From Fonticula alba ATCC 38817 (Eukaryota; Protista; Nucleariida), in the NCBI GenBank assembly GCA_000388065.2, contig KB932201.1: 64,000 nt of DNA; one strand, written 5' to 3'. Made by a program: the position numbers and the translations under genes. The notes under the pieces are model-generated. The model made no database searches, was not told the DNA's origin, and saw nothing but the letters and a program-made list of their open reading frames with translations. This document shows positions 1-64,000 of the stretch, piece after piece. How positions within the stretch are numbered: position 1 is the first letter of the stretch; the number at the start of each line of letters is the position of its first letter.

Positions 1-1815
1 GCAATCGCTGCTGGTCCTGGGGCTGGTGGATGAGCTCGGCCTGGCCGGCCATGCGATGACCACCCGCCAGGCCTCCCTGTCATCGGGCATGGTCCTCGGC
101 GGAGAGCCTTTGCTCATGTCGGCGCGCGGGCTGAACCGGCGCTTTGCCGACGATTTGCTTGGTTTGAATTTGGGATCCCTCGGCACTGGGCTGGCGGCGA
201 TCGCACGCGCAGCTCTTGAACCGGTGATCCCCGGTCGAGGTGCGGCGGCGGCCGGCCAGGCCCCCGAGGATGATGAAACCATCGATGAGTTTGCCCGGCG
301 CCGGCTGGGCCGGCTCATGGCCGCGGGGCCGATGTCAGCCATGGCCCACGGCGTGTATGCCGGGGACTCACGGCAGCTGAGCATGCGAAGCTGCTTCGGC
401 CAGCTGGTTCGCATCGAGCAGCATCATGGTCGACTCCTGGGAGCGGGCCTAGTGCCCTTCAGCGTGAGTGACCGACACACGGTGCATGAGCGCCTCCCGG
501 GGCTGGTGGCCAGCCTGCTGGATGGGGGCCCGGGCGTCGGGCTTCGCGAGGACTTCCGCTCGCCCGTGCAGGCGTATCTGTCCCGGACCCCGGCGGCCCT
601 GGTCGATCCGGTGGACCTGGCGGCCATCAGCCTGCTTGGGCAATTCCCCCTCTTCACCGGGGCCCCCTTGAAGGGGGTACCCTGGACAAGGAAGCGGTCG
701 CCATTCACCGGGGAAGACCCCACCGAGCTGGCTCTGTCGGTGTTGCGTGTCGGGCCCAAGCGTGTGCTGTCCCTGCGGCCCGACCGCGCGAATGACCGAG
801 CCCCGGGTCCCAGCGATGAGGCCGCCATTCCGCCGGCTGTTCACGGCAACCAGGCCCTCGTGGATCGCATGGCACACATCCTGAAAGGCAGCCCGAATGT
901 CCACATCCACCTGGGGACCGGGCCGCTGTCGGTTGACCGGCCGGGCCCCGGCGGTCCCAAGTACCGGGTGTCGGCCGGGTCGGCGGTGTCGGTCCCGGCG
1001 GACCATTTGGTGTGCGCCGCGCCGGCTGGCTCCCTGGCTGACACACTGGCCCCCGCCCTGCCCGGCTTGGCCGGAGCCCTGGCCGCGGTCGGGGCCACCA
1101 ATGCCAAAGTGACCGTCGTCAGTCTCCTGGCCCGGGGCCGGGAGCCCTTCTCGCGTACCGATACCCTGGGCTATCTTTGGCCGGCCGGCGAGCAAGAAGA
1201 CAGCATCCTCGGTGTGGTGCTCAACTCGGACATCTTTTCCGAGTGCGCTCTCTCTCTCCCCCTCCTTTCCTGCCCCTCCCTCCCGAGCCGCCTGCATGCA
1301 CTGCCTGCCGCCTTGCCTTTACTGACCACTCGTTCCTCCTTGGCCATCGCTCCTGTCCCATGCCCCCCTTCGACGCATCGGACAGGCATACCCCCAGCAA
1401 TGTCTTTCAGGCAACGGTCATGCTCGGCGGGCACATGCCACCGCCGGAGGACCCGGTAGCCAGCAGCCTGCACCGGGTCCGCCAGCTAACCGGCTTGGAT
1501 TTGGCAGACCCCCGTCTGGAGCTGGACCTGGCCCAATGGACCGGGGCCATTCCGCAGTACACGCGCGGGCATCATCACCGACTGGTGGACCTTGCTGGAA
1601 GGGCCGCCGGCGAGCGGGTGCACTTTGTCGGGTCCGCCTTCACGGGAGTCGCGGTGCCCCAGGTTCTCACCTCGGCATTCATGGCTGCGCGCGGCATCGC
1701 CGCCGAGCTGGGCCTCCATGAGGGCCTGCTGGCTGGCGTTGACGGCCAGGCCGGCTTGGGGTATCACCTTCGGCCGTGGGACACCTTCGCCGAGCTGGCC
1801 GCCGTCACGCCCTGA
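1..1815 (+). CDS. PPOX: Protoporphyrinogen oxidase (HemY/PPOX family), 5' end outside the window; exons <2-1242 and 1386-1815 (alternative in-phase acceptor would start exon 2 at 1398)
   Basis: Frame is open from base 2 (QSLLVLGLVDELGL). PPOX-type motifs: DETIDEFARRRLG, GVYAGDSRQLSMRSCF, LGYLWP..ILGVVLNSD, TVMLGG, AIPQYTRGH, VHFVGSAFTGVAV. The GTGCGC donor at 1243 joins the two ORF-track frames in phase. The N-terminal GxGxxG FAD motif is not in the window. Confidence 0.9.
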
Positions 1816-2249
1816 CCCTCCCCCCCCCCCTCCCGCATCATTGGCAATACAGAGCACCCTCATACTGGTTGGCCCGCCGAGGGAGAGGCGAGACGAAGAA
1901 AGAAAAAAGCACCGAAGGACAGGGAATGTATTGAAGGGTAGAGGAGAACAAAGGGGCGGGGCGAGAGAGGGAGGTGGACATGGAGGGCCAGCAAGCCGGC
2001 CCCCGATCCTTCCCCGAAGCAGGTCTTTGTGGCCGGGCGAGGAGGAGGGAGGGGCACTGGGACACAAGGGTGTTCTTGTACGCGCAGATGAACCTGTGTC
2101 ATCGGCATGCCAACTAAGCATGGCGAAAGGGGGTGTCTCTGCGCGTGCGCTTGAGCCTACACACGCATGCTCATGTAATGTAAAGGCCAGCCCTCTGTAT
2201 CGGAGGAAGGGGTATTTAAATGACCCTCCCTCCACGAATAACTCTCTCC

Positions 2250-2292
<43 letters not shown>

Positions 2293-2320
2293 ACGCGCAA
2301 TGCTTCCCTCATACCCCCTT

Positions 2321-5300
2321 TCAGGGGAGGGGTGGCGCATGCTGCGAGAGGAGGGCCTGTGAGAAGGCGTCCGAGAAGTTGTGCAACTGGTCGCAAGTGC
2401 TTTGAAGGGCCACGGCCAGCGAGATCGCCGCCTCCGAGGAGGGAGACCAGCGGCTGGCAGTTGCCTGGTCGATGAGCTGCACAGCACTCGTGTCCTGGTC
2501 GAGGGCACGCCCGATGAGGAAGGCCGGATCAGCCGTGTCGACTGGCGCCGCACACAGGTCGGACACCAGGGTATTGGCCGCGGCCGCCGGGCAACCCGAA
2601 AACCGGCAAGACTTGGAGGAACAAGGACAAGTGAGGCAGGTGGAATGGCCGGCGAGTGAGCCAGCATCGGCGGACGCAGCATCGGAGGCCATGTGGGTGC
2701 TTGGCTCGGCGGCCGAGGTCGGGGCTACGGTGGTGGAGGTGGCGGTGGCGGTGGCGGTGGCGGTGGCGGTGGCGGTGGCGGTGGCGGTGGCAGTGGAGGT
2801 AGTGGTGGTGGTGCTAGGGGTGGCCGAGGCCGTGGCGGGGGCGACGGGGGCGGTGGCAGTGACAGTGGCGGGGACAGAGCCACCATCCGACGGGCTCACA
2901 CACGTGGGAACCGCCGGGGTGGCAGCGCCTGGAGACAAGGACGAAGAAAGATGGCCACCGGTGCTGGCGCTGGTCGGGATGTCCGGCAGCGGGCGCTGAG
3001 ATAGCCGCGCAATGTTGGCCGCACTGCCCGGCGGCGAGGCGGCCACCCGACCGGCCGGGCACGGGCCATCAACAATCCCACCTGCACCCTCATCCGCGCC
3101 CGGGGTGTTGGTTTGGGGCGAGCCAGGAAGGCGTACAGGGGCTGGCCCTGCCACTGGCACCTTGGACACGCGTGGGTCCACGGAGCATGGCGCCTTTGAA
3201 GAGAGAGGAGCATCCTGGCTGGGCATTTGCGGATGTTGCTGCTGTTGCTGCTCGAGGCCACCTTGGCGCTGCTGGCTCGCCAGCGACCGCATATACTGCA
3301 AGGCATCCTGTGCCGAGGGGATGCCATCAGCAAAGGCGAAGGAAGCCGCCGGCCGAGTGGCCGGCGCCTTGGCCAGAACAGCCATCGGCGCCGGGGCAAA
3401 GAGCCCGGCGCCGAGCTGCGAGGGGGACGGCCCGGCCGCCGTCACCGCCGTCGTCGAGGCCGACAACAGCAATGTCGAGCTGATGGAGCCCAGGAGAGCC
3501 GAATCCGGGCTGACCGGGGCCACAACCGCCGAGAGGCCCGACTGCCCAAGGACATCGGCCACCGCACGCTCAGCCAGCAGGATCAAATCGGCCACAAGGT
3601 CGCGATACCGGCCGAGGGCCATGCTCCACAAGGAGTGGACCACCCGCTCGATGCGCCCGGTGACCATGGCAAATAGAGGAGCCACCTCGTCCAAGGTGAT
3701 GTCCTCCGGCAGGGTGAAGAGAGCCGGCAGGCCGACCAGCGCCAAGGGCGCCGGGGCCAGCCCCACGGCCGGGTGTTTGAAGGAGTCCGCCAGCGAGGGG
3801 AGGGACATGTTGACCGGGGCCACGGGGCCCGACGGCACCGGCGAGGCGGCGGTGGCGGCGGTGGCGGCGGTGGCGGCAGCGGCGGCAGCGGCGGCAGCGG
3901 CGGCATGGCCAGGGGCCGAGACGCCACAGGCTGCGGCCTCTGTCGATGTCCCCACCGGGGTGGCACCGCCGGTTGGAATGACCAAAGCAGTGATCTCGGT
4001 GCACGTGCAAGCGGGCAACTCATCACCGGCCCCTCCCCAGCATGCGGCGCCAGGACCGGCATCGGTCACCGAGAAGGTGGAGTGCAGGGACTTGGTCAGA
4101 GGAGAGGGCAGCCGCGCCTCCGAGTGCTGGCAAGAGGTGCACCGTGAGCCCGGCCCCGAGGGCAGAGTGGCCGCCGGGGCCACTGCCGGAGCCGAGGCCT
4201 GGGCCATCGCGGCCGCCGCCGCCGCCGCATTGGCCTCCTGCAGAGCGTATGCCTTGCGCTCGAGGATCTCCAGGCGCGTGCAGACCGATGCCAGACGCGA
4301 AATGTGGGCAATGGCTGTTTCGAACACCAAGGACGGATCGACATCGTCCAGATGGAAGGACGGCGAGCTCGTCAGCCCGGAGAGCCCCTGCTGCGGGGAG
4401 GCACACAACAGCCCGCCATTGGGCTCGCACGGGGACGCCAGGCCCGAGCTGTGGAAGACTGCCGGCGGAAGGCCCGCCTCCGAGGGCGAGGCACTCAAGG
4501 AGAAGATCGGCGACGGGGCCAGATTGTTGATGCTCCCGGAGAAGCTGAGTGCCAGCGAGGCTGACAACCCGGGCGGCGGGAAGTCCAGCAGGCCGGCGGC
4601 TCCAACCGAGCCCGAGCCCGAGGAAACCATCTGGCTCGGACCCTCGCCATCCGTCTGCACTAGGGCCGCCGACGAGTTGGAAGGCTCCGCTCCGGAGGGA
4701 TTCAAGTTGGCATAGTACTCCACACGACCGGCCAGCTTGCCTGGCAGAAGGAGCCGCATGTTTTCCTTCCCCTCCAGGCCCTTGAGCTTCACCTGACCAA
4801 TGCTGTAGGTAAACAGGTCGAATTGCTCGGTCAGCGAATCGAAGGCCTCCTGCTTGGAGGTAATATGGTTCCAGGTGTCCCCGGAGACGGTGATCTGCCC
4901 GCCATCGGCGGCACCGGACACACGAGCCGCACGGTTGACCATCGGCCCGAAGTAGTCCATGCGCCCGGTCACCGGGTCCGTCTCGCACACGGGCTCGCCC
5001 ACATGGATGCCCATGCGCACGGACAGGCCGCGGAAGATGAGCTTGTGATCATTGCAGAAAACAGCCCGGCCATCGGGCAGCTCCAGAGTCTGTATGGAAG
5101 AAAGATATGGACACCGGGAGAAGGGAGGGGGCATAGGGCGGGGAGGGGGAGGAGGGAAAATGGAGAAGAGGAGGAAGATCGGAGTGGCGTCAGCGTGCAG
5201 AAGAGACAAGAGGACAAGGGCAAAAGAGACAGAGACAGAGAGATGGAGAGATGGAGAGAGAAGAGGGGAGGGGGAAAGGGGCAAACGAACGGACCTCCTT

Positions 5301-8300
5301 CGGCCAGTCGGCCTCAACGAGCTCACTCTGCACGGCCAAGCACCAGCGAACCGCCGACACCGGGTCCTGGAAGGCCACCATGAACGCATCGCCCTCGGTC
5401 TTGACCTCGTAGCCGTCGTACTTGCGCAGATTCCGACGCATGATCTGGTTGTGAATGCGAATGCATGTGCGCATGGCGGTTTCGTTGGTTTCCCAAAGCG
5501 TGGTGGAGTTCTTGATATCGGTAAACACCAGGGCCAGCAGGCCGCGCGGGGGGCCCACCTCGGCGCCCAGGCGAGCCAGGGCCGAGTCGACCACGCCATT
5601 GCGCAGCAGCCGGCGATTGACGGGATTGGGCTTCATCATCTCCGACCGAGGGAGCACCGACAGGACGACCACCGTGATGGCAGTGCTGGCCCCATAAGAG
5701 ATGGCATAGTCGCGGAGCTTCTGCGATGCGCGCGAGAAACTGGACGGCACCGACCGGACGACATCCACCGCCGTCTGGTGGCTGAGGAACTTCCAAAACC
5801 CGGAGCAGCCCATGATGATGAACTCGTCATTGGCCTCGACCTCGAATTCGTACATGCTGGGGTTGGAGATGATCTGCGGGAGGAGATCGCAAAAGCCGAA
5901 AGCTGCATCCGGGAGGGGGAGGGGGGAACATGGGAGGCAGATTGGCATGTAAGACAGAAGGAAAAGAAGCCGGGCAAAGGGAGAAGGAAGAAGGAACGAG
6001 TCGAAAGAAGCAAGCCGAGGACAGGAGGAAGCAGACCGGGAGACAGGGACAACCGGAAAGATGGGCAACATACCGCGCGTCGTCGGGAGCGACCCATTCA
6101 GTAGCCGGGAATTGGCGAACCAGCTACCAGCATTCCGGCAACGGGCGATCTCAGCCGGGTTGTACACATCATGCGGCTGATGCAGGGGGACCGGCTTGCC
6201 GCCCTTGCTGAGAACCGCCTGGGCCACGCCGGTGGCAAAGACATACACCTTGGACCCGCAGTAAACCACCGCCAGGGCCGAGGACCCAGACTGCCCGGCG
6301 GTCGGGTATTCTTCGCCGGTTTGGAGCACGCGATTGGAGTTGATGGACGACGAGGCCGGGCCGGTGGGAGTGGCGCCGCTGCCCTGAGGAGAGGGCCCAT
6401 TGTGCAGCGTGGTCCAGGAGCTGGTGATGCCGTAGCCGGCCGCGTCGCCGCCATGCTCGCCGCCGAAGTACGACGAGAAGACCGTCGGGGCCGAGCCATT
6501 GGCCGTGGTCGGCGAGGAAGGCATGTTCACCTGGCCCACCACCGGGAAGGCACTCGGGCCACTCGAGCCGCCGCTCGAGCCGCCAAGAGACCCGGGCTGG
6601 ACCCCGGCGATGCCGGCCCCATTCCCATTGGCCCCGGCATTGTTGCCATTGCCCAGGAAGGAGAAGGCCCCGGACTTGGAGGATAGCCGGCTGCTGGACA
6701 GCTGGGGCGAAGAGACCACGGCCGCCTCGCGCTGGATATTCCGCCGGGCAAGCATCTGACCCACGGCATAGAAGGCCCGCATCATGGAAGACACGACATC
6801 ATGATTGCGCAGCATGAAGTAGAACTGGCTGGCCAGGTTCTCCCGGAGGAAGAGCGACACATCGTCCCGGAGGAACCCCTCGAAGAGGCAAAACACATCG
6901 GACCCCTCCTTCAGCTCATACACCACGGAGTTGTTGATCGTGGCTCCGTCATAGCTGAGCATGTTGCTGCAGCCGAGACGCTGGTAGCCCGCCTGCGGGT
7001 CGGCATAGTAGCAGTGCTTGATGGCCCGGGCCCGCTCGACCACGCTGTGACTGTGCGAGGTTTCGGACAAGTTGACCAGCAACAAGTCATGCAGGACATT
7101 GATGCCCAGCAGGGACTCCTCGTCGCCGCGCTGGTGCTCCAGCAGACGCGGATTGGCCGACAGGTCCAGATGCTTGATGGCCCGGTTTTGGCCCCAATGC
7201 CACTCGGAGCTGTTGGCCAGGTTGATCTTCAGATCATTGTGTGACAGGTCCACCACTTGCAGGCGCGTGCACCGGCTCAGCGCCGCCGGCAGGCTGACCA
7301 GCTTGTTGGAGTTCAAATACAACCGGACCAAGTTCGACAGCAGGCCCATCTCATCCGGCAGCGAGGTCAGCAGGTTGCCCGACAGTGAAAGGACCTCCAG
7401 CTTGGAATAGAGGCCAATGGACTTGGGGATCTCCTCCATGTCATTGTAGGCCAGGTTGATGACACGAAGCTCCGGCATGTGCTCAATCACCGTGAAGACA
7501 TTGGAGGAGAGCCGGTTGTCCGACAGGTAAATCTCATTCGGTCGCGAGAGGCCGTTGGAGAATTTGGCAGTCGGGTGGGGAATGCGCTCGATCAGGTTGC
7601 TGGACAAATTCAGCAGCAGCAAGCCTCGCAATTGCCAGATCTCATTCGGCAGTCGGCGCAGATTGTTCGAATGCAAATCCAGCTGGTAGAGCGAGGACAG
7701 GTGGCCGATCTCCGGCGGCAGCTCGGACAGGAGGTTCCGCGAGATCGACAGGCACTGCAAGCGACTGAGGGCCTTGAAGGAGGGCGGCAGCATCATGATA
7801 TGGTTGTCATCCAGGGACAGGTCGGTCAACATGACCAGCCGGGCAAAGGAGTCCGGCAGGGTGGTCATCTTGTTGTGGGCCAGGGTCAGCCGGCGCAGGA
7901 CCGACGAGTCGGCCGTCACATCGAAGCGGGTCAAGCTATTCCGGGTCATGGTCAACTCCGACAGAGCCAGCAGCCCCGGGGTCAGGGTGAAGGTGGAGAT
8001 CATATTCCCATCACAGTAGAGCTTCCGCAGGGCCGGGCACTCGCTGACACCGGAAATGTCCGTCAGCATGTTTGACCGGACGTCCAATTCCGAGAGCTTG
8101 GTCATCTGGGTCAGGTCTGGCAGCGACGTGAGCTTGTTGCAGAGGACGCGGAGGACGCGGAGCTATGGGGGGGGGGAGGGGAAGAGGGAGGAGGGAGGAG
8201 GTTAGCCAGGGTGGCGCAGGTGCCAGGACAGGGGGGAAGGAGTGCCCCTGCAAGGGAAGACCAGGAGGAGGAGGAGGAGAAGGAGAAGGAGGAAGGAGTC

Positions 8301-9200
8301 GCACATCGTTGGGCGGGGTGGTAAAGTCGATGGAGGTGAGGTTGCAGTAGGACATGTCCAGCAGCATCAGGCTTGAGATCTGGTTGAGTGCCGTCGGGAA
8401 GGTCTCGAAGTCATTGTTGGACAGGTTCAGCAGGGTGAGGTTGCGGAGCTGGCTGATCTCCTGCGGGAGGGAGGTGATGCGATTGCACTTGGCATCCAAC
8501 GACACGAGCGATGAGGCCAGGCGCTCGATGGCCGCCGGCAGGACGGCCAGCTGGTTGGAGGAAATGTTGAGCTGCTTGAGGTTTGGCACCGAGCAAACAC
8601 CCTGTGGGAGAGTTGTATACTCGTTGCCGGAGAGCTGTGCGGATGGTGGAACCAAGGGGGGATAGAGAGAGAGAGAGAGAGAGAAAGATTAAGGAGTGAG
8701 CAGAAGCACATGAACCGTCCAGGGGCGAGGCAAAGGGAGGAAACGGGAAAAGGGTATGGCACGCACCTTCAGTGCGGTCAGACGCGTGCAGGCCTCGGCA
8801 AAGTCCGCTGGGAAGTCCAGCAGGATGTTGCCAGAGAGATTCATCTCCAGGATCTCGCTGGCTCGCGAGTGAAGCACCGGCGGGATGTAGGGCAGGTTCA
8901 TGTTGGAAAAGTTCAAGTGCTGGATCTGCGACAGGCGAGTGATCTGCGCGGAGAAGTCCAGTGCCTGCTGCGAGTGCTGGTGCGACAGCAGGAACCAGAA
9001 ACAATACCGGTGGTCCATGCGCATCTGCTCGCGAATCATGCTCTCCGGGCTGAAGCCCAGCTGCTCGATGAAGTGCCGGGTGATGACCATCGGCTTCTCG
9101 TGGGGGAGGAGCTGGCGCACTGTGCTCATGTCAAGGGTTCCCCGCGATTGGAGAGAGCGAGAGAGCGAGAGAGAGAGAGAGAGAGAGAGANNNNNNNNNN

Positions 9201-9242
<42 letters not shown>

Positions 9243-11462
9243 CACAGTGGAGGGTCAGCAGGCGGCAGGGTGGGAAAGCTCAATGAGACGGGCGCAAGGG
9301 AAGGGGCGGGGACGCACTTCGGCCCTGGTGCACAAGGTACAAGGTCTGATTCTTGAGGGCGGGATTCTTCTTCTGCAGGGAGGCCATCATGGTCTGCACG
9401 GTTGACCCGTAGGGGATCTTAATGGCACGGTAGTCATTTTGGGTGATGTAGAGCCGAAGAAGCTGCGGGAGGCGCGCCAAGCGAGAGGGAGCGAAGAGCC
9501 AAAGCAAGCGTCAGATGAGGTGCCAGACAGAGGGGCATCCCGGAAAGGGGGGCGCCGGGCAAGGAGGGAGCGACGCCCGGACAGAAGCGTGGGCGCACGT
9601 AGAAAGAGTCATCCTCGTCAGTGGTGGCTTCAGTGAACTCGGGCTGCAGATCCGGCAGCTCGAGCTTGGTGCTCAGGAGGGCAGCAACCGCATTATCCGG
9701 GGCGGTGCCGGACGACGCGTCGGAGCTCGGCGTCGAGAAGGCCAACGGCGCGCCAGGACCGACACGCCACGAGTCCGGCGGTTGCCAGTGCCCACGAGTG
9801 TCCTCCAAGACCTCGGCATCGAACTCGAAGTCGGTGTATGTCGTCGTCTCGGAAGTGTCTGCGCGAAGGGGTGTCGGTGCGTGAAGCGTGAGCATGCATG
9901 CGCATATGTGCGTGTATGTGTGTGTGTGTGTGTGGGGAAGAGAGAGGCGAGGCGAGGCGAGGCGAGACAGGGGGAAAGGAAAGGCGATGGTGAGCAATAA
10001 CGACAACACGATGCTCAGGGGTGAGGGCATGCGCACCGATCTCATTGGCGGAGCTCTTGCGCCGGTCGCCGCGCTTGCGGCCCTTCTTCTTGTCACTCGG
10101 GATCGCCAGGTGGGAGAAGTCGTCTGTGCGACGGATGGCGCGGAGGTTAGAGACGGGGCAAGGGGGAGGGGGGGGGGGGGGGGGGAAGAAGTCCAGGAGG
10201 CGCCTGTAAGCGCTGCCAGGGCGCACCGTCGAGGCTGTCCCCGCGTGAGGGGGAAACCCCAAGGCTAGAACGACCGTGAATGCCCGGCCCCATGGGGCCG
10301 TCAACCGTGGAGGGCGACGAGGGCGAAATGAGAGCCGTCTTGATCATGCTAAAAATGCTCTTCCGCCGGTGAAGGCTCTTTGGCTGCTGCCAGATGGAGT
10401 TGAGCGGGCGGGGCACGGGAACATGGCGGAGCTCTCAGGTGTCAGACCGGACATACACATGCACATGAAGGAGGAAAGAGAGAAGGACAGAGAGAGAGAG
10501 AGAGAGGCAGTCCGGGCCCGGGTGTCGGCGGTCGTACCCCGTCACGAATATCATGGAAGGAGGCCCGGCGGGAGTTGATGCCGGGCGGGGCACCCGGAAC
10601 CGCGGTGACCCCGGTGGTCGAGGGCCCGGAGAAGGAGCTTGACGCACGCTGGACCACAGGGCGAGGGGGCTGATACGGCGAGGTGGGCGAGTGGTTGCCC
10701 TGGATGCGAGTGGCCAGCGGGTGGCTGGCATTCAGGGGCGATGAGTGGGGCAGGCCGGTGGGCGAGGGGGATCCGGCGGCCGAGGAAGCCGCGGAGGAGG
10801 CCATCGTCGGTGGGATTGACCCTGGCGAGGGGGCAGAAATATCATCGGTGCTGGTGGAATCGGTGGCCGGCGGAGGCTCGGTGGCTGCGCGTGGGGGGCG
10901 CGGCGAGCCGCTTGGTGTCGAGGCGCCCGAAATCGATGGCGATCCGGACAGCGATCCGGGCACGACGGCCGGAGAGCCGCTGGCAGCCAAATAAGGAGCC
11001 CTGCCGGCGGCGGTCATCGTGGCTGGAGGGGGAATCTGTTGATCCATGTCAGAGTCGGACTCGGAGGAGATATAGCTCCCGCGCTGGGCCTCGCCGAGGA
11101 AATCCGCCTGAAGGGTGGCCAGATTGGGGCTGGAAGAAGCTCGGAAGGAACCCATCGAGCTCAGCGAATCTGCGTACCGGGGAAAGAGCAGAGAGGCAAG
11201 CGAGGGGAGGCACAAGGTGAGACGGGGGCAGGGAGGGAGGGAGGGAGGAAGGAAGGGAGGGAGGGAGAAAGGAAGGGGAGAANNNNNNNNNNNNNNNNNN
11301 NNNNNNNNNNNNNNNNNNNNNNNNNNNNNNNNNNNNNNNNNNNNNNNNNNNNNNNNNNNNNNAGGGAGGGAGGGAGGGAGGAAGGGAGGAAGGGGGAGAG
11401 AGCATACTTGACGAGGAGGAAAGCTCCTCGGCGATTGGTGGCAGAGTCAGATCCATTGCCAT
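2321..11462 (-). CDS. CYR1: Fungal-type (Cyr1-like) adenylyl cyclase, ~2510 aa: S/P-rich N-terminus, Ras-association domain, LRR array, PP2C-like domain, class III cyclase, long C-terminal tail. Exons 11462-11408, 11169-10538, 10431-10227, 10123-10037, 9858-9599, 9462-9318, 9119-8767, 8634-8305, 8162-6074, 5902-5295, 5089-2321
   Basis: Cyclase motifs are intact: LVFTDIKNSTTLWE, GYEVKTEGDAFMVAF, RGLSVRMGIHVG, MDYFGPMVNRAARVS. About 20 or more LxxLxLxxNxL repeats lie in 7150-8950. RA-like segment: DSFYLLRLYI..RQLLPHEKPM..EQLGF. PP2C-like segment lies in 5640-7000. Exons sum to 7533 nt, a multiple of 3. The acceptor of intron 2 (GAG) is the weakest junction, and extra introns in the last exon cannot be excluded. 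Confidence 0.93.
2735..2890 (-). repeat. Coding (ACCGCC)n hexamer repeat encoding a Thr-Ala tract in the cyclase C-terminal tail
   Basis: GGCGGT repeats on the plus strand translate to TATATATATATAT on the minus strand. Confidence 0.9.
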
Positions 11463-14400
11463 GATGCCAACGTCAAGGATCCGGATCGCGGGAGAGTGGG
11501 GGAGGGGGGCTATGCGCGCGCGCACACACACACACACTCACACACGCTCGGATACAGACAGACACACACACACACAGGGGGAGGGACTGCATCGGTGACA
11601 AGGGCGGAAAGAGAGCGCATGGGTGGGTGGAGGGGAGTGGTGAGCGGCGGCATGGTCGGTCGAGATCCGGGCAGATCGGCCAGCTGACGCACCGGACACA
11701 AGTGGTGGCCTCCTTCTTTCGGATGGGAGCCGGCGCGTGGCACTATCTCTCTTTCTCTCGTGCTTGGTCTCTCGGGCTCTCTCTCTCTCTCTTTCGCGAG
11801 GGCGCGAGCGCGAACGCGCACCGGGAAGGGGAGCGGGGGTGCGCCTTCGGCCTGCACGAGGGAGGGGAGGGAGGCAGGCGGTGTCGCAGGCGGGGGCGGG
11901 GGGAAGGGCGGGCAGTAGGGAGGAGAGAGGGGGCGGAACAGGAGGGTGGGGTGGGGGGGCAAAGAGTAGTGGTGGGTGGCGGAAGGGGGCAGGCAGGGCA
12001 GGCGGATCGGCAAGGGGGGGGGGGATGGAGAGATTAGGTGCCGGCGATGGGCCGGCGGGCCCCGGGCTGCTCCCTGGCCTCTGATTTAGGCATCGGGCGC
12101 GGACCGACCAGGGGCCAGGGCGACCCCGGGAAAGGGGCTGAGGCCCAGGCGGGTCGCTGGCCACCATGGCTGAGGGCCACGACGGTCAAGCCAGCTGGCG
12201 GGAGCGGGGGGGGGGGGGGCGGCGGCAGAGGGGGAACAGACCAGCCACCAGGGGAGCCCACGGCGCCTGGTGGGGAGACTCGCCGGGCAAATGCATGCAC
12301 ACGCGTACGCACTCGGAGAGGGAGTTGTGGCAGCGGGGTCTGAAGGCGCCGGCAAGCAATGCGCTCGCGCGTGCACACACACACACACACAGGCACAAGG
12401 GCAGCTGCAAGGAGAGTTAATAAGCCCTGGCCAGGCATTGGGCGAGCATCTGTCGGTGGTCTCCTCAAAGCCACAGCCACTCGGGCTTCCAAACGGCAGA
12501 CCGAAGTACGTGCGTTCCGTGGCGGCGGCCCGGCGGCTGCGGCTCCCCCCCCCCCGCCGGAGGGCGGTGGCACGGTCGGGACCGGTGGCTCGCGCTGCAA
12601 CTCATGGGTGGAAAAGCCCCAGCAGGGGGGGGAAGGGGGAACCGACCGAGCGAGGATGCCCCCGGATGACCGGTGCACCCACAAGTAGCCGGCTTGGCCC
12701 CCATGTTGCGGAGCTCGCATTCTCGCCCTCCCACACACACGCACCGGCCCCTTGGCTCTCGGGTGTGTTGTGCAAAAGTGCTTGTAACGTTGGGTATGCA
12801 AGTGTACGTATGTATCTTTTTGCATGGGTACATGGGTGTGTCGGGGTGGACAGGCGGGCGGGGATCCATCCATCGCAGACATCCTCCCTACGGTAATGGG
12901 ATCGCGAGGCCAGCCGTGTGTCCGTCCCTCCCCGGCATGCCGGCCGAAGCGCGCATGCGAACCCCTGCGAGACGGGCCCAGCCCTGTCCGGAAGGGCCGG
13001 AGGCGAGAGGATTAAGCCACGCGCCGGCAATGGCCAGACCATCGAAGCGCGCCGGCCGGAGCACGGCCGCCCCTCCTTGCTGCTCGCCCCCCCCCCCCCC
13101 GGTCCGGACGTTGCGGCCGCCCAAGCGACCACGGGCCACGGCTGAGGTCCCGACATGCACACTGCGGGTGACCCCTTGACCCTCGACCCCCGGCCCCCCC
13201 CCCCCGGCCCCCGGGCTCCGAGTTCCCGTGCCGGCTCCCCGGCCGGAAGAGGTTGGAGTCGCGCGGACAGCTCTCAGGACGCTCAGGAGCCTGAGGGGAC
13301 ATGGCTGACAGACGCCTATGCGTCCTCACCGGCAACCGGGGCCCACCCCGGGGAGGACACATTGGGCGCCCTGGACACGGGCGCCCATGTCCCAATCGTC
13401 CGGGGAAACGAGGCATTCGGTGGTCCAAGGGGGGGCGGCATCAGGAACTCACACCGGATTCCCCCCTCCCCGCCCACCGCCGCCCCCGTGCCCCTGCCCC
13501 GACCTACCCGGCGGCGAAAAGCACCCCACTCCCGGGGGGAAGCGGGGGGGGGGGGCGAGAAAGGGGGATCACACTCTGTCCTCCCCCCCCCCCCNNNNNN
13601 NNNNNNNNNNNNNNNNNNNNNNNNNNNNNNNNNNNNNNNNNNNNNNNNNNNNNNNNNNNNNNNNNNNNNNNNNNNNNNNNNNNNNNNNNNNNGGGTGGAA
13701 AAGCCCCAGCAGGGGGGGGAAGGGGGAACAACAACCCGCACCCCCCCCCCCCCCCCCCAAACCGATGGGCCTGCCAGCCAGGTAGGAGGGGCCAGGTCCC
13801 GCGGCGGGTCTCGCCTCCTTCAGGGGGAGCCGCTCCCCCTGGTGTGTGTGTGTGTGTGTGTGCATGTCGGAGCATGCTGGAGCGGGATGGTAGAGGGGGA
13901 TGGCAGGCCGGTACCTGGCCCATGCGCGGCACCTACGGCGCCTTGGGCACCGGGCCGCCGCCACTTGGCAAGGGGCCGGTGGCAAGCGTAAACTAAACCT
14001 CATCCCAGGAGAATAATGAGAGCATGCGTATATGTGTGTGTGGGTATGTATGCCCGCGCGCAGGTATGCATGCCAGCGGCTCATGCACGAACCGCCAGCC
14101 TCTCCTGCTTGGACTTGCCTCGAGATGTTGCCATAGCGATCTTGCCCTTTGCCGTGGAGCCGCGGGCGCCCTTCCCACCCCGGGACATGCCGGGGAAAAT
14201 GAAAGTGCGACGACTTGCGGCGGGGGCCGGCCGCTTGCCCGGCCCGGGGTGGGCTTTCGGGAAACAACCAGGCAAGCGGGCCTCGGGCAGAGACGGGCAG
14301 GCCGACGTCCGCGGCTTAGGGGACCCCTCGCCGGAGGGAGGACCGATGCCTGGACGCAGTCCCGCCGGGGGATGAGCGTGCGCGGGTGTGTCCGCCAAGC

Positions 14401-17116
14401 GGGCGCGCATGCGGGGCCGGCTGCGAGCACATGGGCGAGAGCGTGGGGCGGGAGGGGGAGGGGGGGCGGGGGCAGCTGAGTGACCGGCCCCGACCACGTC
14501 CCGAGGGTGGGAAAAGACCCCGAGACGAGGGACGATGGGAAGGTGTGTCCCTGGCTCCCGGGCGTCCGACCGTCCCCGGCGCCCCGCCCGCCCCCCGGGA
14601 AGCGACTTGGAGAAGAACAACCGGCCTGAATATGGAGAATGGGCGACCCGGGATCTGGTAGTGTGTCCCCAACCCGGCTACACCAAACAAAGGTCGCTAT
14701 GTTCGTCGCCCCTCGGGGGGGGGGGCGCGGAAGAGAAGGAGGGCGTTGGAGTTAGCCCGGGCGCAGTCCGCCGGCCCATCTCACAAGCCCGGAGGGCGCC
14801 TTTGTCCTTGCTGGAGGAATGCGGCGGGCGTTTCCAGGGGAGGGCTCTTACGGGAAGGGGAGGGGGGGGGGCTACAGCCGGCAAAAGCACCCGACCGGCG
14901 GGGTAATCCATTCAAAATACGCAATATTTATTCCCCAGTAGCGGAGGCAAGGTATGCAGCAAATGCATGATGGGCTCCGTGGATGGTCCTCCCTGGAGCG
15001 GGCCTTTGGGGCTCGAGCTCCATCGGGGGCGCGAGTGAGTGATATTCTGCGGGGGACATCTGGCGCGAGGGCGCCCTCAGGGGAGGGGTGTGTGTGTGTG
15101 TGTGTGTGTGCATGTGTGCTCCTCGCTGAGAAGGGACCGGCAGGGAGCGGGAGCAGGGTCTTCCAGGAAACCGCGGCCCCAGGGGCACACAGGCCTGACA
15201 CGGGCGGGCGCGGGGGGGGGGGGGGGGGAGGGGCGCGTTGCTTTTTCTCTCGCGCGGATCTAGCGACTACTCCCTTCGGCCGCGCCAGCCTCCGATCCCC
15301 CCTTGGCCGGCCGACGGCCGGGCTGGGCGCACGTGCGTGTGCTCCATCCCGCCTCTGCCGGCGGGTGGCCTCCAGCACTCGTCCGGACGGGCGCGTGCCG
15401 GAAGCGTTGCCTCCCCCCCCCCCCCAGCGTCCATTGCCCCCCTCTTGAGGGGGTGGTAAGGCCCCCAAGATGGTTGAGCGGCTGGCGCATGCCGATTCCT
15501 CGAAAATGACTGGCCGAGTCGGTGGCGGGCGGGCGGGAGTACGCGACTGCCAGAGCCCCTGGGACACACAGCATGTCGGCACCCTGGGCGGGCCGGCCCA
15601 TGCGCCACAAAGGGCAACACCAAAGGGCAGGACACGGGAGCAAGAAAGGGAAGAAGGAAAAGCCCGACTCCCTCGCCAAAAGCCCGGGGGGGGGGGGGGG
15701 GGGGGGGGGGCCATGCAGGACCACCCCGTCCTCCGTGGCATATTGTGAAATGGGCGCCGGCGGTCAGGCCGGTAGTTGAATTTCGGATAGCAGACCACCC
15801 TACGGGGACTGAGGGGCGCGGCGGCGCGGCGGGGGGGGGAGCACCCCCGATGCTCGAGGCCTCGCACCTGACGCTGGTCCTCCTGTGTGCGCGGCTCCGT
15901 CGCGCACGCTGATGTTGGTCCCTGCGCCGACACGGCGGGGGCATGGCCCAGCCTGGCCCTCTCGCCTGGCTGCAGAAGGGTGGGGCCATCTGCCCCTCTT
16001 CGGGGGAAGGGAGAGGCATGCCGCCAAACAGCATGGCGACTCGTGGGCCGGTCCGCGGCGAGCTGGCTCGCCCCCACCCTGCCGCAGGACCCGATAAACA
16101 AAGACCCCAGCTCCGGCGGACCCATCGCGCCCGACCACCGGTCCTCCCCCCCCCCCCCCCCCCCGTGGTTGGAGATGACCCTGCCCCCCCCCCAATCCCC
16201 CCGCCGCTCGGGGCCCCATGCAGGGACAACGGCGGGATGACCCCCTCCCCGTCCCCCGCCCCCCACGGCACCCAGCGCGGTGTGGCCTGTCTTCCGCCCA
16301 AGACCCGGGGCCGAAGCCCCTCACGGTGGCCGGGCGATCGGCAGCCTTTTTTCCGACAGGGCGCCGCGTCCCCGACAGGCCGGGCGCTATCGACTCCGCC
16401 CCCTCCCCTGGTCAGAGGAAAACTCACCGGAGAGTCTTGTGCGAGAGAACGAGAGGGAGAGAGAGAGAGAAGACCCCGGCGAGGGCGTACCCAGAGTGCA
16501 TGCCAGGTGCGGGGGAGGGGGCGGGGGGGGGAAAGTTGCTTCGCCCGCGGCATGGCTTCCCCCTCGGCCTGCATCTTGGGGGGAAAATTCGCCAGCCGTA
16601 CATCGTCTCGACCCCTCTTTGACCAAAGGCCACTTATGCCGTCCCGCCAGGAGGCAGGCCGAGCCCCGAAGGGTACAACACACCCGTGCCCCTTGCATGA
16701 ATCAAAATGCGGGGGCGGCCGCAAGGAGGCAATATCGCCCACCGCCCGCCCCCCCCCCCCGGGCGTCTGGTCAGGGGGCTGCAGCCGAGGCGCTCCTGTC
16801 ACAAATCGCCCTGCCAAGAGGGATCACCTGGCACATGCGACACCCGCACCCACATCACGTTCGACTGTACTCCGGCCCCCTTTTTTGTCTGGGTCTGTCC
16901 CCGAACGCGCGTATGTGCGCGCCGTGCCGCACCCCCCCCCCTCGCCTCTTGGCCATCCCCAGAGAAGAGAGAGGCATAGCCGGAAAAAGGAAAAAGAGCC
17001 ACCGACGTGGTCACAGCCACAGCCTGGGCCCCAGTTCTCTTACTCCCCCCCTCCTCTCTTCTTGCCCCTCTCTCCCCCCCCCCCGCTTTCCCTCCCCGCC
17101 CCCCTGGTTCTCGACA

Positions 17117-17455
17117 ATGTCGTCAGTGGAGCCCTCAACTCCCTCGTCCCAGGCTCCGGCGTACGCTTCCGAAGTCAGCGTTGTCCACAGTGAGGCCCTC
17201 TTGCGGAGGTACCCCTCCCCGCCGGCTCCCCCTTCGCTGGAGGGAGCCATTGCCACGCTCTTCGATCCGGCCGATCCTTCCTACCGTGCGGCCCCGGTGG
17301 ACTTCCCCTACGGTGTCCCACGTTGGAGCAAATCCCGGCAGCAGTGTGTCTCGACCAAGCCCTTCCCCCAGGGCTTCCGAGTTCAGGCCGACCCGGACGA
17401 AGTGGACGTCCCGGATGCCGGGCCGGCTGCCGCTTCCACCGGCGCCCGGTCCTAG
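17117..17455 (+). CDS. Hypothetical 112-aa protein (single exon), no recognised family
   Basis: ATG..TAG ORF (MSSVEPSTPSS...PVDFPYGVPRWSKSRQQCVSTKPFPQGFRVQ...TGARS). Codon usage resembles neighbouring genes. It is preceded by a polypyrimidine 5' tract like those before CHMP5 and NRDE2, and followed by an A-rich stretch at 17545-17572. No homology recognised. Confidence 0.45.
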   Translation: MSSVEPSTPSSQAPAYASEVSVVHSEALLRRYPSPPAPPSLEGAIATLFDPADPSYRAAPVDFPYGVPRWSKSRQQCVSTKPFPQGFRVQADPDEVDVPDAGPAAASTGARS

Positions 17456-18572
17456 TGTCGTATCCCGCCGTCGCGGTGCTGACCCGGAGGCGTTCGTCCT
17501 TCCTCTTCCCCCTGACTCTCTTCCTCTCGGTCTCCGCAATGGCAAAATGATAAAAGAAAATAGAATAGAAACTCTCCGATCGTCCGCCCAGTTTTTCTTC
17601 CCGCCATCCGATTGAGAGAGAGCGCCAGCAGAGGGCAAGGTGGAAAGAGATGTGGGGCAGGAGGGCACCCGGAAAGTGCCAACGCCCATGAGGTCACAAC
17701 GGACCCCAATCACACCACTGTCCACATGCCCGCAGCACGGCATTTCCGAGCATTCCGCAGGCTTTCCCCTTTTGGCGGTCGCCTCGACGACCTCCAGTTC
17801 CGGGGCCGATCAACACCGTTCAAGAGGGTTGGAATGGGGCGGCGAGGCGCGCGGGGGGCGGCACGGAGAACGTAGGTGTGTGTGAAGAAAGAAAGAAAGA
17901 GCGAGAGAAGCAGAAACGGAGGGCGCGCCAATCATCCCCCGGCGCCGGTACCCGAGGCTGGGCATAGACTCCGGGGCCTGGGGGCCATCGCACAAGCGGG
18001 GCTACATGAGTCTTGAGCGCGCTGCCTGATGTTACCGGAACTCTCTACTCTATGAGGTGGCATGCCGGAGGCGCAAAACACCCCGCCCCCCTTCCAGGAG
18101 AAGTCTACCCAATCGGCGGGTCTTCGGATGCGGCCGCCAGGCGCCATTCATGGGAGGGCACCAGGGAGCGTGTCTTCATCCCCCCCCCCCCTCCGTTCTC
18201 CCTGCCGAGATAGGAAGAGCCGATCAGGGACGGGCGGAGGAGGGCCCACCTCTTCACCCTTGCTGGCGTCCGTGGCTGGATGTCGTCCTGGCCGGGGGGG
18301 GGGGTCTCCGCGGGGCGCCTGCCTTGGCGCATTCCCCTGGCCGATTACAGGCCGGCAGTTTCTCTCTCAGACTGGAAAGTAGAGGGGGGTGGAGGGGGGG
18401 GGCATCTGTCGCACAGTTTGGTTCAAAGCAAGCCTACGTCCCACCGGGCCCACCCCGGCTGCTACCCATGCACACCTCATTTCTCTCCCTCCCCCCTCCC
18501 CCCCCCGCGTTTTTCTCCCCTTCGTCGTTCTCCCTTCCCTCCTTTCCCTCCTTTCCCTGGGCTCCTCGCATC

Positions 18573-18948
18573 ATGAACCGCATCTTCGGAAGCAGCAGCA
18601 GCGCGGCCAAGGCTCCGCCCCCTTCGGCCGCCGACACTGTCAATCGGGTGCGCCTGCTGTCTCTTCCCCTGGGCCGATTGCCTGCCCAGCCCTCTTGCCC
18701 TGGGGCAACACCCACGCCTGACCGTTTGTCTTTCCGCTCCCCTTGCTGGCCACGCGCGCCGCATCTAGCTTGAGTCTCGGGCCGATGTTATTCAGGTGAA
18801 GATCGACAAGATTGACGCTGAGCTGAAGACCATCCAGACGCGTCTGTCCAAGATGACCGAGGGCTCGGCCAAGGTGCGTTTAACTCGCTGCTCCTGTCTT
18901 CCCCCTGCCCCCGCCCTCTGCTCCTCTGAAACGTGCATATTCACCGCC

Positions 18949-18986
<38 letters not shown>

Positions 18987-19739
18987 CCCCCCCCCTCTCG
19001 GCCTCTCTTACTGCGAATCCCCACAGCAACAACTCAAAAACAAGGCTATCATGCTGATTCGCCAGAAGCGCGGGTGCGTATGCATCTCCCTTGCTGATGT
19101 GTTTCCTCGGCTTCGCGCGCCTCTCCTTGTCTTGTGTCAACCCGCCATCCATCTCACCTTCTTCTCTTCGACCGATCTCGTCTCTCTCTTTCTCTCCCTC
19201 TTTTTCTCCTCCTTTCTCTCCCTCTCGTTCTCTCTCTTTTCTTGGACTCTCTTCCCTTCCTCTCCTCCCTCTCCCTTCAGATACGAGCAGCAGAAGAACT
19301 CCATGCTCCAGACGGCCTTCAGCGTGGACCAGGTTCAGATGACCACCGAGAACCTTCGCCTCACCATCGACACGGTACGCTCTCCGCATGTGGCCCGCAC
19401 CGCTTCGACCTCCCGTCTCTTTCTCGACCAACCCCCCACTCACTCTTCTGTTTCCGGTGGTGATCGGGGCTCACTCGCTTCCCCACAAACAGGCCCAGAC
19501 CATGAAGCAGACTGCCAAGGACATGAAGCGTGAGTACAAGCGCCTCGATATCAACAAGATCGAGGCCATCCAGGACGACCTGCAGGACATGATGGACCAG
19601 GCCAACGAGATCCAAGAGATCATGGGCCGTGGGTATGATGTGCCGGATTACATCGATGAGGCCGATCTCGAATCGGGTGCGTGTGGTTCTCCCTTCCTCC
19701 TCCCTTCCCCCCCCCCCCCCCCCCCCCCNNNNNNNNNNC

Positions 19740-19792
<53 letters not shown>

Positions 19793-20117
19793 CTTTCTTC
19801 CTATCCTCAGGGGCTGCACCCATCTCCTTCTCTGCATCTGCCTTGCTTCATCTTTTCTCACACCCATCGCGCCGGGTTCGATCTCTCTGCTGCACTTGCT
19901 CTTCCTCCCCCCCCCCCCCCCCCCCCATGGGTTCGATCTCTCTGCAGAGCTTGCCGGCCTTGGGGATACCCTCTTCGAGGACGCCGACGGCCTGCCCTCC
20001 TACCTGACCGAGAGCCTCCCGGCGCCCGCTTCCGGCACGATTGGGCTAGACAACGCCACCAAGGAGGGCCAGGCGGCGCAGCCGGCCACCGGGGAGCGTT
20101 TGCCCCAGCTGGTGTGA
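18573..20117 (+). CDS. CHMP5: ESCRT-III accessory subunit CHMP5/Vps60 (Snf7 family); exons 18573-18647, 18769-18873, 19027-19073, 19281-19374, 19493-19676, 19948-20117
   Basis: Spliced product MNRIFG..KAPPPS..LESRADVIQVKIDKIDAEL..MTEGSAKQQLKNKAIMLIRQKRGYEQQKNSM..IEAIQDDLQDMMDQANEIQE..GYDVP..IDEADLESELAGLGD follows the CHMP5 pattern. All junctions are GT-AG and in phase. Confidence 0.93.
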
Positions 20118-21080
20118 TCATACACACGTGACACACCATCCAATACTACGACTTCAGCACACAAGCTATTTGCAGGGGCCAACGTATGGGCGGGCTTTTT
20201 CTCTTTCGCGGGCGTGTGGCGCGCCTTGGTGATCCCGGATTTCGAGCGCAGTTCCGGGCGTCGGGCGTGGGCTCCTTTTCGTGTGTCCCCCCGCCCTGCG
20301 ATCGACTCTTTTCCGGGGAGGGGATGCGGGCGTGGTGGATATCGAGCCCGAATATGAAAGCCGCATTGATTGGCGGCGGGCTACATGCGCGGGCAAAGGG
20401 CCAGCCCCTTTCTGCGGCTTCTCTCGAAGCACTCGTGCCGGTGGGGCAGCCAGAGGCCTGGCCTCTTGGAGAGGCACCCCTTCGCGGGTCGTTCTTTTGT
20501 CCGGCGGCAAGCGGGGTCGTGCCGGGGAACAGGAGAGCCGGGGGCTCACCGCCGGCTGGGCCTGCGAGCAATGTGCGTGTTGGGTACGAATCGCCGGTCG
20601 GGGTTGCCGCGTGCGCGCGCGCGCGCGTGTGTGTGTGGTGTCATTTTGCCTCTCCCTTGGTCCTCCCGGGTGCCCAGGCCGGAAGGCGTGCCCCCCAGGG
20701 AGAAGCACCTCCGGTTCTCAGTATGTCGGACAACAGGCACCCCGACATCCGCCGGCGAATGTGCGAGCGCGGGCGCGGCGCCACCTTCGGTAATATATCT
20801 CCCATCCAAAGGGGGGGTCCCGGTTGCCTCATTCGCCCGGGGCAATTCCTCAGGGACTGGGAGTTGGCAAGGCTGGCCCCGGGAATAATACGGATAACCC
20901 TCGGCGCCCCGGGGGTTCTGGCCTCCTTCCGTGGGCCCCGACTTTCGACTGGTCGGCGAGGCACGCTTCGCTGTTGCCTGCCTCGCACCACCCCCCCTCC
21001 TCCAGCTCTCTCTCTCTCTCTCTCTCTCTCGCCCTGTCTCTGTCTCTGTCTCTCTCTCTCCCTGTTTCTCCGTCTCTCTG

Positions 21081-21128
<48 letters not shown>

Positions 21129-22625
21129 CCTGGGCCTTTGGGGCTGGGACAGCCCCTAGAAGGTCGCGTATAGCGGCGGCTACGGCGGCCGCGGCCAAAG
21201 AAGGGCCCTGGGAAGACGGGCGCTGGGTGCCGACGGACAGATGCCTCTTGCGGCCCGGCCGATATGCCCCTTCCCGTGCTATATGAACAAATATCACCGG
21301 GGGCCGGCCCAGGGGCTGCCTGGTATGGTGGGCCCCACTGGCGACGGGTGGGCTTCGGCGCCGATCCAGCCTTTGCCCGATCTGGCCACCGCTGCTCGGG
21401 AGGGGCTGACCCCCATGGGGTGCCAAAGACCCGTGCCTACCCAGGGGGACTGCGCTCCGCGTGCTCGGGCCGAGGGGGGGGGTGGGGGGGGGGCGGCAGG
21501 GGCGCAGCCCGGTGGGGCCCAGGAGCGTGCAGGGGGGTCTCTCCCTCTCGCGCTTGCGCGTGTGCGGGGTGTTCTCGAGCGGAGGTGGGGGTGGGGAGGG
21601 GGTCCGGCCACGGCCAGCTACCAACATTCTCTTGGCCGGCCGGGGGAGGGGGGCTTCTTCGCAGCGCAGGGGCGGTCGGGCGTCGAAGGGGGGACGGGGC
21701 CCGCGGCGTCCTTCGGCCGAGGACGCAGGCGCGGGTATCGGTGTGGGGGTTGCCTGCCGCGGGGAGGGACCGAGCACGTATGGTTCCACGCACCCTGGAG
21801 AGGCATGGGGGGGGGGGGAGCCCAGACCATCTCTGCACGGCAGAAACTTTCTGCCCCTGTCCACCCTGCCAGCCTCCCGCGCGCTCTTGCGCTCCCACGG
21901 CTGGGTGAAGACCGCGTGCACAGGGGGTGCCCCCGGGTGTTCGGCGGGGCCTGGCGCCGCAAGAGACGCACCCAAGCGGAGGGGCTCACCTTCCTATCCT
22001 GCGCTTCCCCGCGCTTCCTTGCTTCCCTGCTGTTGGTCGGGTTCAGGGAGAAAGGGTTAATTGGCTGGGCCTGACCCCGCGGCGAACATTTCCACCCATG
22101 AGTAAGCCCGGAAGAGCCTGTGAGCCTCGACCCATCAAGAATCGGCCCGCCCGCCCGCCCACGGCGGGGGGGGGGGAAAAACACCCGAATCGTTGGGCTA
22201 ATGAGCGTCTGAAGATGTATTTGTGCGCGCCCTTATGGATGAATGTCACTCTCGCCACTGGGACGCGGGGGGGGGGGGGGTATGTGGGGGCTCGTTCACG
22301 CACTTGCTCCCCAAATGAAAGACAAATGGGTTGGCCCTGGGCCACGGATGCTGGTGTTCTGTTCGGGACACCGCTGATTACGGGCAAGCACCTTCCCGCC
22401 GGCGGAAACGAGCCTCGTCCCAGCGTGCCCCATTCTCCCCCACCCCGGAGAACCGCCCTACAACGGGCAAACAATAGCTCGCCACATGGGCGCGCCGCAC
22501 TTGCAGGGGGCAAACCCGTTCCCGCGCGACCTGGTCCCGCCTGTGGTCAGGGGACATGGGCACGGCAAAAATAACACCGCGGCGTGTTCCTCCCAATTCC
22601 CCCTCTCGTGGGATGTTGGGTCTGT

Positions 22626-22703
<78 letters not shown>

Positions 22704-22942
22704 GTGTGTGGCTTGTGGGGCTCGTGGTACGAGAGGGGCAGCCCGCCGTGCGTCGCATAAATCCGGCGAGGCATATATCTGGCTCCCCCCCAGCTCCCCA
22801 ACAGTCACAGTCCAAGGCAGATCCCTTTCCACCCATTTGTGTCCCCCCTCTCCATTTTGGCATCCTCCTTCCCGTCTGTGTCCCGGAGTGTTCCCAAAGA
22901 CCCCCTTCTCGGCTGTCCGTACTCAGCCCCCTCTCCTACCCA

Positions 22943-25900
22943 ATGTCCTTGATGGACGCCGCTGTCGGTCCCAGCCGCCGGAAGGCGCTCCCCCTGCCTT
23001 CCCGGACCGTGTCTCTACTCCTGTCGGCTTTCCTGCTGGCGGCCTGCTTCTCCTTCTCGGGTGTCGTGGCCGACTCATCGGCCATTGACCACCTTGACGC
23101 CGCGTCCACATCTTTGCCGAGCTCCGGCTCCGGCCCTGGCTCGACTCCTGGCTCGACTCCTGGCTCGACTCCTGGCTCGACTTCCGGTTCCGGCTCCGCC
23201 CCCGGCTCCAGCTCCGCCCCCGGTTCCGGCTCCGCCCCCGGCTCCAGCTCCGCCCCCGGCTCCAGCTCCGCCCCCGGCTCTGGTTCCGCCCCTGGTTCCG
23301 CTTCCGGCTCCGCCCCTGGTTCTGGCTCGACTCCTGGTTCCGCTTCCGGCTCCGCCCCCGGCTCCAATTCTGCCCCAGGCTCCGACGTCCTCCGTGCGTA
23401 TCTCAATCCGTTGTCTCTCGATCATGCTCCTCATTTCCTGTTCTTTATTGACAATGTCTTCGGGTGTGAACCATAGTGAACGAGCCTCTCATCTTGGACT
23501 CCGTGCACAATGATCGAATTTTTGCTTTGGCCAACAGCAGCACCGTCCCTGGGGGGCTGAAGGCACATATTTCCTTGGCTCGGTCAATTCGCCGATCTGC
23601 TGCCAAGGGCTGGCCTGAGGGGATCGAGAACTATATCGATATTCCCCTGGACAACCCATTCGGCGGGGGCGGCAGCACTGGCGGCAGCACCAGCGACAGC
23701 ACCAGCGGCAGCACCGGCGGCAGCACTGGCGGCAGCACCGGCGGCAGCACCGGCGGCAGCACTGGTGGTAGCACCAGTGGCAGCATGCTCGGCTTCACCA
23801 CGCTTGGATCTCACGACACCGGCTTTTTCGCAGCCGCTACTCAGCAGGCCAGTAATGGGGTTGCCCTCTCAAGGGATCTTGCCCAAGTCCAGTCCGGTTC
23901 GACAACGGGTGATTTTAGCGGCCTGGCCAAGCTCTTGGCCAAGCAGTATTCGGTTCGTTACCCTTTCTCGGCCCTTTGCTGGACATCCGTCCCCGCAACA
24001 ATCCATCCTTTCAGGGTGCACCCTCTTCCTGACCTCTTGTCATGATGCCCTCCTCTGTCTCCCATTTCTTCGCTTCATCCACACAGGGTCTCATTGCCAT
24101 GTTCGCCATGAGCGTCCTCTTTGCCTTGATCTCCTTCCTCGCGGTGTTCTTCTTCCTGTTCCGCTGCTGCTTCGGCTGCTGCAATGGCAAAGGCAACGCC
24201 TACAGCAAGTCTCAGCGCGTTGTGGCTCTGATCATCTTCTCAATTGGCTCGATCCTCCTGGTGTACGGGCCAACTTCTTCTTCTTCTTCTCCTCCTCCTC
24301 CTCCTCTTCCTTTTGCCCTTCTTTCGGCGGTCTTTCCTCTCGTGGTACCACACCCGGACAATTCCGACAGGCCCCGGCCCCGACTTACCTCGGTTGTTCC
24401 CGTCCCGTGAATCCCCCCCATGCCAGTGCCTTCCTCTGTGTCGGCATTGCCGTCAATGCCATGATGGACCGCGTGCCATCCGATATCGACACCCTGGTTT
24501 ACGGCATTACGGACCATGTGACTGCCTTCCCGGATCGTGTGTTCCAAACCTTCGATGACAGCATTGTCCTGGTGAACCACACCCTGGACACCTCGCTGGC
24601 GCGCATCGACCTGGTCATGGAGAACCTCCTGGTGGGAAATGTTGGCCTCAACGACCCGAACACCTCGGCCCAGAGTGTGTCGGCCCTGATTGACGAGGTG
24701 GTGGAGGAGCTCTTCACGCTCGATGCCCTGGCGCAGGATCTCTACAACGACGCCATCCAGTACGACCAGGCGGTCGTCAGCATGACCAACCAGTACCGGG
24801 CCCTGCTGGACCGGACCTCGGTCACGCCCCCGGGTTCGGAGCCGGATGACATGCGCACGCTCAATGCGGACCTGGACGATGTCTACGTCCAGACGCGCAC
24901 CACCTGGCATGTGTCCGACACGCCGACCTCCTGCCAGGCCCCGCGGTACTATGTGGCCACGGTGTCCGATCCCGGGCAGTCGGTGCGCGATGACCTTGAG
25001 ACCGCCTTCGACAGCCTGAACCTCGGCCAGGTGGCCACTTCCATCCAGGCGGAGAAGGACCAGCTGCTGGGCGACATCCGGACGACCATCAACAATGAGA
25101 TTGCCCAGCTCCGGGTCACCTTCGGCGAGATGGTCACCGAGATGGAGAATATGGTTGCCGACATCCGCCTGAACATGGTCGACCCATTGGTGGATAGCGT
25201 CAATGGGATTGTTGATATTTATTCGGAGATTCGCACTGGCACCGTGGACGAGGCGCTGTCGATTCGGTACGTGTGCCATCGTTTCCCCCCCCCCCCCCCC
25301 GCCCCCCGAAACAGCTCCCCCCAAGGGGAGTCATGTACCTTGCCGTGTACTTGCACCTCCCCATCCCCTCCTCTCCTTTTCTCTCCCTCTCTCTTCGCTC
25401 TGCATTTTTCGCTGGACCAGCACACTGACCTTGCCACTTCTTCTTCTTCTTCTTCTTTTTTTCTCCCCACCCCTCCTCGTTCCCTCCCCCTGCTGACGCC
25501 CCGACACAGGTCCAAGGTTATGATTGCCTTCTTCTGCCTGCCGGCCGTGTGTGTCATCCTCTCGGTGCTGGGGCTGGTGCTGAAGAACCACTTCCTGATG
25601 AACTTCAGCATGTTCCTGGTGTTCCTCTTCAGCCTGATCCTTTGGATCTTCGGAACCGTCCACCTGGCCATCGCGGCTCTCGGTGGCAAGGCCTGCGATG
25701 TGGTGGTGTACTCGGATATCCCGCCGGTGGTTGATCAGATCTCCCCGGAGTTTGGGGATTATGCCCGCACCGCCATCCAGGCCATCGATGACTGCCTCGA
25801 CCCGCAGGCCAATGTGCTGGATATCATGAATATGACCGAGCTCATCGACCTGAACCAGTACCTGGACCAGTATGTCAGCGAGGCGGACATCCAGCAGGCC

Positions 25901-26656
25901 ATTGCCAGCTTCGACTTCTCCACGCTCTATGATGATCTGTCCTTCACCGGGGGGGTGGACTTCACCACGTACCTGTCCGACTCGGACGACATCATTGCCG
26001 ATGCGCAGAACGCGCTGCAGGTCTTCGGCCAGCTTGTGGAGGCCAACCAGTCCGCCGGCGAGGCCCTGGCCACCCGGGTGAGCAAGCTCCAGCAGGAGGA
26101 CCTGCTGACGTGTGTGGTGCTCGGCACGTCCACCCAGGCCGAGGCCCTGGACGAGCTCCTGGCCCTGGGCAACCGCATTGACCTGCTCAATGCGCGAACC
26201 GACCAGATCCTGGATGTGGACCATGCGGCGGCCACCACCCAGCTCGGGGTCCTGGTGGCTCAGTATGAGATCATCAAGGCCGAGATCCTGGGCCTGGCCC
26301 AGTTTGAGCAGGATGTCATCGCCCACATGAATGCCCTGACCACGCACACGGTCGACACCCTGGCCAATGATGTGGTGCCGGCCATCATGCAGGACATCAC
26401 CCAGCTGGTCAACACGGTGGAGGGGTCGCTCTGGTACCTGACCGGGTGCTACTGGGTCGGGCAGGATCTCAATGCCGCGCGCAACACCCTCTGTGTGTCG
26501 ATGGTGGGCTCCCTCGATGGGGTGTGGTGGACCGCCGGTGCCATCGGCTTCTCCTTTGCCATCTATGTGATTGGCGCCTTCCTGGCCGAGCGCCGGTGCA
26601 TTGGCGGTAACGCCGATGAGTCCAAGTCCGGCGGCGAGTCCTACGAGATGTATTAA
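22943..26656 (+). CDS. Prominin-like pentaspan membrane glycoprotein, ~1029 aa, with signal peptide and N-terminal G/S/P/T repeat stalks; exons 22943-23393, 23477-23952, 24087-24262, 24427-25266, 25510-26656
   Basis: Hydrophobic signal segment (VSLLLSAFLLAACFSFSGVVA). TM1 is followed by Cys-rich RCCFGCC, then TM2, a ~280-aa helical loop, a TM3/TM4 hairpin ending GGKACD, a second large loop (AIDDCLDP...) and GCYWVG..LCVSMVGSLDGVWW before TM5. This topology and Cys spacing match the prominin/CD133 family. Exons sum to 3090 nt, a multiple of 3. Confidence 0.72.
23123..23385 (+). repeat. Coding tandem repeats encoding (PGST)n followed by (GSxSAP)n
   Basis: About four 12-nt CCTGGCTCGACT units, then imperfect 18-nt GGCTCC(A/G)GCTCCGCCCCC units, in exon 1 of the prominin-like gene. 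Confidence 0.9.
23669..23785 (+). repeat. Coding 12-nt repeat encoding (GGST)n
   Basis: Imperfect GGCGGCAGCAC(T/C) units in exon 2 of the prominin-like gene. Confidence 0.9.
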
Positions 26657-27059
26657 GCCATGCGCTGAGGTGGCCCCCTGTTGTGGGTGTTCCTCTCTGC
26701 CCATGTGTGTCTTGTCCTTGTGTCCTTTTCCCCCTTCCTTTCTCCCCTTCTTCTTCTTCTTCTTCTTCTTCCGTTGGTGCGGTGTGTCGGCCCTTTGCCG
26801 CCGCCGCCGCCGCCCCGAGTGCACATCCCTGCGCCGGCGGCCAACATCCGAATATATATATATATATATATGTACCTGCTTGTCCGCCTTGCCGTGTTTC
26901 CCGCATTCACTTGCTTGTCTTGCCGTGATTCCCCCATTCACTTACTTGCTTGTCATGTGCAGCAACTTTGGCCGAGGCAGTGCCGTTGGGCCTGCCGCAG
27001 CACATTCATGGGTTGGCTCCCTTCTCATTCTTTTCACTGATGGCCGCACATCCACACAT

Positions 27060-27105
<46 letters not shown>

Positions 27106-27274
27106 CATACCACCAGGGGGGAGGGGTGTGGAGAGCAGGAAAGCCGTGCAATAGAAGAAAATAACACTCATACATTGACCATGCAAAAGAAGGGGAACAG
27201 CTCCGACAGCAGCTATGCAGGCAAACCCTGCCGCGTTGTGTAGGGGACCGCCGGGACTCTGTCAATGCATGAAC

Positions 27275-28064
27275 CTAGTCGCGTCTGTTCCGCTGGGGTT
27301 TGGTGGCTTTCTTGAAGAGGGCTACCCCGAAATCGATGACTTCCCGCAGGAGAGCATACGCTATCAGGATGGCTGCCAACACAATGAACAAGAAGATGAC
27401 GGCCCGGGTGAAGTGCGAGTCGCGAGCTGCGCACACCACCGGGGGGCAGGGGGGAGGCGAGACAAGTGCAGGGGGAAAGGGAGTGGGTAAGCGGCGGCCA
27501 AGGAGGGAGGAGAGCCGGAAGGAGGGGCACAGGGCAGGACGCACTGAAGCACTTGGCGGTGGTCGAGTTGCACGAGTCATTGGCTTCGAGGGGGGCCGAA
27601 CCGAAGCCGCCGGCGGAGGATGGCGCCGAGGGGACCGAGCTGGAGGAGGACCCACCCGGTGGCTTGCAAACAGTCTCGCACAGATCGGCCACCGTGCATT
27701 CGGAGCAGTGGCCAATTTCCACCACACGCGAGGAGAGATCCGGGCAGCCGCACTGACAGTACTTTTGGATCCCCCGGATGGCGGCCTTCTTCCCGGTAGC
27801 TGGCCCGCCGAGGGGAGCCATGGTCCCAGTGCCCAGGATAGCATTCTATGAAGGACCCACGGCCAGCAGCAGTGTCAGACTCTTGGTAATCGCCCACGAA
27901 GGAGGGAGGGAGAGAGGGTGGCGGAGGGCTGAGAGGAAACGCACTGCCTGCTGGTGCGGGACGCCAGTTGCCCGCTCGGCCACGGCCAGACCCATGAGCA
28001 GCGGCGAGAGGAGCAGCAAGAGGGCTACCAGCAGCCGAGAAACTATCGACGTAGGATGCCTCAT
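27275..28064 (-). CDS. Small Cys-rich single-pass membrane protein, ~190 aa; exons 28064-27945, 27845-27545, 27426-27275
   Basis: Signal peptide MRHPTSIVSRLLVALLLLLSPLLMGLAVA. The ectodomain has 9 Cys (YCQCGCP, HCSEC, LCETVC, SCN, KCF), followed by CFTRDS, a TM segment AVIFLFIVLAAILIAYALL and a basic tail. Both donors are GTGCGT and exons sum to 573 nt. Confidence 0.75.
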
Positions 28065-29283
28065 TGTGGAGGGGACCAGGAGAGCGGGACAACAGAGGGC
28101 GCAGGGGGAGATGGACAAAGGGCCGAGAAAAAGGGATGGCCAGTGACGGTGTTGGTGGCGAGAGGAGGAAAGGTGGGAAGACGTGACTGCATGCGCGTGT
28201 GCGCCGGAACCCATGGGGGTGCTCCCGAAGAACTTACCACTCACTCGCTCGGCCGGAGGCAGATGGGCATCACCACACACGCCGAAGCATGGCCAGTCTG
28301 GGATGGCGATCCTTCGGTGCGGATGGGCCACCGCGGGGGGGTCGATCGCCCTGCGTACCCAGACCCCCCGGTCAGCACCCCCCGCCCCACTCCGCCTCTC
28401 TCGCTCTCGCACACCTCTCTTCCCTCAAGCAGCCAGAAGCCCCCGGCAGCCAGGAAGGAGGGCCAAAAATAACAAGCACGCAGGAGCGGTGCTCCTGAAA
28501 AAAAAGAAGAGGGACGAGGTCAAGAACCGTGAGCCGCTGGGAGCCGGGCCAAGGGGCTGGCGGATGGGGGGGGGGTGGACACTGCCAAGAACCCCGCAAA
28601 AATACACACCCGGACAAGCCCGAGACAATCCACAGATGACTTGGGGGCGGGGGGGCAGGGAGGGCGACATCTACCGCAAGATCATGTGACACGGGCGCTC
28701 CCAGAACCGCTCTCTCTTCCCAGCCCAGCCAAAGTAGCGGCAATCCTTTTTGTGCAATGGCCCTCCATGCTGTCCGCAGCCAGGCGAGCAGGGTGTGGTG
28801 GATCTTCGCCCCCCTCCCCGCCGCGCCTATTCCCCTGTGTTTCCTCCTCGTCACGCTTGCATTTCCTCCGTCAAGCGGCGCCATGCGGCAGAGCCGCACA
28901 CAGGGGGGGTCAATCTGGCCAGCTCTGGGCATACAGGCCAATGGGAGGGGGCATGCTATTTCTAGTGTTATTTGAGTGGTGATAAAAGTACATGGCGTGG
29001 CGATCGAGGGGTGGAGGAGTGGAGTGGCGCTTGGCGGCCGGCCGCCGTCGACTGAGCGCAAAAGGGAAATCCATGTGCACATGCGAGAATGCGCGCGTGC
29101 GCGAGGCAGAGAGAGAGAGAGAGAGATAGATAGATAGATAGAGAGATAGAGAGGGTGGTCCAGTCCTTCATGCCGCCATCGGGGGTGTGCCGCTTCTCTG
29201 TGCACGACGCGAAGAGTCCCAAGGGACTGGCGTGAGAGATAGCAAGGAAGTTCGGGTCCCGAAGGAAATGCACGGAGGCTGGC

Positions 29284-30727
29284 TTAGTCCTTCGGCCGGG
29301 TGGCGAGGAGGTAGATGGAGAGGATGAAGATGAGGGCACAGAAGACACCGGCGCAAATGGCGAAGATCATCCACTCCTTCCAGATGAATGGGCACTGGTC
29401 GGCCGAGGCCAGGGGAGTATCGCAAACGAGCGCATCAGGGGCGGTGACTGGTTGGGTGTGGCCCCGAGAGTGGGGGGATTGTCAGCGAGGCGGGGAGAAG
29501 GGCCGGGGTATGGTGGAAGGTAGAGCGAGGAGAGACAAATGGACAGGCAGAGAGGGAGAGACAGGAAAAAACAAGCGGGAGATCGTTGCGCACAGTGGTC
29601 AGCATTGAAGGCGGCAATGCTAAAGCCGCAGTTGGTGGACGCGGCGGAGGCCGAGCCGGAGCCCGACACCGAGGAGCCCTCCTCCGGGCGACGAAGCATG
29701 ATGCGCACGGGCATGTCCCGAGAGCCGGACACCGCAGTGTCCTGGGCCGAGATGCGATAGTCCATGATGTCCTTCTCCGTCTCGAGAGACGGGTCGAGAT
29801 TGTAGCTGGGAGTGGGGGGGGGGAGAGAGAGAGAGAGAGAGATGGACAATGTAAGATGGAGAAGCAGCGACCGGGTGATGAAGGAAGCGATCGTGGCAGC
29901 GACGGAGGGCGACCCGGAAAGCCCGCGTCCCTTCCCTGGATGCCGACGTACCGGGTGGTGGACGGGCACAGGTCACCGATGTTGACATAAACCTCGTAGC
30001 CACTGATGTTGGTCAGGGTGACACCGAGTTTGATGGCAGTCAGCATGTTCGGATGCTTGTTCAGGGACCCGAGGATGAAGAATTCGCTACCGGGGGCCTC
30101 GCAGGCAGCCGGCGCGTGGGTGACGACACCACACGAGGGGACCGACCCGTGCTGGGACGATTGGTTCAGGTCATACCCGGGCAGGGAGGGGGAGGTGAAC
30201 TCCGTGGTGAAGGTGACGGTCACGGAGTCCTTGGGGAATTCACCGAGAGCGGTGGCCATGAACTGGGGAAGGCGAGGCGAGGAGGGGCGTGTGTGAGTGA
30301 CACCTTGGTAAGCGTGGAGGGGCCGGTCGACAGACACGAGGCACAGGGGTCAGCGCACCCGGCGCGATGAGGCTCCGCTCATGCCGACATCCCAGTGGGC
30401 GGGCTCAATGCGAAGCTTGGACGGGTCGGAGGAGGTGGCCACCACACGGACCGCCTCGGAGGGGGTCGTGGAGGAGGATACCAGGACGGGAATCGGCAAG
30501 CCGACAGGCAGGGTGTCACGCAGACCCTGCAGGGTTAGGCTCCCGAGGGCGGTGCCTGTTTGGGGAAGCGAGGGGGGGGGGGAGGGGGGGCAGGAGAGGT
30601 GAGCATTTGGAAGGGCATCAAGTGCGAGCAGAGCAGCGAGGTCGGGCAGGGGGGGGGGGGAGGGGAACGTACCCGCCACGAAGGCGAGGGCAAGGCAACT
30701 CCGGACGACGGTGGGCAGCAATTTCAT
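29284..30727 (-). CDS. Uncharacterised type I membrane protein, ~312 aa; exons 30727-30673, 30555-30359, 30262-29952, 29805-29594, 29447-29284
   Basis: Signal peptide MKLLPTVVRSCLALAFVAG, a beta-strand-like ectodomain with several Cys, C-terminal TM WMIFAICAGVFCALIFILSIYLLA and a 5-residue tail TRPKD. All four introns are GT-AG, in phase, and exons sum to 939 nt. The last exon frame is absent from the ORF track. Confidence 0.72.
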
Positions 30728-32439
30728 GGTGTGGAACAAAGGCCGAAGAGGAGAATCGGGGAGCAGGTGCGGTGTCTGCAGGTGCAGGAGAGTGCCCAGG
30801 TGGATGAGAGTGTGGGCAGAGGAGCAGGGAGCAAGAAAGGGGGAGGGGAAAGGGCCGACGGTGGGAGAGGAGGAGAAAGTGGGGTGCCGAGCTCCGCGAG
30901 GTATCGGCATGTGGAGCCCGGCGTGAAAAATCCCCTCTCTCTCTCTCTCCGGGGGCAGTGGGGGGGGGGGGAGGCGGGTTTACAGGCCCTCAGGATCCGA
31001 AGCGCGCAGGCATGTCCGGCCAGGCGTGGTCTGTTCTCACCGATGGACGGTGTGCGAGTGCGTCCGGGGGTGCGCGCCGGCGTGTGTCCGTGCGCCAAGC
31101 TGTGTGGTCGTCCGGGCGGCGAACCGCAAGCAGGCAATGGTAACAGCCAACGAAGGGTGGCCCCGCGCGCGCGTGCTCGCGCGCGCAGAAGTTCGATCCA
31201 CTCGGGTCCGTGCAGCGGCAAGAGACGGGGGGATCTCAGAGAGGCCAGCTTGATTTACACAGGGGGGAGAACATGCCGATGGCCCGGAGAGGGCGGCACG
31301 CCCGCCGAACTGGGCGGCTATGGTGCGGTCCCGGCTCCCCCCAACTCCAGCCAGGAATGATTGCGTGCGTGGGCCTCCTATTGACTCTCATGTGTTGGAG
31401 GAAGAGCCGGCGAGGGGGGGGGGGGATTTTGCGCCCGCACATGAGCCCTGCAATATGCATGTGTACGCTTACACATGGCCGGGGAATGTCGGTCTGGGTG
31501 GTTAACACTTGAGGTGTAAGAAGAAGGGCCAGCGAGACCCCAGGGGGTGGCATCACTGCCAGTGGGCCAGGGAGCCACAGAGCGAACCAGCGATCCCGAG
31601 CAGGTCGGTCTGTGCCCCCGAGATAAATGAGCCATCAGCGCGCCTGGCCTCTCTTCTGTGGCTTTCCATCCGAAGAGGAAGGGCCCCCCTCTCCCCTCTT
31701 CGGCTCTCGCTGGGCGGGCGGGAGAGGGTGCGTCCTCACGCCTGAAGGTATGTGCACATTTCCACATATTGACTGATATGGAAGGGGGGAGCACATCCGC
31801 CGGTAGGGCTTGGGCCGGGAAACCACAGGCAGGCCCCCGCCATCTATCCGCCCGCTCCCGCCCCAGGGGGAGGCAGCTTCTTTTCCCTCGGTTGAATCGG
31901 AGGGAGCCCCCCGGGGGGGGGGGGGGGGGCGAGGAGGACGCGCCCACATTTTCGCCATTCCCGCGCCGGAACAAGCAGGGCGCCAACAAATTGGCCGAGG
32001 AGGGCACATTTGTGTGTTCATTTTTGCGTTGTCGCTGCTGGATATTTCCCATGGAGCACCGATCTCCCTTTTTGGGCGCCTCACCGTTTGGAGAGAGAGA
32101 GAGAGAGAGACACAGAGAGAGAGAGAGAGAGAGACAGAGAGACAGAGAGACAGAGAGACAGAGAGACAGAGAGACAGAGAGAGAGAGAGCGCCGGGCCAA
32201 AGCGGTGTGAGCGCCGGGGGTGCCTCCCTGTCTCGACTCTTGCCCTGGAAATAGAAAGGGACAAAGAGGCACACGGGATGTGTTTGGCTGAACATCACCG
32301 CAGATGGTCATCTCGCCAGAAATCCCCATCCGGAGTATGGACAGCATATGTGGTTTACTGTTTATTTTAGGCGGGCGGGCACGAGAGGGAGCGTGTGCGA
32401 TTGGATGTGACCCTGGTAGAGGGCCATCGTTCTACACAT

Positions 32440-32502
<63 letters not shown>

Positions 32503-32712
32503 GGTGCATGGGGGATCAGGGAGTATGCAAATATCCTGATGTGCTTGAATGCGTGCCTGGGTGCTCAAGGCCTTTGTGCCGGCACGCGCGCACACAACAC
32601 CGGGGAGAGAGGTAGGGGCTTTTCTGTCCGTCTATTGTGGGCATGAGACAGACGCTGAGGGCATGAGGGCGAGAGGCAGGGTGGCCACCGGAAATACATG
32701 GGGGTCCCCCCG

Positions 32713-34222
32713 TTACAGGTTGAGCAGCTCATCATCGTCATTGTCATCGTCCATGGCGAGGGCCGACCGGACAGGCGCCTTGGCACCACCAGCATCGGAT
32801 GCGCCCCTACGAGTCTCAGCAAGGGCGGCCGCTGCGGCCAGGCGCTCGGTGCGAGTGACCTCCTCGCGGGCCTTGTTGGCCTTCTTCTTATCCTGGATCT
32901 TCTTCAGACTGGTGCGGCGAGAAGGGGGGNNNNNNNNNNNNNNNNNNNNNNNNNNNNNNNNNNNNNNNNNNNNNNNNNNNNNNNNNNNNNNNNNNNNNNN
33001 NNNNNNNNNNNNNNNNNNNNNNNNNNNNNNNNNNNNNNNCAGCATACCGGAAGAACTCCTCGCGATCCTGCTCATCGAGCTCGGACTTGATGTAGTTCAC
33101 GGTGTTCTCGATACGCGGGATAATGACGTGCTCGATGGCGTTGACACGGCGGTTGGTGAGCTTGATCACCTCGTCGAGGACCAGGAAGGAGGTCTGTGGC
33201 AGGCACGTCCCACGAGGAAGGGGGAGAGGGGGCGGAGGACATGGTGAGACAGGGAGGGCCAACGGGCAGGAAGTCGGGAGCAGCAGCCAGCCAGCCGCGC
33301 ACCTGGAGAGAAGCCAGCTCGATGAGCAGACGCGAGGCCTCGCGCCAGGCCTTCTTGGAGTTCTGGATCTGGGGACCACCACGACCGAGACCGGTGAGCT
33401 CGTAAGCTGATGGTCGAGCGCGGGGCCAGGGAGAGGAAGGAAGCGGAGATTGAGACAGGACGACCACACAAGGACGGGTCAGAGGAAGGTGAAATGATGG
33501 CACAGTCTGGGGACATGCACGAAGGGCGGGACGCACTGTCGGTGCCCTCCCAGAAGGTCTCAAACTGGGGGATCTGCACACCGGCAATGTTGTCAAGCTT
33601 GGCGCGGGTCTTCAGGGTGGCCTGGCCGGCAGACTGGACAATGGTGTTACTGGGATGCGGGGATGGTGGAGGAGACGGGCCATGGGGGAGAGAGAGAGAG
33701 AGAGGTCAGTGCCAGTGGGTGAGAGTATGTACACGCGCGCTTGCGCGTGGATGTGCGGAGAGGCGGGCGCCCTTCGCCCGTGCCTCGCACAGCATAGCGG
33801 GAACGGGGGAGGGAGAGAGGGAGAGAGGGCGGAGCATGGACTGACGCACCCGAGATCTGGGGCAACCAGGTTCACCTGGGCGAAGGAAAAGTGCGCGGCC
33901 TTCAGGATGTCACCCATGAGGGCCTTGCTCTCGATGATCTTGCGAGTAATGATGCGGAACTTGACGGTCAGGGCATCACTCTTCTTCTTGAGCAGGCCGT
34001 GACCGGAGCGGGCACCGCGCAGGCGGGCCTGCATGTTGGTCAGGGCCCTGAAGCCGACGGTCGGGGAAGAAAGGCACCCAGGGAGAGACCGGGGGAGGAA
34101 TGGGCCGAGAGCGGGGGGGGGGGGGACGCGGTCAGTCACAAGGGCGATACGACGGATGGGCGGACATCAGAAACATACATTCGCGTCGGGAAGACGTTCA
34201 GGCGAGCATTGCTGCTGGACAT
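32713..34222 (-). CDS. ATP6V1D: V-type H+-ATPase V1 subunit D, 266 aa; exons 34222-34179, 34047-33850, 33649-33537, 33406-33303, 33193-33048, 32908-32713
   Basis: Motifs [115 protein letters not shown]. Exons sum to 801 nt. The last intron contains an N-gap. Confidence 0.97.
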
Positions 34223-34920
34223 GGTGACGACTGTGCGGAAGGGGAGGGAGGGGAGGGAGGGTCAGGGCAGGGCCGATACCCAGGGGGAGACAGATGAACG
34301 AGAGGCTGCAAGAAAGGCAGTGAAGGCGCAGAGGAAACAGGTGGAGGGGGGGGGAGAGGAAGGGAGGGAAGGAGGAGGAGGCGAACAGGTTGGACGGGCG
34401 AAAGGAGGAAAGCAAGCGCCACAAGGGAGAGGGGTGCCAGGCACCTCGATCGACAGGGGCCGGGAGGGTGAGAGAAAAAGTGCGATGCCGGGACTCGCGT
34501 CGCAGCCGGGGCCCTCCCGCCCCCAAGAGTAGGGTGGCAAGGCCCCGGGAGCTGGCTGGAAATGGAGTCCCAGCGTCCCCCCCGCGGCACGCATGACTGG
34601 TCCCCCAGCCCCCCCCCCCCCCCGCGCAGTGGCCTGGCCCTCCACCGGGCGGCCCTGGCGCCTGGCGGCAATAATACCACCCTTGCAGGGGCCGGCTCCC
34701 AGCCAAGCGAGCGCCCAGGCCCAACGAGGTGCTCCGGTGGGGGGTGGCAGCTGCCCCGTGCTCGTCCAGTCCAAAGACCGGCGGCCCCCGCGCCGGCGCC
34801 CAGACGCCCCTCCTCTGGGGCCCATTGGGTTCGGCCGGCGTGCTTGTCCTTGTCCTTGTCTCCCTGTGCGGCCACCTAACTGGTGCCAGGGTCAAGCCCA
34901 GCACCCGGAGCCCTGCTTCT

Positions 34921-34975
<55 letters not shown>

Positions 34976-35416
34976 GCTGCTCACCCAGAGTGGGGCACGG
35001 CGCTGGTGGCTGAAGTGCCAACCAGATTCACTGGTGTCCGCGCCAAGGGGGATGGCAAGGGCAGTGGCGACAACCCTACAAGTGCCGAGAAGGCGGCCGA
35101 GCACGGGAGCGACTCCGTCGTTGGAGGACGGCCCTGGCACCTCCACGGCAACGGAGAGCCAGATAGGCGGGGTGGGCTGGGTAGAAAAAAATACGCCTCA
35201 CATCTTGTGGAGGACACCCCACGCACACACAGGGAAAGAGCGCGCCCCCTACCTTGGCCCCATCCCCGCCTGTGGGGGGGGGGGGGGGGNNNNNNNNNNN
35301 NNNNNNNNNNNNNNNNNNNNNNNNNNNNNNNNNNNNNNNNNNNNNNNNNNNNNNNNNNNNNNNNNNNNNNNNNNNNNNNNNNNNNNNNNNNNNNNNNNNN
35401 NNNNNNNNNNNNNNNN

Positions 35417-35485
35417 TGGGTCAATCCCCCCCCCCCCCCCCCCCCCCCCCTCCGAACTCCCCCCCCCTTGCCATCTCGTATGCCG

Positions 35486-35557
<72 letters not shown>

Positions 35558-35580
35558 CCCCCCCCCCCCCCCCCCCCCGA
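35417..35580. repeat. Long poly-C/poly-G tracts beside an N-gap (representative of many G/C homopolymer runs in the window)
   Basis: A poly-C run of roughly 70 nt at 35487-35556 and further runs nearby. A poly-G run abuts the gap at 35290. Confidence 0.9.
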
Positions 35581-36420
35581 GTGGTCCACGAAAACAAAGC
35601 ACAACGAGGCATCGAAAAGGGCGTTCGCTCGAGCCGGCCCGTTTTAGCAGCCCCCCCCCCGCTCGCCACCGCCCCGCCAGCTGGCCCTCGTTGCCGACCC
35701 ACCCCGGCCCTCGCCGGCAAATCAGCCAGGCCAGGGGAGTCTAGATTGAAAAAGAGGACACCCGTACCACCATATGGACATGTGACGTGATAGGGTGATC
35801 GCCCCCGCTACTGCGGGTGTCTTAGGGTCCGCGAGGAAAAGACCAATGCGGCTGGGCCGGGTGAAAAGGAGGCAACGATCGCCGCGCCCACGTACACACG
35901 GCCAGAAGAGAACTCTGCAAACGTTCGGCAGGGAGAGAGGGAGAGAGGGCATACACATTCGCGTGTGTATAGGTGGTATATTACACTGTGCTGTACGCCA
36001 GCAGATGAGCACAGAGGGTCGAAAGGGAGGAAGCGAGGTTGCCCTCCAGACTCCCCTTGGCTCCCTCTTCTCGTGCACATGTGCCCGATCCCTCCCGCCC
36101 CCTCCAGAAAAAAAAGAGGGGAGGGGAAACAGAGGGACATGTGCCCAAACAGGCGACATCGGAGAAAGACAAGGACGGGGGTGCGCATGGCAGCGCGATG
36201 GTGGCGGTGGCGGTGGCGGCGCCAGGGTGAGGAGGGAGGACGAGGAGGAGGCGCGAGAAAGATCTGCCAGCAGGATGGGAAGCACGCGGAGGGGCACATC
36301 TCGCGGATGGACTTTCCCCCCTCTTGCCTGCCGTTCTCGGCCCCGAATCTCCACCCTCGCCCCTCCTCCAGAAGGGTAGCAGGGGGGAGGGGTGGGGAAA
36401 GAGAGAGAGAGAAGAGTGGA

Positions 36421-38100
36421 CTAGAACCGCCTGAAGTCCATGTAGTCCTGGATGCGGCTGATGGTCCGCCAGACCGACTCCTCATGATTGCGCAGGTATT
36501 CCGACCGGAGGAAGAAGAAGAAGCACAGGACGCCAACAATGGCACCGGAGTAGAGGATGTCCAGCCAGCTGGCGAAGAAGATGATGCACGGAGACCCCCC
36601 CGGAGCCGAGAGGGGCAGGATAAGCTCGGCCCAGATGGACGACGGGAAGGTCATGAAAAGGGTGAGCAGGAATCCCACGACCAGCAGGATCTTGGCATTG
36701 GTGGTCGGAGTGAAGGAGGCATCGGTGATGGCGGCGCTGGTGGCGGCCGACCGGCCAGTCGGGCCAACGCCACGCCCATTCCCGAGAGAGTTGTACAGGA
36801 CCGTGGAGTCCCCACCGCGGCAAGTGGCAAAGAGTCCATGCGGCGAAGTGGTAATGATGTATGTCAGGACCAGTGCCGGCATACGCAGGAGGATGCACGA
36901 CCCGAAGAAGAACCAGTAGTAGGGGGGCTCATTCTTGAATGTCCTGGATACGAGCACATCCGCAAAGGAGGGAGGGGGAAAAGCAGGAGGTGGGGCATGC
37001 GTCAGAAAAGCCCAGATCCGGGGCCGATGGAGACAAAAAAAGCAGGGGGGGAAACGAGGGAGGAAGACAGCAGGCCCGCTGCCCCGGCCCCCCCCCCCCC
37101 CCCACCCGCCCGACGGCCAAGAACGTACACATTCAGGTAGGCAGCCACCAGAAAGACCACGAAGAGGAAAAAGTACAGGGTCTCCCAGCTGAGGAAGTAG
37201 GTGCGGAAGAGATAGGAGACCTGGTGCATCAGACCGGAGGATGGCTGTCCGGAGAAGTCGCCCGGCCCGGCGGCCGCATAGGGGGCGTAGTCCGGGTGCT
37301 GGCCATCCGAGTGGTGGTTGTTCACCGGGGCGTAATCATTGTAGGACGAGGGCCCGAGGGAGGGGTTCTTACCGGCGAAGACGCCGGACGCCGAGTCGGG
37401 ACTGGTGTTGCCCGACCGATAGTGGTATTGGTAGCCCAGAGTCAAGGCCAGAGCCAGGGCGCCGAAGCCATCCAGCACGAGCGACGTGAAGAAGAGGGCC
37501 ATATTCAGAGTGGAGCTATCTTCCACGATGTCCATGCTGTAGCGGATGGCCTCGATGATGGCGCTGTGCGTGTGGGTGCATTTGGTGCTGGTGGTCAGGC
37601 ACATGTGCGGGCGCGGGCGCGGGCGCGAGCGAGCGGGAATGCAGGCGGGCGAGCAGGTGCGGCAGAGCAGGTGGCCGGACGCACCGCAGGCCGACAACGC
37701 CGAAAAAGAGGGCCCAAAGCGTGTTGTTGTTCTCAGGATAGCGGAAATTCAGGTTGAAGACCACCACGCTGTTGTACTTCCAAATGGTGACGGCCACCAG
37801 GACCGCGCACATGAAGAACATGGTGATGTTCAGGAAGACCACCGTCGGATAGGACATGTGGCCTGGGCAGGGGGGGGGTTGGTAAGTCGGGGGGCGGGGG
37901 AGGGGCAAGAGTCCGGCACATCTGCTTGTGCATGCGCGGAAATGGCGATGCCAGATGAATGAGCGCGTACCCAGAGAAGTGGTATCGGTCGGACAATTTG
38001 GAAGGGGAACACCGCCGATGGGATCAACATAGTTTGAGACAAGGCTTAGAGCAGACCCGGAAATTGCCTGCCCGAGGCCGGAGAGGGCGCTCGCCGCCAT
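36421..38100 (-). CDS. Orphan seven-transmembrane protein, ~421 aa; exons 38100-37971, 37862-37685, 37563-37129, 36943-36421
   Basis: Seven hydrophobic segments: TVVFLNITMFFMCAVLVAVTIW; LWALFFGVVGLRAII; MALFFTSLVLDGFGALALALTLGY; WETLYFFLFVVFLVAAYLNV; YYWFFFGSCILLRMPALVLTYII; ILLVVGFLLTLFMTFPSSIW; IIFFASWLDILYSGAIVGVLCFFFFL. Polar tail RSEYLRNHEESVWRTISRIQDYMDFRRF. Exons sum to 1266 nt. Confidence 0.8.
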
Positions 38101-39649
38101 GGCTGCGGGGGAGTGGATGGAAAGGGAAACAGGAAAGAAGGGAAGAGGGGACGAGGCGGGAGCGAAGAGGAGGGAGCGGCGAGTGGGGAAGGGGCGGAGG
38201 GCAGATGGCGACCAGGGCCAGGGCAATCACGCCGGCCGGGCATGGTATCGGAAAAGGCAGACCCCTCCTCTGCTGGGTGAGGCGGGGGCGGAGCACACTC
38301 TATCGCAATAGAAGAGGCCCCCCCCCCCCCCCCCCCTCGCCTTATCCAAGCCTTAATGTGACAAACCGCCCCGGCCAGAGAGGAGGCCAATCGCGAGCCA
38401 GCCATGTTCCTGTGCCTGTCCTTGTGTGCGCACGCAGCGGGCTTGCCGCCGTCGGCTGACGAAGTGGCTCGTGCGGGTTGTCATGCGAAAAAAAAACGCG
38501 TTAAAAGGGATATTCGAAAATCAGCCCATCACATCCGCTGCCCCGCTCTCCAGGAAAAGGCGCAGTCCGATGGCAGGGGGGGGGGGGGGGGTATCGACTT
38601 GCCTCCTCGTCAATGTCCCCCACTTGTCCCTTCTTCTGCTGCCGCGCTTGGTGTAATACACCCGCCTGTGGCCCGCCCCCCGCCCCCTACCGGGGGAGAC
38701 CCACCGGTCGCGTGGGCTGCCACAAGGGAGCGCTCTCTCGGCCCACCGTCCCGGCCCCACCCGCTCGGCGTCCGGCACCCGACACCCCCTGCTCTCGGCA
38801 TGACCGGCCCCGGGCCGACCGGGCTCGCTGTGACCGCTCTCGTGGCCCTATCCCCCGCCCCCCGCCCCCGCCCCCGCCCCCCCCCCCATCCCCCAGAGCC
38901 CCCCCGGGCAGGGGAACGGCTCAGCCCCCGCTCCCCGGCCCACGTCACTAGAGCGCACCCCACGAGCTTGGGCCTTCTCTCGCTAACGCCCCAAGGCTTG
39001 CCCTTTGATAAGGCTCTGCCCCGGGCGGCACCGGTTTGTTACTGCCGCCCCCCCCCCCCCCCCCCCCACACCACACCACGCAGGCACGCGCACCCCGCCT
39101 CCCCAGTGCTTTCTCGTCACTCCTGGCTGGCAAAGTTGGCCCATCGGTATGAAGGGTGTGGCCCGGGGCCTCCTTGGCGGCCGGCGGGCCTGGTGTACTG
39201 GGGCGGGGCGGGGCGGGGCGGGCTCCAGGCGCGCGGATGCATGTGCGGGGGTCGAGGGCGGGGGGGGGGGCAGAAGACAGACAAGCACATAACAGCCGGC
39301 CATTTCCCACATTGCTGCGGAGAGGTGGGAACTCTTCGGGATATCACGCGCAGGGGTGTGGTCAGGTGTGGCGAAATCACGGCATGCATCCGCTGCCCGC
39401 CACAAAGGTCAATCCCGCCTGTAAAAGGCCCCCGCCCGAGGGTGTTTCACTTCCTCCCCGGAAGGGGCCAGGACAAATGCAGTGACTGTGGTGACATCTC
39501 CTCATCCTGCTTCCATCTCCCTCTTCGCCTCCTCCGCCTGTCCATCCGTCTGCCTGCCTCTATCTCTGCCCTCCTCCCCTTGCCGCGCACCTGCCCTTCC
39601 TGGCCCGCCTCCGCGGTCGAACGCCCNNNNNNNNNNCCGCGGTCGAACG

Positions 39650-39692
<43 letters not shown>

Positions 39693-39726
39693 CCCCCCAC
39701 ACCCCCCCGCCCCCCCCCCCCCCCAG

Positions 39727-42585
39727 TCGTCCCCGCCATCATGGCGAGTGTCCCAATCGACGCTCTCGCGATCGCTGGAGCGCCTGCTCCTCCGGTCCTC
39801 GCCGGAGGATGGTAGCACTGGCCCCGATGCGTCGCTCCTTTTGCAGTCTCTCCAGACAGCCGAGAGCATCCTCATTTTCATCCGGGATATGGAGTGGCGC
39901 GTGTCGACCGGGTCCTTCCCGGCCGAGGCGGCGGCGGCGTATGCCGCAGCGGCGGCCATTAGCCAGGGCGATGAGCCGGCTGAAAGGCCTGCCTCAGCCA
40001 CGGGGGTCACCCTACCTGCCGACCTGCTGGCCATTCGCCCGGGCACGGCACAGTCGCCATCGCGCCCGGATCGGCCACCTCCCTCGCTGGCCGAGGATTA
40101 TATCGTACTTTCGTGTGCCGGATTCAAGCGCCAGTATCGCCTGCTGCCAGTGCCACTTGGCTTTGCTCTCATCCCCACGGAGTATGCCCAAGCAACAGGG
40201 CCCAAGCCCGATATGGTCCTCCTTTCGCCCCAGTCTCGGATACAGGCCGATGCCGGGGCCTCGCGCTTCACCGATCAAGATAGCGTTCTCTGTGGCTGGA
40301 TGGAAAAGCAGGGCGACACGAATAAGGTGTGTCTGTGTGTGCTTTTTGTGAGCCACCGTCGCTTCAAGCTGCCACTTTGTACCTCCCCCCTCCCCTCCCC
40401 GCCGCGCCGCGGCCCGTTCCCTTGATCCTGACTTTGGTGTGCCCTTCTTTTCTGCCCTCTGTCCATGCTCTGGGGGCCGGCCCGCGTGCGCGGGGGGGGG
40501 GGGGGGGTTCGCGAGACAGAAGTTCCGCCGCCGCTGGTTTACCCTCTCCATGGAGACCGGTCTCTTCTCGTATCATCGGGCGCCAGCACGCATGGGCGAT
40601 TACCATTCCATTTACGCCTCGCTGGAGGATCGACCAGCCGATCTTGGTGGCTCCAAGCGGCGGACATCCGGCTCCTGGGCCGCCATGGCGGCCTCCAGCC
40701 CTGGGAATGGCCCGGCCTCGGGTGGCGCCTCCCCCACTGACTGGAATCTCCTCGAGGCTGATGGGCTCCTGTGCCGGGGGTGCACCCGGTCACCGAAGAT
40801 CGCCTCGCTGTACACGCGCCTGCTGACCACGGAATTCATGCTTCCGGCGGTGGCCCTGCTCACATGTGCCGGGTCGGAGGGGCTCTCCCAGCCAAGCGGC
40901 CCGATCACTCGCCACCATACCAAAGCCCTCTCGGGGTCCGGCACGTCGGGCAGTGGTGCCTCTGCCAGTGAAAAGCCCCTTGCCGATGACGCCGCGGACC
41001 ACATCCCGCAGACGGTCCTTTCACATGACACCTCCAGCTTACGAACCATCGACGTCAGCAATGTCCTGAGCGTTCGCCAGGGCTACTTGCCGGATTTGCG
41101 CCAGCGAGCCGGGCAGATCGGGGGCTTCGGTCCCGGGGGCCAGGTTTCCCGTCGGGAGATGCTCCAAGCCGAGACGCGCCTCTACCAGGAGGCCTTCCTT
41201 TCGGCCGGAACGGCCGCCATCAGCATCCAGCCGGTGGATTCGGCCGCCAATTTGCTTCCTCGACTGCCGGTGTCCACCTCCCCGAGCTTTGGTGACTTGT
41301 TCGACATGATGGATCCTCGCGACACTGCTGGCAGGAGCGGCAACACCGGCGGCGAGGGTGATTTAACCGCGGTGGATGCCGACCGACGCACTCCCTCGCC
41401 GGTGTGTTTCGATGGGGACGAGGAGGATGGCGGCCACTGCCTCCCCCTCTCCGGGGAGACCTTCCTGGATGATACAGATGGCTCGTCAGATGAAATGCCC
41501 GACATGCCGCATGGCGGCTCCTCGAGCGCGGCCCTTAGTGCGTCACACCGGAGCCGTGCTTCTTTTTTATCCACCTGCACCCATTTCCCTGCTTGCATGC
41601 CGATGCCGTGGCTGCCGCCCCCACCACTGACAAAAGGATGCCGCCTGACGGCTTTTGTCCTGGGTGCAGCTGTCCCGGCCCGGGAGGAGCCTCCGCTACA
41701 GCATCGGCATCTGTATCTTTTCATCGAGACACCCGGGCGCGTGTTTGTCCTGCATGCGCCATCTCCCTCGGCGCATGCAGTTTGGTACTCGGCTCTGATG
41801 AATGTGATTGCTTCCAAGGAGACACCCATTTATTCGGGCTGGCTGTTCAAGCGCTCAAAGTATGGTTGGGTGTGTACCTTTCACGTTGCCGACATCCTTC
41901 TGTCTCTATCTGTCCCGCTCGCTCTCCCGCTCGCCCTCTTTGCCTCCCTCTCGCCCGCCCTCTCTCTCTCTCTCTCTCTCTCTCTCGCTTGCTCGCCTTC
42001 TCTCTCTCTACCTCCCCCCCCTCCTCTTTGCCTCGCCCATGGCCACCTCTCTCCCTCTTGTGCTCTCACGCGTGGCTCTTTTTCCGTCGGGGAACTGACT
42101 CTTGCGCTCTCCTGTCTGGCATTGTAATTTCCCCTCGAATGCGTGTGTGTGTGTGTAGGGTTGGAAGAAACGCTGGGCAGTCCTGCGTGGCCGCCAGGCC
42201 TTTTTCTATCGTCAGATTGATGTACGCGCTTGGCCGAATCCACGCACTCACTTGCATGTGCTTCTGAGCGCACGCGCACACACTCACACACACACATGGC
42301 CCATGCTTACCTCCTTATTCCCTCTGTGGCCGCTCCCGTCGACAGAAAACCCACGTCGGCCAACTTCGCAGTCGAGTCGAGCTGCGCACTTGCACCCTGG
42401 CCGAAGGGCTCCCCTCTGGGCCAACCGGCCGGGCTCACCAATTCCGCTTGGTTTTCCAGGACGGCAGACAGCTCATCCTGGCGGCTCCGTGTGCGGCCTC
42501 CCGGCGGGACTGGCTGTCGGCCATCACCTACCATCCCTCATACCGGCCGAATCACTTCAGTGTCATTGAGGGAGAATACTACTGA
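39727..42585 (+). CDS. Tandem PH-domain protein (first PH domain split by long inserts), at least 706 aa, start codon unresolved; exons <39727-40326, 40520-41537, 41670-41869, 42159-42221, 42346-42585
   Basis: PH1: LCGWMEKQGDTNK/KFRRRWFTL..LFSYHR, later RTIDVSNV, then LFIETPGRVFVLHAPSPSAHAVWYSALMNV. PH2: YSGWLFKRSKYGW/GWKKRWAVLRG..FFYR../..HQFRLVFQDGRQLILAAPCAASRRDWLSAI. The last two exons are not visible in the ORF track. The 5' end lies next to a gap and a poly-C tract. Confidence 0.8.
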
Positions 42586-44113
42586 CCTGCATGGACAATA
42601 TACGCACGTGTCAGCCCGCCCCACAGCTCGGACGCGGGGAGGGTGGGATCCTTGGCGCGGGAGGGACGACAAGGAGAGGGGGCGGCGATGCGACAGGCTG
42701 GCTGGTAGTTGGAAGTGGTGCAGGGGGTGAAGACGGGAGGGGAGGGGGGGCGGGGCGTTTTCTGTCTTCTGCGTTTGGGGGGGGGGGGGGGGGGATGCCA
42801 AAACTGGCCATCATCTAACGTCGGCTGACGGACGCGGGACCCCTGGGCACCTGAGGGTGCCAAGCTGGGGGGCTTCCTCTTCCGGAGGGGGGGGCCTCCG
42901 GGCCTGTGGTCGAGTTGGGCCCACCCACCCCGGGGCCCCGCCCCGGGGGGGGGGGGGGGGGGGGGGGGCAGGTGCACACACACACACACACACACACACG
43001 GACAGGTGGGGGCAGGCCCTCGCACGGGTGACACAGCCTGGAGCGGCGTGTGACCGCACACGGCCCTCGGCGTGTGGAAGAGGCAGCTCCTCCACACGCC
43101 GGCCCGCCACGCCGGGAGGGGGGTGGACTGGAAAACTGCCCGATCAATGGGCCTGGCCCCCTGGCTGAGCCGCGAGACACATGCTTGGCCCCTTGGCGCG
43201 GCGGCACATGTACATGCGCGCGTGCCTCCGCAGTGCGCGCAGTCAGCGGAAGGGGCGGGCCGAGAAGTGGGCAGGAGTGAATCAAAATAAACAAAACGCT
43301 GGGGGACACTCACGCGGGAGGTGTACCCGGAACGGGGCAGCATCTGGGCGTGTGTGCGTGTGTGTGTGTGTTGTGTGCATGTACGTGCTGGTGTGTACGT
43401 GTGTCCTTGTCGGGCGTCTCCCTCGAAAAAGCCATATGACCGGAGAGAGGCCCCTCCCATTTGGGTATATACGGGGGGGGGGGGACTATTTTTGGTCATT
43501 TATTCCTCCTCCCTGGCCATCCGCGCTGCCCGGAGCCGGCGGGCGGCGCCGGACAGCATACTTCATTTTCCTCCCGGCCCTCGGTCCTGGCGGCCCGGGG
43601 CCGCGCCGCCTCAATGCCCGCCACCCTGGGCCATCATCTCCTGGCTGTGTGGTGGTGTTGTGTGCCTGCCCTTTGTTGGTCACTGGCGCGGGGGACGCCC
43701 GATCGCGACCAGGTCCGAGCACTGGCGGGCCCGCGGGGCTGTCAAGGTTGCTTTCCCCATACGGCCAAGGGAGTCCCAACGCCCGGGTCCCGCCCGCGGG
43801 GCCTGCCTGGGCGGGGGGCACAACCGATGACAGAATCCCCCCGGGCCAGCAGGATGGTGGATTGTTTTTTACCCTCGTTCTCCCTCGCGCCTCTCCCCCG
43901 TCCTGGACCCTCAACACTGGTTGTCTGACTCGCCCGCCCGCGCCCACGCCCCCCATCCGGCCCCAATGCTGCGGGGCATCCTGGACGGGCGTTGTCTGGA
44001 GCGGCCAGCCTGCTCCGATGAGCCAGACCATGATACCCAATCAGGCATGGCACTGTTTCAGGGGCCCTCGGGAGTGACTCCCGGGCCTCCTCCGCATGCG
44101 TCGTACGTGCTTG

Positions 44114-44145
<32 letters not shown>

Positions 44146-46304
44146 ATGTGTATGCGGTTCTCCTCGGCAATTGGGCATATTTTCGCCGGGTAAACACGCT
44201 CAAGGGGGAAAACCTGCCCAAGGCCCGGCCTGGGGCCGGGCCTGTCCCGCAATTGATCCGTCCGCCCATGCCGCCCCCCCCCCCCCCCGCCCCCTGCTCC
44301 CGTCCGGGAGCGGGTGTCGCGTGCTTCATTGCGGCAAGGGCGGCCAGCCGGCCCGTGAGCACACGCACCACCCATGAAAGTGTGTGTGTGTGTGTGTGTG
44401 TGGCTGGCGCGTGCATGTGTGTGTGCGTGTGTCTGTTAACCTCTTGCCGCGGTGTGTTTCGGGGCTGCCCCAACCCTAGTGTCAGGCTTACCCTCCCCGA
44501 TTTGCGCCGGTGAACGGCGCCTGCACCGGGGGAGGGCTGGGCACTCCTTTTCCCGGGGGCGCGGCCGCCCCGGTGCCTAGTGAGGGGCGCACGCACGGAC
44601 GCACGCGCGCAGGTGCCATCTGATTGTCGTCTTCCCCTGCCGCCGCCCCCCGATCAGCCGGAGGGTGAGTTTTCAATGGTCGCAACCCCGGTTCACAGGC
44701 AGGTGCCAATCCGGCGTCGGCTCCTGCGTGCCCGGGCGCCGGCATCCCAGAGGACCACCCCCGCGCGGGCGCTCGTCGCCGGGACCAGCCGGGGACAGGT
44801 CGCTGGGAACCGCTTGCCCAACCGGGAAAAGGCCACCTTTTTTCTTCAGGTCAGCCTGCGCCCGGGGGCAGGGGGGGGGGGGGGAGCCAGTCGAGGGATG
44901 GTTCCGGGAGAATGCCCCGCCGCGGCCGGCGCGCAGGTGGCTCACACGCGCGCGCCGGACCAAGGTGTCCGCCGACTCCGGCAGACAAAAAATACCGCTG
45001 GCGCCATCTCTCGCTCCCTGGGGCTCGGGGGGGGGGGGGGGGTCACCATCTCCGCGTTTATCGACGTTGAAGGGCCCGTTCCCAGAACCCCGCCACAGAT
45101 GCCCGATTGGTAAAGGATCCCTCCCCCCCGCCCCCGGCGGCGGCGCGAGGATACCGCCCGAGGTCTTTTATGTTCCTCCAGGCCCCCCCCCCCCTGGGCA
45201 CTTGGCCCAGCGTGTGCACTCGCACACGGATGCGGACATGAGCACCCCCCACGCACGCATCCGGGTACTCAGGCATGAGGGATGCCCGGGCACTGTTCGG
45301 GCTCCATCGTCTTCCTTTCTGTCTCCTTCGTTCTCTTGCCCTCTCTGGCCCCCCCCCCCCCCCCCCTCCGTCCCAGGGGCCGGACAGGGAGAGAGGGAGA
45401 CGCTGCACCCCACCGCGGCATGTCCCGCTCGCGACGGTGGATCGTCCACAAAAGGCACGCGGCATACGGCGCTCCCCCGCCCCCCGGAACCAAAGGCCTT
45501 TGGCTGTGTGGGTGGTGTACGCGGCCCAGTCGGCGTGTGCCGTGGCCCTTTCCGGGCAGGCCCAAGGCCAGGAGCGAGCCAGCGGCCGGGGGGAGTGGGG
45601 GGGGAGGGGGGGGGGGGGGGGACATGCTCCTTCTCCCTTGGGCATTTCTTTAGCCCAGGCCCTCCCCTCGTGTGCGAGCCCGGCGCATGCCCCCATTCCT
45701 TCTTGTCCCAGCTTGTATAGACAGCCGAAGGGTGAGAGCGTGAGAGGGAAACCCCCCCACCCCGGCCCCCCCCCCCCTTCCGGGCAGCACAATCGGCCAC
45801 CGGCCTCGCGAAGGGGCCGCGGTGGAGGAGGATCTTCTTGAACGGACGGCTGTGNNNNNNNNNNNNNNNNNNNNNNNNNNNNNNNNNNNNNNNNNNNNNN
45901 NNNNNNNNNNNNNNNNNNNNNNNNNNNNNNNNNNNNNNNNNNNNNNNNNNNNNNNNNNNNNNNNNNNNNNNNNNNNNNNNNNNNNNNNNNNNNNNNNNNN
46001 NNNNNNNNNNNNNNNNNNNNNNNNNNNNNNNNNNNNNNNNNNNNNNNNNNNNNNNNNNNNNNNNNNNNNNNNNNNNNNNNNNNNNNNNNNNNNNNNNNNN
46101 NNNNNNNNNNNNNNNNNNNNNNNNNNNNNNNNNNNNNNNNNNNNNNNNNNNNNNNNNNNNNNNNNNNNNNNNNNNNNNNNNNNNNNNNNNNNNNNNNNNN
46201 NNNNNNNNNNNNNNNCCCCCCGCCGCTGCTTCCTCCCCGGCCAGAGCTCTTGCCGTTTGCCGACGCCCGCTTCCGCCCACACAGCAGCAGCTCAACTGCC
46301 TACG

Positions 46305-47165
46305 ATGTACCCGCCTGCCGGGTTCAACACCCCTCTGGACCGCCGGTCAGACAGCCACTCCGTCCCCCTGGCATACTATGCGCACCGCAAGCCTGCTGAA
46401 GATCCGAATCAGGCCTATTTGACCATGCTGCAGATGCAGCAGCACCAATACCAGCAGCAGGCCAAGCATGCGCAGTCATCGCCGGCCATGGGCTTCACCG
46501 GTGGGCCAGCCTATGCCCCGAATGTCAGCGCCATCCCCACGGTCGGATACTCTCACATCCAGGCCATCCCCCCGCCGCATCATGCGCAGATGGGACCACC
46601 GGCCGGGCAAATGTACCCGCCCATGAATCCGGTGACAGCTGCCGCAGCGGCGGCCGCGGCGGCCGCCGCGGCCGCCGCCTACAGCATGCATGCTCCGCCG
46701 CCTGGTGGTGCCCCCCCGGGCGCCCCCGCTGGCGCTCGGCCAGTGACTCTTTCTCGTGTTTCTACTTCTTCCACCATGGAAGGGCCAGCCATGGCTCCCC
46801 CCGGGCACCATGGAGTAAGTCGTTCCTCGGCTGGCCAGGAGCACGCCTCAGCCGCGTATCATGCCAATGCCGTCCACCGGTCCTCCCTGGGCCACGAGGT
46901 TCGTCTCACCATGTTCCTCTCTTTCCCCCACTTGCCGGCTGCCCCGCTGCTGACACTCACTCCCATGGCATCCCTCCCTCCCTCCTCTCCTCTCCTCCAT
47001 CGTAGGCCGAGTCCGCCCTCCTCCGTGCCTTTGCTTCCAGTGATGCGTACGTTCACCGATGTCTTCTTCTTCTTCTTCTTCTTCTTCTTCTTCCCCAGGG
47101 GACCCACCAAGTAGATCGTCTGCAAGCTGCATTTCTGGCTGTTTTCCTTCCCCCTCGCTCTCTCG

Positions 47166-47196
<31 letters not shown>

Positions 47197-47923
47197 CCTC
47201 CTCGACTCCCCCCCCTGACCTGTCCTATTTTTCCCCCTGCCGCCTGTCAGCGATCGTAACGGTCAAATATCGACCGAGGAGCTGCAAGCCTCCCTCGGAC
47301 TCCTGGGCCCGGCCATCCCTGGCGCGCCGCCACTTTCACACCAAACCTGCCGGCTGATGATCCGCCTGTATGATCTCGAACGGACAGGAACCATCAACTT
47401 CGGCGAGTTCTCCGCCCTTTGGCGGCATGTGCGCGACTGGAGTCATGAGTTCCAGAAATACGACCACGACCGGTCATTCTGCATCGACCGCGAGGACCTG
47501 AGCTCCGCCTTGCAGGGGCTCGGTTACACCCTGAGCCAGGCCTTCGTGCGGATGGTCGTTTCGCGCTATGACACCGCCTGCGCACAGACCGTCTCCCTGG
47601 ACAACTTCATTCAGATCTGCCTCATCATTCAGCGGTTGACCAATGAGTTCCGCAAGTTCGACACCAAGAAGGTGCGCACATCCGCCCTGCCGCGCGCGCA
47701 CCCATTGCTGCGCACTTCCCCACGCCTTCCCCTCCCCTCTACACACTTGGAGCCCGCTCTCCCACTTCTCTCCCTGTCCTCCTTCGGATTTTTCATGCTC
47801 ACACACACACACACACGCTCCCATGCCCGGAATTTCCTGTCTCCCCTCCCCCGATGTTAGAATGGCTGGGCAAACTTCCCATACGAGCAGTTTCTGTGGG
47901 TCTTCTTCGACATGCTGGGCTGA
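46305..47923 (+). CDS. PEF1: Penta-EF-hand Ca2+-binding protein (peflin/ALG-2/Pef1 family), ~372 aa, with a long P/A/Q/Y-rich N-terminus; exons 46305-46898, 47006-47046, 47251-47671, 47861-47923
   Basis: EF1 DADRNGQISTEEL is reconstituted across a 41-nt exon. EF2 DLERTGTINFGEFSALW, EF3 FQKYDHDRSFCIDREDLSSALQGLGY, EF4 YDTACAQTVSLDNFIQICLIIQRLTNEFRKFDT, EF5 KKNGWANFPYEQFL. Exons sum to 1119 nt. An upstream exon inside the 45855-46215 gap cannot be excluded. Confidence 0.9.
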
Positions 47924-49372
47924 TGGCGGCACCCTGGCGTCCGACGCGCCTTCCCTTGTCCTTCTTGCCGTCGTCGCTGTGTTATGCCCGCTGCCGCCTC
48001 CCCCCCCCATTCCTTCTCCACCTGTCCATCTGGGCCCGCCGGTCGGGCTTTGGCGCTTCATCGCATCACGTCAATGGGTGCCTGGGTGTGGATACGCACA
48101 TGCACACGCCCATGCGCGGCTACATGGTCCTTCTCCTTTCCTTCCGGATGTATATGTGTCTCTGGACATTCGGCAGAGAGAGGGACAGAGAAAGGGACAT
48201 GATAGCGCCGAATGGAGGAAATTCGAACAGCCATGCTCCCTGAAGCATGGCCTCATCCCTTCGCCCGTGCAGTCTGTGCCGGAGATGCCTCATAACTTGC
48301 ATCTGGGCACGGACGTGTGGGGTCGATTAGCCCGTGGTGTTTCTCTTCGCGCCTGCCTCCCCCCCCCCACCCCCCCTCTGCCGCACATGCGGGCTCCTCT
48401 ACACATCCTCCTCCCCCTTCCCCCCCCTTTCCCTTGCCTCGCTCAAGCTGTACTTTTATTGCGGCTCTGGCGCGCGCGTGGCCCCCGGCCACTGTTGCGA
48501 TCGTCATGTCCCGCCCCTTCTCTTCGAGCTCTGGCCCCCCCCCCCTCCCTCCTGGTCTTGCGCGCGTGCCCTGCCGCGCACAGGTGCCCATCCCTCCCCC
48601 ACCTCCATGTTCCTCGTGTTTAGATCCATGTAATACACACGAGATGCCAACGCACATTGAGCCCCGCCTGTTTTCCTCCCCGCCGCCGCCGTGCCTCCGT
48701 CGTCTTTGCTGCGTCGGCCATCGGGGATGCCTCATTCGCCGTGGGGGGGGGGGGGGGGGNNNNNNNNNNNNNNNNNNNNNNNNNNNNNNNNNNNNNNNNN
48801 NNNNNNNNNNNNNNNNNNNNNNNNNNNNNNNNNNNNNNNNNNNNNNNNNNNNNNNNNNNNNNNNNNNNNNNNNNNNNNNNNNNNNNNNNNNNNNNNNNNN
48901 NNNNNNNNNNNNNNNNNNNNNNNNNNNNNNNNNNNNNNNNNNNNNNNNNNNNNNNNNNNNNNNNNNNNNNNNNNNNNNNNNNNNNNNNNNNNNNNNNNNN
49001 NNNNNNNNNNNNNNNNNNNNNNNNNNNNNNNNNNNNNNNNNNNNNNNNNNNNNNNNNNNNNNNNNNNNNNNNNNNNNNNNNNNNNNNNNGGGGGGGGGGG
49101 ACGGGCAAGTGTGTATGTGGATGCATATGTACATATGGATGTGTGTGCGCGTGTGTGCGCGTGTGTGCGCGTGCCTTGCCTTCGTTGGTGGCGAGGCCAT
49201 CTACCCTGCGCGCGATCGGCCATTCGTCTGTCGCTCCCTTCCTTTCCTCCGCCCTCCCCCTCTTTGTGGTGGCAGCCGATTTTTTTTTGGCATTTTTCTC
49301 GGAGCCGCCTGTAGACAGCTCGCCACCGGGTCAAAGGCAGACCCACCCCTCTCAACTAGTCCCCCCCCCCCC

Positions 49373-49415
<43 letters not shown>

Positions 49416-49498
49416 CCAAGTTCTCCTGTCTCCCCTCCTCCGTCCCCCCTGCCCCTGCTTGCGCTTTCTTCCCACATCTTCGCGCCGGTCTGGCCAAG

Positions 49499-52400
49499 AT
49501 GGACCCGCTTTCTGCTGGGTTTGGCTCCTTCAGGCCGCGGGCTGCTGCTGCTGCTGCTGCGGCGGCGGCGGCCACGACAGATGCCGAGTCCTCAGCACCG
49601 GTCGACCAGGCTAATCCTCAACCTGGAGGCTCATCGCACAGCCGGGAGGTGGTCCCCTTCCAAGGGACCCGATCTCCCAGCCCGTCAGGCCGACGCCCTC
49701 GACGCGGCCGGGGCTCGGCGCACTCGCATAGTCGCTCACGCAGCCACTCGCGCAGCCGTTCACGTAGCCGTTCACGAGGCCGGGATCGGCGCCGGCGCCA
49801 CCGGCGCGATCGATCCCCCGATAGAGCTGACCGGCGTCGGCGCCGACACCGATCGACCTCCCCCGCATCGGGGTCCACCTGCGATCGGCTCCTTGATGCC
49901 CTGTCCTCTGAGGACGTCCGGATGATTGTGGCCAGCTCCGGGTCCGGGACCGGGGCGGCGGCATCTCGCAGTCGGCACCATCCTCGCCGGCGGCGCTCCA
50001 TCTCGTCCCCCTCGACCGAGCGGCCTTGGCTGGCGCCGACTGCCGGCACCGAGGGCGACGGCTTCCTCGTAGACCCTCGGGGAGATGTGTCACTCCTTCG
50101 CCGGCAATCTTTGCTCATTCCCCCGACTGGGGCGTCGGCTGCCAGTGGCGGGCCCCTGCCACCGCACTATTACCGGGTGGATGCATCCGCGGTGGCGTCA
50201 GCCCCGGTGTCCGGGGCTGCTGGTGCGTTCCTGGCGCCTTCTTGTCCCTGGATTGTCCCTCGTCCTTTTTTCTTCTTCTTCCCAGCCCCCTCTCCCCCTC
50301 TTCCCCTTCCTCTCTTCCTGTCTCCGGCGCCTTGCCCTCTGCCCCCGGCCGCCATCGCTGATTCCCTTTCAATACCCTCCTGGGGCTTGGTCTGGCCATC
50401 ATGTGCCGATTGCCATTTGCCTGCACGGCCTGCCTGCTGCTGCCTGCCCTGCCGGGCATCATCGCACGCAGCCAGCGTGCTGGGCTTGCCCCAAGAATGG
50501 GAGGCATCCTTCTCGCGAGCTAGCCGCCGTGGCCGTCCGGAGCCCGATTCCGAACTTGTCAACCCCCGCCTCCCGTGCGTGTCACCGAACTGTGTGGCCG
50601 ATTATTCTTCCTGTCTCGCTGTTTCGCTGTTTCGCTGTTTCGCTGTTTCGCTGTTTCGCTGTTTCGCTGTTTCGCTGTTTCGCTGTTTCGCTGTTTCGCT
50701 GTTTCGCTGTTTCGCTGTTTCGCTGTTTCGCTGTTTCGCTGCGCCGCCGTTTCGCTGTTTCGCTGTTTCTCTGCGCCTTCCTGCTTGCCTGCCTGCCGGG
50801 CTGCTCGCTCACATTGTGCCCCCCCTTTCACTGCCCGAACGCCGCATGTTTCAGTCCCGCCTGGCTACCAATTTCCGACCACCCACCTCCCCTACTGACG
50901 GTTCTGCCCAAACCAAGCAGCTGGTCTGCTCGGGGGGATCCGTTGTTGTTGCTGCGCGAGGCAGGATCTCGGGCTCGGCCGTCGGCCCCCGGCACCAAGG
51001 CCGAGCCGGAGGCGGGTCGGCGCAATGCCACGCACACGGCCGACACATTGGCCGTTGTGCGGGAGGCAGGCCTGGTCCGGATGCTGTATGCTCATGTGTC
51101 AGCTCGATCGCCTTGCGAGCTGGGCAGCCAGAGCGTCTGGCCATCGGACCTGCTGCTGGTACAGGCCTTGCGCCTTCAAGCGGCCGAGGCGGCCGGCCAC
51201 CAGGCCAGCATGGCCACCCCCGGTCCGGACCCGGCTGATGGCTCCTTCATCCCGGTGGGCCAGGAGCCGGAGGGCTCGCGCGACGTGTCCACCTCCGAGG
51301 TAGACCCGGCCGAGGGTCCGGCCGATCTGGCGGAGCAAGTGGCCTCCCGAGTGGGCGCGGCTTTCCGCCTGCTGCGAGATGACCCGCTGGCCGCGGACCG
51401 GTGGCTGGAGCTTGCAGCCCTGCGGGGCCTACAGCTGGCCCTGGCTTTTTTACCGACCGGACGGCCGCTCACTCGGCGGCGGGTGGCCCGGGCCCGGCGG
51501 GCCGCGGCCGAAGCCCTGGCCGATGTTCTGGGGCTGGGGCTGGCGCGTGCACGCGGCCGCCTGGCCGAGCGTCTATCTGGTCATGCACTGAGTGGAATGT
51601 CCACCCGGCCCTTGGCCCATGTGCGGGCCCAGTTGTCCGGGGACTGGGGACACCTGTGGCGCGTGGCCGCGCGAACCATTCAGTGCCTCTACGAGGGCAC
51701 CCGCCCGGCTGAGGGGCTCAACCGGCTGTCCGGCCTGAGCGCCGGGGTGGTGAATATGGCCCTGGCTCCATGGGCCGAGCGTCTTCGACTTGAGGCCATG
51801 CGCGGGTCTGGGGCCGACCGGCGCCGCGCCGCGGCCCTGGTGCAAATGCATCTTCTCGGGGATCCGGAGGTGGTGCAGGCCGCCTTCCTGGCCAGTCAGG
51901 AAGCCCTGGCCACCGGGACCACCGGCCTTGGCCGGACATTGTGGCAGCAGCTCCACCTGGCGGTGGAGCTGGGCAGCTTGGCTGGCGAGTCGGCCGCTCT
52001 CGCGGCCGGGTCGCGTCCGGCGCCTGCCCCCCCCGGCGGGGCCTTTCCCCAGCCGGAGCACCTCTTCCGGCTGGTGGCCTGGCTGCAGGCGGCCGGCCGG
52101 ACGGCCCGAACGGCCGACGAAGCCGGATACTCCGAACGCGCACTCACCCTGGCGGTGTGTGGATTGTCGTGGCTGCTGGGGGCCCCGGAGCGGCTGGAGC
52201 TTGCGGGGCATTTGCCCGTCGCCCGGTGGCTGTTTTATGGCCGACGTGCGGATCGCGCTTCACTTGGCGCCGGGCCGGCCCTCCACACCCTGGAGACCGG
52301 GGTCTCGGTGCCCGATGACGCTTTCGACGCGGAAATCGACCACCGGCTGGACATGCTCGAGGGGTCCGAGCCACTCGAGCCACAGCAGCAGCAGCAGCAG

Positions 52401-53209
52401 CAGCAGCAACCACTCCTGCATCCGGACGTGGGGGACTTCTCGGACATGCAGTTCCGCGGGCGCTTCACCCAGGCGGCCCTCACGTCGCGGATTTGGGCCA
52501 GCTGGTTCCTGACGGAAACCCAGCGTGCGGCACACCTGTGGCGGCCGCTCATGGACCTGCCGGCCCCGGGGCCGGATGGCTCGACGCCCGGGCTTCCGAC
52601 ATACGACCCGGCGCGCGTGGTCCTGGCGGCGGACTTGCGTCCGGCCGGGCCCGGGGCCTTTGGGCTTGGGCCGGCCGCCGGGCGGGAGGCTGCCGGGCCG
52701 GTCCGCGCCGCCGGGGTGCGAGCCCTCCTGGGGCTGTGCCTGTCCCTGGCCGGAGTGCCGCATGGGCCGACGCTGGCTGGCGGCCACCGAGCCTGGTCCG
52801 AGTGCATGCGGCAGCCAGGGGCCGAGGCCAGCGGGGCGACGGACGCCTTTGGCCGGTTTTCCCCGGGCCCCGGGGGCGCTGGCGATCGGGCGCCCCTCTT
52901 CGAGTGGCACCTCGCCGAGGCCGCCGACCCGGAAGCCGTGGCAACGCAAGCCGGTGCATTGGTTCTGCCAGCGGGTCTGGCTGCGACTCTCCCCTCGGTG
53001 GCATTGTCCTGCATGGCCTGTGCCGGGACTGGGCCCCATGCGCCTGGCAGCGTGTCCTGCGTGTGCGGTGCCACTCCTGCCGCGGCCGAGTGGGCGCTAG
53101 ACCGCGTCCTCGGCCGGGCGCTTGGAGGTCCCTCGGCTGCCGTTTCAGGGCCAATCTTTGGCCCAATTGGCCTGGCTGAGCGCGCGGATTTCCTTGAGTG
53201 CGTCTCTTG

Positions 53210-53296
<87 letters not shown>

Positions 53297-53341
53297 NNNN
53301 NNNNNNNNNNNNNNNNNNNNNNNNNNNNNNNNNNNNNNNNN

Positions 53342-53418
<77 letters not shown>

Positions 53419-54091
53419 GCACACGGGTGTGCCTCCCCTCTCCATGTGTCTCTTTCCGCCCTGCCTTCCCACGCATCTTCCTTTGTCCCTTTCATCAGCG
53501 CTGTCCACCAATTAGCTGCCTCTAATGGTTATGTCCCCCCTCCCACTTACTCGGTCATTCTCCTGGATGTGCACTTTCTTCAACAAAAAGACGCCTCTTG
53601 TCGAAGGCTCTGTTTGACACATCAGCCGGGCCGAGTGGCGAGCGGGCCTTCCGTAGCCAGTTTGGCGAAGACCACGCTGAAAGCCGGCTTTCGGCCGAGG
53701 TAACCCTTCTCCGGCTCTGCTTGGCTTTGGTCCGGGCTTCGGAAGTCGAGGCCACGAGTGACTTATTGACCATGGCTCACGCGCAGCTTGAGGCTCTCCA
53801 GCTCCAAATGCGCGACCAGCCCTTCGCCAACCGCCTCCTCTGGCGGTCGGTGGCCCGGTTACGGGCACTCCCCCCAGCAGCCAACGCCACAGCCACGGTC
53901 TTGCAGCAGCGTGTTGACCTGGCCGCGAAGCTACTCCAAACCGTGGGACAACGTTACGCTGGTGATCGAGACCCGGCTTCGGCCTGGATGGCCAGCCTCT
54001 CCGAGAGCCGCCTGGCATGCGAGCTGTGGCTTGCTTCATCGGCGTCCAGCGAGTCGCGCGTCCTGCGCAAGGTTCTTGGTGCGTGCCTGTC

Positions 54092-54177
<86 letters not shown>

Positions 54178-56264
54178 GCTCTCTGTCCATTCTCCCTCGC
54201 CCCTCTCTCTCTCCCTGCCTTCCCTCTTGGCCTTTCCCTCTCTGCCCGCTCCATCCCACTCTTTGTACCCGGGAGCCGGCTTCCATGGCGGCTGACCGCC
54301 CCCCTCCCCCCTCCACTCCCCCTGGCTAACCCGCCCCGTCGTCCGCTCATGCCTTTTGGTGGGAACGCCAAAAAGAAATTGTCCAGCTCCCCGGCCTCGC
54401 TGGAGCGCTGAGCACCCTGCAGCGGGACTTGGACCGGGGTTCTGCCACCTCCAGCCCCCTGGACCCCCACTTGGGGGCACTTCTCCTGTATTTCACATTC
54501 TGTGCGGCTGCCCAGCGCGGCGACCGGCTGGGGGCCGTCCGCCGGGTGTGTGTCACCGTTGTGGCCATGGCCCGGTCGGCGCTCGGCTGTCTGGCCGCCC
54601 CTGGCGTCAGTCGTACGGACGCCGCACACTCGATGGCCGGCCTGCTTGGCACCGTCCTGGCACCGGTTGAGCGGCTGTTGCATTTCTTCCGGCGTACAGC
54701 CGGCAGCCGGCCGGCCGGCCAGGCCACCCTCACTGCCGGGCATGATGGCAGCAGTGGCGCCGACGGTGTCCGGGAGGGCAGCGATGTCGATGCCGATCTC
54801 AGCCAGGCTCCCCCGGGGCACCTGGTGGCCGCGGTCCGGCGCATGTGCCAGCGCCTGACGGGGCTATGCGCACAGGCCCTGGCCGCTGGCGACTCGGCCG
54901 CCCTCGGCGCTACTCCTCGCTGGGCCGGCCTGCCTTTGATGACCCCCCCGCTGCCGGAGAGCCAGGGTGCGGGCTTTTCCGTGCGCTGGCTCGGCCCGGA
55001 GGGCGGCTTTGTCATCGGGTGCGTGACGATGCCCCCCCTCCCCTCGGTGGGGATGGGCCGCTCGTCTGCCCACCTATTCAAGCTTCCTGACCCCCCTTTG
55101 CTGCCCCTGCTGACGCGCCTCCTCCCTGTCTTGCTCCCCCCCCCCCCCGGGTCTCCTTCTCTTCTCCCCTCCCTCGTCATGCCTTCCCTTCTCGCCGGTC
55201 AGCCGGCCGACCTTCACAGCACTCGTGGAGGCGGTTGGCTCGGACGACATGCGTCACACGACCCGCCGGTTGGCAGCCCTGCTGGCCGACCCGGCGGCCA
55301 CGGCGGCCCTCACGCGCGAAGTCTTCGCCCGGGTGTACAACACGCGCGTTGTCTCGCGTTTCGAAGCCTGCCTCTCGGCATCTTCGTACGTCCAGAGCAT
55401 GCATGACTGGCCAACCTCTCGCTCTTCATGTGGGCTCTGCCTCGCTCGCCCTCCTTCACACCCTAACCGATGCCATCCATTTCGACACCGTCACCGCTGC
55501 TGCCGGTCCCCCCCCCCCTCCCCTCCCCCGGCCCGGGCGAAAACAAACAGAACCACGCCCCTGGTGTGGCATTTGTACTTGCTTTGGGTGCGCGCGGCCG
55601 CCATGGTTGAACGTGCCATTGGGGCCCGGTTCCCCTCGGCCCTGGCCGCCACGTCGGTCGGGGCTCAGGCCAGCCGTGAGGCTCGTCTTCGAGCCTCGCG
55701 TCTGCAAAGCCTCGACAGGCAGTGGCGTGCCCGAGCCGAGGGGGTTTTCTACAGCGCCCTCCGGCAGTGCGGCCGGTCCAAAAGTGCGTTCCCCCTCCCC
55801 TCACCTCTCCCCTTGGCTGTTTTCCCCAAGCTCTTTCTCCCTCGGGCGGGCAATTCCCCCGGGCCTGGGCCTCTCGCCTGCTCCCGCTTTTCCCTCGCTC
55901 CCGGGTCTGACTCTCCATCCGCACTGGCGGTGTAGCCATCCTCATGCATGCTTTCGGTGCCGGGCTCTTTGAGAGCCTGGATGACAGTGCCCTGCTGGCG
56001 GTGTACTCGCTGCTGAGCGCCGCGGAGCAGGACCGCGATGACCGAGCTCTGCTTGGAGATCGGGTTGTCGACGAGGCCCGGAAGGTGTTCACTCGTGATG
56101 GGGGATCCTTCCCCCTGCCCTCGGCAAGTGAGGCCCCATCTCCGGCCGATCGACTCCCAGATGGCGATCCCTTTGGTGGGGATGCCTGGTGGGGCTTCCG
56201 CCTGCGGGCAACGTACCAGGAGGTTGGCCGACTCTTTGGCGAGGCAGACGAGTCTGCCGGATGA
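49499..56264 (+). CDS. NRDE2: NRDE2-like nuclear RNA-processing HAT/TPR-type protein, ~1681 aa, with an N-terminal RS-rich region; exons 49499-50222, 50472-50574, 50855-53197, 53591-54078, 54376-55018, 55203-55385, 55551-55783, 55936-56264
   Basis: Motifs matching the NRDE2 family, in the expected order: FLVDPRGD..HYYR, EAGYSERALTL, RIWASWFLTETQRAAHLWRPL, YDPARVVLAADL, TPLVWHLYLLW, VFYSALRQCGRSK. Exons sum to 5046 nt, a multiple of 3. Two acceptors are AAG. Confidence 0.8.
50613..50770 (+). repeat. Intronic 8-nt tandem repeat (GTTTCGCT)n, 15 perfect copies at 50621-50740 plus 2 more after an interruption
   Basis: Read directly from the sequence; lies in NRDE2 intron 2. Confidence 0.95.
53211..53412 (+). 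repeat. Intronic (GT)n microsatellite spanning a 45-N gap
   Basis: Read directly; NRDE2 intron 3. Confidence 0.95.
54092..54175 (+). repeat. Intronic (GGCT)21 tetranucleotide repeat
   Basis: Read directly; NRDE2 intron 4. Confidence 0.95.
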
Positions 56265-57831
56265 GGCATGGTCTCTGTGTCTCCTGCCCTGTTGGAGGAA
56301 TTCCTCTGCGCGCCTGTACACGCCATCTCCAGTCTGTAGTGTGTGTGTGCGCGTGTTAGGCGGGGGTGGATGGCGAAGGCACACATGCATCCCATCACAA
56401 GCACACAAACCCAAACACTGGCAAACAGGCACACCGGGAAAGACCCTGGCTGAGGTCCCCTCCCTCCCGCCTGTGCACAAATAGAGTGATAGATATTTCG
56501 CCTCGACCACTCGGCTCCGGGACCCTGGTGGGGGGTGCCCTCTCTTTGGCCCACAATCCACATTCCTGCCCCGATGGCATAACTTGTGGGGAGAACACCC
56601 TCGAGGGGTAATGCCCAACGTCAATAGCCAGCCTTGGGATCCGCGAGAGGTTGCCAACGGATTGCGGAATCACGAGAACATACTTGTGTTTCGGGTCCAG
56701 TGGTGGTTTCTGTGCGCGCTCTTTCCCGAGGATGGGCGGGAACACGGCGGCTGAGTGTGCCTGTGCTGCTCCCCCGCCGTGCGCGCGGACATCGGCGTGA
56801 GAGGGGCAGCCCGGTATGACATTTCCCCGATGGCCGTGTGTAGTCGTCCCTCTGCTCTCATGTAGCACACTTCCCGGCGGGCTGGCCCGGTGGGTTGTCC
56901 TCTGTCCGTCAGATGTGCGCGCGCGCGCGCAAAGAGCAGGGGGGGGGGGCGGTGCCGGACCGGGAGATGCAGGACCTGTGGAGCGCGTGAGCGTCGATCT
57001 GCCCATGGTCCTGGCGTCTCGGTTCGGGGTCATTGACCGCCTGGATCCCCCGCCCAACCGCCACCAGGGCATGGCTTTCTCCCCCCCCCCCCCCCCCCTG
57101 GGAGGGGGATATGTGTCTCGAGGGGGGGACGGCCGAACGGCGGCCGGAACCGGCCCGGCGCGCCGGCCGAGCAGTCCGGCGGTGGTGTTAGCCGCGTAAC
57201 GTCGGCTGGCGCTGGCACTTGGGCGGCAATTGTTTGTGGCCAGGTGCAGTTTCTCGCGGGCGCGGGCGCGAGCGCGGGCGTGGGCGCTCCCCCGCGCGCC
57301 AGGACCCCGCCCTACTTCTCTGTATGTGTCTTTCTCCCAGTGCCCGCCCAGGGTCTCTCTCTCCCTCTCTTGCGGGCAGCCCTCCGCTATCGCGCGAGTG
57401 TATCGCTGGCACACGCGCACGCGCCGGCGCGGGAGGGATTTGAAACGCATCGGACCTAAGCTCAAGGGCACCGGCTGGGATCTAGCGCCACTCCCTGTCC
57501 CCTCCCCCCCCTCCCCCTCCCTCTCTTTCTTCGTCTTCCGTTCTCCCGTCCTCCCCTTCTCCCTTCCTCCGGCCTCCTTTCAAGTTCTCCTTCCTTTTTC
57601 CTTGTCCGTCGCCGCGAGGGATCGGCGCTGCTCCGCCTTCATCCTCCGTTCCCCTCCTACTTTCCTCCCCTCCCNNNNNNNNNNNNNNNNNNNNNNNNNN
57701 NNNNNNNNNNNNNNNNNNNNNNNNNNNNNNNNNNNNNNNNNNNNNNNNNNNNNNNNNNNNNNCCCCCCTACCCCACCCCACCTCCCGGTGTGTGTGGCTA
57801 TGCCGGCTGCCGTTGCCCTCGGCCACCCATA

Positions 57832-60800
57832 ATGCCACCCCCCCTGTCGGATGGCCCGAAGCCACCTCCGGCGGCTCCAGCCCCCGGGGAAGATGCAGCC
57901 CCTGCCTCGAACCCAACCGCGCCGGTCACCACGCCGACTCGGCCCGGACGCTTTCCCCCCTTTCATGGGGCCTTCTCGCCCCACACCCCTGGGCGAGCGG
58001 CGTCCCTGGCGGCCGCTTCACCGGGCGCCTCGTCCCCCACTTCGGAGCTGATTTCCTCGCTGTCATTGAGCCAGCCGCGCATGGTCGCTGCCCTTCCCGG
58101 TGAGGCCGGAGCCGCTGACGATCTGTCGGCCACGTCAGCATCTGCCTTGACACCGACACGCGCCGGGCTCCTCGGCTCATCTACAAACGCGGGCCCGGGG
58201 AACTTCTCGCCATCCCCCCAGCCAAAGGCCACCGGACCCGGCGCTGCCTCACCATTGAGTCCCGGGTCGGCATCGGCATCGGCATCGGCATCGGCATCGG
58301 CATCGGCATCGGCATCGGCGCCGGCTGGACGCGCGCGTCACCAGTCTCCCACGCCCCGTGTGCCTCCCTCTCCGCAAGCGGCGGCCACCACCCTGAGCCC
58401 GACCACGCCCAACACCCCGGCCATGCTTTCAGCTGTCGTGCCGGCCGAGGGGCCTGCCACCTTGGCCTCTGATCCGGCCAGGTCGACCGGCGACCCCGTC
58501 ACCAGAGGGGACTCCGTCGACGGCCCCGGCGCCGGCACAACCCCCGCCCCTGCCAATGGCCTGGCCACCGGGCCCGGGGCCGACATGTCGGCAGAATGTG
58601 CTCCCTCAGGTGGTCAACTGCCCGTGCCAGCTCCTCTGGTTGCTCCCGGCCCGGAGGACCCGCTTGTACTGGGTCTCCAGCAGGCCACGCTCCGGGGACC
58701 GGGCCCACGTCCGAGTCTCAAGGACCTGGCTGATCCGGATCTTCGGGATATGCCCCCAGCGTGGGGCGGCGCGCTGGCCTTCCAAGGCCCGCTCGGGGTG
58801 GCCCTGCCATTGGAATGCCATCCCGACTCGGCGATCCTCCGTGGGACCCATCCCTGGGCCGGGCTGCTGCTGTCCCGGCCGGTCCCATTGGCGGCCCTGC
58901 CGGTCGGGAGCCCGGGCTCGGGCCCGGCATTTGGTGTCAGCCTCACGGACGGGACGATGCTTGACTTGGTGGACGCAGCACCGGCCAATGAGGCCGCCAT
59001 CCTGTGTGGCCTCTCTGCCCCGCTTGAGTACCCGCCCTATCTGCTTCTTGATGGGCTGGCCTCTGGCGATGATGGGTCCGAGGAGGAAGAGGATGAGGAG
59101 GAGGAGGAGGAGAAGGAACGGGAAAGCCCGGGTGCCGGTGATGTCGGTGATGGCGAGGGCGCCGGCAGCGTGGCGCCCGACGGCCTGGCAGTATCGTCGC
59201 CCGGAGCAGCCGACTCCTCATCTCGCAAGACCCCCCCCCCCGAGGAGCTGTCTATCAAGTTGGAATCCGCTGTTGCGGAGGACTTCAGCGACGACACATT
59301 TGAGACCCCCTCGCCTCCCTCTTCGCCTGTGCGTCCACACATGACCTTCTTTGCTGCGACTGCCCCTGCCTCCCTTGCCCCATGGAACCGACCGACTGAC
59401 CTGTGCCCGGCGATAGCAACGAACGGTGGTCGCACGTTCGGACCCCCCTGTTGACTCTCCCAAGTCCCGCCAGCCGGGCACCCCGGGTCGCGGATCGCCG
59501 GCTGTGACCCCGGCCCGGTTGCCCCGGCCCAACGCAGGTGCCGAGACCGCCCCCGGTCCGCTGGTTACCCTGCGTTTTGGCTCCGGGGAGTCGACCGTTG
59601 CCGCCAGGGCGCCTGCCCAGGGGCCGGTGGCCGCCGTTTCGTCGGCTCCGGCCGGGCCACCGGCCGGGGCAAGTTCCCTGCCCTTCCGCCATTTGTGGTC
59701 GCTCATCGGCCACCGGGTGTCGCATGGCGGGGAGGAAATTGTCCCGCTTTCGGATGTCCCATTCAGTTTGGAGGAGCCGGCCGCCAACCGGAGCTCAAGT
59801 GTTCCGGCGGCGTCCAGCGTCGGCGATGCTCCGGACTCCAAGCAGCGGAGCCCGGCGCCCGCGGGGCCGGCCACGGAGGATGCCTCCGTGGCGTCGCCGG
59901 CGGCAGAACTCCAATCGCGCCTGGAATCCACCTCCTTCCCGCCCCTTTTGCGAGCCCTCTCTGGGCCCTTCTCTTTGGAGGGCGCATCGACCGAGCTCAG
60001 CCAGAGTATCGAAAGCACGGTTGTCTTGTCAGAGGAGTTCCCACGCGATCGGCTGGATGTGGAGCAAGTTTTCCAGGTCCGTTCGTGGTCCGCCGCCCCC
60101 TTCTGCTGTGTGTGTGTGTGTGTGTGTGTTTGCCCGTGCGATTGACCTGTTCCTCTCTGTCTCTCTGTGTCTGCTCCCTCTGCCTCTTTTCCCGCCTGTC
60201 CTTCTCTCCTGGCTGTGCTCGCAGCTCCTGAATGCCATCCGGCCGCCGCCCAAGTCCCGATGGGATAGTCCTGACAGACTGAATCAAGCGGAGCTCTACG
60301 ATCGCTTTGAATATGTGCGGCGCCCTTCCTCGCCTCGGCCCTGCCCCTCTTCTGCAGCCTGCCCGCTGGGCCTTTTCCCTGACAGTCTCCCGATGTCCCT
60401 TGGGCGGTCTTGCCCGCCCCCCCTCCCCCCCCCCCCCCGCTCTTCTCGGTCATGTATGTAGATCATCCATAGCCTCCAGAACAGCGGCCACGCCAAGTAC
60501 TTCGCCAAGCCGGTCAGCCGAAAGGAGTATCCGAACTACCACGAGCTCATCCGGAATCCCGTGGATCTGAGCACCATCAACCGGCGCATCGTCAACCGCA
60601 GCTACCTGTCCAAGCGCCAGTTTTGCGACGATGTGGAGCTGATCTTCACCAATTGCGAAACCTTCAACGGCACCGACCACTCGCGGGAGGTGGTGCGCGA
60701 TGCCTTTGCCCTGCGCAAGCGGTGGGAGCAACTGAAGGGCGATATCCCCGATCTGGAGATCATTGAGCGGTCTGCTGAGCCGGAGCGTTTCCAAGGTACT

Positions 60801-63381
60801 TAGTCTCTCTCTCTGTCACACACACACACACACATACACACACGCACTCTTTCTCTGTTTCTCTTTCTCTCTCTTCCTCTCTCTTTCTCTCTCTTTCTCT
60901 CTCTTCTCCCTCTTCTCTGCTCTCGCTGCCTCGCCGGCCAGACTTCCCTTCTCTAGACGATTCATCATCTTCTTCTTGCAAACACTCACCCTTGCCGTTG
61001 CCTTTGACCTTGCCCCACCCACCTTCGATGTGTAGAACTTTCTATGCAAAGGCAAAGGGAACGCCAGGAAATGCAGCGTCTCGGTGCTCGCATGCATTTC
61101 CCTTCGGCCGCCGGGACCGGCACCACCGATCCCACGGCCGGCACCTCCTCCTGGGACCCTTTGAAGACCTTCCTGCCGGCGGCCACGGCGCTGAGCGATC
61201 CAGCGGTGGAGGCTCTCCTCCAGGCGGAATTCCAAGCTTTGCGCCCGGACGCGGAGTCGGCTCTGCTTGATCGAGAGGCGGCCGAGAAGTTGGTGCTGAC
61301 GGCGGTACGTCGCGCGCGTCAGGCCGCCGCATTGGCCCTACAACAGAAGCAGGAGCAGCTGCAATTGGAGCAACAGCAGCAGCAGCAGCAGCACCAACAG
61401 CAGCAGGCCGAACAGGCCCGGCAGGCCGCCGATGTGACGGCCCAGCAGAAGAAGAAGCTCGTGGCCGGGGCCGGGTCCGAGGAGTCCACCTCGGCATATG
61501 CGGATCCCGCGGCGGCGGCGGCGGCGGCGGCGGCGGCCGCAGCGGCAGCGGCCCTGCCCGGGTCTGCAGATCAGTCTCCCCTTGAGGGGGGTATTTGCGA
61601 GGGAGGCCTTTCGCCTGGTGGCTCGAGGGGTTCTGGCAGCGCCGCGAGCACCGGACATCCCGAGGCCGGGTCCACTGCGCCCTCCTCTCCCGGGGCCGCG
61701 GGCGCCAGGGCGGGCGACTCGGCCGGCGTCATGGTGGGCACCGGCGGCGATGCGGCTCCCGAGGTGATCGAAGTGCCCGCTGTCCGGGCCCCCTGGTCCG
61801 ATGTGCCTGACATGGATGCTGCCAATGGGCCTGACCGGGTGCTGCGGGCGGTGCTTCTTCAGCCCGGGTCGGGTGCCTCGGCATCTTCGCCGAGCCCCGT
61901 GGCTCCGAGGGCACTGGTGGTGGCGGCTTCGCCGCAGCGCGCCGCCGCGGCCAAGGCCCGTCTGGCGGCCGGTGGCTGCCCCTCTCGACGGGTGTCCCTC
62001 ATGTTGGAGGTTTGCTTTGCCAATTTATCGGCGGCGAAGGCCGGCTCGGCAGCCCCGGGAGCTGCGGCCCTCCTCCGACTCCGGCGATCGTACCGAGCCT
62101 TTGTCGATCAGTTGCAGCAGCAGCTTTCTCTGCCCCTGGGCGAGCGGTCGGCGAGTGTGCGCAGTCCGGGCCTCCTGCGCGAGGCCTTCCTCTCGGAAAG
62201 CCCTCTCAGTGGCCCGGTGGCGGGGTCCCTGCTGGCCGGGGGGCCCCCCGGGGCCGGCCCTTCACAGCCTGTTTTCCAAGTGTGTGCCGGGGCTCTGGCT
62301 GGTCGGCCGTTTGGCGCGTCGCCAGCCGCGGCCCTTGGCTTCCCCCTGGCGATTGACGATGCCCCGGCGGCCGCCGTATCCTTGTGTCCAGGGGCGATGC
62401 TGCCGGGCCCGGTGGCATCGGCACCGAGGGCCTTTGCGCCGGGGCTGGTGCTGCTCCAGGAGCCGGAAAAGCGCCCCCGACTGCCGGACCCCACGGACTC
62501 GGGCAGCCCGTGCAAGCGCATCCGCCCAGCGTCGTCCAGCGGGCCCGAGCAGGCCGGGCAAGTTGCCGATCTGTGCGCCCCGTGCCGGGCCTCCGGGTTG
62601 CTGCTGCGTCACACGCCGGCTGGTGGCCCTGTCGGGGTCGAGCCCAGGGCGGCATCCTTCTGGCAGTCGGCGGCCTCGGTGCTGCGGGAGCCTTCCTCAT
62701 CGGCACATGTGCTTTTGAGCCAGCAGCTGCTGGTCGAGGGCCTGTCGCAATTCCAGCTGACGCGACGCCGGCTGGGGTTGGATTGCGCGGCGGTCGTGGG
62801 TGCCGGGGTCCCGGCGTCCGGGCCGGGCTCCCCCGGTCCGGTGGACACCCCGCAGGGGCGCCCGATTTCGGAGGCCATTTTCTTGCCAGAGCTCCATGGC
62901 GCCCCTTCGCTGCCGAGTTTGGAGCATATGCGGCCGGCTCGCACGTGCGTCCCCCCCCCCCCTCCTTCTACCGCACCAGGCCTGCTTTCCTATCTGCTGT
63001 CCCCCCTTTCCCCTCACACGCCCCGCCTGACATGTGTTGCCTTCTGTGCTCTTTGCTCCTGTCCCTCGCTCCTGGCCCAGTGCCCACCTCCCCTACCGGG
63101 CAGCCGACTTTTCGCTGTCTGGCTCGCGTCCGATGGTCGAGCGCACAGCCAGCATCATGCATGCGCAGCATGCCAAGCGTCTGTTGACCGACATCATCGA
63201 GCTGGAGGCTGTGCTGCCCTCGCTTGCCAGCGGCGATTCGGCGGCAAAGCGGGTCCCCTCGCTCTCGAAAATGCTGGTGCGCGGGCCCCCAGGCATTTAT
63301 TTGTCTCTTTCTCTCTCTCTTTCTCTCTCTCTCTCGCGCGCTCTCTCTCTCTCTCTCTTCCCCCTCCCCGCACGCCCCACC

Positions 63382-63419
<38 letters not shown>

Positions 63420-64000
63420 GGAACTCCGGCCGTCTCTCCTCTTCAAAGGGGCTGGCTCTTCTCCCGGTGTTTACTGACGATCCTCCCTCCGTGGGATTGG
63501 CTCCGCCAGGCATCGGTCGATGCCGCTCGGCTCTTGTGCGCCAACACGGCCGAGGGCATGATGCCCTCCCTGGATGCCGCTGCTTCTGCTGTGAGTCCGG
63601 CGCCCGAGCCGGACATCCTGGCCCAGCTTGGGCAGGTGGCCAGCGCGGCCCCGCAGACGGCCGTGCACCTGGACGCCGCCACGGCGCGGGCCCACATCAC
63701 ACGGGCCGTGTCTGCGGTTTTCTCCTCGGTGGGCTTCAGCCACCTGAGTGGCCGGGCGTTGGACGCCACCACCGAGGTACTGGAGGAGTACCTTGGCCGG
63801 GCGGCGCGCCTGGTGTCGGCATCCCTTGCCTCGGCTGGCGCCTTGCTGTTGGAGAATCCGGACCTGTCCCTGGCCCAGATGTCCATGGATTCGGAGTTCT
63901 TCCACCATGTGGCTCGGCAGCTGGGTTTGAGTCGGGGCTTCTCGCCGGCCAGCGTGGTATGTGTTTCCTGTTGGCATCCGCCATGTGGCTCTGATGGGCC
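57832..64000 (+). CDS. SPT7: Spt7-like SAGA subunit (bromodomain plus histone-fold), more than 1711 aa, 3' end outside the window; exons 57832-59328, 59417-60076, 60225-60314, 60462-60795, 61036-62944, 63081-63276, 63510-63956, then intron
   Basis: The pre-bromodomain motif KSRWDSPDRLNQAELYD resembles the Spt7 SKW..ERIGQEELYE segment. Bromodomain: FAKPVSRKEYPNYHELIRNPVDLSTI..FCDDVELIFTNCETFN. Histone-fold: ARAHITRAVSAVFSSVGFSHLSGRALDATTEVLEEYLGRAARL. All junctions are in phase. Exons 5 and 7 lie in a frame missing from the ORF track. Confidence 0.82.
58267..58320 (+). repeat. Coding (TCGGCA)n hexamer repeat encoding a Ser-Ala tract in the Spt7-like N-terminus
   Basis: Read directly; translates to SASASASASASASA. 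Confidence 0.9.

Follow-up and report, generated by a model that had tools for sequence, protein, structure and literature searches.

Introns of Fonticula alba start with GT-(A/G)-C-G-(T/C) and both U1 snRNA genes carry the matching G at position 5

Eukaryotic introns usually start with a donor of the form GT-(A/G)-A-G-T. The stretch of Fonticula alba DNA analysed here (the window, 64,000 nucleotides) raises the question whether its introns follow another rule and, if so, which part of the splicing machinery has changed with them. A first-pass annotation had modelled 55 introns in the window, all with donors of the form GTR(C/T)GY and none with A at position +4, and had predicted that either U6 (in its ACAGAGA box) or U1 (at its 5′ end) would be changed as well, or that METTL16 or SNRNP27K would be missing. 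The window corresponds to C1:2496549-2560548 (about 64% G+C) of an assembly of 31.3 Mb in 214 contigs, and contains 11 runs of N, of which those at 39627-39636, 45855-46215, 48760-49089, 53297-53341 and 57675-57762 were absent from the program-made list of gaps.

The introns were rebuilt independently of the 55 earlier models, and all introns described below are predicted introns. For this we used a Viterbi gene finder whose coding states are second-order and 3-periodic and in which intron lengths (35-700 nt) are modelled explicitly and only GT...AG is required; the finder is restricted to GT-AG introns and cannot report GC-AG or any other type of donor. Training was unsupervised, on the window and 26 other loci, 20 of which are 10-kb stretches placed at regular intervals on contigs C1, C4, C8 and C14. 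The first round contained no donor model, and a self-trained donor matrix was added in the second round.

When hexamers were counted over the two strands of the window, GTACGT reached 2.8 times and GTGCGT 2.3 times the second-order Markov expectation. GTAAGT and GTGAGT occurred at about the expected frequency, and GTGAGG, GTGAGA and GTAAGG were depleted. In the first finder round, the most frequent donors in the window were GTGCGT (15 introns) and GTGCGC (8), and those in the 26 other loci were GTGCGT (25), GTGCGC (17), GTATGT (9) and GTACGT (5). No class of GTAAGT or GTGAGT donors was found by the first-round finder in the window or the 26 other loci.

With the self-trained donor matrix, 60 introns were predicted in the gene-dense stretch 1243..63957 by the GT/AG-only finder. 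They have a median length of about 158 nt, are C/T-rich on the sense strand and start mostly with GTGCGT, GTGCGC, GTACGT, GTGTGT or GTATGT. Position +4 is C in 47, T in 11 and A in two, and both introns with +4 A adjoin first exons that are implausibly short (13 and 24 nt). Some of the tiny predicted first exons are surely wrong, and such models were kept out of the high-confidence set described below. A gap lies within 4 of the 60 introns, and the finder gave no convincing gene prediction in the 11.5-18.5 kb and 42.6-46.3 kb regions of the window. In the other loci, +4 is C in 103, T in 33, A in 7 and G in 6 of 149 introns.

We then defined a high-confidence subset, in which both exons had to be at least 60 nt long, the gene score at least 60 and the intron 50-400 nt long and free of N, so that gap-holding introns were left out. 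This subset comprises 125 predicted introns from five contigs. Their donors carry G (64%) or A (26%) at +3, C (84%), T (14%), G (2%) or A (1%) at +4, G (93%) at +5, and T (62%) or C (27%) at +6. The window contributes 38 of them, with C in 34 and T in four at +4 and G in 33 at +5. The earlier observation of GTR(C/T)GY donors lacking +4 A is thus confirmed, and the donor types listed at that time match those of the independently rebuilt introns. The introns studied here start with GT-(A/G)-C-G-(T/C).

A motif of this kind might be produced by model building, if donors were chosen for fitting it. It had admittedly been used in the earlier annotation to choose some ambiguous donors, and a second-round finder that trains itself could reinforce its own motif. 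However, the first round, which had no donor model, still ranked GTGCGT, GTGCGC, GTATGT and GTACGT first. Since a finder given nothing beyond GT and AG yields the motif, motif-guided picking of donors is no threat to the result. Moreover, when the exons were searched one by one against Pfam, with continuity of the coordinates across exon pairs taken as support for a junction, about ten predicted junctions were backed in this way, and one more was backed by an annotated protein. We therefore consider an artefact of this type highly unlikely.

The junction supported by protein lies in an amine-oxidase (protoporphyrinogen-oxidase-like) gene, with the donor GTGCGC at 1243..1248 (+). Exon 1 of this gene is matched at 100% identity by the annotated protein P0001, which joins ...DIFSE to HTPSNVF; for this joint, GTGCGC at 1243 has to serve as the donor, together with an acceptor near 1384. 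In a Snf7/CHMP5-like gene, the donor GTACGC at 19375..19380 (+) separates exons 4 and 5, which match Snf7 positions 53-83 and 84-143. The gene for V-ATPase subunit D has two supported GTGCGT donors, at 33844..33849 (−; ATP-synt_D 2-65, then about 68-106) and at 33531..33536 (−; ATP-synt_D to about 106, then from 108). Three further donors belong to a gene with RA, LRR, PP2C and cyclase regions on the minus strand: GTGCGT at 9312..9317 (RA_3 1-47, then 51-93), GTATGT, with T at +4, at 6068..6073 (PP2C 30-172, then 174-253), and GTCCGT at 5289..5294, where the continuity is approximate (Guanylate_cyc 10-88, then 97-172, in exons 9 and 10). The first of these introns, 9317-9120 (−), encloses the gap at 9191-9200; because RA_3 continues over this intron, both sides belong to one gene and the gap lies inside the intron. 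On other contigs, a GTGCGC donor is placed by HECT coordinates 184/185 across the junction, and GTATGC and GTATGT donors by Ints3_N coordinates 204/206 and 302/302. For RPC82, the coordinates are only roughly continuous across the exons, and several exons have no Pfam family.

Next to be considered is the base composition of the introns. According to a purely compositional explanation, the introns are C/T-rich in a genome of 64% G+C, +4 C is background and any difference in U1 is incidental. Intron interiors indeed consist of 45% C, 26% T, 19% G and only 10% A; with such C-rich, A-poor interiors, background accounts for some of the surplus of C and the shortage of A at +4. Also in line with this explanation, the information at +4 is modest, 0.55 bit over interior composition, and other GC-rich lineages have +4 C together with a standard U1. 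Nevertheless, C is present at +4 in 84% of donors versus 45% of interior positions (binomial P = 1.5e-19), the corresponding P values for pyrimidine and for the lack of A are 5e-15 and 3e-5, and the signal is specific to position, with 1.87 bit at +5 and about 0 bit at +7 and +8. Composition as a full explanation of +4 C was rejected on this basis.

Uniform donors may also result from the recent spread of a single intron family. Introner families, or introner-like elements, produce uniform intron ends in some algae, and a similar origin would account for the pattern seen here. In an all-against-all BLASTN comparison of the 125 high-confidence introns, however, we obtained only 14 short hits, mostly in low-complexity C/T tracts, and no intron sequence family was found. 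The introner idea was rejected, and we regard such an origin as extremely unlikely.

The splicing RNAs were examined for a counterpart of the donor motif. Nearly all eukaryotes carry ACUUACCU in U1, and the U1 5′ end is among the most conserved eukaryotic RNA sequences. In the F. alba genome, we found two U1 genes with Rfam model RF00003, at C4:2020014-2020171 (+; 64.1 bits, E = 1.6e-14) and C1:17298-17456 (−; 57.4 bits, E = 1.4e-12). Both matches are full-length (model positions 1-166), with scores below the RF00003 gathering score of 69.5 bits. Both genes have the recognition sequence ACGUACCU in place of ACUUACCU. They open with UAACGUACCUACG, where the consensus is AUACUUACCUGG, and within this 5′ end the start UAACGUACCU places a G at position 5, the pairing partner of +4. 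The 5′ element ACGUAC is the exact complement of GUACGU.

Other hallmarks of U1 were kept in both copies, namely the SL1 loop GAUCA..AAGG, the SL2 loop AUAGCAC and the Sm site AUUUUUG. The 13-nt 5′ end is identical between the copies, and GAUCA(AC/CG)AAGG, CAUAGCAC and AUAUUUUUG agree fully or almost fully. In the stems, on the other hand, 21 of the 47 predicted pairs are changed on both sides between the copies with pairing retained, which argues that both are constrained as RNAs. Judged from these sequences, both U1 copies are old and constrained. A TCTGAGGGC box is located about 90 nt upstream of both U1 genes and is common to both U5 genes; at U6, the same box lies at about −82 and is followed by a TATA box. 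The box shared with the U5 genes supports expression of the two U1 genes indirectly.

No canonical ACUUACCU U1 was found with the covariance-model search or two pattern searches of the 31.3-Mb assembly, which is gapped, and its gaps could hide one. The pattern searches covered the whole genome, allowed G or U at position 5 and combined the 5′ end with either the SL1 loop or the Sm site. Each of them returned just the two known U1 genes, both with G at position 5. The sole non-consensus base of the U1 5′ end is the exact partner of +4, and it is present in two diverged copies. Together with the positional signal described above, this makes the view that composition alone accounts for +4 C, with an incidental change in U1, improbable.

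We next compared the donors with the two forms of the U1 5′ end. U1 position 5 pairs with position +4 of the 5′ splice site (PMC10581693). A G at this position can pair with +4 C in Watson-Crick fashion and with +4 U as a wobble, but not with A or G; C and U together make up 98% of +4 among the 125 high-confidence introns. When pairing was counted over the whole donor, 122 of the 125 paired better with ACGUACCUA than with ACUUACCUA (mean 6.14 versus 5.25 pairs). The +6 C found in 27% of donors cannot pair with A3 of U1. In addition, positions +3 and +4 are not independent: A is present at +3 in 9 of 15 donors with +4 U, versus 22 of 95 donors with +4 C, the other 73 of which have +3 G (Fisher P = 0.01). 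This dependence would be expected if the U1 helix tends to avoid two wobble pairs in a row. On balance, it is likely that the G-U-(G/A)-C-G-(U/C) donors of major-spliceosome introns and U1, the snRNA that recognises them first, have co-evolved to match each other. If this is true, U1 RNA would start with (U)AACGUACCU from both loci, without a ACUUACCU species.

The shift might also have been driven at the U6 step, by a changed ACAGAGA box or by loss of U6 m6A (METTL16) or of SNRNP27K. Once U1 leaves, +4 does lie opposite the central A of ACAGAGA (PMC10581693). However, both U6 copies read AUACAGAGAAGAUUAGC, with ACAGAGA kept and no base change in the box in either copy, one of which is cut by a gap. 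SNRNP27K is present as a PF08648 match of 90 bits that covers profile positions 2-55 of 56. A METTL16-family (Methyltransf_10) gene was found as profile pieces 7-29, 41-82 and 177-272 in separate exons, and it carries an intact NPPF motif. The presence of these two genes leaves the loss hypotheses unsupported. U2 and U5 were standard as well, with GUAGUA in U2 and GCCUUUUAC in loop 1 of U5. The explanation at the U6 step is therefore largely refuted, and we consider it very unlikely. Of the changes predicted in the first-pass annotation, the one in the U1 5′ end was found, in both genes; the altered U6 box and the losses of METTL16 and SNRNP27K were not.

How does the pairing of re-tuned U1 and +4 C donors relate to other systems? 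In Saccharomycotina, switches from +4 A to U are associated with the loss of METTL16 and SNRNP27K (eLife 2023, PMC10581693). As in F. alba, the change at +4 of the 5′ splice site is lineage-wide. However, U1 is invariant there: ACUUACC was retained in 227 Saccharomycotina genomes and 9 outgroups with a detected U1, even where donors changed (PMC10581693). In these yeasts the switch tracks loss of METTL16 and the new base is U, whereas in F. alba U1 is changed, both proteins are retained and the new base is C. Parker et al. had considered that position 5 of U1 might change in compensation (PMC10581693).

The closest likeness is to Mastigamoeba balamuthi, in which GUGCGC donors are reported together with a U1 that has ACGUAC (Roy and Bowser, bioRxiv 10.1101/2022.06.08.495308). 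Both organisms share the U to G change at U1 position 5, +4 C and a preference for G at +3, and both genomes are intron-rich and GC-rich with short introns. In F. alba, ACGUAC is present in both U1 genes and +4 C in 84% of the 125 predicted introns. The two differ at +6, where C is preferred in M. balamuthi and U (62%) in F. alba. They also differ in their assemblies, with 57.3 Mb in 1,926 scaffolds at 60.7% GC for M. balamuthi (PMC8136499) and 31.3 Mb in 214 contigs at about 64% GC for F. alba, and the F. alba window holds an RA-LRR-PP2C-cyclase gene of fungal type, in keeping with a relationship to fungi. F. alba adds a second lineage in which ACGUAC accompanies +4 C donors, a kind that is known but very rare. 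If F. alba is an opisthokont, its U1 change arose independently of that in Mastigamoeba.

In Entamoeba, a re-tuned U1 with AACAAAC is found with GUUUGU donors (bioRxiv 10.1101/2022.06.08.495308). There too the U1 recognition sequence has been re-tuned to an atypical donor consensus, but other bases are changed, at two positions, and the lineage is an intron-poor parasitic one. In Thecamonas trahens and the Mamiellales, donors with +4 C go together with a standard U1, and Physarum is a more complex case (bioRxiv 10.1101/2022.06.08.495308). Like F. alba, T. trahens and the Mamiellales have GC-rich genomes and +4 C; their U1, however, keeps ACUUAC, whereas both F. alba U1 genes carry the compensating G.

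These comparisons bear on the order of events in F. alba. T. trahens and the Mamiellales, whose donors have +4 C and whose U1 is standard, indicate that +4 C does not require a U1 change. Probably, C-rich introns and GC-biased mutation moved +4 to C first, and the change in U1 would then have fixed the +4 C state. Selection for stability of the helix between U1 and the 5′ splice site may keep a pyrimidine at +4. After hand-over to U6, +4 C would lie opposite the central A of ACAGAGA and would form no standard pair with it. The change in U1 is most likely the cause of the +4 shift, although cause and effect may run the other way.

To look for this form of U1 elsewhere, metagenome contigs were scanned for the G5 recognition sequence together with two U1 loops. 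In total, 14 contigs matched, of which 13 hold Rfam-confirmed U1 genes. Some contigs have the G5 form only, and on one a G5 copy lies next to a standard one. Tandem U1 arrays occur on three contigs and mix ACUUACCU, ACAUACCU, ACGUACCU, ACUCACCU, ACGCACCU and ACACACCU; these six recognition sequences read UU, AU, GU, UC, GC or AC at positions 5 and 6. The carriers of G5 U1 in the metagenomes are uncultured, mostly marine eukaryotes, and the Rfam-confirmed genes on these contigs indicate that the variant recurs in uncultured eukaryotes. A literature search with ACGUACCU as a string returned unrelated oligonucleotides only. It is possible, though we put this forward only tentatively, that re-tuning of U1 is a recurrent route where introns drift at +3 and +4, with F. 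alba as an independent opisthokont case and the mixed arrays as a U1 repertoire for different classes of donors.

For F. alba itself, the co-evolution of donors and U1 would mean that the code by which U1 recognises introns is open to rewriting throughout an entire intron-rich genome. It would also separate the two steps in which the 5′ splice site is read, with U1 re-tuned and U6, the METTL16-family gene and SNRNP27K unchanged. Because U1 is re-tuned while the U6 side is unchanged, this culturable relative of fungi may offer a natural test of the role of U6 m6A in a setting without +4 A introns. In practical terms, gene finders trained on GTRAGT will mis-call the introns of the F. alba genome.

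The regions upstream of the Fonticula U1, U5 and U6 genes (on the assembly stretches L003, L004, L001, L043 and L044) have a common box, TCTGAGGGC, found for instance at L003:1409-1420 and at about position 1745 of L004 on the minus strand. In one U5 gene, the box reads TCAGAGGGC instead. It is located ~90 nt upstream of the U1 and U5 genes and ~82 nt upstream of U6, which also harbours a TATATAAG box at about −30. The common box is likely an snRNA proximal sequence element. The second U6 copy (L002:1501-1593) adjoins a run of Ns, and its 5′ stem and promoter are absent from the assembly.

On both strands of the window, GTGTGT occurs 365 times compared to ~56 expected, and microsatellites of the (GT)n and (CT)n types abound. 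Since such repeats are able to mimic donors, part of the GTGTGT 'donors' in weak gene models may be false. Five further assembly gaps, beyond those initially listed for the window, were found at 39627-39636, 45855-46215, 48760-49089, 53297-53341 and 57675-57762. Despite long open frames, our gene finder returned no convincing gene at 11500-18500 and 42600-46300, two regions within which assembly gaps are present; the first-pass annotation may include introns there that the finder did not reproduce. The minus strand at 2321-11155 carries a ~2,470-aa gene that combines a class III cyclase domain with RA_3, PP2C and numerous LRRs, which is the fungal adenylate-cyclase architecture. A second gene with a cyclase domain was observed on L017.

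The G5 form of the U1 recognition sequence (ACGTACCT) was also found in Rfam-confirmed U1 genes of further metagenome contigs (L027/L031/L040, L030/L036, L033/L038, L039, L029 and L032). Among these, L038 carries a standard U1 copy and a G5 copy 500 nt apart, and on L032 genes for U1, U5, U6, U4, 5S rRNA and tRNA are clustered. Three metagenome contigs, L034 (Ga0115011_10117186), L035 (Ga0209404_10051779) and L037 (Ga0115011_10036121), harbour tandem arrays of 3 to 9 U1 genes, in some of which U4 and U5 genes are interspersed. Their source is a eukaryote, uncultured and probably marine. The recognition sequences within the arrays vary at positions 5 and 6 (ACTTACCT, ACATACCT, ACGTACCT, ACTCACCT, ACGCACCT and ACACACCT), and these variants could form a repertoire serving different donor classes in this organism.
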